A stretch of 64,000 nucleotides of DNA, taken from NCBI GenBank assembly GCA_963665275.2, contig CAXXIN010000019.1, forward strand, positions 169,444 through 233,443, in the 5' to 3' direction. The DNA is from Negativicutes bacterium (GTDB lineage: Bacteria > Bacillota > Negativicutes > UBA1444). The notes under the pieces are model-generated. The model saw only the letters and a list, made by a program, of their open reading frames with translations. It made no database searches and had not been told where the DNA came from. The first letter of the stretch is position 1, and each line of letters opens with the position of its first letter. A program made the translations under genes and the position numbers. Of this stretch, positions 1 through 64,000 are shown in pieces.

Positions 1-22
1 TAATGCGCATGCCTATTCACCC

Positions 23-1567
23 CTATCTTCCAACGGTTCCGGTACTGTTGATCAATTTGTCGAGCATTTCATCCATGGTGGTGAGTACTCGTGCCGATGC
101 GTTATAACCTTTCTGGAAGCGAATCATATTGGACATCTCTTCATCCAGGTTCACGCCGGAAACCGATTGCCGCCAGCTCTCGATCTGGTCGACTAATATT
201 TGCTGATTTTCCGTAAGCCGAGTGGCGCTTTCGCCTTGGACACCCAATGCGCCGATCATGGATGTATAAAAGCTGGAAAGGGAAGCTGAACTTCCGAGCG
301 TTGCATTATATCCAGCGCCCAAAAGAGTGGTGTCCTGCACATTGATCCGGAGCGCCTGGCCCAATTTGAGAGCATTGGTTCCGCTGGCATCCCCTTCAGT
401 GGCCAAAGCCTTCGCTGCAATTTTTTGCAACCCTGTCGGATTAGTTTTCTGGTCGTAGAATTCAGCGTTCACGCTCAGCTCCGAAATCCAATCCCCTTTC
501 GTTTTGAAATTGGAATCGGCAGGATCCAGGTAAGAGGCATCATCGTATGGAGTGGAACTCTCGCCGAAGAAATTGCGTCCGTTCACTTCATCTTCGCCAT
601 AACCGGCTCGGTGAATAGCGTTGAAATCCCGCAACAGAAATTCGCTGACGGTTGATACCTGATTCAGATATCCTTTAACACCTGTTGTTGTATCATCGCG
701 CATATCAATCAAGCCCTGCAGTTCACCACCGCCCAGCGTCACCGATACTCCATTGACTTGCAAATTGAGCACCTCATAATTATAATCAGGATCCTTCGAT
801 GCATAGGTTTCAAGGGTTGTCGAGCGATTGGCGTTGACCAGAGTGAGCGAACCGCTTTGCACCGTGTAATTGCCGTCATTGTCCTCTGTGACTCTCACAT
901 TGACGAGTTGAGATAATTGGTCAACCAGCAAATCGCGCCGATCCCGAAGGTCATTGGCCGAACCGGAATTATTGTTTCCGATTTCGCTGGTGGAAATTTG
1001 TTTATTCAGCATTAAAATATCGGCCGAAATTTGGTTCACAGTGGACACTTTCAAACTCAAATCGGAGTTTATACCCGAAACAATATCGCGCAACTGGGTA
1101 TTGGCCTGTTGAACGCTATCAACCAACTCCGCACCACGCTGAATTACCAAACTTCGAGTACTGTCATCGGATGCATTGGTTGCCAGCGACTGCCACGAGG
1201 ACCAAAATTTGTCCAAAACAGTCTTAAGGCCCGTATCCGTTGGTTCATGAAAGACGCCTTCCACCTGTGAAAGTAAATTTTTCTGTGTTTCACCGTAACC
1301 AAGCGTCGAATTCTCTTTCCACATCTGCTGATCCATAAAAGTATCACGGGCGCGGGTAATCGACTGGATGTCCACCCCGGTTCCAAGCTGCATTCTGCCA
1401 CTGGAGCCATAAATAGCTTCAGGCAAACTTGAACTCAGGTTTACCGCCTGCCTGGAATATCCTGCGGTATTGGCGTTCGATATGTTATGCCCCACGGTAT
1501 TCAGAGCGACCTGATTTGCAGTGAGTCCACGCACAAGCGTATTGAGCCCACCAAATGATGAAGACAT
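23..1567 (-). CDS. flgK: Flagellar hook-associated protein 1
   Basis: N-term 'LNTVGHNISNANTAGYSRQ' and C-term 'SVSGVNLDEEMSNMIRFQKGYNASARV' FlgK signatures; next to flgN/flgM. Confidence 0.96.
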   Translation of the reverse strand: MSSSFGGLNTLVRGLTANQVALNTVGHNISNANTAGYSRQAVNLSSSLPEAIYGSSGRMQLGTGVDIQSITRARDTFMDQQMWKENSTLGYGETQKNLLSQVEGVFHEPTDTGLKTVLDKFWSSWQSLATNASDDSTRSLVIQRGAELVDSVQQANTQLRDIVSGINSDLSLKVSTVNQISADILMLNKQISTSEIGNNNSGSANDLRDRRDLLVDQLSQLVNVRVTEDNDGNYTVQSGSLTLVNANRSTTLETYASKDPDYNYEVLNLQVNGVSVTLGGGELQGLIDMRDDTTTGVKGYLNQVSTVSEFLLRDFNAIHRAGYGEDEVNGRNFFGESSTPYDDASYLDPADSNFKTKGDWISELSVNAEFYDQKTNPTGLQKIAAKALATEGDASGTNALKLGQALRINVQDTTLLGAGYNATLGSSASLSSFYTSMIGALGVQGESATRLTENQQILVDQIESWRQSVSGVNLDEEMSNMIRFQKGYNASARVLTTMDEMLDKLINSTGTVGR

Positions 1568-1570
1568 CTG

Positions 1571-2068
1571 TTACACCCTCCTATCCAGCAGGGCTGATGC
1601 CGCCCTGGAAATCGGCGCTGTCCCGACAGGGGCGTAGGTGTTTTCCGCCTGACTCCGGGTCAGTAAATTCAGGTTATAGTTGACAAAAGCCAGCGCTTTT
1701 TCAGTTAATCTGGCATTGATCAAATTAAGGCTGGAAAGTTCTTTCAAAGTTAAGCTGAAATCAGTATTAAAAGTTCGAATACGCTCTGCGGTATCCTGAT
1801 CAGCCAGATCCATCAACTCGGTCAATGTAGGTCGGTTGTTGGATAACCCACAGGTAGTAACAATAACGGCGGTCGCTTTCGCCCGCCGATGTTCCAGTTC
1901 GTTTCCCTGTATAACCAGCGATTCTTCCAGGCGATTGATAGCTTCGAGTTCACCCGGCTTTCCCTGGACCAGCTGACGCCGCTTTTCTCCACCGAGTTCC
2001 AGCAAACGCTGATACAGCGCCTGCATTTCGTCAAGCACTTCGATTAGGGACTGCCACATTTCCGTCAT
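1571..2068 (-). CDS. flgN: Flagellar export chaperone FlgN
   Basis: 165 aa helical protein with 'ELSSLNLINARL' (N..N motif), between flgM and flgK. Confidence 0.88.
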   Translation of the reverse strand: MTEMWQSLIEVLDEMQALYQRLLELGGEKRRQLVQGKPGELEAINRLEESLVIQGNELEHRRAKATAVIVTTCGLSNNRPTLTELMDLADQDTAERIRTFNTDFSLTLKELSSLNLINARLTEKALAFVNYNLNLLTRSQAENTYAPVGTAPISRAASALLDRRV

Positions 2069-2084
2069 TCGCGGCTCCCCCTAT

Positions 2085-2390
2085 TTATTTTAGTTTATCC
2101 GCCAGCGCACGACCGATCATCTGGTCAGCGATTTTCGAGGCGTCCACTTGGTATTGGCCGGACTCGATCTTAAGGCTGAGTTCGTTGACGCGGTCAGTCC
2201 GGACATCCGGCAGCGCTTTGATGGCTGATATTTTTTGCTGCAAGTCCTGCGCTTCGGTCGACAGGACGACTGCGTCGCTGCGTTGGGAAGCGGATTTGCC
2301 GGCCTCACGGGCCCCCTTGGCGGATTTTGACTGCTCCACACCATACACTTTGTTAGCATTGTTGATGCCGCTGCTGCCTGAAATAATCAT
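2085..2390 (-). CDS. flgM: Anti-sigma-28 factor FlgM
   Basis: 'DAVVLS...PDVRTDRVNELSLKIESGQYQVDASKIADQM' FlgM motif; start moved to ATG 2390 after GAGGTG RBS. Confidence 0.93.
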   Translation of the reverse strand: MIISGSSGINNANKVYGVEQSKSAKGAREAGKSASQRSDAVVLSTEAQDLQQKISAIKALPDVRTDRVNELSLKIESGQYQVDASKIADQMIGRALADKLK

Positions 2391-2456
2391 AATTAACACC
2401 TCTTTATCCGAACTGTCTCGACTTTTTTTGGGTCTGCGACATTCTGTTCATAATAT

Positions 2457-2483
2457 ATATCGCAAAAATGGAGCCGGATATTA
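2457..2483 (-). promoter_or_regulatory. Putative sigma-28 (FliA/SigD) promoter of flgM
   Basis: Minus strand TAAT-N15-TGCGATAT, close to consensus TAAA-N15-GCCGATAT, upstream of flgM. Confidence 0.4.
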
Positions 2484-2517
2484 ACCGACTCCACCTCTTT
2501 TTGAAAAATAATTTTTT

Positions 2518-2919
2518 CTAGCGGTTAAAACGGGTGTGAATTCCTTCACCGGGACGCTTGGCCGGAACCGGTTCGGCCGGTTTCTGGGCACTTCGGGGGT
2601 CAGCCTTGATCTGCTCGAGGACGCGGCGGCCACACTCGCCGCAGACGCGACCTTCGGTGATGAGCTTGCCGCATGTTTCGCAAGGGTACTCCACCTGAAC
2701 ATCTCCGGTGATTCGACCTTTTTTGATCATTTTTAGAATGGTTTTTTCTTCCACCCCGGTTGCTTCATGCACTTCGGGGATCGAGGCCCGCCGGTGATCC
2801 CGCAGATATCTCGCCACTTTTTCTTCATTCTCTTCTTCGGCCCGGTAGCAGTCCGGACACATTCCTGAAGGGTTCTGCATGAACAGTTTTCCGCACTCCT
2901 TGCAATTCGCCAATCCCAT
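2518..2919 (-). CDS. yvyF: Flagellar operon protein, YvyF/TIGR03826 family
   Basis: 'MGLANCKECGKLF...CPDC', HTH-like middle, second CxxC...CxxC; typical position upstream of flgM. Confidence 0.85.
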   Translation of the reverse strand: MGLANCKECGKLFMQNPSGMCPDCYRAEEENEEKVARYLRDHRRASIPEVHEATGVEEKTILKMIKKGRITGDVQVEYPCETCGKLITEGRVCGECGRRVLEQIKADPRSAQKPAEPVPAKRPGEGIHTRFNR

Positions 2920-3172
2920 GCCGTCCCATCCTTCCATTTGCATTAATTCCAATCTTATTATAATATATACCGGCGAGGTCGAAAAAGGCAACAGGTTCGA
3001 TCGGCGCAATTTTTTTTCTGACGGCGGTGAAAATCCAGCAGGATTCTCTCTGTCGTTATCAAATATTAAACAAATATCAGATCGCAAGAATTACGTCCCC
3101 AAACGCATGGATGTCTGATATACTGTAGGTACTGTTGCAATGCATTTTACGACAGGAAAGGTGTCATGCTGC

Positions 3173-3769
3173 ATGAGCAAAACAACGGCCCCAGCTGCTG
3201 CTAAAGTAGCGACTCCCGTCATCGACAACGCAATCGTTGAGAATCTGATTCAGCTGCTCAAGCTCAAGAATCACCGGATTTGCCAGCACAGCTTTCAGGT
3301 GGCGAACTATGCCGTCAGCATTGCGGCCCAGATGCGTCTGCCCAAGGAAGAGATCGAGCGAATCCGTATGGCGGCGGTGCTGCATGACATCGGACAGCTC
3401 TCTGTCCCCAACGCCATCATGTCCAAACTCCCCTATCTCAGCGCGCGCGAAACGAGCCTGTATCGAGGGCATTGCAATGCGGGAGCGGCGATGTTGGAGA
3501 ATATTGAGGCTTTCACCGAATTCATTCCCTATATCCGTTTCCACCATGAACAGTGGGACGGCAAGGGATATCCGAAGCGCCTGAAGGGCGTGAACATTCC
3601 GCTCGGCGCCCGCATCCTCGCGGTCGCCAACTATTACGACCGTTTCATCAACCCCTGCGAGCAAAACTGGGTCAAAACGAAAAAAGAAGCGGTGAAGGAA
3701 CTCAACAACATCGCCGGCACCGTCCTCGACCCCGAAGTCGTCAAAGCCTTCATCAACGCTTTGGGGTAG
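3173..3769 (+). CDS. HD-GYP domain protein (c-di-GMP phosphodiesterase family)
   Basis: 'LHDIG', 'HHEQWDGKGYPKRLKGVNIPLGARILAVA' motifs. Confidence 0.9.
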   Translation: MSKTTAPAAAKVATPVIDNAIVENLIQLLKLKNHRICQHSFQVANYAVSIAAQMRLPKEEIERIRMAAVLHDIGQLSVPNAIMSKLPYLSARETSLYRGHCNAGAAMLENIEAFTEFIPYIRFHHEQWDGKGYPKRLKGVNIPLGARILAVANYYDRFINPCEQNWVKTKKEAVKELNNIAGTVLDPEVVKAFINALG

Positions 3770-3797
3770 GTGACAGGCACCGGTTTCTCTGACATTT
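3769..3797 (+). repeat. RAYT-associated hairpin site, copy A (GGTGACAGGCACCGG + TTTCTCTGACATTT)
   Basis: Overlaps last base of HD-GYP stop codon; reverse complement of the other six copies, including the AAATGTCAGAGA extension. Confidence 0.85.
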
Positions 3798-3814
3798 ATG
3801 GATGAATTGTCCAG

Positions 3815-4474
3815 TTAGCCGTTGGCTAGAGCGAGTGCATGTACGCTGGATGCGCCGGTCTGGCGCAGAACGAGGGCGCATTCTTCGAGGGTGCGGCCAG
3901 TGGTGACGATATCATCGACGAGCAGAATCTGACGACCTTGGATGAGATCTGGCGCGTTTACGAAAAACGCGCCTTTTATATTTTCTGCCCGTTCCCGTCG
4001 ATCCAGCTCCCATTGCGGCGAAGTGGGCCGTCGCCTCTGGAGCAGATCGCCTCCCCACTCCAGCCCCTGCCCGACGCACCAGTCGTGAAAGAGCAGATCA
4101 ACTTGGTTGTAGCCACGTTCCTCCCTCCGGCTCACCGACAGGGGCACGGGGATTGCCAATGCGCCACAGAGAGGTAATCCTGCCAGTTCCACCTCATCCG
4201 CCATCGACAGCAGCCATGCCAAAGGCGCCGCGTTTCCGCGGCGCCTTTGAAATTTCAGTCCATGCAGCAGGCTGCGGACCGCGCCCCTATATCCGGTGAG
4301 CACCTGGCAACTCTCGATATGCCGCATCCCCCGCTCCGCCACATCCAGTCGCCGCGGATTCCACAGTTCATTCAGGCAGCTCGCGCACCAGGCGCCACCT
4401 CTGCCGACTTCCGCCCCGCAGCCTGGGCAGTTGGGCGGAAATACCAGCTGCAGCAGGGTCTGCAGCCAGCTCAC
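3815..4474 (-). CDS. comF: ComF family competence protein (Zn ribbon + PRTase-like)
   Basis: 'FPPNCPGC..CASC', 'RGYNQ', 'LLVDDIVTTGRTL'. Confidence 0.92.
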   Translation of the reverse strand: MSWLQTLLQLVFPPNCPGCGAEVGRGGAWCASCLNELWNPRRLDVAERGMRHIESCQVLTGYRGAVRSLLHGLKFQRRRGNAAPLAWLLSMADEVELAGLPLCGALAIPVPLSVSRREERGYNQVDLLFHDWCVGQGLEWGGDLLQRRRPTSPQWELDRRERAENIKGAFFVNAPDLIQGRQILLVDDIVTTGRTLEECALVLRQTGASSVHALALANG

Positions 4475-6621
4475 GTGAAATCTTCCTGCCGCAGGCGTTC
4501 CGCCAGGAGCGAATGACGGCGGCGCGTCCGGTCGTTGGAAACCGCCGTGCCGAGCGCCGCGCTCGACCCCACCAGGATGACGCGCTGCTTCGCGCGGGTG
4601 ATCGCCGTATACAGCAGATTCCGCTGCAGCATGACATAGTGCCCGCTCACCAGCGTCAGGATGACGATGGGATACTCACTGCCCTGGCTTTTGTGCACGC
4701 TCATCGCGTACGCCGGCGCCAGCGAATCCAGCTCGCTCCGGTCATACGGGACATCACCCTCTGGGTAGCGGACGAGCACCATCTCGTCATCCATGTCCGC
4801 CACACGGCCGATGTCGCCGTTGAACACGCCTTTGTCGTAATCGTTGCGGGTCTGCATGACCTTGTCGCCGACCCGGAAAATCTTCCCGGCGTGCGCCGCC
4901 TCAAGCTTGCCCCGCATCGGCGGATTCAGCGCCGCCTGCAACACTTTATTCAAGTTTTCGACGCCGCAGGCCAGCCGATGCATCGGCGAGAGCACCTGCA
5001 CATCGCGTCCGACATTCACACCTTCATTCGGCAGTTCCTGCTGACACAGCTGCACGACCAGCGCCGCCGCCGCTTCATCATTCTCCACTTCCCGCAGCTG
5101 AAAATCGCGGGTCGTCCGCACATCCGGAAACTGTCCCCGATTGATCCGATGCGCATTCACCACGATCGGACTTTGCCCCGCCTGACGGAAGATCTCGGTC
5201 AGGCGCACCACCGGTGTCGTCTCTGACCGGATAATATCCTTCAGCACCGAACCCGGTCCCACCGCCGGCAGCTGATCGACGTCGCCCACGAGTACGATGC
5301 GGCAGCCGTTCGGCGTCGCCCGCAGCAGATAATACATTAAGAGAATATCCATCATCGAAACTTCGTCCACGATGATCACGTCAGCATCGATCGGGTTTTC
5401 TTCGCCCCTTCCAAACACCGCCCGCCCACCGCGCGACCCTGCCGCTTCCAACAGTCGGTGCACCGTCAACGCTTCGCGCCCTGTCGCCTCCGACAGCCTT
5501 TTGGCGGCACGGCCCGTCGGCGCGGCCAGCACGATCTTGCAGCCCTGCATCGACAGCACGTTCAGCACGGCCTGCACTGTCGTCGTTTTGCCTGTGCCCG
5601 GTCCGCCTGTCATGACCAGCACGCCGTGGCTGCTTGCCGCCCGCACCGCCTCGCGCTGCGCTTCAGCCAGCTGGATTCCCTTCTCCCGTTCGAACTTCTC
5701 CGTCATCGCCGCGACATCCGCTTCTTTCAGTTGTTTCGCCGAATCGCGCAGTTTGAGCAGGCGCGCCGCCACCTGGCGTTCCGCGTGATACAGATGATCA
5801 GGATAAATCAGCGTGCCGCCGCGCGCATCTTCCTTGGCGATCGTTCCCTGCCGCAGCAGCTGGGACAAAACTTCCGCCACGGAATAACTATCGCAGCCCA
5901 GCTCTTTCACCGCCGCCTGCACGAGCACATCCTCCGGCACACAGGTGTGGCCGGTATCCGCCGTGCCAAGCAGCGCATAACGGATTCCCGCCGCGATCCG
6001 GGCGAAATCCTCCGCCTGGGCGCCGCAGGCTAGTGCGATCCGGTCCGCGATGCGAAATCCGATGCCGTCGACCTCTTCCGCCAGCCGATACGGATCCTGC
6101 TCGATCACCGGCACGGCTTCCTCGCCGTACACCGTGTGGATTCTGCGGGCGTACGCGCCGGGAATCCCGTGGGACTCGAGGAAGAACATCAGATCCCGCA
6201 GCTCCGCCTTCGAAGAAAAAGATTCCACGATCATTGCCAGTTTCTTGGGTCCGATCCCTTCGATCTCCAGCAGATGCCGCGGCTCCCGCTCGAGGATATC
6301 GAGAGTCTTCAAGCCGAACCGGGCCACCATGCGAGCCGCCATGGCCGGTCCGATCCCCTTCACAGCCCCTGAGCCGAGGAAACGTTCGATGGCAGGCAGC
6401 GTTGCAGGCAGGATACGGCGCATCCCTTCGCCGCGGAACTGCCGTCCATACTTCGCATGAACCGTCCACGTACCGGATACTTCGATCTCTTCACCTGGCA
6501 GCGGCGCTCCCACGCGCCCCGCCACCACTACCATCCCCTGCTCTGTTTTCAGCCGAAACACGACATATTCGTCCTGCCCCTGAAAGGTTATATTTTCGAC
6601 CACTCCGGCCAATGTATCCAT
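4471..6621 (-). CDS. recD2: ATP-dependent RecD2-like DNA helicase
   Basis: HhH 'KGIGP' repeats, Walker A 'GGPGTGKTT', 'DEVSM', 'GDVDQLP', 'HKSQGSEY', 'LLYTAITRAK'. Confidence 0.95.
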   Translation of the reverse strand: MDTLAGVVENITFQGQDEYVVFRLKTEQGMVVVAGRVGAPLPGEEIEVSGTWTVHAKYGRQFRGEGMRRILPATLPAIERFLGSGAVKGIGPAMAARMVARFGLKTLDILEREPRHLLEIEGIGPKKLAMIVESFSSKAELRDLMFFLESHGIPGAYARRIHTVYGEEAVPVIEQDPYRLAEEVDGIGFRIADRIALACGAQAEDFARIAAGIRYALLGTADTGHTCVPEDVLVQAAVKELGCDSYSVAEVLSQLLRQGTIAKEDARGGTLIYPDHLYHAERQVAARLLKLRDSAKQLKEADVAAMTEKFEREKGIQLAEAQREAVRAASSHGVLVMTGGPGTGKTTTVQAVLNVLSMQGCKIVLAAPTGRAAKRLSEATGREALTVHRLLEAAGSRGGRAVFGRGEENPIDADVIIVDEVSMMDILLMYYLLRATPNGCRIVLVGDVDQLPAVGPGSVLKDIIRSETTPVVRLTEIFRQAGQSPIVVNAHRINRGQFPDVRTTRDFQLREVENDEAAAALVVQLCQQELPNEGVNVGRDVQVLSPMHRLACGVENLNKVLQAALNPPMRGKLEAAHAGKIFRVGDKVMQTRNDYDKGVFNGDIGRVADMDDEMVLVRYPEGDVPYDRSELDSLAPAYAMSVHKSQGSEYPIVILTLVSGHYVMLQRNLLYTAITRAKQRVILVGSSAALGTAVSNDRTRRRHSLLAERLRQEDFT

Positions 6622-6768
6622 CGTTACGTTTCTCTCCGATTTCTTCGTCTGCCAATGAAATAATTATTATTTTTATCAGCAGGATTTTCGATAATTATAT
6701 CGTATCTAATAAAGCGTGTGATATGCCCCAAACATATTTCAGGAAAGAAGAAGGAGCCAGCCCGCATC

Positions 6769-6915
6769 ATGAAAGAATGCATGTATTCCTACCATTACCA
6801 CCGGAACCGCGCCATCGTGCGCAGAGACAGAACAGGGACCCGCTTATTATTCGGAATTCTGGGACTCGCAACGCTTTACGGCGTTTATTGCCTCAGCACA
6901 CTGGTCCGATCCTAA
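6769..6915 (+). CDS. Small (48 aa) putative single-pass membrane protein
   Basis: AAGGAG RBS upstream, hydrophobic 'LLFGILGLATLYGVYCL', followed by a terminator. Confidence 0.5.
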   Translation: MKECMYSYHYHRNRAIVRRDRTGTRLLFGILGLATLYGVYCLSTLVRS

Positions 6916-6936
6916 AGTTTTACCAGCGTTATAGTC

Positions 6937-6970
6937 AAAACCGGAGGATGAAAACCCTCCGGTCTTTTTT
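6937..6970. terminator. Bidirectional intrinsic terminator
   Basis: AAAA-CCGGAGG...CCTCCGG-TCTTTTTT between convergent genes. Confidence 0.8.
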
Positions 6971-6974
6971 TATT

Positions 6975-7643
6975 TTATTCCACATATACGATCTTGTGTT
7001 TGATGGCGAACAACACCGCCTGCGTCCGATCCGTCACTTGAATCTTGCGAAAAATATTCGTCAGATGGTTTTTGACCGTTTTTTCGCTGAGAAACAATTC
7101 GCGGGCAATCTCCGCATTGCTCATGCCTTTGCCGACGAGCCGCAACACCTCGATTTCTCGGACGGACAATCGGTCGCTATCGAGTGTACCCGGTGGCGAA
7201 GGCGCCAACTTCTGCTCTTCCTGGCTGGTAATACCGCGAAACAACTTCTTGGTGAGGGAAGGCTCGACATAAGATTCTCCGGCATGCACCCGTCGGATCG
7301 CCTGCACCATCATCGAAGGCTCCACATCTTTCAGCAGGTATCCGGCCGCGCCGCTCTGGATCATTTTCATCATATAGTTTTCATCGTCGTGAATCGTCAA
7401 CGCCAGGATCCTGATCTCCGGGCACAGTTCCCGCAGCTTGGCAGCCACCTCAATGCCGGTCGCCTTGGGCATGTTGATGTCGAGCAGCAGCAGGTCCGGG
7501 CGCAGCGCGATAGCCTGGGTGACTGCTTCTTCCCCGTCGGCAGCCTCCCCGACGATCTCAAAGTCTGGTTCCAATGACAAAAAGTTTCTAATACCCTGGC
7601 GCAACAAAGGATGATCATCCGCGATGAGAATACGAATTGGCAT
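6975..7643 (-). CDS. NarL/DegU-family response regulator (REC + LuxR HTH)
   Basis: 'ILIADDH', 'LLDINMP', '[30 protein letters not shown]'. Confidence 0.93.
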
Positions 7644-7664
7644 GTTGCCCACTCCTCCCATCCG

Positions 7665-9011
7665 CTATTTCACGATTTTTGCTTTCAAAAAGATCACAAC
7701 TTCTGTTTCATCCTTGGTTGAAGTCACGCTTTGGAACAGTTTGCCGAGAATCGGCAGGTCGCCGAGGAAAGGGACCTTGTTGACACCTTTGATATCAGAA
7801 GTGGAAATCAATCCGCCGATTACCAACGTGGCGCCATCCTTCATCCGTACGTTCGTCTGCGCCGAACGGGTCTTGATCTCGTAGGCCGTCGTGCCGGATA
7901 TTACGACTTTACTGGGAATGGACACTTCGACAAAAACGCTGGCGGTGATGTTCTCGTCCTCGTTGATGCGAGGCACGTAGGCCAAAGTAATGCCGGCATT
8001 CTTGTAAGTTGTGGTATTGGTAGTTGTTCCATTGGTGGTGGTCGGCGTAACGATCGGCAACTGGTCGCCGATAAAGATGGTCGCCTTGTTGCCATTGAAC
8101 GTCATGACGTTCGGTCGCGCCAGGATTTTGGCATCTCCGTTGGTAATGAGCGCATTGATCTTGGCCGTGACGCCGCTAAGACCGAAAGTATATTGTTTCC
8201 CATCGCCAGCCGTAAAAACTGCAATAGGGAGCGAGGCAACGGTTGTTGAACTGCTTGAAGAGGAGGATTCGGGTTGCGTCTGGGATACCGTGCCCCAAGT
8301 CCAGTCGATCCCCAGTTCCTTGGATGCCGATTTGGAAAGGTTGATCACCTGGGCTTCCAACAAAATCTGTTGGTAGGGAACGTCCAGTTCTTTGAGCAGC
8401 TGCCTTACTTTCTCTATCTGTTCCGGCGCACCGTAAGCGATGATCGAGTTGGTCGAGGCGTCGGTATTGATGACCAGTCCCTTGATGCCTGAGCTGTTGG
8501 CGCTGGAAGCGGTCGCTCCGCCGGCCGTCGTTTTCAGGGTCCCGGCATCCGATCCGCTGCTGGCCCCGGGGTTCTCCACCGCGAATTCACTGTCGCTCTT
8601 GCCGCCGCCGACGATGATGTTCTTGATATGGTCAGCCCTGGCATATTTCAGCGTGAAAACGTTCGCCTGACTAAACCCTTTCTCCATCTTCTCCTGAGTG
8701 GAAAAAACGAGGACATTGCCTGTCCGATAGAGACTGAGACCCTTTGTCTTCGTAATAATTTCCAACGCCGAATCAAAGGGAATGTTCTTGAAATCGACGC
8801 TGATGCGGCCGGTGACAGCATCATCGATAACCACATTGACCCTGCCGATTGACGCCAATCCCGTCAGCACATCCCGAACATCGGCATCCACTACGGACAT
8901 CGAAACCATCGGACTATACGCGTAAGCGAACGCCGTAGCTCCCGTTGACAGCAGCCCGACGAAACAGGCCACACAAAGAATCATTTTCCACCTTTTGAAG
9001 CCTGAATTCAT
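7665..9011 (-). CDS. Outer-membrane secretin (PilQ/GspD family)
   Basis: Signal peptide, STN-like domain, 'LDVPYQQILLEAQV', 'KVPFLGDLPILGKLFQS..ETEVVIFL'. Confidence 0.9.
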   Translation of the reverse strand: MNSGFKRWKMILCVACFVGLLSTGATAFAYAYSPMVSMSVVDADVRDVLTGLASIGRVNVVIDDAVTGRISVDFKNIPFDSALEIITKTKGLSLYRTGNVLVFSTQEKMEKGFSQANVFTLKYARADHIKNIIVGGGKSDSEFAVENPGASSGSDAGTLKTTAGGATASSANSSGIKGLVINTDASTNSIIAYGAPEQIEKVRQLLKELDVPYQQILLEAQVINLSKSASKELGIDWTWGTVSQTQPESSSSSSSTTVASLPIAVFTAGDGKQYTFGLSGVTAKINALITNGDAKILARPNVMTFNGNKATIFIGDQLPIVTPTTTNGTTTNTTTYKNAGITLAYVPRINEDENITASVFVEVSIPSKVVISGTTAYEIKTRSAQTNVRMKDGATLVIGGLISTSDIKGVNKVPFLGDLPILGKLFQSVTSTKDETEVVIFLKAKIVK

Positions 9012-9015
9012 TTCA

Positions 9016-9537
9016 TCACTGTCCCATCGTTAATACTTTGGTCCCTGAGGGGCCTTCGAGCGTCACGGAGTTGCCGCCGATGGAGGCGACCCTGTAGGAA
9101 CCAGCCGATTCACCAACCCGATAGGAGCGGCTAATGGTTCCCTGTCTGAGGATAGCCACCCGGGAACCTTCTCCGACGATGACACCGGTCAGCTTCGGCA
9201 ACGGTCCGGCGCTAAAAGCTTGCCCCCCTTTGGTCGGCGAAGCGCCGTTAGGAGGATTGCTGCTGGAAACTGCCAACAACGCCGCATACTCGGCAGGCGG
9301 CGAAAAAATATCGCGCGTCACCTGGCCAACTGTTGAGGTTCCTTGCGGCATCATCGGTGTGCTCGTATTAATGACACTCGTGCCTGGCTTTCCAACAGGA
9401 GTCGCGGCTGCCGGGACAACGGGATCTGGCGCTGCCACCGGCGTCGGGGTGCTGGGTTCATATAGCAGCAGCGCCGCGGCAATCGCCGCCACACCCACTA
9501 GGACAATGAGGAACAGTCTTTTCTTGCTATCTTTCAT
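9016..9537 (-). CDS. Membrane-anchored pilus/T2SS accessory protein (PilP/GspC-like)
   Basis: N-terminal TM, Pro-rich linker, C-term beta domain 'KLTGVI...AIL...YRVGE...YRVASIGGNSVTL', upstream of secretin. Confidence 0.6.
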   Translation of the reverse strand: MKDSKKRLFLIVLVGVAAIAAALLLYEPSTPTPVAAPDPVVPAAATPVGKPGTSVINTSTPMMPQGTSTVGQVTRDIFSPPAEYAALLAVSSSNPPNGASPTKGGQAFSAGPLPKLTGVIVGEGSRVAILRQGTISRSYRVGESAGSYRVASIGGNSVTLEGPSGTKVLTMGQ

Positions 9538-9686
9538 ACCTGTGGCATATCCCCTTTGTGGAACTGTCGATAATAGATATTGTATATACTTTAAAATACT
9601 TATTCAACCATAAGAGGAAAACTCCTGTATTTTGTGGATTATTTTATGCATCGCATCGAAACATCCGCCGTCGTCAAGCCCGATTT

Positions 9687-11150
9687 TTATTTCAGTTTCG
9701 CGATCTTCGGACCCATGATTTTTTTGTAGGCTTCCACGCCAGGCTGATCGTAGGCGTCCACGTCAGCCAGTTCCCCTTCATAGGCAACCGACAGCGCCAA
9801 TAGATAAAGAAGCTCACCGAGATGGAACGCCGACAGTTTCGGCAAGGTGAACACGGCGCTAAAGCGGCCATCCGCAGCCAAGGCTTCGGCGTTCGATTCC
9901 CGCGCCACTTCCAGCGCCGCAGCGAGTGAGATTCCGGCGAATTTGGCGACTGACGCCTCGCTCGGGAACACATCCGGCACCGTGATATCCTTGCCCCAGT
10001 CCTTGATTCGGAGGAACTGGACGACTTTGTCGCGAGCGCCGTCCTGGTGCTGCTGCGTCTGGGCGTGCATATCCGTCGTTCCGACAGCCACGATGGGAGT
10101 GCGGCCGTAGTATACAGGCCGCCCTTCGCGGTCCGTCCGCTTGCCTAGCGACTCGGCCAGCAGCTGGATGTACCACTCGGAAACGGATTTCAGATAATCC
10201 GCATAGGGCATGAAAACTTCGAGATGCCGCCCGTGGTTTTCCGAAGCGAGATATTTCAGCACGGCGCCCAGCAGGGCCGGGTTTTTGTAAACATCTGGTG
10301 TCTGGCAGGCCTCGTCCATCGCCCGTGCGCCACCCAGGAAAGCATCGATGTCGAACCCGATACAGGCAGCGGTGATCAAACCAACTTCAGCAAAGATGCT
10401 GAATCGTCCCCCTACGCCGTCCGGCACAGAGAACGTCGGCCAACCATGCGTGCGGGCCAACCGGTGCAGCACGGTCTCGTGCGGGCCCTCGGCCGGGTCA
10501 GTTACGGCGACCACCTTTACTTCAATCGGAGGAGTAAGGCGACGCAAAGCATCATAGAGAACCATGAAGTTTGCCGTTGTTTCAATCGTCGAACCCGATT
10601 TGGAGATCACGACGAGGCAGACTCGATACAACTGACTCGGGTGGTGCTGTCCCTTCAGACGCGCCTCCCGTTCCAGCTGCGCCAGGAGCTCGCCGGTGCG
10701 CCGTGGGTCCAGATTATTTCCCGAGAAATAAAGCTTGGGCCAGCCGCCGCGGTCAGACTCGGACTGCAGATTCCAGAACTCGCCGCAGTGCATGTCGAAC
10801 AGCACTTTGTTGCCGAGGTAGGAACCACCGATGCCGAACGAAACGACGGCATCCACCTTGTTGCGCAGCGAAGCGCCGAATTCTTTCAGCCGGGCGATAG
10901 AGGCTGGCGAATTGAGATGGCCGTCTTCAACGTAAGGCAGCTGGGTGAACAGCACCTTCTCCGGCGTGCCGTCTTTGGACAGATGGGCCTTCACTTCGCC
11001 GGTCGATCGCATGTGGACGATCCCCTGGTGTGCAGCGCCAATCCGGTCCACAAGGGCGTCGATTTCAGCGGGTGTGACTTTCCCTTCGCCAAACAGGTTT
11101 TCATAATCAAACGTGAAGCCGGAAGGCAGTTGCAAGGTTGTATCAGACAT
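9687..11150 (-). CDS. pgi: Glucose-6-phosphate isomerase
   Basis: 'GIGGSYLG', 'ISKSGSTIET', 'VGGRFS', 'QLLAESLGK', 'DQPGVEAYK'. Confidence 0.95.
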   Translation of the reverse strand: MSDTTLQLPSGFTFDYENLFGEGKVTPAEIDALVDRIGAAHQGIVHMRSTGEVKAHLSKDGTPEKVLFTQLPYVEDGHLNSPASIARLKEFGASLRNKVDAVVSFGIGGSYLGNKVLFDMHCGEFWNLQSESDRGGWPKLYFSGNNLDPRRTGELLAQLEREARLKGQHHPSQLYRVCLVVISKSGSTIETTANFMVLYDALRRLTPPIEVKVVAVTDPAEGPHETVLHRLARTHGWPTFSVPDGVGGRFSIFAEVGLITAACIGFDIDAFLGGARAMDEACQTPDVYKNPALLGAVLKYLASENHGRHLEVFMPYADYLKSVSEWYIQLLAESLGKRTDREGRPVYYGRTPIVAVGTTDMHAQTQQHQDGARDKVVQFLRIKDWGKDITVPDVFPSEASVAKFAGISLAAALEVARESNAEALAADGRFSAVFTLPKLSAFHLGELLYLLALSVAYEGELADVDAYDQPGVEAYKKIMGPKIAKLK

Positions 11151-11228
11151 GGGACGCACCTCCATATTCATCAGTATAAAAAACACTGAGAAGGGTAACG
11201 GGAAAAGGGACGCTCGATGCGGAATTTA

Positions 11229-12221
11229 TTATTTGTCGCCGTATCCACCCGGATGGCTGCGGTGCCAGTCCCAGGCTGTGCGCAGGATCGTGTCGACATC
11301 GCTGTAACGCATCCGCCAGTTGAAATCCTGCTGGAACTTCGCCGAAGACGCCACCAGTACGGCAGGGTCGCCGGCGCGGCGCGCGGCCTCCACCACCGGG
11401 AAATCAACGCCGGTGATTTTCTTGGCTTTATCGATCACTTCCCGCACCGAAAATCCGGTCTGCGAGCCGAGATTATAAGTCCGCGACTCACCGCCAGCCA
11501 GCAGATGCTCGATCGCCAGCACATGGGCGCTCGCCAGATCCGTCACATGGATGTAATCCCGGATGCAGGTGCCGTCCGGCGTCGGGTAATCGGTACCGTA
11601 CATCGAGATCGCGGTGCGCTGGCCAAGGGCAGTCTGCAGGATCAGCGGGATCAGGTGGCTCTCTGGAGTATGGTCTTCGCCCACGCCGCCCGCCGGCAGT
11701 GCGCCTGCCGCATTGAAATAGCGCAGAACGACATACGAAAATCCGTAGGCCATCGCGAAATCCGCCAACATTCCCTCAATGATCAGTTTGGTCCGTCCAT
11801 AAACGTTCGTCGGCCTTAGCGCTGCATCCTCGCGGATCGGACAGGATTCCGGTTCACCGTAAACCGCCGCCGTCGACGAGAACACGATTTTTTTGATATT
11901 CGCCTGGTTCAATGATTCCAGGAGCGACAGCGTCGCTGCCACATTGTCCCGGTAATATTTCGCGGGATTCACCATCGACTCGCCGACTTCGCTCGCCGCT
12001 GCGAAGTGCATTACCGCATCGATCGGAAATTTCGCGAACGTCTCCGCCAACAGCGCCGCATCGCGGATATCGCCCTGGACGAAAGGAACTCCAGCCGGCA
12101 CAGCGGCTCGATGGCCCTTCACCAGACTGTCGAACACCACGACATCATGCCCCGACGCCTTCAACTCATGTACCGCGTGAGAGCCGATATACCCAGCCCC
12201 ACCCGTCACCAATACCTTCAT
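11229..12221 (-). CDS. galE: UDP-glucose 4-epimerase
   Basis: 'VTGGAGYIGSH', 'FSSTAAVYG', 'YGRTK', 'LRYFNAAGA', 'DGTCIRDYIHV'. Confidence 0.96.
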   Translation of the reverse strand: MKVLVTGGAGYIGSHAVHELKASGHDVVVFDSLVKGHRAAVPAGVPFVQGDIRDAALLAETFAKFPIDAVMHFAAASEVGESMVNPAKYYRDNVAATLSLLESLNQANIKKIVFSSTAAVYGEPESCPIREDAALRPTNVYGRTKLIIEGMLADFAMAYGFSYVVLRYFNAAGALPAGGVGEDHTPESHLIPLILQTALGQRTAISMYGTDYPTPDGTCIRDYIHVTDLASAHVLAIEHLLAGGESRTYNLGSQTGFSVREVIDKAKKITGVDFPVVEAARRAGDPAVLVASSAKFQQDFNWRMRYSDVDTILRTAWDWHRSHPGGYGDK

Positions 12222-12249
12222 ACAATCGCCTCGCAAATTCTACTTTCTT

Positions 12250-12284
12250 CCATAAAAGGAAGGATTCCCGGTGCCTGTCACCGG
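12250..12284 (-). repeat. Hairpin site copy B (left direct repeat)
   Basis: CCGGTG-CCTGT-CACCGG at 12268-12284, 6-bp stem / 5-nt loop. Confidence 0.9.
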
Positions 12285-12338
12285 CTGCGCACTTTCGTTG
12301 CGGCAGCCATTGAAGTATAATAAATTTGGGTGATGATG

Positions 12339-12572
12339 ATGAAACAGCCGATTGATCTAAAAACTGCAATGGAACAAACTCGCTGCAAAACGGTCGGACT
12401 TCGCGCGGCCTCCATTGTTGTTCCTGAAAAAAAGCCACGTGTGAAACCTCGAAAACCTAGCGAAACGTTGGCGTTGTGCAGGGCAGTCGTTTGGGCAGTT
12501 CTAGAGGCCAAACGCTCCGGTCGGTTGGTGAAACTCTCCCCTGTCGGTTATCGGCTGCATTGGGAGGAATAA
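12339..12572 (+). CDS. Small basic hypothetical protein, translationally coupled to the NTase (possible antitoxin/partner)
   Basis: TAATG stop/start overlap at 12570-12574; TATAAT at 12316-12321 upstream. Confidence 0.6.
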   Translation: MKQPIDLKTAMEQTRCKTVGLRAASIVVPEKKPRVKPRKPSETLALCRAVVWAVLEAKRSGRLVKLSPVGYRLHWEE

Positions 12573-13147
12573 TGGACGAACTCAAACAACTTCTGCACGA
12601 CTTGCCGCAGGAAAAGTCAATTTTAGAACAACAACTCACAGTCTCGGGCATTATTGCCGACGCGTTCAAACCGTTTGGCGTTTTCCCTGTCGTTGTGGGC
12701 GGGGCTGCAGTTGAATTTTACACGATGGGAAGCTACACCACCCGTGACATCGATCTTATCGTGGAAGACCCGGAATTTATTAAAGATGTAATGACCGGTC
12801 TGGGCTTTAAAAACGATGCTGGGACCTGGTATCTGCCCGAAAATCCCGCTATCATCGTTGAATTTCCTAAAGGGCCTCTGGCCGGCGACTGGAAAAGAGT
12901 TCAACCAGTTGAGTTGCCGAATGGACACACAGCTTATCTGCTCTCTTTGGAAGATATCTTGATTGACCGCACGCTCGCCGCAAAATACTGGGCTGACGGG
13001 TCCGAGGAATGGGTGCGCTTCATGATGGTTGCACACTATGAAGAAATCGACTGGAAATACCTGCGCCGAGTTGCAACCCGTGAACTGTGCCTCGACACTC
13101 TGGAACGCGCCAGGAACTGGGCCCGCCGCAAGCGCAAAAAGCTATAA
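12572..13147 (+). CDS. Nucleotidyltransferase-fold protein (DUF6036/AbiEii-like)
   Basis: 'VVVGGAAVEFY....TRDIDLI' (GG + DxD Pol-beta motifs), 'SLEDILIDR', 'IDWKYL'; GGAGG RBS. Confidence 0.8.
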   Translation: MDELKQLLHDLPQEKSILEQQLTVSGIIADAFKPFGVFPVVVGGAAVEFYTMGSYTTRDIDLIVEDPEFIKDVMTGLGFKNDAGTWYLPENPAIIVEFPKGPLAGDWKRVQPVELPNGHTAYLLSLEDILIDRTLAAKYWADGSEEWVRFMMVAHYEEIDWKYLRRVATRELCLDTLERARNWARRKRKKL

Positions 13148-13711
13148 TTACTTTCCGGTGCCTGTCACCGGTTTTTTTTCGTCTTCTTGCACCGAAGCAT
13201 TCACATAGTTGATCCAATCAAGCGGCAATTCAATAGGTGGTTGCGACAATATCGACCACGCAGGACTCGGGAGCCTTCGCTCATGCGCAGACGACCACCG
13301 CCAGTCATCGCAGGATTTACACAATCCGGCCCGCACTGGATTGGCCTCAACATAACGCATCAGAGTAAACATCTGAGCATCATCTTTGACCAGCAGCGAT
13401 TTATATCTTCCCTGCCATACATGCCCGACACTCTCATATTTTTCCCGATACCGATGCGAATGCGTAGACAAAAGCCAGTGCATACCACGGGACATATTGT
13501 CTGCCTCCATCGGCCATAACACAAAATGAAAATGGTTGGGCATCAAACTGTAGGCCAATACCCGCACTGGGAATTTTTCTTGCGCCGATTGCATTAAATC
13601 CAGGAAGTCTACATAATCCTGATTTGTTTGGAAAACAGCTTCCCGATTATTTCCCCGATTCAATACGTGATAAATAAATCCATCACATATGGACCTGGCC
13701 ATCCGAGGCAT
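13148..13711 (-). CDS. Y1 HUH transposase, REP-associated tyrosine transposase (RAYT)-like
   Basis: 'MPRMAR', 'YHVLNRGNNR', HUH 'LMPNHFH', 'GHVWQGRYKS', catalytic 'RYVEANP', 'WRWSS'. Confidence 0.92.
   Translation of the reverse strand: MPRMARSICDGFIYHVLNRGNNREAVFQTNQDYVDFLDLMQSAQEKFPVRVLAYSLMPNHFHFVLWPMEADNMSRGMHWLLSTHSHRYREKYESVGHVWQGRYKSLLVKDDAQMFTLMRYVEANPVRAGLCKSCDDWRWSSAHERRLPSPAWSILSQPPIELPLDWINYVNASVQEDEKKPVTGTGK
13155..13179. repeat. Hairpin site copy C inside the RAYT 3' end; followed by T8 on + strand
   Basis: CCGGTGCCTGTCACCGG-TTTTTTTT; encodes the 'PVTGTG' tail of the transposase. Confidence 0.9.
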
Positions 13712-13762
13712 ATGCGCCACTTCTTTCGTTACGCCAAAGCTCGACTTTTTTTACATACATAT

Positions 13763-13795
13763 CCATAAAAGGGAGGATTGTCGGTGCCTGTCACC
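13763..13795 (-). repeat. Hairpin site copy D (right direct repeat), 14 nt after galU stop
   Basis: CGGTGCCTGTCACC at 13782-13795. Confidence 0.9.
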
Positions 13796-13809
13796 CCTTC
13801 CCCCCACAT

Positions 13810-14697
13810 TCATAGGTCGGTTTCCCGGCCAACGGTTTTCATCAGAAAGCGCAGGAACGGATCACGCAGATCAGGACGCTTGAGGGCGAAGTCCACCGTC
13901 GCCTCGAGGAATCCCTGCTTGTCGCCCACATCGTAGCGGCGCCCTTCAAATTCATAGGCATAGACCGGCTCGATCTCCGAAAGCTTCTTCAGCGCATCGG
14001 TCAGCTGAATCTCGCCGCCCCGACCTGGCTCGGTCTTCTCCAGAATCCCGAAGATTTTCGGAGAAATGATATAGCGTCCGAGCACCGCGAGTCGGGACGG
14101 AGCTTCCTCGATCGAGGGTTTCTCCACCAGATCATCGGCCCGCCACAGGCGCTCACTCACCGCAGTCGGCTTCACCACGCCATAGCTCGACACCCGGTCT
14201 TTCGGCACTTCCTGTACGCCCAACACACTGCCGCCGCAGCTGTCGTAAACATCCATCAGCTGTTTCAGCACCGGCACTTCGGCGTCCATGATATCATCGC
14301 CCAGCAGCACCGCGAACGGTTCGTCGCCGACGAAATGCTTGGCGCAGAGCACTGCGTGCCCCAGACCCTTCGGCTCCTTCTGCCGCACGTAGTGAATCGT
14401 CACTCGCGAGAGTTCCTGCACCAGTCCGAGTAAATCATATTTCCCCTGGGCCTTCAGCGTCATTTCCAGCTCGATCGCGCGGTCGAAGTGGTCTTCGATG
14501 GCGCGTTTGTTGCGGCCGGTGATGATCAGGATATCCTCAATGCCCGAATCGATCGCTTCTTCAATAATGTACTGGATACAGGGCTTGTCCACGATCGGCA
14601 GCATTTCTTTGGGTTGTGCCTTGGTCGCAGGCAAAAAACGTGTCCCGAGTCCCGCCGCCGGAATGACCGCCGTTCGAATACTAGGCTTTTTCTGCAT
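13810..14697 (-). CDS. galU: UTP--glucose-1-phosphate uridylyltransferase
   Basis: 'AVIPAAGLGTRFLPATKAQPKEMLPIVDKP', 'GEIQLTDA'. Confidence 0.97.
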   Translation of the reverse strand: MQKKPSIRTAVIPAAGLGTRFLPATKAQPKEMLPIVDKPCIQYIIEEAIDSGIEDILIITGRNKRAIEDHFDRAIELEMTLKAQGKYDLLGLVQELSRVTIHYVRQKEPKGLGHAVLCAKHFVGDEPFAVLLGDDIMDAEVPVLKQLMDVYDSCGGSVLGVQEVPKDRVSSYGVVKPTAVSERLWRADDLVEKPSIEEAPSRLAVLGRYIISPKIFGILEKTEPGRGGEIQLTDALKKLSEIEPVYAYEFEGRRYDVGDKQGFLEATVDFALKRPDLRDPFLRFLMKTVGRETDL

Positions 14698-16090
14698 GTT
14701 CCACCGCCCCTTTCAAAATTTGCTGCACCGCCTCGCTGCTCTGCGCCTCGCAATAAACACGCACGATCGGCTCGGTGCCCGATCCCCGGAAAATCACCCA
14801 GCCATCGGCAAACTCCAGCTTCGTTCCATCCCCGACCGTCACCGCCAGCACCGGCTTGCCGCCGATTGCCTGGGGCGCCGCGCTTTCCAGGGCGCTCATC
14901 AGGCGTTCCTTGCGCGCCATGTCCAAATGCAGATCCCGCCGGTCATAGAAGAAACTGCCCAGTTCGGCCGACATCTCGTCAAGCAACTGTCCCAATGTCT
15001 TGCCGTAAGCTGCCGCTGTTTCGATCAGCAAAAAGCCAAGCAGGATACCATCACGTTCCGGAATATAGCCTTTGACCGACAGACCGCCGGACTCCTCGCC
15101 GCCGATCAGGACATTCTCTTTCAGCATCAGCTCCGCCACATACTTGAATCCGACCGGAGTCTGGCGCGTCTGCAGCTCGTATTTTTCGCACAGGCGCTTC
15201 ACTTGCTCCGACATTGTCAGCGTCTGCACCACGATTCCCCTGAGGCCGCGTTTTTCAACCAAATATTTCAGCAGCAGACACAGAATCTGGTAGGGAGTAA
15301 TGTAGCGGCCATCCGAATCAATGGCGCCGATGCGGTCGCCATCCCCATCCGTGGCCAGCCCGATATACGCTTTTTGCTCCAGCACCGCCTGCCGCAGAGC
15401 ATCCAGATTCTTCTCGATCGGCTCCGGATTCACGCCGCCGAACATCGGATCATAGCTGCTGCGGACTTCGGTGAGATTCAGACCGTACGTCTCCGCCAGG
15501 TCGGCCGCATACCCTTGCGCCGAACCGTGCATCACGTCGAATACGATTTTGTCCTTGAACGTCATCAGGATCTCGGGATCTAGCATCTGCCGCACATGAT
15601 CGAGATAAGACTTTTGCGCCGAATACTTTTCCACCGACGCCGGCAGCGGTATTTTCGGCACGACCGTCTTCTCGCCTTCCAGCCGGCTCACGCAGGATTC
15701 AATCTCCGCCACCAGCTCCGGCGGCGCAGAACCGCCGAAAGAGGCCTTGAACTTCAGCCCGTTATACTCCGGCGGGTTGTGGCTCGCGGTGATCATCACG
15801 CCGCCTGCCGCTTTGCGATCCTTCACCTGCCAGGTCAACGCCGGGCTCGACAGCATCTCCGAGGATAGCCACACCTTGATGCCCTCATCCGCCAGCACCG
15901 CCGCACAGTCCTGCGCGTACTTCGCCGACAGGAATCGCGCATCATAGCCGACCACGATCCCCTTGGACTGCTCCTCACGGCGTCTCACCCATTCCGCGAT
16001 GCCCGCCGCCACCAGCCGCACATTGGCGAATGTGTAGTCCTCGCTGATCACTCCTCGCCAGCCGTCAGTCCCGAATTTTATCTTAGCCAT
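14681..16090 (-). CDS. Phosphoglucomutase/phosphomannomutase
   Basis: 'KFGTDGWRG', 'ITASHNP', 'DGDGDR', 'GGEESGG', 'RGSGTEP'. Confidence 0.95.
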   Translation of the reverse strand: MAKIKFGTDGWRGVISEDYTFANVRLVAAGIAEWVRRREEQSKGIVVGYDARFLSAKYAQDCAAVLADEGIKVWLSSEMLSSPALTWQVKDRKAAGGVMITASHNPPEYNGLKFKASFGGSAPPELVAEIESCVSRLEGEKTVVPKIPLPASVEKYSAQKSYLDHVRQMLDPEILMTFKDKIVFDVMHGSAQGYAADLAETYGLNLTEVRSSYDPMFGGVNPEPIEKNLDALRQAVLEQKAYIGLATDGDGDRIGAIDSDGRYITPYQILCLLLKYLVEKRGLRGIVVQTLTMSEQVKRLCEKYELQTRQTPVGFKYVAELMLKENVLIGGEESGGLSVKGYIPERDGILLGFLLIETAAAYGKTLGQLLDEMSAELGSFFYDRRDLHLDMARKERLMSALESAAPQAIGGKPVLAVTVGDGTKLEFADGWVIFRGSGTEPIVRVYCEAQSSEAVQQILKGAVEHAEKA

Positions 16091-16113
16091 GAGCCAACCT
16101 CCCTAATTCTCTC

Positions 16114-16146
16114 AAAAATGTCAGAGATCCCGGTGCCTGTCACCGG
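16114..16146 (-). repeat. Hairpin site copy E, supplies the TGA stop of manC
   Basis: AAAAATGTCAGAGATCCCGGTGCCTGTCACCGG; TCA at 16140-16142. Confidence 0.9.
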
Positions 16147-17528
16147 CCTGCACGGCCGTAAACGTCCTCGAAACGCACGATGTCGTCTTCTCCCAGATAG
16201 CGGCCGCTCTGCACCTCGATGAGGACCAGGGGCACCTTGCCCGGATTGGCCAGTCGATGCTTCACCGTCTGCGGCACGAACACACTTTCATCATCGCACA
16301 CCAGTTGTTCCCGATCGCCGATCGTCACCAGCGCGGTCCCGCTGACCACCACCCAGTGTTCGCTGCGATGATGGTGCATTTGTAGGCTCAGCACCTGAGC
16401 TGGATTCACGACAATCCGCTTGATCTTGTAGTCAGGCCCTTCGCCCAGAATTGTGTAGTTGCCCCATGGTCGATAATCAGTCAGATGCTCGCTGGCCTCA
16501 CGCCGTCCTTTGGCTTTCAGCCGCGCCACCACATCCTTCACTTTCTGCGACTCGCCTTTTTTCGCCACCAGGATAGCATCCGCCGTCTCGATGACAATCA
16601 TGTCTTCCAGCCCAATGCCGGCTACCAGGTGTCGGTGCGACAGCATTAGCGTATTGTTGCAATCAATATTGATGCAGTCGCCTTGTACCGCATTGCCGGC
16701 TTCATCCTTGCCCAGCACATCGTAGATCGCGTCCCAGGATCCAATGTCGTTCCAGTAAGCCGCCAGAGGGATGACGAGTACATCGGCCGCCTTCTCCATG
16801 ATACCGTAGTCGATCGACACATCAGGCATCTGCTCGAACTGCTCCAGCACCGTCTCCACCGGTTGGGCTGTCAATGCGCTGATGGCAGGCTGTTGCGCGG
16901 CCAGTTCCTGCAAAAACCGTCCCATCGTGAAGGCGAACATGCCGGAGTTCCAGTAATAATTTCCTGCCGCCACATACTTCTCGGCTGTCTCACGGTCGGG
17001 TTTCTCGCGGAAGGAATTCACCACGAACGCCCCGTTGAAAGAATCACCGGCCTGAATGTAGCCGTAGCCAGTCTCAGGCGAGGACGGCTTCACGCCGAAC
17101 GTCACAATACTGCCTGTCTCCGCCAGTTTCACGGCTTCCAGCACTCCGGCGGCGAATACGTCAACCGGGCGGATCACATGGTCGCAGGGAGTGACGAATA
17201 GCACTTCTGAATCGGCGACCCCCAGTTTGTCACGGCAAAAAGCAGCCGCCAAAGCGATGGCCGGGGCGGTGTTGCGACCTGCCGGCTCCAGTGCCACCTG
17301 CGCCTCCGAAGCTCCGCAGGAAGCGAGTTCAGACTTCACCAAATATTCGTGCATCTGATTGGTGATGACAACGAGATTTTTCGCCTCCGTTACGGCCAAA
17401 AACCGCTGCACGGTCTGGACAAACAGGGACTCTGCGCCGGTCACTTTCAAAAACTGTTTCGGGAACCGCGCACGGGAAAGCGGGAACAGGCGGGTGCCGC
17501 CGCCGCCAGCAAGCAAAATAATTTTCAT
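16140..17528 (-). CDS. manC: Mannose-1-phosphate guanylyltransferase / mannose-6-phosphate isomerase
   Basis: 'LAGGGGTRLFPLSR..PKQF', 'GRNTAPA', 'RPWG', 'LSLQMHHHRSEHW'. Confidence 0.95.
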   Translation of the reverse strand: MKIILLAGGGGTRLFPLSRARFPKQFLKVTGAESLFVQTVQRFLAVTEAKNLVVITNQMHEYLVKSELASCGASEAQVALEPAGRNTAPAIALAAAFCRDKLGVADSEVLFVTPCDHVIRPVDVFAAGVLEAVKLAETGSIVTFGVKPSSPETGYGYIQAGDSFNGAFVVNSFREKPDRETAEKYVAAGNYYWNSGMFAFTMGRFLQELAAQQPAISALTAQPVETVLEQFEQMPDVSIDYGIMEKAADVLVIPLAAYWNDIGSWDAIYDVLGKDEAGNAVQGDCINIDCNNTLMLSHRHLVAGIGLEDMIVIETADAILVAKKGESQKVKDVVARLKAKGRREASEHLTDYRPWGNYTILGEGPDYKIKRIVVNPAQVLSLQMHHHRSEHWVVVSGTALVTIGDREQLVCDDESVFVPQTVKHRLANPGKVPLVLIEVQSGRYLGEDDIVRFEDVYGRAGR

Positions 17529-17757
17529 CGGAATCAATTCCTCTCCGTCATCTTTTTTGCTGCGATTTATTCATTGAATATGCAGCCAATATACATCCGG
17601 CCACGACTTATAACGTATTTTATTTCGTCAAGTTGTCCCATATTTCCTGCCAGTTTTTCCATACCGGCGATAAATTAATGCCCCTACTCAGCTTCCTGTG
17701 ATATAATTTTCCAAGAGTTTTCAGTAAAAATTTATCCGGGGCGGGGGGAATCTGCAC

Positions 17758-18855
17758 TTGAGTCGAAAATCTGCACCGCATCAAAACATTCTCATCATCC
17801 ACACGCATGGCGGCATGGGCGACCTGCTGCTGTCTTCGGTTTTGGCGGAAGCTATGCACCGCTGCTACCCCGGCTGCCGCGTAACTTTTTGGCCGAATCA
17901 GCGCTTCGCGGCGCTGCTCGAGCATCACCCGTTCATTGACGCCTGCCTCGACCTTGACCCCTCCGCCTCGCTTTTGACCAAAGCCCGGTGGCTCCACGCC
18001 GAACACTTCGACACCGTCCTCGTTCCTTGGTCGGTCAGCTCTCATGCGTGGCTCACTGCGCTCGCCGGTATCCCGACCCGCGTCGGACAGGGCGGTCGTC
18101 TCACCTACAGTTTTCTCTTCACCCACCCGGTTCGGGTGCGCTCCGTATACGGCGACATCACCAGCCACTGGACGGACATCCAGCTCGACTACGCCCGCGC
18201 CATCGGCTGCGAGACTCCGTCTGACCTCTTGCCTGTCGTCATCACCACCCCACAGGAAAAAGCAACGGCCGCCGCCTTTTTGCCAAGCGTCGGCATCTTG
18301 GGCGAACGGCCGGTCTGCGGCCTCCATATCTGCAAAGGTCTGGCGGTGGACGAACAGCGCTGGCCCATCGACCGCTTCGCAGATATCGCCGCCGGAATGA
18401 TGCGCAAAGGGTTCGACGTCGTACTGACAGGCACCGCCAGCGAAAATCCGCTCACCGCCAGAGTGCGGGAACTGGCGCAAGCTCAACAGCCGGTAGAAAC
18501 CGATCGTGCGGATACACACGCCCGCCCCCCCCTGATCTTCGACCTTGCCGGCGTCTGTTCGCTGCGCGAGACGGCTGCCGTTCTCGAACGCATGAACGTC
18601 TTCATCTGCCCGGACACCGGAACCGGCCACCTGGCCGCCGCCCTCGGCGTCCCGGTCGTCTCCATATTCCCCCTGCGCTCCGACATACCGGCCCGCTGGC
18701 GGCCAGCCATTGCCGGATCCCGCATCATCCGACCCACGAATTACGAGTGCACCGGCCCCTGTGTGAAGGAAACCTGCCCCCGCTTCACCTGCCTGCTGCA
18801 CATCGATGCAGGCGAAGTGGTCCGGGCGGCAGAAGAAATCGCAAAACGGGTGTAA
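17758..18855 (+). CDS. Glycosyltransferase family 9 (LPS heptosyltransferase-like)
   Basis: 'GGMGDLLLS', 'RWPIDRF', 'CPDTGTGHLAAALGVPVV'. Confidence 0.88.
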   Translation: MSRKSAPHQNILIIHTHGGMGDLLLSSVLAEAMHRCYPGCRVTFWPNQRFAALLEHHPFIDACLDLDPSASLLTKARWLHAEHFDTVLVPWSVSSHAWLTALAGIPTRVGQGGRLTYSFLFTHPVRVRSVYGDITSHWTDIQLDYARAIGCETPSDLLPVVITTPQEKATAAAFLPSVGILGERPVCGLHICKGLAVDEQRWPIDRFADIAAGMMRKGFDVVLTGTASENPLTARVRELAQAQQPVETDRADTHARPPLIFDLAGVCSLRETAAVLERMNVFICPDTGTGHLAAALGVPVVSIFPLRSDIPARWRPAIAGSRIIRPTNYECTGPCVKETCPRFTCLLHIDAGEVVRAAEEIAKRV

Positions 18856-18887
18856 TGAAAGTCGCGGGGCAACTGTCAGAAAAATTT

Positions 18888-18928
18888 AAACAGGAGGTGT
18901 GAAATCTATCTTTCACACCTCCTGTTTT
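18888..18928. terminator. Bidirectional intrinsic terminator
   Basis: AAACAGGAGGTGTGAAA...TTTCACACCTCCTGTTTT between convergent genes. Confidence 0.85.
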
Positions 18929-18974
18929 CTCATACAAACCCCGACGGAGATCCCGTCACTCGTCTTTACTCGGA

Positions 18975-19988
18975 CTATTTTGTTGCTTTCTTCCAAGTCC
19001 GAGACAGGTCCAGAACGCAGCCTGCCCACGACAATCCGACGCCGAACCCGATGGACACTACCTTTTTCAGGGTGGTTGCATCCACGGACTGCAGAATTTC
19101 AGCCAGCGCCAGCGGGATCGTGCTGGAAACGGTGTTCCCATACCGATCCGGCTTATTCCAGAAAGGCAGGTCGTTCAGTTTGCATTTGTGCTGAATCGAC
19201 TCCAACATGAACCGATTCGCCTGATGAAAAACATAATAGTCGACGTCTTCCCGCTTCAGACCTGCGGCTTCCAGCACTTTTTTCAAGGTCTTGGGAACCA
19301 CATCCTGAGCAAAAGAAATGACCGATCGCCCATTCATATAGAGATTGTAATTGGTTCTTTTGTTGCCGGCCGAATCAACAGTTTCGATTTCGGCAGTCGC
19401 GCCACCCGGTTCGCGCATTCCCCCGACCGGCACGATGATATCGGGGCCTCCGGATCCATCCGTCCCGAAAACAAAGGCACGCAGTCCGTCCTGCGCCGTA
19501 TCTTCCACCTCGAGAAGCGTCGCTGTCGCCGCGTCGCCGAAGATCGCCCGAGCTGCTGCGTCTTGCGGATGGGTCCATTTGCTGTAGGTTTCCGCCGTCA
19601 ACAACAACACATGCTTCGCCTGGCCCGTTTCCAACAGCCCTTTGGCGACAGACAAGCCAAAAATATAGCCTGAACAGCCCAGGTTCAAATCAAACGCGCC
19701 GCAATTCCGGGATATCCCCAAACGGTGCTGCAACAGGCAAGCCGTCGTCGGCAGAAAATAATCAGGCGACTGTGTGCACAAAATAATGAAATCTATTTTT
19801 GAACGATCAATGCCATAATCCGAAAATAAATTTTCTGCGGCGCAAACAGCCATATCCGAGGAGCATTCGTCCGGCGCCGCAATATGCCGTTCGTAGATCC
19901 CTGTTTTCTTTGTAATCCGGGAGTCGGCATCATTATATTCGATCTGACGGGGTACATAGGTGGAAATCCCTTTAATATAAGCTTTCAT
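18975..19988 (-). CDS. Ketoacyl-ACP synthase III (FabH-like)
   Basis: Cys-His-Asn triad: 'NLGCSG', 'FHQAN', 'YGNTVSS'; 'GFGVGLSW'. Confidence 0.9.
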   Translation of the reverse strand: MKAYIKGISTYVPRQIEYNDADSRITKKTGIYERHIAAPDECSSDMAVCAAENLFSDYGIDRSKIDFIILCTQSPDYFLPTTACLLQHRLGISRNCGAFDLNLGCSGYIFGLSVAKGLLETGQAKHVLLLTAETYSKWTHPQDAAARAIFGDAATATLLEVEDTAQDGLRAFVFGTDGSGGPDIIVPVGGMREPGGATAEIETVDSAGNKRTNYNLYMNGRSVISFAQDVVPKTLKKVLEAAGLKREDVDYYVFHQANRFMLESIQHKCKLNDLPFWNKPDRYGNTVSSTIPLALAEILQSVDATTLKKVVSIGFGVGLSWAGCVLDLSRTWKKATK

Positions 19989-20138
19989 TTTCAACCCTTT
20001 CCTATCGTAATCATGCAGCAAGAAAAAACACGAAGCCCATCCTCGTGTTCATGTGTCCTGTTAATATTATAACTTGAATCCGAGATAAAGCTCAACAAAT
20101 AAATTCCAGCCGTCCTCTTCATCCATCATTTGTAAAAT

Positions 20139-20167
20139 ATGTCAGAGATCGCGGTGCCTGTCACCGG
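20139..20167 (-). repeat. Hairpin site copy F, supplies the TGA stop of the YdcF gene
   Basis: ATGTCAGAGATCGCGGTGCCTGTCACCGG; TCA at 20161-20163. Confidence 0.9.
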
Positions 20168-20925
20168 CTTCCGCTGCGAACTTTCAGTGCAGCCAGCCCC
20201 AGATACTCTTTCAGCGCGATACTGGTTCCCCGCAACGCTGACCCTGATGGCACCCAGCTGGTGGCATTCCAGTAGGAACCCCGTGGCACATAATATCCCA
20301 CTGGATACGGCGTCGCCACTACCCCGGCCTGTTTGAACTCCTCCACCGAACGCGCCATATGAAAGGCGGATGTCACCAGCACCGGCCGGGACAGGCCGCG
20401 TGCTTTGAGTATCTCGGCGGAAAAAATCGCATTCTCGGTCGTATTCAGGCTGCGGTCTTCCAATAAAACCTTGTCGGGCGCCATCCCGAGGCTGACCAGG
20501 ATGTCCCGCATCACGACCGCTTCCCGGCCATCGCCACGGAACACCTCTCCGCCCGAAGTCACAACCGGCCAACCCGTCCGGCGGTGCAGCACATAGGCGC
20601 CAATGATCCGCTGCGCCGGCACATCACCCACCTGTCCTACCCAACCCTCCGGCATCGGCACGTCCGCCATACTGCCGCCGCCCAGGAGAATGATCGAGTC
20701 CCCCTCCACCTGTAGCGGCAAAGGATGTCGATATTCCAGCGGTCGCAGCAGCGCTTCGGAAACCGGCTGAATCGACGCCGCATACATCAGAGCGGCAATC
20801 ACACAGGTCATTCCCGCCAGACCCCACGACTTCCGCCGCAGCCGCCACGCCAGCCACACCAGCGCCACAACGAAGCAGGCCGGAGGGAGAACCCAGGAGT
20901 AGAGAAATTTTATCGCATAGATCAT
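20161..20925 (-). CDS. YdcF/ElyC (DUF218) family envelope protein
   Basis: Two N-terminal TMs, 'IILLGGG', 'VTSGG', 'EDRSLNTTENA', 'LVTSAFHMARS', 'KEYLG'. Confidence 0.9.
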   Translation of the reverse strand: MIYAIKFLYSWVLPPACFVVALVWLAWRLRRKSWGLAGMTCVIAALMYAASIQPVSEALLRPLEYRHPLPLQVEGDSIILLGGGSMADVPMPEGWVGQVGDVPAQRIIGAYVLHRRTGWPVVTSGGEVFRGDGREAVVMRDILVSLGMAPDKVLLEDRSLNTTENAIFSAEILKARGLSRPVLVTSAFHMARSVEEFKQAGVVATPYPVGYYVPRGSYWNATSWVPSGSALRGTSIALKEYLGLAALKVRSGSR

Positions 20926-20951
20926 TTAGCTTCATCTCCATTATCTGTCAG

Positions 20952-20982
20952 AAATGTAAGAAATCGCGGTGCCTGTCACCGG
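20952..20982 (-). repeat. Hairpin site copy G, 9 nt after AbiEii stop
   Basis: AAATGTAAGAAATCGCGGTGCCTGTCACCGG. Confidence 0.9.
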
Positions 20983-20991
20983 TCCACCGCA

Positions 20992-21861
20992 TCACTGGTC
21001 CACAATAATCCGACGCACGATATCATGGAAAAAATCCCGGGACCAAACGGTGAGACCGCCGGGGTCGCGAACGAAAACCTCGACCTCTTTGCGCGCTTGT
21101 TCCACATTCAGCGTGTCAATCGCATTCTCCAGCAAACCAAAGAAGCTTTCCTCCGTTAGAGGCCCTTCCCCCTGCCAATGACCGCTCTGACGCATCCGCT
21201 GCTCCAAATGCCCCAGGTGAAGATGCGGATGATGGGTCACATACCACACCAGATCGTACCAATCACGACCTTTGACCCGGTCCTTCCACCTCCGGCACAA
21301 CACCGCATGCATCTTGCCTGCGAATAGATCGGGCAACTCATAGATGCGCACCGGGAATGCCACCGGTTGCAGCAGATAACGCACCTGCGTGGCAAACCCC
21401 GGAGGTGGGTCGGTATCCACCTCCAGTTTGATCTTGAGCACTTGTCCTCGCGGCACGCCAGACAACACGGATCCGCCGGCATCGATGACCAACATCTGCT
21501 GCAAAGTATCAGCTTTCAGAAAAGCAGACTGCACCGCTCGCTCCGTCCGGACCGCTCGTGCCTCAAACCGGACATCAAAACCGAACGCACCCAATTCGGC
21601 TCTGAGCGCATCTCCATAGCGAGCAAGCTCAAAGGTTGACGACGGCTTCAGCAACGAAAAATCCAGATCTTCCGAGAACCGGTCCAAGCCATACAATAAG
21701 CGCAGGGCCGTTCCACCGTAAAAGGCCGCTTTGTCAAAAAACTTGCTCCGCCACAGTCCAAGGAGTGCGATTTCCTGCAAAATTTCCCGCAGCGCACGCA
21801 CCGAATCCTCCGACGTTTTTCGCTCGTACCGCGCCAGCATCCGCCCAACCGCATCATTCAT
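20992..21861 (-). CDS. abiEii: Type IV TA toxin, AbiEii/AbiGii nucleotidyltransferase
   Basis: 'AFYGGTALRLLYGLDRFSEDLDFS', 'KIKLEVD', 'AGKMHA..R...KGRDWYDL'. Confidence 0.92.
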   Translation of the reverse strand: MNDAVGRMLARYERKTSEDSVRALREILQEIALLGLWRSKFFDKAAFYGGTALRLLYGLDRFSEDLDFSLLKPSSTFELARYGDALRAELGAFGFDVRFEARAVRTERAVQSAFLKADTLQQMLVIDAGGSVLSGVPRGQVLKIKLEVDTDPPPGFATQVRYLLQPVAFPVRIYELPDLFAGKMHAVLCRRWKDRVKGRDWYDLVWYVTHHPHLHLGHLEQRMRQSGHWQGEGPLTEESFFGLLENAIDTLNVEQARKEVEVFVRDPGGLTVWSRDFFHDIVRRIIVDQ

Positions 21862-22516
21862 CTCGATCACCCGTTCTTTCGCGTTGCAGCTGCGCAACCC
21901 ACAGCGCCAGCCCCAGCAGCTTCCGGGAACGATAGCCCTGGCCGACCGCTTCGATTCGATCCGCATCCAGAGTCGCCAGCACTTCGATATCGACGCGGAG
22001 CTGACCCACGATATATTCCTGCAGCTCAGCCGACGCGCCTCCGGTCGCACCCCGGTCCTGCTGAATTTTGTCACACAAGGCCTTTTCCGGCCCGGCCATC
22101 AGGAAAAATTGGTCCCTTCCGACTTCAAACTGGTCCATACCGAGCCGGAAAGCTCCCTGAGGAATTCCCCAATAAGTAAAAAGCCCGACCGGCGTCGAAA
22201 AACGGCGGCTCCTGCCACTCGTGACCGAAGTCACGGTCTCAGCCCGCTCCGGAATCAAGCCATGATAATGCAGGGCGTATTCCAGAGAAATATAGGACGG
22301 CCCGTAGATCAAATTGGCCAGCACTTCACGGGAGTAAGGACGCCGGCGATATTTTTCGCCAAAGATATATAACCCTTTTTTGACGCGGATGATATCTCCG
22401 TTGCGAAGCAAACCCGTGATCTTGTCCCGTGGTCGCGCATACTCTTTCAGACTGTCGAGGAGACTCTGATAATCGAACTCTTCGGCCTGTATCCGCCGCC
22501 GAATTTCTTCGCTCAC
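21854..22516 (-). CDS. abiEi: Type IV TA antitoxin AbiEi
   Basis: wHTH 'IIRVKKGLY', 'SYISLEYALHYHGLIPE', 'PEKALCD'; GTG start after GGAGG; overlaps toxin. Confidence 0.88.
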   Translation of the reverse strand: MSEEIRRRIQAEEFDYQSLLDSLKEYARPRDKITGLLRNGDIIRVKKGLYIFGEKYRRRPYSREVLANLIYGPSYISLEYALHYHGLIPERAETVTSVTSGRSRRFSTPVGLFTYWGIPQGAFRLGMDQFEVGRDQFFLMAGPEKALCDKIQQDRGATGGASAELQEYIVGQLRVDIEVLATLDADRIEAVGQGYRSRKLLGLALWVAQLQRERTGDRDE

Positions 22517-22548
22517 ACGCACCACCTCCTTGTCTCGGATAAAAACAC

Positions 22549-22595
22549 ATTTCCACATAGTATGTCGAATTCCTGCCGACATACTATGTGGAAAT
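22549..22595. promoter_or_regulatory. Perfect 19-bp inverted repeat, probable AbiEi autorepression operator
   Basis: ATTTCCACATAGTATGTCG-N9-CGACATACTATGTGGAAAT just upstream of abiEi. Confidence 0.8.
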
Positions 22596-22689
22596 TCGAA
22601 AAGTTTTTCTCGCCAAATTAATGGGTCGGCATAAAAGCACCCCTTCATTTTTGGGATGCTTTCTTGGAGTCAGTCAGTGCGAAAACTCT

Positions 22690-23532
22690 CTACTCCTCAT
22701 TCCACTGCAGATGCAGATGATAGTTGTCGCCCTCACCATGCCACAGCGCCCACAGTCCCTGCTGATCGGCATACGCAGCCACCAGTTCTTCCTGTGGCTG
22801 CGTAATGCCGTCCACGACAAGATCCACCGCGCGGCCCGACAGGTGCAGAGAATGCAGCACGCCGCCGACCGCCCCGTTCTTCGCCGGATCACGGAGTCCG
22901 GACGTGTAGGTCGGCTGCAGTCCCAGCGAACCCCGAATGTACTGATTCACCTTTGCCACCCGCCTGAGCACCTCCGGGATCACACCATCCAGCACCGGTT
23001 CCTGCAGCAGCGCCACTGCCTGCACCTCGACCTCGAACTTCACCCGTTCTCCATTGACGTATTCCACCTGATACCGCTCTGCGTTTCCCGCGAGGCGAAA
23101 AATCCCGGTTCCATGCATCAGTCCTGCCTGAAACTCTCCGACATAGCGGTCGCCATTGGCGAAGGTATAGACCCCCTGTCCCTGGAACAGCCCCGCCGCA
23201 AACTCGCCGGTATATCTTTCTCCGCCCGGCAGCGTCAGCGTCCCATTCCCTGTGAACAGACCTGCCGCCATCTCGCCGGCGAACAGCCGTCCGTCGCTAA
23301 AGGTCGCCACTCCGCGCCCCTCCGGCAAGCCCTCCCGGCAGTCTCCGCTCCAGAGGAAATCCGCCCCCATCACCTGAGCGGATTTTTTGGCATCGCAGAC
23401 AGAAACCGGGGAAGCAACAGCCGAGGAAGGAATATCTGAGGTTGCCGCGAAAACGGAACCACTTTGGATATTCAATGCGCCCCATAGAACACAAAACGTA
23501 AGCCAAAAAGCCAATAAAAAATGTTTTCTCAA
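22690..23532 (-). CDS. Secreted MORN-repeat protein with C-terminal peptidase M15-like domain
   Basis: Signal peptide; 'Y.GEF..G..HG.G' MORN repeats; 'TSGLR..KN..VGG..HSLHLSGRAVD...HLHLQ' M15 Zn motif. Confidence 0.8.
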   Translation of the reverse strand: MRKHFLLAFWLTFCVLWGALNIQSGSVFAATSDIPSSAVASPVSVCDAKKSAQVMGADFLWSGDCREGLPEGRGVATFSDGRLFAGEMAAGLFTGNGTLTLPGGERYTGEFAAGLFQGQGVYTFANGDRYVGEFQAGLMHGTGIFRLAGNAERYQVEYVNGERVKFEVEVQAVALLQEPVLDGVIPEVLRRVAKVNQYIRGSLGLQPTYTSGLRDPAKNGAVGGVLHSLHLSGRAVDLVVDGITQPQEELVAAYADQQGLWALWHGEGDNYHLHLQWNEE

Positions 23533-23585
23533 TATTTTCTCCTAACGGTAACGAGCCGATTTCCAGCACCTTTGCAGGTTATATT

Positions 23586-24734
23586 TCACCGGCAACCCAC
23601 GAACTGCGGTTTCTGTGTCAGCGTCACTACACCTTGCCCCGGCGCCGCGACCGCATGATCCCCGCCCATCGTCCAGGCCGCGAAACAACCTTTTCCCTTT
23701 GCATCGACAAACTCCAGCACGAAATCCTCCGAACGGGAAAATAGCCGCCTGGTATAGCGTCGGCCGGAAAGTTGTTGCGCCATCGTTTTCACCGCTTCCA
23801 GCGCCGGTTTCGGCATTCCGTCCTGTCGGAACAACCCGAAATTGTGCTCAAAACTGCGTGAGTCGGGCCCATCATTGCGAAAATCATACCAAATGGTAAA
23901 CTCCACTCCGGCAACCGTATTCACGAGGAACATCCGCTGAAGATAGGTCGCCTGAAACTCCTCCGTCACCCCCGGATGCAAGGTCGAATACCCCCACTCG
24001 CTCACGACAATGGGCACGGCCTTATCCGGCGAATACTTGACGATGAGATCCTGCACCCGCAGCAAATCCTCCAACGCGGTCTCCGGATGGGCATCCCGAT
24101 AAGGATGAACCGAAACGGCGTCCACATAGCGGAGCAACCCCAGTTTCATACATCCCTCCAAATATTGCAAATCGATGCCTGCAAGTCCAGGGGCAATCAC
24201 ATACGCGCCCGAGTCCGCCGAACGAATGGCTGTCGTCGCATCGATGATCAGCTTCATATACTCGAACGCTTCCGGCTTCGGTGGCCAAAAATGAGCAATA
24301 TTCGGCTCATTCCAAATTTCCCATATGACGCCTTTCCCTTTGAAGTGTGCAGCAGCCGCCGCCGCAAACTTTGCGAACGCCGCCCGCGCTTCCTCAGTCC
24401 GCACGGCCCGCTCCCCATACAAAGGATTTCCATAGTCCAGAATAAACAAGGGACGAATGCCTTTCGCCGCCATCTGCGACATTAAACGATCGTACACCTG
24501 AAAATCATAGACGCCTTTTTGCCGCTCTATCTGTTCCCATATCATATCAAAACGAATCAGGCGAAATCCAGCATTTCGAGTTTCCGAGATATCCTTCTCA
24601 TCCTGTGCAGGCTCCATCACGAAATGGTGATTGACTCCCAACGTCGATTCAAATAAGGGCGCAGCAGAAACTTCGCCGAAAGAGCTTAATCCTATGAAGC
24701 ATAACATCAACAATATCCAGTTTAATTTTTTCAT
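23586..24734 (-). CDS. Secreted clan GH-A glycoside hydrolase (GH5/GH39-like)
   Basis: Signal peptide, 'WEIWNEPN' acid/base, 'SVHPY', 'VSEWGY' nucleophile, 'NFGLF'. Confidence 0.82.
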   Translation of the reverse strand: MKKLNWILLMLCFIGLSSFGEVSAAPLFESTLGVNHHFVMEPAQDEKDISETRNAGFRLIRFDMIWEQIERQKGVYDFQVYDRLMSQMAAKGIRPLFILDYGNPLYGERAVRTEEARAAFAKFAAAAAAHFKGKGVIWEIWNEPNIAHFWPPKPEAFEYMKLIIDATTAIRSADSGAYVIAPGLAGIDLQYLEGCMKLGLLRYVDAVSVHPYRDAHPETALEDLLRVQDLIVKYSPDKAVPIVVSEWGYSTLHPGVTEEFQATYLQRMFLVNTVAGVEFTIWYDFRNDGPDSRSFEHNFGLFRQDGMPKPALEAVKTMAQQLSGRRYTRRLFSRSEDFVLEFVDAKGKGCFAAWTMGGDHAVAAPGQGVVTLTQKPQFVGCR

Positions 24735-24764
24735 CAATACCTCTCCCTCCATTGAAAACAGCAT

Positions 24765-25934
24765 TTATTTTAACTCACGGACCGGAAAATTCGCAATCGC
24801 TGACGCTACATACTTCGCGTACTCCTGTCGGAAGCGCTCTGGAGCAAATCGCAGTGCGTTTTCCCGGCAAAACTCCGGGCGGAATTCAGATTCCCTTGCC
24901 TCGAATGTCTCCACCGCAGCAATGATCGAACCCTCAGCCTGTTCAGAGAAAAACAGTCCTGTCGGCTTTTCCACCCCACTGCAACCAAGCCCTCGCACCG
25001 TTTCCAAGGCTCCGCCGGCGCCATAAGCGATTACCGGCGTACCGCAAGCTTGCGCCTCCACCGGCAGGATGCCGAAATCTTCCTTCGCCGCGAACACCAA
25101 CGCTCGCGCCTGGCGCAAATAGTCCCGCAACACTTCCCGCGGCTGATATCCCAGGAACTCAACATTTGGTCCAGCCACAGCGCGAGCCGCCTCGTATTGG
25201 GGCCCATCGCCGATCACCACCAGTCGTCGCCCGGGCATTCGCGAAAAAGCCTGCACAATCAGATTCATTCGCTTGTACGGCACCATCCTTGACGCTGCCA
25301 GATAGAAATTTCCCTTAACGCCATCTGGAGTGTAATATTCCGTATCCACCGGCGGAAAAACCACTGCTGAGTCACGATCGTATGAGGAACGAATGCGTTC
25401 GGCAATAAACGTCGAATTGGCAATAAAACAATTCACATTATGGGAGTTGCGCGAGTCCCACCTGCGCAGACGTTCCAGCAGCAACCGGGCCACCCATCCC
25501 CGGACTCCGGAAGCCATACCGGCTTCCCGCAGATATTCTTCCCGCATGTCCCACGCATAGCGCATCGGGGAGTGGCAATAGCAAATATGGAGTTGATCCG
25601 GGCGAGTTACCACACCCTTGGCCACCGCATGCGACGAAGAAAGCACCAGATCATAACCGGACAGGTTCAGTCGTTCCACCGCCCATGGCATCAACGGCAA
25701 ATAGGAGCGGTAACGGCGACGGGCTCCAGGCAGTTGCTGCACGAAGGTCGTGTGGACTGTTCGCCCTCCGAAAAAAGCACGGTCTTGCGAAGGCATAAAT
25801 TCAACGACGGAGAATAAATCCGCCGTCGGATACAACGCCAACATTTCCGCCAACACCCGCTCCGCTCCGGCATAGGTCACCAGCCAATCATGGATAATGG
25901 CGATTTTCAAGGAGGATAACTTATCTTCAATCAT
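24765..25934 (-). CDS. Glycosyltransferase family 4 (WbaZ-like mannosyltransferase)
   Basis: 'AIIHDWLVTYAGAERVL', 'YCHSPMRYAWD', 'EDFGILPVEAQACG'. Confidence 0.9.
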   Translation of the reverse strand: MIEDKLSSLKIAIIHDWLVTYAGAERVLAEMLALYPTADLFSVVEFMPSQDRAFFGGRTVHTTFVQQLPGARRRYRSYLPLMPWAVERLNLSGYDLVLSSSHAVAKGVVTRPDQLHICYCHSPMRYAWDMREEYLREAGMASGVRGWVARLLLERLRRWDSRNSHNVNCFIANSTFIAERIRSSYDRDSAVVFPPVDTEYYTPDGVKGNFYLAASRMVPYKRMNLIVQAFSRMPGRRLVVIGDGPQYEAARAVAGPNVEFLGYQPREVLRDYLRQARALVFAAKEDFGILPVEAQACGTPVIAYGAGGALETVRGLGCSGVEKPTGLFFSEQAEGSIIAAVETFEARESEFRPEFCRENALRFAPERFRQEYAKYVASAIANFPVRELK

Positions 25935-26185
25935 TGATGCTATCTCTTTTCCTCTTTTTCCTCTAATCCCGCTTCAATACTATGCTGTTCTCAATTCCTG
26001 CGCAAGAATTACGCGATAAAATCTATATGTGAAGTACAATTGCTTGAAATAGCTTCTTAGTTGACTATTTTATATTCGACAATTTATCACTGAATCCTCT
26101 GTAAGTCAAAACAATGGGGTTCGTCAAAGGAAGTTCTCCGGTCTATCTTTCCTCTCTTTTGGATTACATTTTCCCTGGGAAAATA

Positions 26186-26228
26186 GCGAAGAACCCGCTA
26201 AGCATCTTCAGCTTCAGCGGGTTCTCGC
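26186..26228 (-). terminator. Intrinsic terminator of RTX gene 1
   Basis: GAACCCGCT...AGCGGGTTC hairpin followed by TATTTT on minus strand. Confidence 0.65.
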
Positions 26229-26269
26229 ATTGTGTCTTAACCAAGTTTCTCTTTATGATTTAATTTTCC

Positions 26270-29200
26270 TTAAGACGACCAACTGGCACCATCGGTTGTC
26301 TTGGTCCCGTTCGCGAAAGTGAAACTATTGAGTTTATGCCCAGGGTCCAAGTTCCAACCGGCTATAGTGACCGTATCACCGCCGATGGTGATGGTCAGGT
26401 CATCCCCGATCGAACCTAAAGTAGCGTCTGTACTCTGGAACGAGCTAAAGTCGATCTTATCCAAATTATTCTCAGTTGATCCGGCAATTGTGTCATTGCC
26501 GAAGCCTGCCGCTGTGAAACTGTATGTGTCGATGCCTGCGCCCCCTGCGAGCCAATCGTTACCCACGCCGCCGATCAGTGTGTCGTTCCCTGCACCGCCA
26601 TCCAGCGTGTCATTCCCAGCGTCACCCCACAATGAATCGTTACCAACTGCGCCATTCAGAGTATCCATCCCGGCGCCGCCGAGCAGAACATTGTTCAGGG
26701 CGTTCCCGCTGAGCAGGTCGTCGCCGCTGCCGCCTGTCGCGTTTTCCATGTCGCCGAGACTATCCAGGTACAGACTCACGTTCGTTGTATACGCCGACGC
26801 ATCCCACAGGTCCGTTCCATCTCCGCCGGACACGATTGGATCCGCGTCATAGATCAGCACGTCGTCCCCGTCTCCGCCATAGAGCTTATCTGTTCCCGCT
26901 CCCCCGTCCAGCGTGTCGTTCCCCGCCCCGCCGATGAGAATATTGACGCCGCTGTTCCCCAGCAGCGAGTCGTTGCCGCTGCCGCCCGTGGCGTTTTCGA
27001 AATCGGCATGGGTCACCAAATCCAGCGTGAGAGCAGTGGTCTGCGCCGAGGCATCCCACAGGTCCGTTCCATCCCCGCCGGTTACTGTTGTATCCGCCGC
27101 ATCATAGACCAGCACGTCGCTGCCGTCTCCGCCGTCGAGCACATCCGCTCCCGTTCCCCCGTCCAGCGTGTCGTTGCCGATGCCGCCATAGAGCGTATCG
27201 TTGCCGGATCCGCCACTTAGCGTGTCGTTGCCGGATCCGCCGGTGAGTACATTGTCGGTGCTGTTTCCCGTAAGGGTGTCGTCGCCGCTGCCGCCGATGG
27301 CGTTTTCGAAATCAGCGTAGGTCGCTGTCAAGTCGAGATTGAGCGCCGTGGTCTGCGCCGACGCATTCAGGGTATCGTTGCCGCTGCCGCCGGAGATCAC
27401 CGCGTCAGCCGCATCATAGATCACTGCATCGTTACCGTCTCCGCCGTAGAGGCTATCGACGCCTCCCCGGCCATTCAGCGTGTCGTCACCGATGCCGCCG
27501 GTCAAAACGTTGGCCAGTGTGTTCCCGCTCACGATGTCGTTGCCGCTGCCGCCGATGGCATTTTCCATATCACTGAGGGGTTCCATATCCAGCGTCACGC
27601 CCGCGGTCTTCGCCGACGCATCCCACGTATCGGTTCCGTCGCCGCCGAACACAGCCCAATCAACATCATAATAGATCAGGGTATCGTCGCCGTCGCCGCC
27701 AAAGAGTCGATCCAGTCCTTCGCCACCGTCCAGCGTGTCGTTGCCGGCTCCGCCCATGAGAATATTGACGAGGCTGTTCCCCAGCAGCGAATCATTACCG
27801 CTGCCGGTCGTGGCGTTTTCGATGTCGTCGTGACCCACCAGACTCAGCGTCACAGCCGTGCTCTGCGCCGACGCATCCCATAGGTCCGTTCCATCCCCGC
27901 CGGATACTGTTGTATCCGCCGCATCATAGACCAGCACATCGTTGCCGTCCCCGCCATTGAGCACATCCGCTCCCGCGCCCCCGTCCATCGTGTCGTTGCC
28001 GGTTCCTCCATTGAGGGTATCGTTGCCGGTTCCACCATAGAGCGTATCGTTCCCGGATCCGCCGGTGAGGATGTTGTCGGTGCTGTTGCCTGTGAGGGTA
28101 TCGTCGCCGCTGCCTCCTATGGCGTTTTCGAAATCAGCGAAGGCCGTTGTCAGGTTCAGATTGAGCGCCGTGGTCTGCGCCGATGCATCCAGGGTGTCGT
28201 TGCCGCTGCCGCCGGAGATCACCGCGTCCGCCGCATCATAGATCACTGCATCGTTCCCGGCTCCGCCGTAGAGACTGTCCACGCCGTCCCGGCCGTCCAG
28301 CAGATCGTTGCCGGCTCCGCCGGTAAGAATGTTGGCCAAGCTGTTCCCCTTCACGATATCGTCCCCGCTGCCACCTGTGGCATTTTCCATGTCACTGATG
28401 TTTTCCATATCCAGGGTCACCGCCGCGGTCTTCGCCGATGCATCCCATGTGTCGGTCCCGTCGCCGCCGGACACGATTGTATCGGCATCATAGACTAGGA
28501 CATCGTCCCCGTCGCCGCCGTAGAGACGATCCGCGCCGACGCCGCCGTCCAATGTGTCGTTGCCGGCCATGCCATTCAGAGTATCGCTTCCGGCGCCGCC
28601 GAGCAGAACATTGTTCAGGGCGTTCCCGCTGAGCAGGTCGTCGCCGCTGCCGCCTGTCGCGTTTTCCATGTCGCCGAGACTATCCAGGTACAGACTCACG
28701 TTCGTTGTATACGCCGACGCATCCCACAGGTCCGTTCCATCTCCGCCGGACACGATTGGATCCGCGTCATAGATCAGCACGTCGTCCCCGTCTCCGCCAT
28801 AGAGCTTATCTGTTCCCGCTCCCCCGTCCAGCGTGTCGTTCCCCGCCCCGCCGATGAGAATATTGACGCCGCTGTTCCCCAGCAGCGAGTCGTTGCCGCT
28901 GCCGCCCGTGGCGTTTTCGAAATCGGCATGGGTCACCAAATCCAGCGTGAGAGCAGTGGTCTGCGCCGAGGCATCCCACAGGTCCGTTCCATCCCCGCCG
29001 GTTACTGTTGTATCCGCCGCATCATAGACCAGCACGTCGCTGCCGTCTCCGCCGTCGAGCACATCCGCTCCCGTTCCCCCGTCCAGCGTGTCGTTGCCGA
29101 TGCCGCCATAGAGCGTATCGTTGCCGGATCCGCCACTTAGCGTGTCGTTGCCGGATCCGCCGGTGAGTACATTGTCGGTGCTGTTTCCCGTAAGGGTGTC

Positions 29201-32200
29201 GTCGCCGCTGCCGCCGATGGCGTTTTCGAAATCAGCGTAGGTCGCTGTCAAGTCGAGATTGAGCGCCGTGGTCTGCGCCGACGCATTCAGGGTATCGTTG
29301 CCGCTGCCGCCGGAGATCACCGCGTCAGCCGCATCATAGATCACTGCATCGTTACCGTCTCCGCCGTAGAGGCTATCGACGCCTCCCCGGCCATTCAGCG
29401 TGTCGTCACCGATGCCGCCGGTCAAAACGTTGGCCAGTGTGTTCCCGCTCACGATGTCGTTGCCGCTGCCGCCGATGGCATTTTCCATATCACTGAGGGG
29501 TTCCATATCCAGCGTCACGCCCGCGGTCTTCGCCGACGCATCCCACGTATCGGTTCCGTCGCCGCCGAACACAGCCCAATCAACATCATAATAGATCAGG
29601 GTATCGTCGCCGTCGCCGCCAAAGAGTCGATCCAGTCCCTTCGCCACCGTCCAGCGTGTCGTTGCCGGCTCCGCCCATGAGAATATTGACGAGGCTGTTC
29701 CCCTGCAGCGAATCATTACCGCTGCCAGTCGTGGCGTTTTCGATGTCGTCGTGACCCACCAGACTCAGCGTCACAGCAGTGGTCTGCGCCGAAGCATCCC
29801 ACAGATCCGTTCCATCCCCGCCGGATACTGTTGTATCCGCCGCATCATAGACCAGCACATCGTTGCCGTCCCCGCCATTGAGCACATCCGCTCCCGCGCC
29901 CCCGTCCATCGTGTCGTTGCCGGTTCCTCCATTGAGGGTATCGTTGCCGGTTCCACCATAGAGCGTGTCGTTGCCGGACCCGCCGGTGAGGATGTTGTCG
30001 GTGCTGTTTCCCGTGAGGGTGTCGTCGCCGCTGCCGCCGATGGCGTTTTCGAAATCAGCGAAGGCCGTTGTCAGGTTCAGATTGAGCGCCGTGGTCTGCG
30101 CCGATGCATCCAGGGTGTCGTTGCCGCTGCCACCGGAGATCACCGCGTCAGCCGCATCATAGATCACTGCATCGTTCCCGGCGCCGCCGTAGAGACTGTC
30201 CACGCCATCCCGGCCGTTCAGGGTGTCGTTAGCGTCGCCGCCGGTCAGAACGTTGTTCAGGCTGTTCCCGCTCAGAATATCGTTGCCGCTGCCACCAATA
30301 GCGTTTTCCATGTCACCGAGGGGATCCATATCCAAGGTCACCGCCGTGGTCTTCGCCGAAGCATCCCAGGTGTCGGTTCCATCCCCGCCGGACACGATTG
30401 CATCGGCGTCATAATAGATCAGGGTATCGTCCCCGTCGCCGCCATAGAGCCGATCCGCGCCGACGCCGCCGTCCAGTGTGTCGTTGCCGGCCATGCCATT
30501 CAGAGTATCCATCCCGGCGCCGCCGAGCAGAACATTGTTCAGGGCGTTCCCGCTGAGCAGGTCGTCACCGCTGCCGCCTGTCGCGTTTTCCATGTCGCCG
30601 AGACTATCCAGGTACAGACTCACGTTCGTTGTATACGCCGACGCATCCCACAGGTCCGTTCCATCTCCGCCGGACACGATTGGATCCGCGTCATAGATCA
30701 GCACGTCGTCCCCGTCTCCGCCATAGAGCTTATCTGTTCCCGCTCCCCCGTCCAGCGTGTCGTTCCCCGCCCCGCCATTGAGCGTATCCAACCCCGCGTC
30801 GCCATTCAGTATGTCGTTGCCTGCTCCGCCGGAGAGAATGTTGTCGAGACTGCTCCCTGTGAGCGTATCGTTGCCGCTGCCACCCGTGATATTTTCGAGG
30901 TCGACGTAGGTTCCCGCCAAGGTCAGGTTCACGGCCACTGTCTGTGCCGACGCATCCAGCGTATCGGTTCCCGCTCCGCCTTTCACCACCGTATCGGCAG
31001 CGTCGTAAATTAGCACATCGTTGCCGATACTGCCATAGAGTTCATCTGCTCCCGCTCCGCCGTCCAGCGTGTCGTTGCCATCCCGGCCATCAAGCGTATC
31101 GTTGCCTGCTCCACCATATAGACTATTGTCACCGCTGTTTCCATAGAGGTTGTCTTTCCCACTGCCGCCCTTGGCGTTCTCAACGTCGTTCAGCCCCAAA
31201 ATAGCCAGATCCAGTGTCACAGCCGCGGTCTGCGCCGACGCATCCCACGTGTCGATTCCATTTCCTCCATATACTCCCGTATCTGTTGCTTCATAGATCA
31301 ACACATCATTGCCGTCGCCACCATAGATGCGATTAGGGCCTGCACCGCCATCCAGCGTATCGTCGCCGGCTCCGCCATCCAAAACATTTTCCGCGCTGCT
31401 CGCGTTGCCGATTAAATAATCATTGCCACTGCCACCTGTGGCATTTTCGACATCGGTATGACTCCTCAGATCCATCGTGACTCCCGTGGTCTGAGTCCTC
31501 GCATCCCAGGTGTCGTTGCCCGCTCCGCCAGATACCACTGTGTCAGCCGCATCATAGATCAATACGTCGTCATCTTCGCCGCCATAGAGATCATCCGTTC
31601 CGGCTCCACCGTTCAGCGTGTCGTTACCGGCCAATCCGTTCAGGGTATCGTCGCCTGCGCCGCCGGTGAGCGAGTCGTTCCCGGCTGTTCCCGTGTAAGT
31701 TGTTCCCGCGCCGAAGGATACGGTCGCAACCCCATCGGTCGCCTGCAGGGTTCCCATCTGGTAGCCGCTGCCCAGATTCCAGTCTTTCAGCGTCAGACTG
31801 CCGCTCGATCCTGTGATCGTGATGACCAGGTCGTTGCCGCTCAGCGCGCAATTCAGTTCCGCCTTGGTTGCGTCGCTAAACAGGACAGTATCGAGGTTGC
31901 TCGCAGCATCACTTGCGACAATATCATTTCCCTGACCCTTGAAGTACACATATTGATCAGTTCCTGCACCGCCACTGAGCATGTCGTTGCCGACTCCACC
32001 AGTCAGGGTGTCATTTCCGTCGCCGCCACTGAGCGTATCATCGCCACTACCGCCATCAAGCGAATTGTTCACGCTGTTGCCGGTGATGCTATTGGCCAGG
32101 CTGTTGCCGGTCCCGTTGATCGCGCCCGTTCCCGTCAGCGTCAGGTTTTCCACGTTGGCCCCGAGGGTATAGGTGACGGACGATTGCACCGTATCAGTCC

Positions 32201-33314
32201 CCTCGCCGGCATTCTCCACCACCGCATCTCCTGCTGCGTCCACAATATAGAGATCGTCGCCCGCGCCGCCCAGCATCGAGTCATTGCCGGCCCCACCGGT
32301 CAGGGTGTCATTGCCGGCCAGACCGTAGAGCGTATCATCGCCGCTGCCGCCGTCGATTGAATTACCCAGACTATTGCCGGTGATGCTATTGGCCAAGCTG
32401 TTTCCTGTCCCGTTGATCGCGCCGGTTCCCGTCAGCGTCAGGTTTTCCACGTTGGCCCCGAGGGTATAGGTGACGGACGATTGCACCGTATCGGTCCCCT
32501 CGCCGGCATTCTCCACCACCGCATCTCCTGCTGCGTCTACGACATAGAGATCGTCGCCCGCGCCGCCGAGGAGCGAGTCATTGCCGGCCCCACCGCTCAG
32601 GGTGTCATTGCCGCCCAGACCGTAGAGCGTATCATTTCTGGTTCCACCAATCAACATATCATCACCTGAGGTTCCTGTTAACGTCAAATTCAATACGTCG
32701 TCAGTCCAGCCATGACTGTATCCAAATTCAATGTATTGCGTAATTGCTGCAGCCCTGTCAGTACCGAGTTCTGGGTAGTTCGCCAAATACTGGTCTACAT
32801 CAAAGCTTATCGTTCGTCCTTCCGAGTAGCCATTAGTAATATAGTGTGCGGCCGCCGCCGTCTGGTTCGTCCCGAAGGCCGCCATCAGATCCCCGTACGA
32901 CGCCGTATACTCCAGTGCGTTGAAGGTTACCGTTCTCCCCTCCGAATGCCCATTTGCGATGTAGTGCGCCGCCGCCGCCGTCTGGTTGGTCCCAAAAGCC
33001 GCCATCAAATCGCCGTATGATGCAATATATTCGAGTGCATTGAAAGTTACCGTTCGCCCTTCCGCATGCCCAGTGGTGATATAGTGCTCTGCTGCCGCCG
33101 TCTGGTTCGTCCCAAAGGCCGCCATCAAATCGCCATATGATGCAATATATTCGAGTGGATTGAAGCTAACCGTTCGCCCTTCCAAATAGCCAGTAGTACT
33201 ATAGTGCCTTGTCGCCGCCGCCGTATCGGTCCCGAACGCCGCCATCAGATCCTCGTACGATGCAATATAATTCAGTGCGTCAAAATTTTGGAGTGAGCTT
33301 TCCAGTGTAGCCAT
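26270..33314 (-). CDS. Large RTX (Ca-binding) T1SS substrate 1, about 2347 aa if intact; split by a +1 frameshift near 29637
   Basis: ORFs 29586-33332 and 26270-29716 join; dozens of GGxGxD nonapeptides; start ATG 33314 after GGGAGG; repeat copy at 27711 has CC where 29637 has CCC. Confidence 0.88.
26650..30775. repeat. About 2.1 tandem copies of a 1920-bp (640 aa) unit within RTX gene 1
   Basis: Lines 26701-27660 recur verbatim at +1920 (28621-29580); third partial copy at a further +1924. Confidence 0.92.
32040..32635. repeat. 297-bp (99 aa) tandem duplication in RTX gene 1
   Basis: '[37 protein letters not shown]' twice; DNA offset 32131 vs 32428. Confidence 0.88.
32705..33290 (-). repeat. 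120-bp (40 aa) 'YIASYGDL' repeats x5, N-terminus of RTX 1
   Basis: F(D/N)[35 protein letters not shown]; 120-bp period (33001/33121). Confidence 0.9.
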
Positions 33315-33389
33315 TCGATTCAATCCTCCCATTTTTTAGTTCACAGTACAGTATTCACGTGACTAAAACCCATCTAACAATTCTGTTAA

Positions 33390-33468
33390 ACAAGGCGGGT
33401 GGACTCACTATTCGCTCCACACAGGACAAGTGACCGAATACATCCTGCGTTTCATTGCTCCACTTCTT
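33390..33468 (-). ncRNA. c-di-GMP-II-like riboswitch in 5' UTR of RTX gene 1
   Basis: GGAGCAATGA-AACGCAGGA-TGTATT-CGGTCACTTG-TCCTGTG-TGGAGCGAAT-AGTG.., class II layout with CACT/AGTG pseudoknot; paralog at 45705 with compensatory changes. Confidence 0.78.
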
Positions 33469-33740
33469 TCGGAAAAGGGCAACGCATTGAAAATGATTCA
33501 ACAACTTATCTTAATTATAATGTCGCCAATTTTTTCACGGCACCGTGCGCCCTTATAATGTTTTGCTAATTATTTTACTAATTCTTATAATTTCTGATAA
33601 AAGCAAACTAACACTAAGTGGAATCACAACTAATTTCCAACTTCAAAGTTGCTGCCACGATTCAATGGCGTGTCAGCGCGCGGCGGAAAAAAGATCATAC
33701 TCCAACTGTGCCAATCTGCATTTCACTGCAAGCGCACCAT

Positions 33741-33768
33741 AAAAAAACGTCCGATGCAATATCGGACG
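33741..33768 (-). terminator. Intrinsic terminator of the T1SS/GT4 operon
   Basis: CGTCCGAT..ATCGGACG stem with T7 tail on minus strand. Confidence 0.75.
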
Positions 33769-33804
33769 CGCGAATTATTCCATTAAATTCCCAATTGTGA
33801 TTTT

Positions 33805-35022
33805 CTATTGTCGGGCGGCAAGCCTGCGCAGCAAGCCGATATGTATCGGCAGCAATTTTTGCAGCGCGTAGCGATCCAGGATGGTCTGCCGGGCCCTGAT
33901 GCGAAGTTCCTTATAATCGTCCGGTCTGGCAAGCACCTCAACCACCCGTCCGGCAATTTTTTCCGGGGAGAAGAAATCGATGTGCAGACCGTTGACGCCA
34001 TCAGAGATTACCTCGTTCACCGGCGCAGTATTGGATGCCACTACCAGAGCGCCTGCCGCCATCGCCTCGAGCATCGACCAGGAAAGTACGAACGGGTAAG
34101 TTAGGTAGACATGAGCCGAAGAAGCCTGCAGAACTTTGAGATAATCAGGCTTGGGCAAAAGCCCGGTGAAATGAACCCGCGACAGATCCAGCGGCACTTT
34201 TTCCAGCATGGCCTGTTTGAACGTCTGTCCACCTGGCAAACTTCGCCCATAGGCAACCCGGTCCGCGCCGACGATCACAACATGACATTCCGGCCGTTCC
34301 TCTATGATCAGCCGCACGGCTTCGATGAACTGGGGAAATCCCCGATAATCCTCCATCCCCCTCGCGACATAGGTGACAATCTCCCGGACATTCGACAGAT
34401 CCAGACCGATTTGCGGCAAAACCAGTTTGATTCCGGGCTCCGGTTTGATAATTCCGGTGTCGACACCATCGTGAATGACGCTGATCTTTGGCTGATATTC
34501 CAGCGGAAACTGCCGGTGCTGCCAATAAGTCGGACTGACGCCCCAGTCGCAGCTGTCTAAGTCCAGCAGGATCGGCGCGTTTTTCACGCGGATTTTCAAT
34601 TCCCCGTCAGGGCTCAGAGGATTGGTCGGATCAAAATCTGCATCCGTCCCGTGGGCATGATAAAACCACTCGAACAGACAGATCAGTTTGCTCTGGGGGA
34701 AAACATCCTTCACAAAGGTCGGCAGCCCCCATCCCGAGTGCCCGTAGACCACATCCGGGATAAACCCCTGCTGCTTGAGCTTGCTCAGTTCCCGATAAAC
34801 AGCCTGTCCCTGCAGGATCGCATTTTCAAACCCCTGCAGGTAGCCATGCGTTTGTTTGCTTACCTCGCGCGGAGTTTTATAAATGATTTTCCGGACACCT
34901 GCAATGCTTCCTTCCTCGCGATTGGTGATGAACACCACTTCATTTTCAGGGCTATGTGCCAGATAGGAAGCCAGATGAACAAACTGCGCCGGAAAGTTGG
35001 AATGGAGAAAAACAATGCGCAT
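33805..35022 (-). CDS. Glycosyltransferase family 4 with DUF3495-type N-terminus, last gene of T1SS operon
   Basis: 'LHSNFPAQF', 'GHSGWG', 'HVYLTYPFVLSWSMLEAMA'. Confidence 0.88.
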   Translation of the reverse strand: MRIVFLHSNFPAQFVHLASYLAHSPENEVVFITNREEGSIAGVRKIIYKTPREVSKQTHGYLQGFENAILQGQAVYRELSKLKQQGFIPDVVYGHSGWGLPTFVKDVFPQSKLICLFEWFYHAHGTDADFDPTNPLSPDGELKIRVKNAPILLDLDSCDWGVSPTYWQHRQFPLEYQPKISVIHDGVDTGIIKPEPGIKLVLPQIGLDLSNVREIVTYVARGMEDYRGFPQFIEAVRLIIEERPECHVVIVGADRVAYGRSLPGGQTFKQAMLEKVPLDLSRVHFTGLLPKPDYLKVLQASSAHVYLTYPFVLSWSMLEAMAAGALVVASNTAPVNEVISDGVNGLHIDFFSPEKIAGRVVEVLARPDDYKELRIRARQTILDRYALQKLLPIHIGLLRRLAARQ

Positions 35023-35034
35023 CCGTTCTCTCCC

Positions 35035-36414
35035 TTACCTTTCCCTGAGCCCTTCGCTCTGGTATTTGCGGAAGGGGTCGAGGAAAAATTCGATGATGCG
35101 TTTTTCCCGGGTCTTGATCTCGGCGGACACTGTCATGCCCGGTCCCAAATAGACCTTCTGGTCGCCGACGTTCACATAGTCGCGGTCCAGCTGAAGGGTC
35201 GCGCGGTATACGCGGCCTTTGTCCTTGTCATCGATGGCATCGGCGCTGATTTCAACGACCTGTGCGTCGATATAGCCGTATTTCTGGAAATTAAACGTTT
35301 CGATTTTGACCTGCGCCGGCTGGCCTCTGTAAATAAAGCCGATATCCTGGTTGGCTACCCACGCTTCGACTTCCAGCTTCACATCATTGGGCACGATGAC
35401 CATCAGCGGCTGAGCCTCGGTCACCACCCCGCCGATGGTATGCATGGCCAGTTGGGTCACTCGACCGTCGATCGGCGAAGTCAAGCGCGCCAGCCGGTTC
35501 TTCTCGTCCGCCTTTTTCAGGTCTTCCATTCCCGCCTGCAGCAGTTTGCGGTCATCCACCAGTTTCGTCGTGATGTCGCGGTTCCGTTCCGCGATCACGC
35601 TTTGCATAGCCTCCTGGCTTTGGGCTAGAGCAGCTTGGGCCCGCATGATTTCACCTTCCTGGGCCATCAGGTTTTGCTCCAGCTCGATTCGTCTCCCCCG
35701 GTAGTCCAGTACCGTAAACTGGGAGATGGCATTCTGCGCCAATAGGGTCTCCAGGCGTGCTTCCCTGTCCTTGGCGATCTCATAGAGGGCTGCATATTTG
35801 TCGCGGTTGATGCGGGCCACGTTCACGGCGACCACGCTCTGGCTGACGTTGTGCCGGGCAGTGAGGATCTTGCTGTTGAACTCGGCGGTGCGACTCGCAT
35901 AGAGCCCCCGTTGGAAGGATAGGTCCTTTTCATCGATGTCTGGATTGTTCCCCGGTTTAAAGGGCGTATTGTTCATCTCCGCCAGCAACCGATCGATATC
36001 CAGGCTGTAATAAGCGATTTCCTTCTTAATCCGGGCCAGGTCGGCGCCGGAGAAGGTCTGGTCCAACTCAATCAGCAGATCGCCTTTTTTGACGGTCTGT
36101 CCGTCTTTGACGTGGATGGATTTCACGACACCTTTACTTTCCGGCTGGATGACCTTCACGAATCCGCTGGGGATGATTTTGCCTGGAGCCACGGCGACTT
36201 CATCCACGTGACCGAAGACCGACCACAAAAAGGCGATGCCAATGATCGAGACGATCGTCCAGACCAGGTAGCGAATCGTCGGCGACACCGGATTTTCGGT
36301 AATCTCCAGGATCGCTGGCAGGAATTCGGTCTCTTCGCGCGCCAGGGTCTCCTTGCGCTTTTGTTTCAGCTTCTGCCATTTGGCCATGATTTTTGCTTTA
36401 AGTTCCATCATCAT
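35035..36414 (-). CDS. hlyD: T1SS membrane fusion protein (HlyD family)
   Basis: 'EFLPAILEI', TM, 'VKDGQTVKKGDLL', 'DIGFI', 'PGMTVSAEIKT'. Confidence 0.93.
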   Translation of the reverse strand: MMMELKAKIMAKWQKLKQKRKETLAREETEFLPAILEITENPVSPTIRYLVWTIVSIIGIAFLWSVFGHVDEVAVAPGKIIPSGFVKVIQPESKGVVKSIHVKDGQTVKKGDLLIELDQTFSGADLARIKKEIAYYSLDIDRLLAEMNNTPFKPGNNPDIDEKDLSFQRGLYASRTAEFNSKILTARHNVSQSVVAVNVARINRDKYAALYEIAKDREARLETLLAQNAISQFTVLDYRGRRIELEQNLMAQEGEIMRAQAALAQSQEAMQSVIAERNRDITTKLVDDRKLLQAGMEDLKKADEKNRLARLTSPIDGRVTQLAMHTIGGVVTEAQPLMVIVPNDVKLEVEAWVANQDIGFIYRGQPAQVKIETFNFQKYGYIDAQVVEISADAIDDKDKGRVYRATLQLDRDYVNVGDQKVYLGPGMTVSAEIKTREKRIIEFFLDPFRKYQSEGLRER

Positions 36415-38549
36415 CCCTCTTGTTGACTATACAGATTTTGATAAATGCCTTTCTGCGCCAGCAATTCCCGATGGTTTCCCTGTTCGGCCAGACGGCCCCG
36501 GTCGATGACCAGGATGGTATCGCATTGCTCAACAGTGGACAGGCGATGGGCGATAATAATGACGGTGCGGCCCGCGCAGATCGTATCCAGATTGTCCATG
36601 ATGATTCGTTCCGACTCATAGTCGAGGGCGCTGGTGGCTTCGTCGAAAATCAGGATGCGCGGATTGGTCAAGAGGGCCCGGGCGATGGCGATGCGCTGCC
36701 GCTGACCGCCGGACAGACTGGAGCCGCGTTCCCCGACATTCGTATCGTACCCCTCCGGCAGTTCGCCGATGAACTCGTCGGCGCCCGCCATCCGAGCCGC
36801 CTCGAGGATCTCTTCCCCTGTCGCGTCAGGACGGGCCGTGGCAATGTTGTCACGCACGCTGCCGGAGAAAAGGAAGCTCTCCTGCAAGACGAACCCGATC
36901 TGCCGCCTGAGCCAGGCCGGCTCCACCTGGGCCACATCGACCCCGTCGATGAAGACCTGTCCGGTCTCCGCCACATAGAGGCGCTGGATCAGTTTGATGA
37001 TCGTGCTCTTGCCGGAACCGGACCGGCCGACAATGCCGACACGCATCCCCGGGTTGATCTTGAACGAAAGTTCCCGCAGAACTTCGGGACCATCCAGCCG
37101 GTAGCGGAAGCCGACGTTGTCGAAGGTAATTTCACCGGCGATCGCGGAGAGCGTCGTCCGGTTGGGATCGAAAGCCGGTTCAGCCGGTACGTTCAGGATA
37201 TCGCCCAGACGGTCGATCGATAGCTGAGCCTGCTGGAACGACTGCCAGATATTGACGAGCCGCAGCACCGGCCGCGTGACCTGACCGGCCAGCATGTTGA
37301 AGGCCACCAGTTCGCCGACCGTCATTTTGCCCTCCATCACCAGATTGGCGCCCAGCCAGAGGATGCCGAGAGTGGTCATCAAGGTGACCATCTGACCGAT
37401 GCTGCCGAACAGGTTCGCCATATTGTTGGTGTCAAAGGACATTTTCACATAACGGGACAGGCTTTGCTCCCACTTCTGGTAAAACTGGTTTTCTAAAGCG
37501 AGTGACTTGAGCGTCTGAATGCCGGTGACCGATTCGATGAGGAACGAGTAGTTCTCGGCATAGGCCGAAAACCGGACATTGAGCTGGCGCTTAAAGATGG
37601 GGGTAAACAGGAAAGTCAACAGGACCAGAACCGGCAACGACGCCACAACGATGAAGGAAAGGGTGAAATTGTAATAAAACATGGCGGCGATATAAACGAA
37701 GGTGAAGAAGGTATCCAGCACGAGTGTAAGGCCGGTACCGGTGATGAAACTGCGGATATTCTCCAGTTCCCGGACTCTGGCCACCGTATCGCCTACCTGC
37801 CGTTCCTCGAAGAACCGCAGCGGCAAAGCGGATATGTGGCGATATAGCCGGGCGCCGAGGATGACATCGATCTTATTGGCGGTATGCACGAACAGATAGC
37901 CTCGCAGATAGGTGATGAGAGTCTGGAAGATATAGACGAACAGCATCCCGAACACCAGGACATCGAGGGTCGACGTCCCACGATGGATGAGCACCCTGTC
38001 GATGATGATCTGAAAGAACACCGGCGTGAACAGTCCGAACAGCTGGATGGCGAAGGAAGACAGGATGACCTCCGAGAATGCGCGGCGGAAACGCCAGAAA
38101 ACCGGCAGGAACCAGGTCAGGTTGAACTGTTTGGACAACTCCCCGCCCAGCGTATTGCTGGTCATACGGCGAGCAACGAGAATCAGTTCCCCACTCCATA
38201 CAGCCAGAAACTTTTCCAGGGTTACGGAGAAGGGACGGCTTTTGTAGGGATCGATCAGGGTGACGGCATTTTCATGGGTGCGGCCGACAACAACGCAGTT
38301 GCCGTTGGTCAGGATCGCGATGGCCGGAATCGGCAACTTGGCGAAGCGTTCCGCATCCGGTCGGATCAGTCTCGCTTTCAGCCCCAGGTCCTGGGCAGCC
38401 CGCAGCAGTGTGACGCTGTCCATACCGCCGCCGCCGAGAGCGTAGGCGCGGCGCAGCTGCTGCTCGTCAGCGGGGATGCCAAGAATTTTGGCCACCGTGA
38501 CGAGGCAGATGAGTGCAGTATCCAGTTTAGCGGCGGATTGCGTTTCCAA
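36411..38549 (-). CDS. T1SS ABC transporter (HlyB family, inactive C39-like domain)
   Basis: 'GRSGSGKST', 'LSGGQRQRIAIAR', 'DEATSALD'; N-term 'DTALICL' lacks catalytic Cys. Confidence 0.93.
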   Translation of the reverse strand: METQSAAKLDTALICLVTVAKILGIPADEQQLRRAYALGGGGMDSVTLLRAAQDLGLKARLIRPDAERFAKLPIPAIAILTNGNCVVVGRTHENAVTLIDPYKSRPFSVTLEKFLAVWSGELILVARRMTSNTLGGELSKQFNLTWFLPVFWRFRRAFSEVILSSFAIQLFGLFTPVFFQIIIDRVLIHRGTSTLDVLVFGMLFVYIFQTLITYLRGYLFVHTANKIDVILGARLYRHISALPLRFFEERQVGDTVARVRELENIRSFITGTGLTLVLDTFFTFVYIAAMFYYNFTLSFIVVASLPVLVLLTFLFTPIFKRQLNVRFSAYAENYSFLIESVTGIQTLKSLALENQFYQKWEQSLSRYVKMSFDTNNMANLFGSIGQMVTLMTTLGILWLGANLVMEGKMTVGELVAFNMLAGQVTRPVLRLVNIWQSFQQAQLSIDRLGDILNVPAEPAFDPNRTTLSAIAGEITFDNVGFRYRLDGPEVLRELSFKINPGMRVGIVGRSGSGKSTIIKLIQRLYVAETGQVFIDGVDVAQVEPAWLRRQIGFVLQESFLFSGSVRDNIATARPDATGEEILEAARMAGADEFIGELPEGYDTNVGERGSSLSGGQRQRIAIARALLTNPRILIFDEATSALDYESERIIMDNLDTICAGRTVIIIAHRLSTVEQCDTILVIDRGRLAEQGNHRELLAQKGIYQNLYSQQEG

Positions 38550-38569
38550 AATCGCAGACTCCTTATGAT

Positions 38570-40789
38570 TCAGCTTCCGGCTGCTTCCGTTGATTTGCTG
38601 CGGCTCTGCTGGTGGTACAAGTGATAGTACATGCCCTGGCGGGCCATGAGGTCAGTGTGGCTGCCTTGCTCGATCAAGCGGCCGCGGTCAATGACCAAGA
38701 GCGATTCACAGGGCCGAACGGTGGAAAGCCGGTGGGCAATGATGATGACCGTCCGGCCTACACAGATCTTGTCGAGGTTTTTCATGATGATTCGTTCGGA
38801 TTCATAGTCCAGGGCGCTGGTGGCTTCATCGAAGATGAGAATCCGCGGATTGGTCATCAGTGCGCGGGCGATGGCGATCCGTTGTTTCTGTCCGCCGGAC
38901 AACGAGGCGCCGCGTTCGCCGACGTTGGTGTCATAGCCTTCGGCCAGTTCCGCGATGAAGTCGTGCGCGCCAGCGGTGCGGGCGGCGGCGATGACTTCGT
39001 CCATCCGGGCGCTGGGTGCGGCGATGGCGATATTTTCTCTGACACTGCCGTTGAACAGGAAATTTTCCTGCATGACAATGCCAATCTGTTGGCGAATCCA
39101 AGTGGGGTCGACCTGGGAGAGATCCAGCCCGTCCAGCAGCACTTTGCCGCCTTCGGGAATGTATAGGCGCTGGATAAGTTTGCTGATCGTGCTTTTGCCT
39201 GAACCGGAGCGACCGACGATGCCGATGCGTTGTCCGGGCAGCATCTCAAAACTCATATCTTGAATGACCAGTGGCGATTCGGGACGATAGCGGAAGTTCA
39301 CCTGCTCGAGGCGGATAGCCCCCTTGAGGGCCGCATGCTTGGCGGTGCCCGGCCGGACGGTCGGTTCGGGCGGCGAGTTAAGAATGTCGCCGATCATGGC
39401 GACCGAAAGGCGGGCCTGTTGGTAGGACTGCCACTGATTGGCGAGGTTCGTCACCGAACTGATGGCCTGTCCTGACAGCATGTTGAAGGCGATGAACTGG
39501 CCGACTGTCATTTCGCCGCCGATCACGAGGCGCGCTCCGACCCATAGGATGCTCAAATTGGACAGCAGACTCACGATATTGCTGAGACTGCCGAACAGAT
39601 TCCCCAGGTTCGAGGTCTGGAAAGATATTTTCACATATCTGGCGATCGTTTCTTCCCACTTCTTGTTGAACTGCGGCTCCAGCGCCAGCGATTTGACGGT
39701 CTGGATGCCAGTCAGGGATTCGACGAGGAAACTGTAGTTCTCCATATAGGCGGCGAAGCGCGCCTTAAATTGTTCCCGCATGATCGGCGTAAAATAAGCC
39801 CCGATGCCGATAAAAAGAGGCAAGGCAGCGATCACCACCCAGGTGAGAAGGGGGCTGTAAAAAAACATGACCGCGAAGAACACAATTCCGAAAAACGTGT
39901 CCATCAATACGGTCAAGCTGGTTCCGGTCAAAAAACCCCGGATATTTTCAAGTTCGCGCAGCCGGGTAACGGTGTCGCCCACACGGCGCATCTCAAAATA
40001 GCGCAACGGCAACAGACAAAGCTGGCGATAAAGTCTGGCGCCGAGGATGGCGTCCACTTTGTTGGTGGTATGGTTGAACAGGTAGGTGCGCAGATAGCTC
40101 ATCAGGCTCTGGAAAAAATAAGCAAAGAAGATCACCAGGATCAAAATGTTGAGCGTGGACATCCCCCGATGCGGCAGCACCTTGTCGATGATGACCTGCA
40201 TGAACATCGGGGTGATCAGACCGAATACCTGCAGCAGGAAGGCCAGCAGAATGACCTGATAGAAGGTGCGCCGGTACTGCCAAAACACAGGTCCGAACCA
40301 GCCCAGGTTGAATTCCTGGCCCAGTTTTTTGAAACTGAACGGACGGGAGATCTCCACGACCGTCCCGACCCATATTTCCGCGAACCGTTCTGTCGTCGCC
40401 ACCTCCGGCTTACCTACAGCGGGGTCAAGGAGCAGGAACTTGTTGCCTTCACAGCGGAGGATCACGACATAACTGCCGTTCTGGCAGACAGCGATCGACG
40501 GCAGCTTGATATCACAGATCTTGTCGATATCCGGGCGGATCAGGCGGGACTTCAGTTTCAGATTTTTCGCGCCCTGGCGAATGGCTTCGATCCCCAGCGT
40601 AATGTTGTTCACTATGAGCTGTTGACGCAATACTTCTTCTTCGGCAGGAATCCCGAGGATACGGGCAGCAAAAACCAGACAGGCCAGCGCAGGATCGCGC
40701 GGAGCTGCCTCTGCGGCGCTATTGTTATTCACTCCTGAATGGACTGCATCGTCACGGGATTTGCTTTGATCATTCACGTCCAGCGTCAT
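38570..40789 (-). CDS. Second T1SS ABC transporter (HlyB family, inactive C39-like domain)
   Basis: 'GRSGSGKST', 'LSGGQKQRIAIAR', 'DEATSALD'; N-term 'DPALACL'. Confidence 0.93.
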   Translation of the reverse strand: MTLDVNDQSKSRDDAVHSGVNNNSAAEAAPRDPALACLVFAARILGIPAEEEVLRQQLIVNNITLGIEAIRQGAKNLKLKSRLIRPDIDKICDIKLPSIAVCQNGSYVVILRCEGNKFLLLDPAVGKPEVATTERFAEIWVGTVVEISRPFSFKKLGQEFNLGWFGPVFWQYRRTFYQVILLAFLLQVFGLITPMFMQVIIDKVLPHRGMSTLNILILVIFFAYFFQSLMSYLRTYLFNHTTNKVDAILGARLYRQLCLLPLRYFEMRRVGDTVTRLRELENIRGFLTGTSLTVLMDTFFGIVFFAVMFFYSPLLTWVVIAALPLFIGIGAYFTPIMREQFKARFAAYMENYSFLVESLTGIQTVKSLALEPQFNKKWEETIARYVKISFQTSNLGNLFGSLSNIVSLLSNLSILWVGARLVIGGEMTVGQFIAFNMLSGQAISSVTNLANQWQSYQQARLSVAMIGDILNSPPEPTVRPGTAKHAALKGAIRLEQVNFRYRPESPLVIQDMSFEMLPGQRIGIVGRSGSGKSTISKLIQRLYIPEGGKVLLDGLDLSQVDPTWIRQQIGIVMQENFLFNGSVRENIAIAAPSARMDEVIAAARTAGAHDFIAELAEGYDTNVGERGASLSGGQKQRIAIARALMTNPRILIFDEATSALDYESERIIMKNLDKICVGRTVIIIAHRLSTVRPCESLLVIDRGRLIEQGSHTDLMARQGMYYHLYHQQSRSKSTEAAGS

Positions 40790-40962
40790 TCAGAACCTCA
40801 CGTTATTTCATTGTCTTGGGGATAATAGATAAAAATGGATAAACTATTCCTATTATTAGGATTCGCGTCATTGTTTAGCATTCCTGCTTTTCTACCCGCT
40901 TCGTATCAAACTGAACAAGTGTTTTCCCCAGTGCAGGTCGTTGGAAGTTGCATTTGTTTCTT

Positions 40963-41010
40963 CACATGCAAAGGAGGGCAAAGCACCCGCTTTGCCCTCC
41001 TTTGCATGTG
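40963..41010. other. Perfect 22-bp stem-loop between RTX gene 2 and the T1SS genes
   Basis: CACATGCAAAGGAGGGCAAAGC-ACCC-GCTTTGCCCTCCTTTGCATGTG; no U-tract in the transcribed (minus) direction. Confidence 0.85.
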
Positions 41011-41031
41011 TCGTTTCTCTTTCGATTGTAT

Positions 41032-44000
41032 TTACAGCCAAGTTGTTCCATCGGTGCTCTTCGTTACTATTCCTCCGGCGCCATCGCTGAAGTTGAAGCT
41101 GTTGAGCTGATTCCCCCCACCCAGGTTCCAATCGACCAGAGTGATTGTATCAGTTCCCCTGACTGTAAGGACAAGATCATTTCCGACAACGCCGATTGTA
41201 GCATCGGCGCTCAAGAAGGAACTCAGGTCCACGGAATCATCGCTATTGTCCACTGCGCCGGCAATTGTATCGTTGCCGAATCCATTACCGGAGTAGTCGA
41301 CAAACTGGTAGACATCGAAGCCAACCCCGCCGATCAGCAAGTTGTTGCCCTCTGTCCCTATAAGCATATCATCACCTGATCCGCCATTCAGAGTGTCATC
41401 GCCCCAAGAGTAGCTGCCGTCCAGAATATCATTGCCGTCCAGACCACTGAGCACGTTGTTCCCGACTGACCCAATGATGTAATTGTCGAGACTGTTACCA
41501 GTTCCGTTGATTGGCGCCCCGTATATCGCTCCGTCGAACAGTGTCAGGTTTTCGGTGAAATCCCCCAATGTGTAATCCACGGAGGAGTAAACGGTATCAT
41601 ATCCTGCTCCATCCTGCTCCACAACAACATCGCCCGCGTTGTCCACATAATAAGTGTCGTCATCTGTCCCGCCAATCATTGTATCGGCGCCCAATCCGCC
41701 GTCCAGGTTATTATATCCCGCCCCGCCGCCGTCCAGCACATTATCCATGTCGTTACCGACGATATAGTTGTCGAGACTGTTGCCTGTGCCGTTAATCGAC
41801 GTGTCGGTCAAGGTCAGGTTCTCGACGAAGTTCCCCAGCGCGTAATCCACGGAGGAGTAAACTGTATCATAATATCCTGCTCCGTCCTGCTCCGTTACGA
41901 CATCATTGACGTCGTCCACGACATAGGTGTCATCGCCCACGCCACCGATCAAAGCATCTGCACCCAGGCCTCCGTCCAGCGTGTCATTACCACCCAGGCC
42001 GCTGAGCGTGTTGTTCAAACCGTTACCGATAATTAAATTGTCACCGCCGATAAAGCCGCCGGAGCCGTTGGCGATGCCGGTGTTACCAGTGCCGGAAATC
42101 GCAGTGCCTGTCAGAGTCAAGTTCTCCAGATTGCCTCCCAATGTGTAGTTGATGGAGGACTGGACCGAATCCACCTCCAACGGGTACGAATAATTTGAAA
42201 CGTCAATTACCACGTCACTGGCGCTGTCCACCACATACGTGTCATTGCCAACCCCGCCGGACATCGAGTCGTTGCCAAGCCCACCGGCAAGTGTATCGTT
42301 GCCGCCCCCGCCGCTCAGGGTATCGTTGCCGTCTCCGCCGCTCAGGACGTTGTCCAATGTGTTGCCTGTCAGAACATTGGCGATCGAGTTGCCGGCGCCG
42401 TTGATCGCCGTTCCAGCCAGTGTCAGATTCTCCACGTTGAGATCCGTCAACGTGTAATCAAAAGACGACACGACCGTATCGGTTCCCCCGTTTGCAACTT
42501 CAACGACAACCGTGTCCATACTATTAATCACATAAGTGTCATTACCCTCCAGTCCGGAAAGTACATCGGCCAGACTGTTGCCTGTAAGAACATTGGCCAA
42601 ACTGTTGCCTGTACCGTTGATCGCCGCTCCCGTAAGCGTCAGGTTTTCGAGGTTGAGGTCAGTCAGTGTGTAATCAGAAGAGGATACCACCGTGTCGGTC
42701 CCTCCCCCCGGGAGTTCTACGATCGTGTCCAGACCGTCGATGACGTAGGTATCGTTGCCGGCTCCGCCGGTCAGCACGTTGGCCAGGCTGTTGCCTGTCA
42801 GGGTGTTGTTAGCGGCGTTTCCGGTCCCGTTGAGCGCCGTGCCCGTCAACGTCAGATTTTCCACATTCGGACTGGTCAATGTATAGTCAACAGAAGATAA
42901 AACAGTATCCGTACCGCTGTTCGATAGTTCATATATGACGTCTCCGGAGGAATCCACCAAATAGGTATCGTTCCCGGCGCCGCCATTCATCGAATCATTG
43001 CCGATGCCGCCGTCCAGCGTGTCGTTGCCGGCATCTCCGTAAAGCGTATCATTGGCGCCGAGACCGCTCAGCAGATTGTCGACGCTGTTGCCGAAAATTA
43101 CATTGGCCGCTGAACTGCCGGTACCATTGACCGCAGTTCCCGAAAGAGTCAGGTTTTCCAGATTGGGATTAGCCAGCGTGTAATCGAACGAAGCCACCAC
43201 CGTATCCGTGCCTTCGCCGGCATTCTCGACAATCAAGTCTCCCGCGCTGTCAATAACATAGCTATCGTCGCCCAGCCCACCGACCAGGGAATCGTCGCCG
43301 ATCCCTCCGTTCAATGAATCATTGCCGTTGCCGCCGACCAGCGTGTCAGTCCCCGCTCCGCCGTCGAGGGTGTCGTTGTTATCAAACCCATAAAGGATAT
43401 TGTTCTGGCCGTTGCCTGTTATATTGTTGAACAACGAATTTCCATTGCCGTTAATAGCCGAACCGGTCAGGACCAGATTCTCCAGATTGGTCCCTAATGT
43501 GTAGTCGATGCTTGACCGCACGGTGTCGGTCGAACCATTGCCCCCGAAGGTCGGCGGGTTGGCATCTGTTTCGACGATCACGTCACCGGTGTCGTCAACC
43601 ACGTAGGTAGTGGTCATGTAACCCGACCAGTTTCCGCCGTACATGGTGTCGGCGCCCGTCCCTCCGTCGAGGGTGTCGCTGCCGCCGCCACCGTAAATGA
43701 CATCGTTTCCGGCGCCGCCGAAAAAGTTCTGGATGCCGTTCCCTCCAGTCAGCACATTATTGAGTTCGTTGCCGGATATCAACAACCCGCTGGTATTGCC
43801 GACAGTCAGATTCTCGATGTTCGCCCCCAGAACGAATGCGGATACAGGGGTAAAGTTCAGGGTATCGATGCCTTCGTTGGGATTCTCGATTACGGTGTCA
43901 AAATAGGTATTATCCGCATAGTATACGTCGTTGCCCGCACCTCCATACATAGTGTCGACACCGGTTCCGCCATCCAGGGTGTCATTGTTGGCCAGTCCAT

Positions 44001-45636
44001 AAAGGATATCGTTTCCGGCCAATCCAAGTATGTTGTCCCTTGAGATCCCCCCCGTCAGAGTATCACTGAACGCGGTTCCCGTAATCGTCTGAGGTATGGC
44101 TACCGTGGCGATGCCGTCAGTCGCGAGAAGAGCGCCGATCTGGGATGTCCCCCCCAGCAACCAGTCCTTCAGCGTTAGGCTTCCCGTCGACCCCGTGATC
44201 GTGATGACCAGATCATTGGCGTTGAGCACATAATTCAGTTCCGCTTGGGTCGCATCAGAGAACACGATGGTGTCCAGGTTGCTTGCCACATCGGCGGTAA
44301 TGACATCAAAACCCTGCCCCTTGGCATATACATATTGATCTGCGCCAGCACCCCCGGTCAGCGTGTCGTTCCCCAGTCCGCCCGAAAGCGTATCGTTGCC
44401 GGCATTACCTGTGAGTATGTTATTCATACTGTTGCCTGTCATCACGTTGTTGTCCGCATTGCCGGTACCGTTGATCGCACTCGTGCCCGTCAGAGTCAGG
44501 TTCTCCACGTTCGTTCCCAGAGTATAACTGACACTGGATTGAACGAGGTCAGTTCCGGCATTCAACAATTCGGTCACCGCGTCACCACTATTATCCACCA
44601 CGTAGGTATCGTTGCCCAAGCCGCCGAACATTGAATCCGCCCCAAGACCGCCGTTGAGCGTATCATTGGCAGCAAAGCCCCATAGAGTATCGCTCCCAAC
44701 CAAACCTGAAATCAGCGCCCCGGTCACGATGGGAACATCAGTCCGTCCTTGCGCAAAGCCCTGCAAAATAAACTGCCGGGTAGCCGCAGCGGTATCCGTA
44801 CCGAATTGATATTGCATTTCCGCATAGTTCGCCAGGTATTGCTCCGCATTGAAGGTGGTAGTTCGTCCTTCCGCATACCCATTCGTGATATAGTGGCTTG
44901 TTGCCGCCGAAGTGTTGGCGCCAAACGGGGCGATCAGATCCCCATAGGAGGCAATATAACGCAGCGGATCAAACGTGGTGGTTCGCCCTTCTGCATACCC
45001 ATTCATGATATAGTGGCTTGTTGCCGCCGAAGTGTTGGCGCCAAACGCGGCGATCAGATCCCCGTAGGAGGCAATATAGCCGAGCGCATCAAAATTCGCT
45101 GTTCGCCCTTCCGCATACCCATTCGTGATATAGTGGCTTGTTGCCGCCGAAGTGTTGGCGCCAAACGCGGCGATCAAATCTCCGTAGGAGGCAGTATAAC
45201 GCAGCGGGTCAAACGTGGTGGTTCGCCCTTCGGCATGGCCATTCGCAATATAGTGCGAGAAACCGGCTGCCTGATCTGTGCCGTACGCATTGATCAAATC
45301 GCCATAGGAAGCGATATAGTTTAACGGATTGAAATTTTGATAGGAGCCGGGAACAGTCTGGTCACTAAACTGAAGCGACTCAACATTGTTTACTGTATCG
45401 AACCCATTGGCCCCCGATAAATCCCCTATCCAGGACATAGTACTGTTGACTCTATAAATTGCATAATTCGAAAGTGGACCTGAATAAATCGCCGTATCTG
45501 TTCCGGTTCCGCCATCAAGAGCATCATTTGCGCCCAGTCCCTGTAATACGTCATCTCCAGCTAGCCCATTCAGAACATCTGCACTACTGGTTCCCACTAG
45601 ATTGTCATTACCTGAAGTACCATTCAACGTAGCCAT
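41032..45636 (-). CDS. Large RTX (Ca-binding) T1SS substrate 2, 1534 aa
   Basis: GGxGxD repeats and 'DTVxSSxDYTL..NLENLTLTG' modules; no signal peptide; GGGAGG RBS. Confidence 0.92.
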   Translation of the reverse strand: MATLNGTSGNDNLVGTSSADVLNGLAGDDVLQGLGANDALDGGTGTDTAIYSGPLSNYAIYRVNSTMSWIGDLSGANGFDTVNNVESLQFSDQTVPGSYQNFNPLNYIASYGDLINAYGTDQAAGFSHYIANGHAEGRTTTFDPLRYTASYGDLIAAFGANTSAATSHYITNGYAEGRTANFDALGYIASYGDLIAAFGANTSAATSHYIMNGYAEGRTTTFDPLRYIASYGDLIAPFGANTSAATSHYITNGYAEGRTTTFNAEQYLANYAEMQYQFGTDTAAATRQFILQGFAQGRTDVPIVTGALISGLVGSDTLWGFAANDTLNGGLGADSMFGGLGNDTYVVDNSGDAVTELLNAGTDLVQSSVSYTLGTNVENLTLTGTSAINGTGNADNNVMTGNSMNNILTGNAGNDTLSGGLGNDTLTGGAGADQYVYAKGQGFDVITADVASNLDTIVFSDATQAELNYVLNANDLVITITGSTGSLTLKDWLLGGTSQIGALLATDGIATVAIPQTITGTAFSDTLTGGISRDNILGLAGNDILYGLANNDTLDGGTGVDTMYGGAGNDVYYADNTYFDTVIENPNEGIDTLNFTPVSAFVLGANIENLTVGNTSGLLISGNELNNVLTGGNGIQNFFGGAGNDVIYGGGGSDTLDGGTGADTMYGGNWSGYMTTTYVVDDTGDVIVETDANPPTFGGNGSTDTVRSSIDYTLGTNLENLVLTGSAINGNGNSLFNNITGNGQNNILYGFDNNDTLDGGAGTDTLVGGNGNDSLNGGIGDDSLVGGLGDDSYVIDSAGDLIVENAGEGTDTVVASFDYTLANPNLENLTLSGTAVNGTGSSAANVIFGNSVDNLLSGLGANDTLYGDAGNDTLDGGIGNDSMNGGAGNDTYLVDSSGDVIYELSNSGTDTVLSSVDYTLTSPNVENLTLTGTALNGTGNAANNTLTGNSLANVLTGGAGNDTYVIDGLDTIVELPGGGTDTVVSSSDYTLTDLNLENLTLTGAAINGTGNSLANVLTGNSLADVLSGLEGNDTYVINSMDTVVVEVANGGTDTVVSSFDYTLTDLNVENLTLAGTAINGAGNSIANVLTGNTLDNVLSGGDGNDTLSGGGGNDTLAGGLGNDSMSGGVGNDTYVVDSASDVVIDVSNYSYPLEVDSVQSSINYTLGGNLENLTLTGTAISGTGNTGIANGSGGFIGGDNLIIGNGLNNTLSGLGGNDTLDGGLGADALIGGVGDDTYVVDDVNDVVTEQDGAGYYDTVYSSVDYALGNFVENLTLTDTSINGTGNSLDNYIVGNDMDNVLDGGGAGYNNLDGGLGADTMIGGTDDDTYYVDNAGDVVVEQDGAGYDTVYSSVDYTLGDFTENLTLFDGAIYGAPINGTGNSLDNYIIGSVGNNVLSGLDGNDILDGSYSWGDDTLNGGSGDDMLIGTEGNNLLIGGVGFDVYQFVDYSGNGFGNDTIAGAVDNSDDSVDLSSFLSADATIGVVGNDLVLTVRGTDTITLVDWNLGGGNQLNSFNFSDGAGGIVTKSTDGTTWL
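44735..45340 (-). repeat. 120-bp 'YIASYGDL' repeats x5 in RTX 2
   Basis: 120-bp period at 44881/45001/45121. Confidence 0.9.
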
Positions 45637-45704
45637 TCAAATCATCCTCCCTTTTTTCACGATATAAAGTCTTGCGTGATAAACCATTTAACCAATACGA
45701 TTAA

Positions 45705-45782
45705 ATGGGGCGGGTGGACTCACTATTGGCTCTGCGCAAGACAAGTGACCGTTTAAGTCTTGCGCTTCATCGCTCCATTGTT
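45705..45782 (-). ncRNA. c-di-GMP-II-like riboswitch in 5' UTR of RTX gene 2
   Basis: GGAGCGATGA-AGCGCAAGAC-TTAAA-CGGTCACTT-GTCTTGCGC-AGAGCCAAT-AGTGAGTCCACCCGCC; stem covaries with copy at 33390. Confidence 0.78.
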
Positions 45783-45987
45783 CTTAATAGATTTAATTTA
45801 TTAAATAATATTGTCTATTGTTTATTATACGCCTCTAATTGTATTTTGCCTACCAATTTTTCAATAATTATATAATTTTGTATTAATTAAGATAATTTAC
45901 CGACAGTATTCGACTTGCAAGCTCAACCTAAGTAGTGTTTTTTACCATATTCAATATGATTCTTCTAATAGTCCATTTTCCACAAGC

Positions 45988-46033
45988 AAAACTCAAACCG
46001 CCCTAGGCTACAAGTGCCTAGGGCGGTTTGAGT
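45988..46033 (-). terminator. Intrinsic terminator of S8 protease gene
   Basis: ACTCAAACCGCCCTAGGC...GCCTAGGGCGGTTTGAGT 18-bp stem, T-run on minus strand. Confidence 0.85.
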
Positions 46034-46060
46034 GGAAAGTAATTTAAAATTCTGTTTTAT

Positions 46061-48886
46061 TTATTGATTTGTTGGCCCACTCCAGAATTCTGCCCCATTA
46101 TTATACGTAAAGCTGTTCATCTGGCTGTCACCGACGCCCAGGTTCCAATCGGCAAGGGTAGCGGTGTCAAGAGAGTTGTTCACATTTCCAGTAGCTGTGG
46201 CATTACCGACGGCGTACTGCTCGTTCACCGAATTTACCAAACTTTGGTCTGAATCGGAGGGAGCATTTTGCCCTTGCTGACCACTTGAATAGGTTCGCCC
46301 TTCACGATATCCATAATTGATGTAATGATTCGTCGCCGCCACCTGATCCGCGCCGAAAGCGGCCCGCAAATCCCCGTAGTTCGCTAAATACTGCGCTGCG
46401 TCAAACCGTGTAGTGGAGCGATGTTCATTATAGCCGTTCTGGATATAGTGAGTTGCTCCCGCGGTCTGATTGGCCCCGAATGCGCTGATCAAGTCCCCGT
46501 ACGATGCGATATACTCCAGTCCGTCAAAGGAAGTGGAACGGTGTTCATTATAGCCGTTCTGGATATAGTGGGTTGCTCCCGCAGTCTGATTGGCCCCGAA
46601 CGCGCTGATCAAGTCTCCGTACGATGCGATATACTCCAATCCGTCAAAGGAAGTGGAACGGTGTTCATTATAGCCGTTCTGAATATAATGAGCTGTTCCT
46701 GCGGTCTGATTCGCCCCGAACGCGCTGATCAAGTCCCTGTAAGACGCGATGTACTCCAGTCCATCAAAGGAAGTGGCACGATGCTCACTATAGCCGCTCA
46801 GAACGTAGTGAGCTGTGCCTGCCGCCTGATTTGTTCCGAAAGCGCCGATCAAATCTCCGTACGACGCGATGTACTGCAGTCCATCAAAATTGCTGTAGGA
46901 TCCGCCCACTACCCGATCACTGAAATTTAATTGCTCAATGCTTGTCAGGCGATCGAGTCCTTCAATATATCTATTGTCGCCAACCCATCGGTAACCAGCA
47001 TAATCAATCACTGTATAATTGGATGATGACGCAAAATAGCAGGCGGCATCATCTCCAACGCCTCCATCAATAAAGTCGTTTCCACGCCCGCCATACAGTT
47101 GGTTCGTCAACATATTGCCGATAATAGTATCGTTCCCATCACCACCATAAGCTTTCTCAATCTTGTTTGCCGTAATAGAGAATGCCCGGCCAGCTATAGT
47201 GCTGACGCCACCGCTCAGATTGATCACGCTGTTTGATGTGACGGCGGCGGCATTAACGCTATCCGTCCCGCCGTTTGTATCATTCAGCGCTTGACGGGCA
47301 GTCAGGTTGTTGCTGGTCGTGCCAAATTCGTTAGTATACCCGTATACGTCGTCCGCAGAGAGCGAATCGCCATACAAGCGTAGCGACCATGAGTTCAATG
47401 TTCCGATGTCGCCACCCGCCATGTCCTGAACTTTCAATGTCCAGTTTCCTGTTCCAGTTTCGCCCCAAAACTGTGTGCTGGAAGTAACAAAATTGATGTT
47501 ATTTTGCGTCCCGCCAGCGCGATTAAACAGCCTGCTGACCGTACCCGTGGGAGAGGTAATCGTTACAACCAGATCTCCGATATACGGATGCGTGATCTGA
47601 AGATCAACTTCCACATGGTCAATATTAATCCCTGAGCCGACTTCGATACTACTGGTCGCACCAGCCGCATCAGCATCCGGAATCGCAAGATTCGGAGTTG
47701 CCGTTTGAAGGATAGACGCTTCATTCGATACGGTGTGCTGCCCTTGCCAGGTTTCTGCCAAACGCACTGCCGCCCGTGCATCTACCAACCCGGCGCCCAC
47801 ATCATCGCTGAAGTGCATTCCGCCTCCGTTCCAATGCGTCGATCCATTAAACTGAAATGACGATGCTGTATTGGGAGTAGATCGAGCCGACAAAGCCAGA
47901 ATCTCCTGTACATCACGCAATCCCAACCGAGGATTCGCCTCCAGCATCAGCGCTACTACGCCGGAAACCATTGGCGCCGCTGCCGACGTGCCATTAAAAG
48001 TGGTGGTGTAGTCGCCGGTAGTATAGCCGGGAGTACCGCGCCGGTCGGTAGTAACGATCGTACCTGCATAGTCACTACCCGGCGCAGCAACCAGGATTGA
48101 CGCCCCTGGCGTGCTATAGGAAGCCACTGAACCATCTGCCAGCGTCGCCGCTACCGTAGTAATGAAACGGCTATTCTGGAAATTGTGATAGTTCACGTTG
48201 TCGTTATCGGGCCTCGCATTGCCTGCCGATTGCACAATAACGCAGCCTAGACCATTTCTCCCGTTGGTCGCCGCACCCGTCAGGGCCGTTGCAACCGGAG
48301 CAAAACTCGCAGACCGGAAGTCGTCGCCCATTACACCACCATAGCCCCAGGAATTATTCTCCACATCCGCATGTCCGGTGATGTAATTATAACCGTTGAC
48401 CAGTCCCTGAGTCCCACTTCCATCGGCACCAAAATGGTCATAAATTCCAATCAGGATTGAGTCATAAGCCACTCCTACGCCACCGATCCCGTTGTTCGCA
48501 GTGGCGCCAATAATTCCCGCCACCGCCGTGCCGTGGTTGTCAGTGCTGAGTAACGGCACTCCCCCTACGGCGCTGGTGCTAGCGTTGATACTCTGAGCGG
48601 CATCGAAATGAGTCAGATCTGGATGGTTTGGATCAATCCCCTGGTCATACACCGCCACGCGAACGCCCCGTCCGGTATATTCATTCCAGACATCCGCTAT
48701 ATTGATGCCGAAAGTTCCGTTCAGATGCCATTGAGAACTGAAGAGGGGATCAGACGGAGTGAAATCAGCCTGGTTTACCGGGTCCGCGTTTGGACTGCTG
48801 CTTCCTTCCCCCCATGCGTTGCCCTCAACAGGCCCCGTCGTTGCATTCACTAGAATCTCGTTCCCCGTAATATTCTCTGTTTTCAT
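46061..48886 (-). CDS. Kexin/furin-like S8 serine protease with P-domain, RTX repeats and YIASYGDL repeats
   Basis: Triad 'VYDQG', 'NHGTAVAG', 'NGTSAAAP'; P-domain 'ITHPYIGDL...GNWTLKVQD'; GGDGND repeats. Confidence 0.92.
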   Translation of the reverse strand: MKTENITGNEILVNATTGPVEGNAWGEGSSSPNADPVNQADFTPSDPLFSSQWHLNGTFGINIADVWNEYTGRGVRVAVYDQGIDPNHPDLTHFDAAQSINASTSAVGGVPLLSTDNHGTAVAGIIGATANNGIGGVGVAYDSILIGIYDHFGADGSGTQGLVNGYNYITGHADVENNSWGYGGVMGDDFRSASFAPVATALTGAATNGRNGLGCVIVQSAGNARPDNDNVNYHNFQNSRFITTVAATLADGSVASYSTPGASILVAAPGSDYAGTIVTTDRRGTPGYTTGDYTTTFNGTSAAAPMVSGVVALMLEANPRLGLRDVQEILALSARSTPNTASSFQFNGSTHWNGGGMHFSDDVGAGLVDARAAVRLAETWQGQHTVSNEASILQTATPNLAIPDADAAGATSSIEVGSGINIDHVEVDLQITHPYIGDLVVTITSPTGTVSRLFNRAGGTQNNINFVTSSTQFWGETGTGNWTLKVQDMAGGDIGTLNSWSLRLYGDSLSADDVYGYTNEFGTTSNNLTARQALNDTNGGTDSVNAAAVTSNSVINLSGGVSTIAGRAFSITANKIEKAYGGDGNDTIIGNMLTNQLYGGRGNDFIDGGVGDDAACYFASSSNYTVIDYAGYRWVGDNRYIEGLDRLTSIEQLNFSDRVVGGSYSNFDGLQYIASYGDLIGAFGTNQAAGTAHYVLSGYSEHRATSFDGLEYIASYRDLISAFGANQTAGTAHYIQNGYNEHRSTSFDGLEYIASYGDLISAFGANQTAGATHYIQNGYNEHRSTSFDGLEYIASYGDLISAFGANQTAGATHYIQNGYNEHRSTTRFDAAQYLANYGDLRAAFGADQVAATNHYINYGYREGRTYSSGQQGQNAPSDSDQSLVNSVNEQYAVGNATATGNVNNSLDTATLADWNLGVGDSQMNSFTYNNGAEFWSGPTNQ
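46285..46890 (-). repeat. 120-bp 'YIASYGDL' repeats x5 at S8 protease C-terminus
   Basis: 120-bp period at 46441/46561. Confidence 0.9.
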
Positions 48887-49155
48887 GTGTCCCTCCCCAT
48901 TGTCCACCTATATATACTTCTCATATAATTTTTTTCGAGCATAATTTGGAAACCCCTGCCCAAATTAGATTATTCTTTGAATTTATTTTTCATACAAAAA
49001 TCGACACCAGTCATTCGTGACCAATGTCGAGGAGACACTGATAATTTCGGGCAAAAATAGGTTTCTATATAGGCAGTATGTGAAATTCTTGCCGAGATAC
49101 TGTATAGAAAACATGAAGACAGTTTAAATCATCCCTCGGGCTTCCTCTTAGTCCC

Positions 49156-49258
49156 CTACTCCTCATTCCACTGCAAATTACGCTGATAATTGTCACTGTA
49201 GCCTACGACCAAGTCCACCGCGTGTCCCAACAGGTGCACAGCGCATACAGCACGCCAC
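49156..49258 (-). pseudogene. Degenerate, internally deleted copy of the 3' end of the MORN/M15 gene (22690-22865)
   Basis: CTACTCCTCATTCCACTGCA identical to 22690; translates to GVL.AL/HLLGHAVDLVV..DNYQRNLQWNEE* vs GVLHSLHLSGRAVDLVV..DNYHLHLQWNEE*. Confidence 0.82.
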
Positions 49259-49280
49259 TTACGAAACTCCCAACCAATAG

Positions 49281-50405
49281 TTATATAATACGGGAAGCGC
49301 TACTGCCAGTCCGCTTGGGTTGGGTTTCATTACCAATGACACGCCTTATGATCTCAACAGTTCGGTTCGCTGCCTGGTCCCACAAGAACTCCATAGCCCT
49401 TTTACGGCCGCGTTTTTTGAGAATTTCACGTAGTGGATCGTCTTCCAATATCTGCCTGATCACTTCGGCCATCTCGATTGGATCTTTTGGATCAAAATAA
49501 ACCGCGGCGTCCCCACAGACTTCCGGCATTGAAGCCACTCCAGAAACTGCCACAGGACAACCGGCCGCCATTGCCTCTAGCACAGTTAACCCAAATCCTT
49601 CATAAAAGGACGGCAAAACTAATGCCCGCGCATGGGCATAATACTGTTGCAGATCTTCGAACGAAACTCTGCCAGTAAAATGCACCCGATTTCCAAGTTG
49701 TTTCGCAACCGCCATCAGTTCGGGATCTCCAGTTAAAAAGCCTCCCCGTTCACCAACAATAACCAAATCCACATCCGTACTGTTCATAATAGTGAAATAA
49801 GCCGTAACCAAGCCCCTTAGATTTTTGTGCGGTTTTACGTTTCCAACATAAAGCAAATATTTGCGCGCGTATGATCTTTTTCCAGATGGAATCGAAAACC
49901 ACGCCTCGTCCACTCCGTTTGGGACTACATAAATACGTTCACGTTCTGCCCACGCACCAAACAATCTTGTCAATTCATCGGCCGTAAACCGCGATACAGT
50001 CAAAACCGCCCTAGCCTTTTTCAGGGCGGCGCGAAACATTACATGCGCATACAGTTGTTTTTTACAACCCGGGAACAACTCCGGCATCGCTACATGCACC
50101 GCATCATGAATTGTCACCATTAATGGCACCCGCGAAAAAACGGGGATGTTATAGTGCGGTGCCCACAACAAGGAAGTTCCTTCGGGAATGGCCAACGCCA
50201 AATCCCACTGTTCCCTTATAGAATATATTGGCACAACTAGTGGCCTCACCGAGCAATTATTTGCACGAACGCCGGCTAACACATCTAAATTACCCAGTAA
50301 TACAAACTCTGTATCAGGCATTCGCTTAATAACGCGTGGCACCATGTTTTGAAGGTAAATGCCGATTCCTGAAGCATTCCACATCCGACAATCGATGGTA
50401 ATCAT
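49281..50405 (-). CDS. Glycosyltransferase family 4
   Basis: 'SGIGIY', 'VTIHD', 'KPHKNL', 'PSFYEGFGLTVLEAMAAG'. Confidence 0.9.
   Translation of the reverse strand: MITIDCRMWNASGIGIYLQNMVPRVIKRMPDTEFVLLGNLDVLAGVRANNCSVRPLVVPIYSIREQWDLALAIPEGTSLLWAPHYNIPVFSRVPLMVTIHDAVHVAMPELFPGCKKQLYAHVMFRAALKKARAVLTVSRFTADELTRLFGAWAERERIYVVPNGVDEAWFSIPSGKRSYARKYLLYVGNVKPHKNLRGLVTAYFTIMNSTDVDLVIVGERGGFLTGDPELMAVAKQLGNRVHFTGRVSFEDLQQYYAHARALVLPSFYEGFGLTVLEAMAAGCPVAVSGVASMPEVCGDAAVYFDPKDPIEMAEVIRQILEDDPLREILKKRGRKRAMEFLWDQAANRTVEIIRRVIGNETQPKRTGSSASRII

Positions 50406-64000: not shown

Follow-up and report, generated by a model that had tools for sequence, protein, structure and literature searches.

The 14-nucleotide motif GGTGACAGGCACCG, which recurs in a 64,000-nucleotide stretch of DNA from a Negativicutes bacterium (the window; contig CAXXIN010000019.1, positions 169,444 to 233,443), is probably the conserved end-repeat of a neighbouring Y1 HUH gene. 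This gene appears to encode a TIRYT-type relative of the RAYTs (TnpAY1 subclass 2.1; Group 1 of Bertels et al., 2017), and the 14-mer together with a tail would make up a non-autonomous element of about 50 nt. Gene and motif are associated across phyla, the core of the repeat is strictly conserved against a diverged tail, and close strains differ in the presence or absence of copies. The pairing of such a gene with a repeat is already described under the names TIRYT and TIRtron, though it has been little studied (Di Nocera et al., 2013, PMC3733652).

Copies of the repeat

Seven exact copies of the 14-mer are present in the window (Table 1), at the positions given for them in a preliminary description of this DNA, and a chance origin is ruled out by shuffling, as 0/100 shuffles reach that count. 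When up to two mismatches are allowed there are nine matches against a shuffle mean of 0.56, with 0/100 shuffles reaching nine. No full copy had been seen past 21 kb, and the sole match in that part of the window is one with two mismatches at 55364. The flank that some of the copies had been said to share is real and longer than claimed, at about 35 nt, and forms the tail of the element. Ten copies of the element were found, one of them with a mismatch; 9/10 lie on one contig and 7/10 inside 17 kb around the Y1 HUH gene. Pairwise identity among the ten is 98.6% over the 14-mer as against 54% over the first 25 nt of the tail. A count over the whole genome (G000), which had been proposed as a check, gave 12 exact 14-mers. 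Three of these are tail-less coding sites that read VTGT (C7:701845, C12:105616, C16:293747). Orthologues of the C7 and C16 sites, in five and two relatives respectively, keep VTGT with one to four synonymous changes. An estimate from 819 neighbouring words, which together gave 38 two-mismatch matches, puts chance matches at about 0.05 per word, so that three tail-less coding 14-mers exceed expectation.

Table 1. Copies of the repeat and neighbouring genes in the window
Feature	Position	Strand	Remarks
Copy 1	3769..3816	+	14-mer 3769-3782 with tail; at the HD-GYP TAG stop (3767-3769), which shares the first G of the 14-mer; 49-nt insertion relative to genome G006
Copy 2	12232..12282	-	14-mer 12269-12282 with tail; between the divergent starts of an epimerase gene and the small ORF
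Small ORF and DUF6036 NTase pair	12330..13147	+	Small ORF 12330-12572; NTase ORF 12476-13147, likely ATG at 12563
Y1 HUH (RAYT/TIRYT-like) gene	13148..13711	-	187 aa from ATG at 13711; GTG at 13720 in the ORF list
Copy 3	13155..13179	-	14-mer 13156-13169, tail-less; takes up part of the last 8 codons of the Y1 ORF (..KKPVTGTGK*)
Copy 4	13745..13795	-	14-mer 13782-13795 with tail; 14 nt past the galU stop and 70 nt 5' of the Y1 ATG
Copy 5	16095..16146	-	14-mer 16131-16144 with tail; the TGA within the 14-mer (16140-16142) is the manC stop
KAS III-like gene	18975..20021	-	In the hypervariable GT9/DUF218 slot
Copy 6	20100..20167	-	14-mer 20152-20165 with tail; the TGA within the 14-mer (20161-20163) is the DUF218/ydcF stop
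Copy 7	20926..20982	-	14-mer 20967-20980 with tail; 11 nt past the AbiEii stop, directly 5' of the DUF218 start
AbiEii and AbiEi-like ORFs	20992..22648	-	AbiEii 20992-22074; AbiEi-like 21854-22648; inserted between the DUF218 and MORN genes

Six copies had been reported to lie near stop codons in the sense orientation of the gene concerned (HD-GYP, Y1, galU, manC, DUF218/ydcF and AbiEii). This was borne out, 6/7 copies being at gene 3' ends and all of these sense-oriented, with the copy at 12269 as the exception. The gene names also stand: manC and galU (NTP_transferase) are correct and Pfam confirms HD_5, Y1_Tnp, DUF218, AbiEii and the DUF6036 NTase. The TGA internal to the element is the stop of at least four genes, and the core genes that bear copies are HD-GYP, galU, manC, DUF218 and uvrB. 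Copies occupy 7 of about 13 spacers in the region, a density at which two copies flanking any one gene there are unremarkable.

The stem of the 14-mer (stem-loop GGTG-ACAGG-CACC) was measured at 4-6 bp, in keeping with the hairpin first described, but an advantage over shuffles in folding was seen for 6-bp stems alone (z -4.0, -4.6); copies with stems of 4-5 bp fold no better (z -0.9 to -1.7). On the + strand copy 3 reads CCGGTGCCTGTCACCGG and runs into T8, which makes it resemble a terminator for the NTase pair. Effects of the copies on transcripts (hairpins at 3' ends and this one terminator) are putative and would be secondary. A promoter scan flagged GTGACA-17-CATATT in only 1/7 copies, and for this reason no outward promoter is claimed for the element.

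The Y1 HUH gene and its homologues

The Y1 protein matches Pfam PF01797 (Y1_Tnp; E 5.8e-15) over residues 15-126, and no Pfam domain was found past residue 126 of its 187-190 aa. The HUH motif is NHFH, the catalytic tyrosine lies in RYVEANP, where YVEANP fits the Y---NP tyrosine motif, and VWQGR is also present. H63, H65 and Y123 fall in invariant alignment columns and all 35 columns that are invariant in the clade are intact. The NCBIfam model REP_Tyr_transpos (NF047646) gives the protein 78.5 bits against a cut-off of 80, and its only PDB match is 4ER8 (TnpA-REP; E 2.5e-4). The C-terminus is about 35 aa shorter than that of most relatives and the clade tail LGLESTxRPRGRP is missing. As this stretch is conserved, its loss may have left the protein inactive. 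A homologue with 87% identity (P0002) also ends in KKPVTGTGK. The gene is single-copy in the genome, the two other PF01797 matches being classical IS200, and no motif resembling the 14-mer was found at the IS200 copies of G000, G006, G007, G009 and G010. Two copies of the repeat (13156 and 13782) flank the gene and the element is present at 8 further genomic sites.

A related-locus search with the Y1 protein alone found no relative. Homologous loci from many phyla were fetched (80), and 73 of these had enough flank for analysis. GGGGAC is present within 150 nt upstream of the homologue in 63/73 loci and GTCCCC at -30..+100 of its stop in 60/73, with both found in 55/73 and neither in 5/73 (background 0.7 per kb). 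The strict form GGGGWSAS is present upstream in 37/73, downstream in 36/73 and on both sides in 28/73. The core in this clade is GGGGACAGGC, for which the window counterpart is GGTGACAGGC. Most relatives have GGGGACAGGC(TAC) flanking the gene as an inverted pair, and many have GTAGCCTGTCCCC at the stop codon. The flanking copies in the window are direct, whereas the clade pairs are inverted, and 70 nt separate the upstream copy from the ATG, as against about 25-35 nt in the clade. In two loci GGGGACAGGCACC, one base off the window motif, is found upstream of the gene, and a search for GG[GT]GACAGGCACC matched three loci (L061, L087 and L111). Among 11 loci of distant homologues (L005-L015; 31-40% identity) a listing of hairpins gave nothing in common; the flank signal emerged in the closer clade only.

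A change of a single base, from GGGG to GGTG, makes the repeat self-complementary and so turns it into a small stem-loop. In relatives with high copy numbers the homologue is flanked by self-complementary versions of the repeat, the arms in G041 (Ornithinibacillus) being GGTGCCTGTCACC/GGTGACAGGCACC, and the repeat is spread over many contigs. Matches to GGNGACAGKCNCC number 99 in G043, 73 in G044 and 89 in G041, as against 0-3 for a reversed control pattern. The flanks of the homologues, and the copies on both sides of the gene in the window, support the link between the Y1 HUH gene and the motif that the preliminary description had drawn.

IS608 TnpA and E. coli TnpA-REP suggest by analogy how the element may spread. 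The enzyme would recognise the motif on single-stranded DNA and its tyrosine would cut beside the motif, and the small element could thereby be copied or moved into the short spacers where genes end. The early TGA in the element might make it tolerable for an insertion to clip the end of a gene. On the same analogy, this particular Y1 protein would be expected to bind and cleave the motif and to carry out strand transfer.

Same-genus genomes and related strains

Outside G000 the exact 14-mer was found once in G006 and in none of the other 39 of the 41 genomes. Protein and profile searches found the Y1 gene in 0/11 same-genus genomes, and these hold the exact 14-mer 0 or 1 times each. Co-occurrence of motif and transposase, proposed at the outset as a check, fits the distribution of the exact 14-mer; it does not extend to a sister palindrome, TAATTGGGGACAG[GT]CCCCAATTA, which is present in 6/11 of these genomes, none of them with a detectable Y1 homologue. 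This palindrome reaches 22 copies in G010, of which the syntenic contig carries 13. Near-identical copies may thus be possible without the enzyme, or the gene may have escaped assembly; completeness is rated at 100% for both G010 and G007.

In strains about 95% and 87% identical the presence of the element differs at two sites and the genes are the same where covered. The KAS III gene of related strains ends in an additional element copy (runs X1 and X2 and contig L133), and X2 has no copy at the DUF218 stop, where 7 nt stand in place of 20100-20160 (copy 6). The order epimerase-NTase-Y1-galU is kept in X1 and X2. Joints in the strain runs with one side below 30 (5778>21937, 19545>22866 and others) were discarded as noise. 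Scans with the motif pattern gave two stretches from metagenomes and three from genomes. Two of the scan stretches (L134 and L137), both without the element tail, appear to match a conserved gene by chance, and another (L135) is a single site.

The small ORF and NTase pair, which is accessory, sits between copies 2 and 3, and copy 2 is the left edge of a 1.5-kb insert. The pair is present in the same slot in G007 and was not found there in G010, G005 and G006. KAS III is located elsewhere in G010 and G007, and the DUF218 and MORN genes, between which the AbiE ORFs are inserted in the window, are spaced by 3 nt in G005. At the site of copy 5 gene content is unchanged relative to four relatives.

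Alternative explanations

The preliminary description had likened the hairpins to the attC sites of integrons and proposed that the HUH enzyme excises and inserts whole gene cassettes, defence genes included. This is improbable in our judgement. It is true that 5/7 copies edge segments that relatives lack at the place in question, namely the Y1 gene (absent from the slot in 4/4 relatives), the NTase pair (in 3/4), KAS III and the AbiE pair. A leader, two genes and a 3' element make up the AbiE insert, which is placed in a 3-nt spacer, and KAS III in related strains has a copy on either side. Sister palindromes likewise bracket an MNT/HepT pair in G010 and G002 and a DUF234 ATPase in G010, and AbiE adjoins one in G003. 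However, 2/7 copies are small solo insertions with gene content unchanged, and in our own tally a copy is present at 5/7 breakpoints but also in 2/6 other spacers, a difference that is not significant. The core genes listed above also bear copies, two sites gain or lose the element between strains whose genes, where covered, are the same, G007 has the NTase pair in the same slot with its own palindrome positioned differently, and in high-copy relatives the repeat is scattered over many contigs. PF00589 recombinases, with 10 matches in the genome, have none on contig C19 and none among 20 ORFs scanned at 3-24 kb. GTTRRRY is found 73 times in the window, fewer than in shuffles, with none inside the 14-mers and one (20090-20096) near the tail of a copy. 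The contig runs, in which rare forms would not show, revealed no circular or excised form. Direct evidence for cassette shuffling by the motif was not found and the integron-like step is not supported. A related proposal is that the TIRYT-type enzyme and its end-repeat form a single-strand recombination system which seeds sites at gene ends, these then serving as landing or exchange points for accessory units. We would rate this, too, as having little likelihood. The units concerned, all of them small, would be the gene of the enzyme itself, toxin-antitoxin pairs, AbiE and KAS III. Accessory units bracketed by the genome's own palindrome recur in G000, G007, G010, G002 and G003, which is compatible with such a system.

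The copies might instead be host sequences, acting as RNA hairpins at 3' ends, terminators or protein-binding palindromes of an envelope-polysaccharide locus and spreading by another route (gene conversion or another enzyme), with the Y1 gene as a bystander. This too is unlikely, even though G010, without a Y1 homologue, has a cluster of sister palindromes in the syntenic region, 2-20 nt past ORF ends, and a T-run after the palindrome of its own at the HD-GYP end. The copy at 13156 with its T8 run is also terminator-like on the + strand. Against such a role, the same core flanks Y1 homologues in many phyla, and 73-99 copies are present exactly where a self-complementary version flanks such a gene. 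No T-run follows the window copies when they are read in the sense orientation, stems of 4-5 bp are no more stable than shuffles, and the exact 14-mer is specific to the sole genome of the genus that bears the gene. An autonomous insertion sequence of the IS200/IS605 kind, about 650 nt long (hairpin, Y1 gene, hairpin) and with the solo copies as remnants, is the least probable of the readings and can be given very little credence. IS200/IS605 elements have same-strand hairpins at both ends, which counts in its favour, and relative to G007 the stretch 13141-13805 is one insertion between two co-oriented copies. Against it, the Y1 gene is single-copy, the 3' copy is tail-less and lies within a truncated ORF, solo copies carry one hairpin only, and the genome's two true IS200 copies are without such a motif. 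The tyrosine motif is Y---NP and not the Y---Q given for these elements by Quentin et al. (2018, PMC6006769).

Comparison with known systems

IS200/IS605 elements, which carry subterminal hairpins at both ends, differ from the arrangement in the window in having Y---Q and several near-identical copies of the whole element, as against Y---NP and one gene copy here. Integron attC sites are similar in being co-oriented, short, structured sites at gene 3' ends, some of them by accessory or toxin-antitoxin units. In chromosomal superintegrons the attC sites are homogeneous and species-specific, and the window sites are alike in this. The window sites are unlike attC in length (14-17 nt plus tail as against imperfect inverted repeats of 57-141 nt) and in having no R/L core sites (RYYYAAC/GTTRRRY), and unlike an integron the contig has no IntI-type tyrosine recombinase, housekeeping core genes bear copies and no mobility was seen at the level of cassettes. 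Cassette exchange by the HUH enzyme, if true, would represent a new way of capturing genes, for which the present evidence is insufficient. Were single-strand recombination at work, the envelope-polysaccharide locus of the genus would resemble a chromosomal integron, with an HUH enzyme as its driver.

The REP/REPIN and RAYT systems (E. coli TnpA-REP, PDB 4ER8; Pseudomonas REPINs) likewise combine a domesticated-looking, single-copy Y1 gene with its own short palindromic repeat, which has a species-specific sequence and is also found in intergenic spacers after genes. The window copies differ in that they lack the 5' GT[AG]G foot and have flanks of the form CC...G, the stem is 4-6 bp rather than a long imperfect hairpin, and there are 10 copies as single units rather than hundreds with inverted doublets.

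The closest likeness is to TIRYT, subclass 2.1 and Group 1. Terminal inverted repeats with the consensus GGGGWSAS flank TIRYT genes and some of them form repeat families (Di Nocera et al., 2013, PMC3733652), a description that the preliminary account of this DNA had not recognised. Subclass 2.1 proteins have the motifs NH[YF]H or NHVH and W[EQ] and make up the second largest Y1 group, present in 14.9% of the strains surveyed (Quentin et al., 2018, PMC6006769). The window gene agrees in NH[YF]H, WQ, Y---NP and its single copy, and its flanking repeat has a core that fits or nearly fits GGGGWSAS. Flanking 16-mers of Group 1 RAYTs are reported to occur about 12 times (Bertels et al., 2017, PMC5581495), similar to the low-copy repeat here with about 10. 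Some of the TIR families described are self-complementary and clustered. On the other hand, GGTGACAG in the window mismatches GGGGWSAS at base 3, the two flanking copies are direct and not inverted, and copies sit on or beside stops with 7/10 within one 17-kb stretch. A C-terminal HTH-like domain and a median length of 238 aa are characteristic of TIRYT/subclass 2.1 proteins, whereas the window protein has 187-190 aa and no HTH-type domain. Quentin et al. report that no REP-like sequences were found near subclass 2.1 genes, unlike the relatives with self-complementary flanks examined here, which hold 73-99 copies. Only two papers name TIRYTs, and they report no function and no biochemical work for any of them. 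Literature searches with core 10-mers and 13-mers returned only unrelated eukaryotic papers; these repeats may already appear in PMC3733652 (Figure 9, Additional file 5) and in PMC6006769 (Table S1).

The locus offers a compact and testable TIRYT case, with an intact catalytic core and a 14-nt site that has stayed constant amid drifting surroundings. About 10 copies can be traced individually, and natural strains differ by single copies. The cross-phylum GGGGACAGGC core, together with expansion to 73-99 copies where it is self-complementary, suggests how REP-like families might develop out of terminal repeats.

The motif and its element

The seven 14-mers of the preliminary description were all recovered as exact copies of GGTGACAGGCACCG (Table). 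If up to two mismatches are allowed, nine sites match in the window; 100 shuffles average 0.56 and none gives as many as nine. Six copies had also been said to stand at stop codons in the sense orientation, and this is borne out, each lying on the stop or no more than 14 nt away; the seventh (12269) is at no 3' end, having divergent gene starts on either side. What had been overlooked is that the TGA within the motif (..cGG TGA) doubles as a gene's stop codon in several cases. Within the window it ends manC and DUF218, elsewhere in the source genome (G000) a C15 gene and a uvrB-like gene, and on a metagenome contig (L133) KAS III. In contigs of two wastewater runs (X1 and X2), by our reading of the frame, galU most likely ends at the motif TGA (..ETGKG*) rather than at the stop used in G000, 16 nt (13802-13817) being missing.

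Genes identified in the window, exact 14-mers and further copies of the element (window positions unless a contig is named)
Feature	Position	Strand	Basis
HD-GYP gene	3140-3769	+	Pfam/NCBIfam
ComF-like gene, RecD2, secretin			Pfam/NCBIfam
PGI			Pfam/NCBIfam
Epimerase	11229-12236	-	Pfam/NCBIfam
Small ORF and DUF6036 nucleotidyltransferase (NTase)	12330-13147	+	Pfam/NCBIfam
Y1_Tnp gene	13148-13711	-	Pfam/NCBIfam
GalU-type gene, phosphomannomutase, ManC			Pfam/NCBIfam
GT9 glycosyltransferase		+	Pfam/NCBIfam
KAS III-like gene, DUF218			Pfam/NCBIfam
AbiEii, AbiEi	20992-22648		Pfam/NCBIfam
14-mer	3769	+	Exact match
14-mer	12269, 13156, 13782, 16131, 20152, 20967	-	Exact match
Element outside the window	C15:24157, C19:117620, C19:133606		Flank alignment

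Counted genome-wide, as had been proposed, the motif has 12 exact copies in the G000 assembly (3.97 Mb, 20 contigs), eight of them on C19, the contig of which positions 169444-233443 are the window. Another four matches have one mismatch and 38 have two mismatches, which brings the total to 54. Flank alignment unites ten copies, the seven of the window and three outside it, as a single element; that at C19:133606 has one mismatch in the 14-mer. The element usually consists of CC, the 14-mer and a tail of approximately 35 nt, roughly nGATCTCTGACATTT..ATGGATGA, the tail being missing from the copies at 13156 and C19:133606. Identity between copies is 98.6% in the 14-mer and averages only 54% in the tail's first 25 nt; sequence around the core thus drifts while the core itself is kept constant. 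The stem formed by single-stranded DNA has 4-6 bp, and folding is better than in shuffles only in the 6-bp copies. The other three exact 14-mers (C7:701845, C12:105616, C16:293747) have no tail and encode VTGT peptides within coding frames. The two-mismatch rate leads to an estimate of approximately 0.05 chance matches per such word, which three exceeds; for two of the sites the orthologues vary only synonymously. Elsewhere in the window there is a strong terminator with a 17-bp stem (18888-18927). As listed, the AbiEii ORF (from GTG 22074) and the AbiEi-like ORF (21854-22648) overlap by approximately 220 nt, and the real AbiEii start is therefore probably further downstream.

The Y1 protein and its clade

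The Y1 protein matches the HuH, W and Y motifs of TnpAY1 subclass 2.1. It scores 78.5 against NCBIfam REP_Tyr_transpos (cut-off 80), and its sole PDB match is TnpA-REP (4ER8). One database relative (P0002) is 87% identical and shares its C-terminus, KKPVTGTGK; some 1,500 others, from many phyla, reach at most 54%. The protein lacks the last ~35 residues of its own clade. The protein-collection call of this gene (P0003, window 13148-13720) is only 115 aa, or 61% of the ORF; alignment of the clade supports a predicted 187-aa product from ATG 13711.

A profile from 30 database relatives yielded 80 loci from named MAGs of Omnitrophota, Planctomycetota, Desulfobacterota, Nitrospirota, Elusimicrobia, Campylobacterota and others. 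Of 74 loci with sufficient flank, 65 have an 11-mer common to both flanks, as do 36 of 74 mismatched locus pairs, since the same word recurs between loci. Usually AAAAGGGGACAGGCTACTTTTT stands ~25-35 nt ahead of the ATG and its reverse complement, AAAAAGTAGCCTGTCCCCTTTT, at the 3' end, where its TAG is often the stop codon. Where flanks reach 150 nt or more upstream and 100 nt or more downstream (73 loci), GGGGAC occurs upstream in 63 and GTCCCC at the stop in 60 (both 55, neither 5; background 0.7 per kb); the strict GGGGWSAS is found upstream in 37, downstream in 36 and on both sides in 28. Two loci carry GGGGACAGGCACC, one base off the window motif, upstream of the gene, and a search for GG[GT]GACAGGCACC matched three (L061, L087, L111).

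In two of the loci (L060, L070), from unrelated organisms (purF ~47% identical by tblastx), the gene is flanked by exactly the palindrome of the same-genus genome G010 described below. The genomes of these loci, G043 and G044, hold 99 and 73 matches to GGNGACAGKCNCC, frequently paired in inverted orientation with 25-70 nt between, and Ornithinibacillus salinisoli (G041; Bacillota; L136, L143) has 89 matches of the same core; a reversed control pattern gave only 0-3 in these high-copy genomes. In O. salinisoli, 40-nt palindromes (arms GGTGCCTGTCACC/GGTGACAGGCACC) stand on both sides of the homologous Y1 gene (profile E 4.4e-32), and one of them overlaps the gene's stop codon. The repeats of this species constitute a REPIN-like family with the 13-mer of the window. 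As the core flanks clade genes in many phyla, with 73-99 matches in these three genomes, motif and clade travel jointly across phyla, and in its self-complementary form the repeat has multiplied in the manner of REPs.

Same-genus genomes and strains

Among 41 related genomes searched, the exact 14-mer was found 12 times in G000 and once in G006, and was absent from the other 39. No Y1 homologue was found in the 11 same-genus genomes by protein search or clade profile; 14 genomes from other genera of the class gave matches (26-40% identity). Four same-genus genomes (G010, G005, G006, G007) were aligned with the window at the nucleotide level. In the first three, 0-40 nt separate the epimerase start from the galU stop, so window 12226-13817 is an insertion. 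In G007, which lacks the Y1 gene, this slot holds the NTase pair, bracketed by TTAATTGGGGACAGTCCCCAATT and a GGGGGAC-gcaa-GTCCCCC terminator. At 3769 (49 nt when compared with G006) and at 16131 the copy is a small insertion that leaves gene content unaltered. The GT9/DUF218 slot (17758-20161) differs in gene content in every genome, with KAS III in G000, MNT/HepT in G010, and other genes in G007 (~1.8 kb) and G005 (~6.5 kb). The AbiE pair with one element occupies what is a 3-nt spacer in G005, a genome that has the same pair ~30 kb from DUF218. As to whether breakpoints coincide with the motif, by our tally a copy is present at 5/7 synteny breakpoints and in 2/6 other spacers of at least 10 nt, a suggestive excess that falls short of significance.

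A sister palindrome, TAATTGGGGACAG[GT]CCCCAATTA, occurs in six of the 11 same-genus genomes and is absent from G000 and from 29 searched genomes of other genera. It shares the ACAGG centre of the 14-mer, with a GGGG/CCCC rather than a GGTG/CACC stem. Of the 22 in G010, which lie 2-20 nt past ORF ends in either orientation, 13 are on the contig that is syntenic with the window. Pairs bracket an MNT(Polbeta)/HepT toxin-antitoxin pair in the GT9/DUF218 slot (G010:C51:29894-36570, L026; G002:C74:1481-6000, L049) and, in G010, a DUF234 ATPase, after which a MazE/Doc pair follows.

The X1 and X2 contigs (mostly 90-99% alike) retain the gene order wherever the region is covered; one X1 contig, which extends over 11779-13972, shows 102 differences. 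A joint of 16145 to 18990 with 10 letters between (33-nt side) would, in our reading, be an extra copy of the element directly next to the KAS III stop. In X2, seven letters replace 20100-20160, and the DUF218-stop copy is hence missing. Loose contig ends at 16113, 20952 and 20987 place the element in other contexts. L133, 87% identical across the 3' part of KAS III, confirms an element copy at the KAS III stop, after which different DNA replaces GT9. Because strains differ at element copies while gene order is the same where covered, the small element turns over faster than the genes. A segment of L133 (611-721, ~110 nt) matches 19 places on ten G000 contigs at 73-81% identity and is possibly a common protein domain.

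Interpretation

We consider it probable that this is a TIRYT-type Y1 gene whose cognate end-repeat was turned by one changed base into a miniature stem-loop and has spread, in the form of a non-autonomous element of ~50 nt, to short gene-end spacers. By analogy with IS608 TnpA and TnpA-REP, the Y1 protein would cleave and transfer the motif. Co-occurrence of motif and enzyme speaks for this across phyla, but the six sister-palindrome genomes, in which no Y1 homologue was detectable (G010 holds just a frameshifted classical IS200 that lacks the motif), are the main caution: either the gene has been lost or is unassembled, or its presence is not needed for the repeats to persist or spread. That the repeats are host elements and the Y1 gene plays no role is rather unlikely. 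The integron-like scheme of the preliminary description, with accessory-gene cassettes moved at hairpin sites by the HUH enzyme, stands as to the link between motif and clade, and accessory units bracketed by a genome's own palindrome do recur in five genomes; the cassette step has no direct support and tests of integron membership came out negative, which leaves this scheme distinctly unlikely. An autonomous IS is most improbable.

Comparison with known systems

RAYT-like genes with flanking terminal inverted repeats have been named TIRYTs and the units TIRtrons; their repeats share a GGGGWSAS motif, and some are self-complementary, forming moderately abundant families in dimers or clusters (Di Nocera et al., 2013; PMC3733652). 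Most TIRYTs belong to TnpAY1 subclass 2.1, defined by HuH NHVH/NH[YF]H, W[EQ] and Y---NP, a median of 238 aa and a C-terminal HTH; where that account deals with repeats near subclass 2.1 genes, REP-like sequences are reported as not found (Quentin et al., 2018; PMC6006769). In our literature search the word TIRYT occurred only in these two papers. With ten copies, the G000 element is close to the ~12 genome-wide occurrences of 16-mers flanking Group 1 RAYTs (Bertels et al., 2017; PMC5581495). The locus belongs to a known, barely studied kind, and its value lies mainly in being a tractable case for learning what TIRYT proteins do. Among its departures from that kind, the two copies flanking its gene are direct whereas those of the clade and of TIRYTs are inverted, and its protein lacks a C-terminal domain whereas subclass 2.1 has, in the account of Quentin et al., an HTH.
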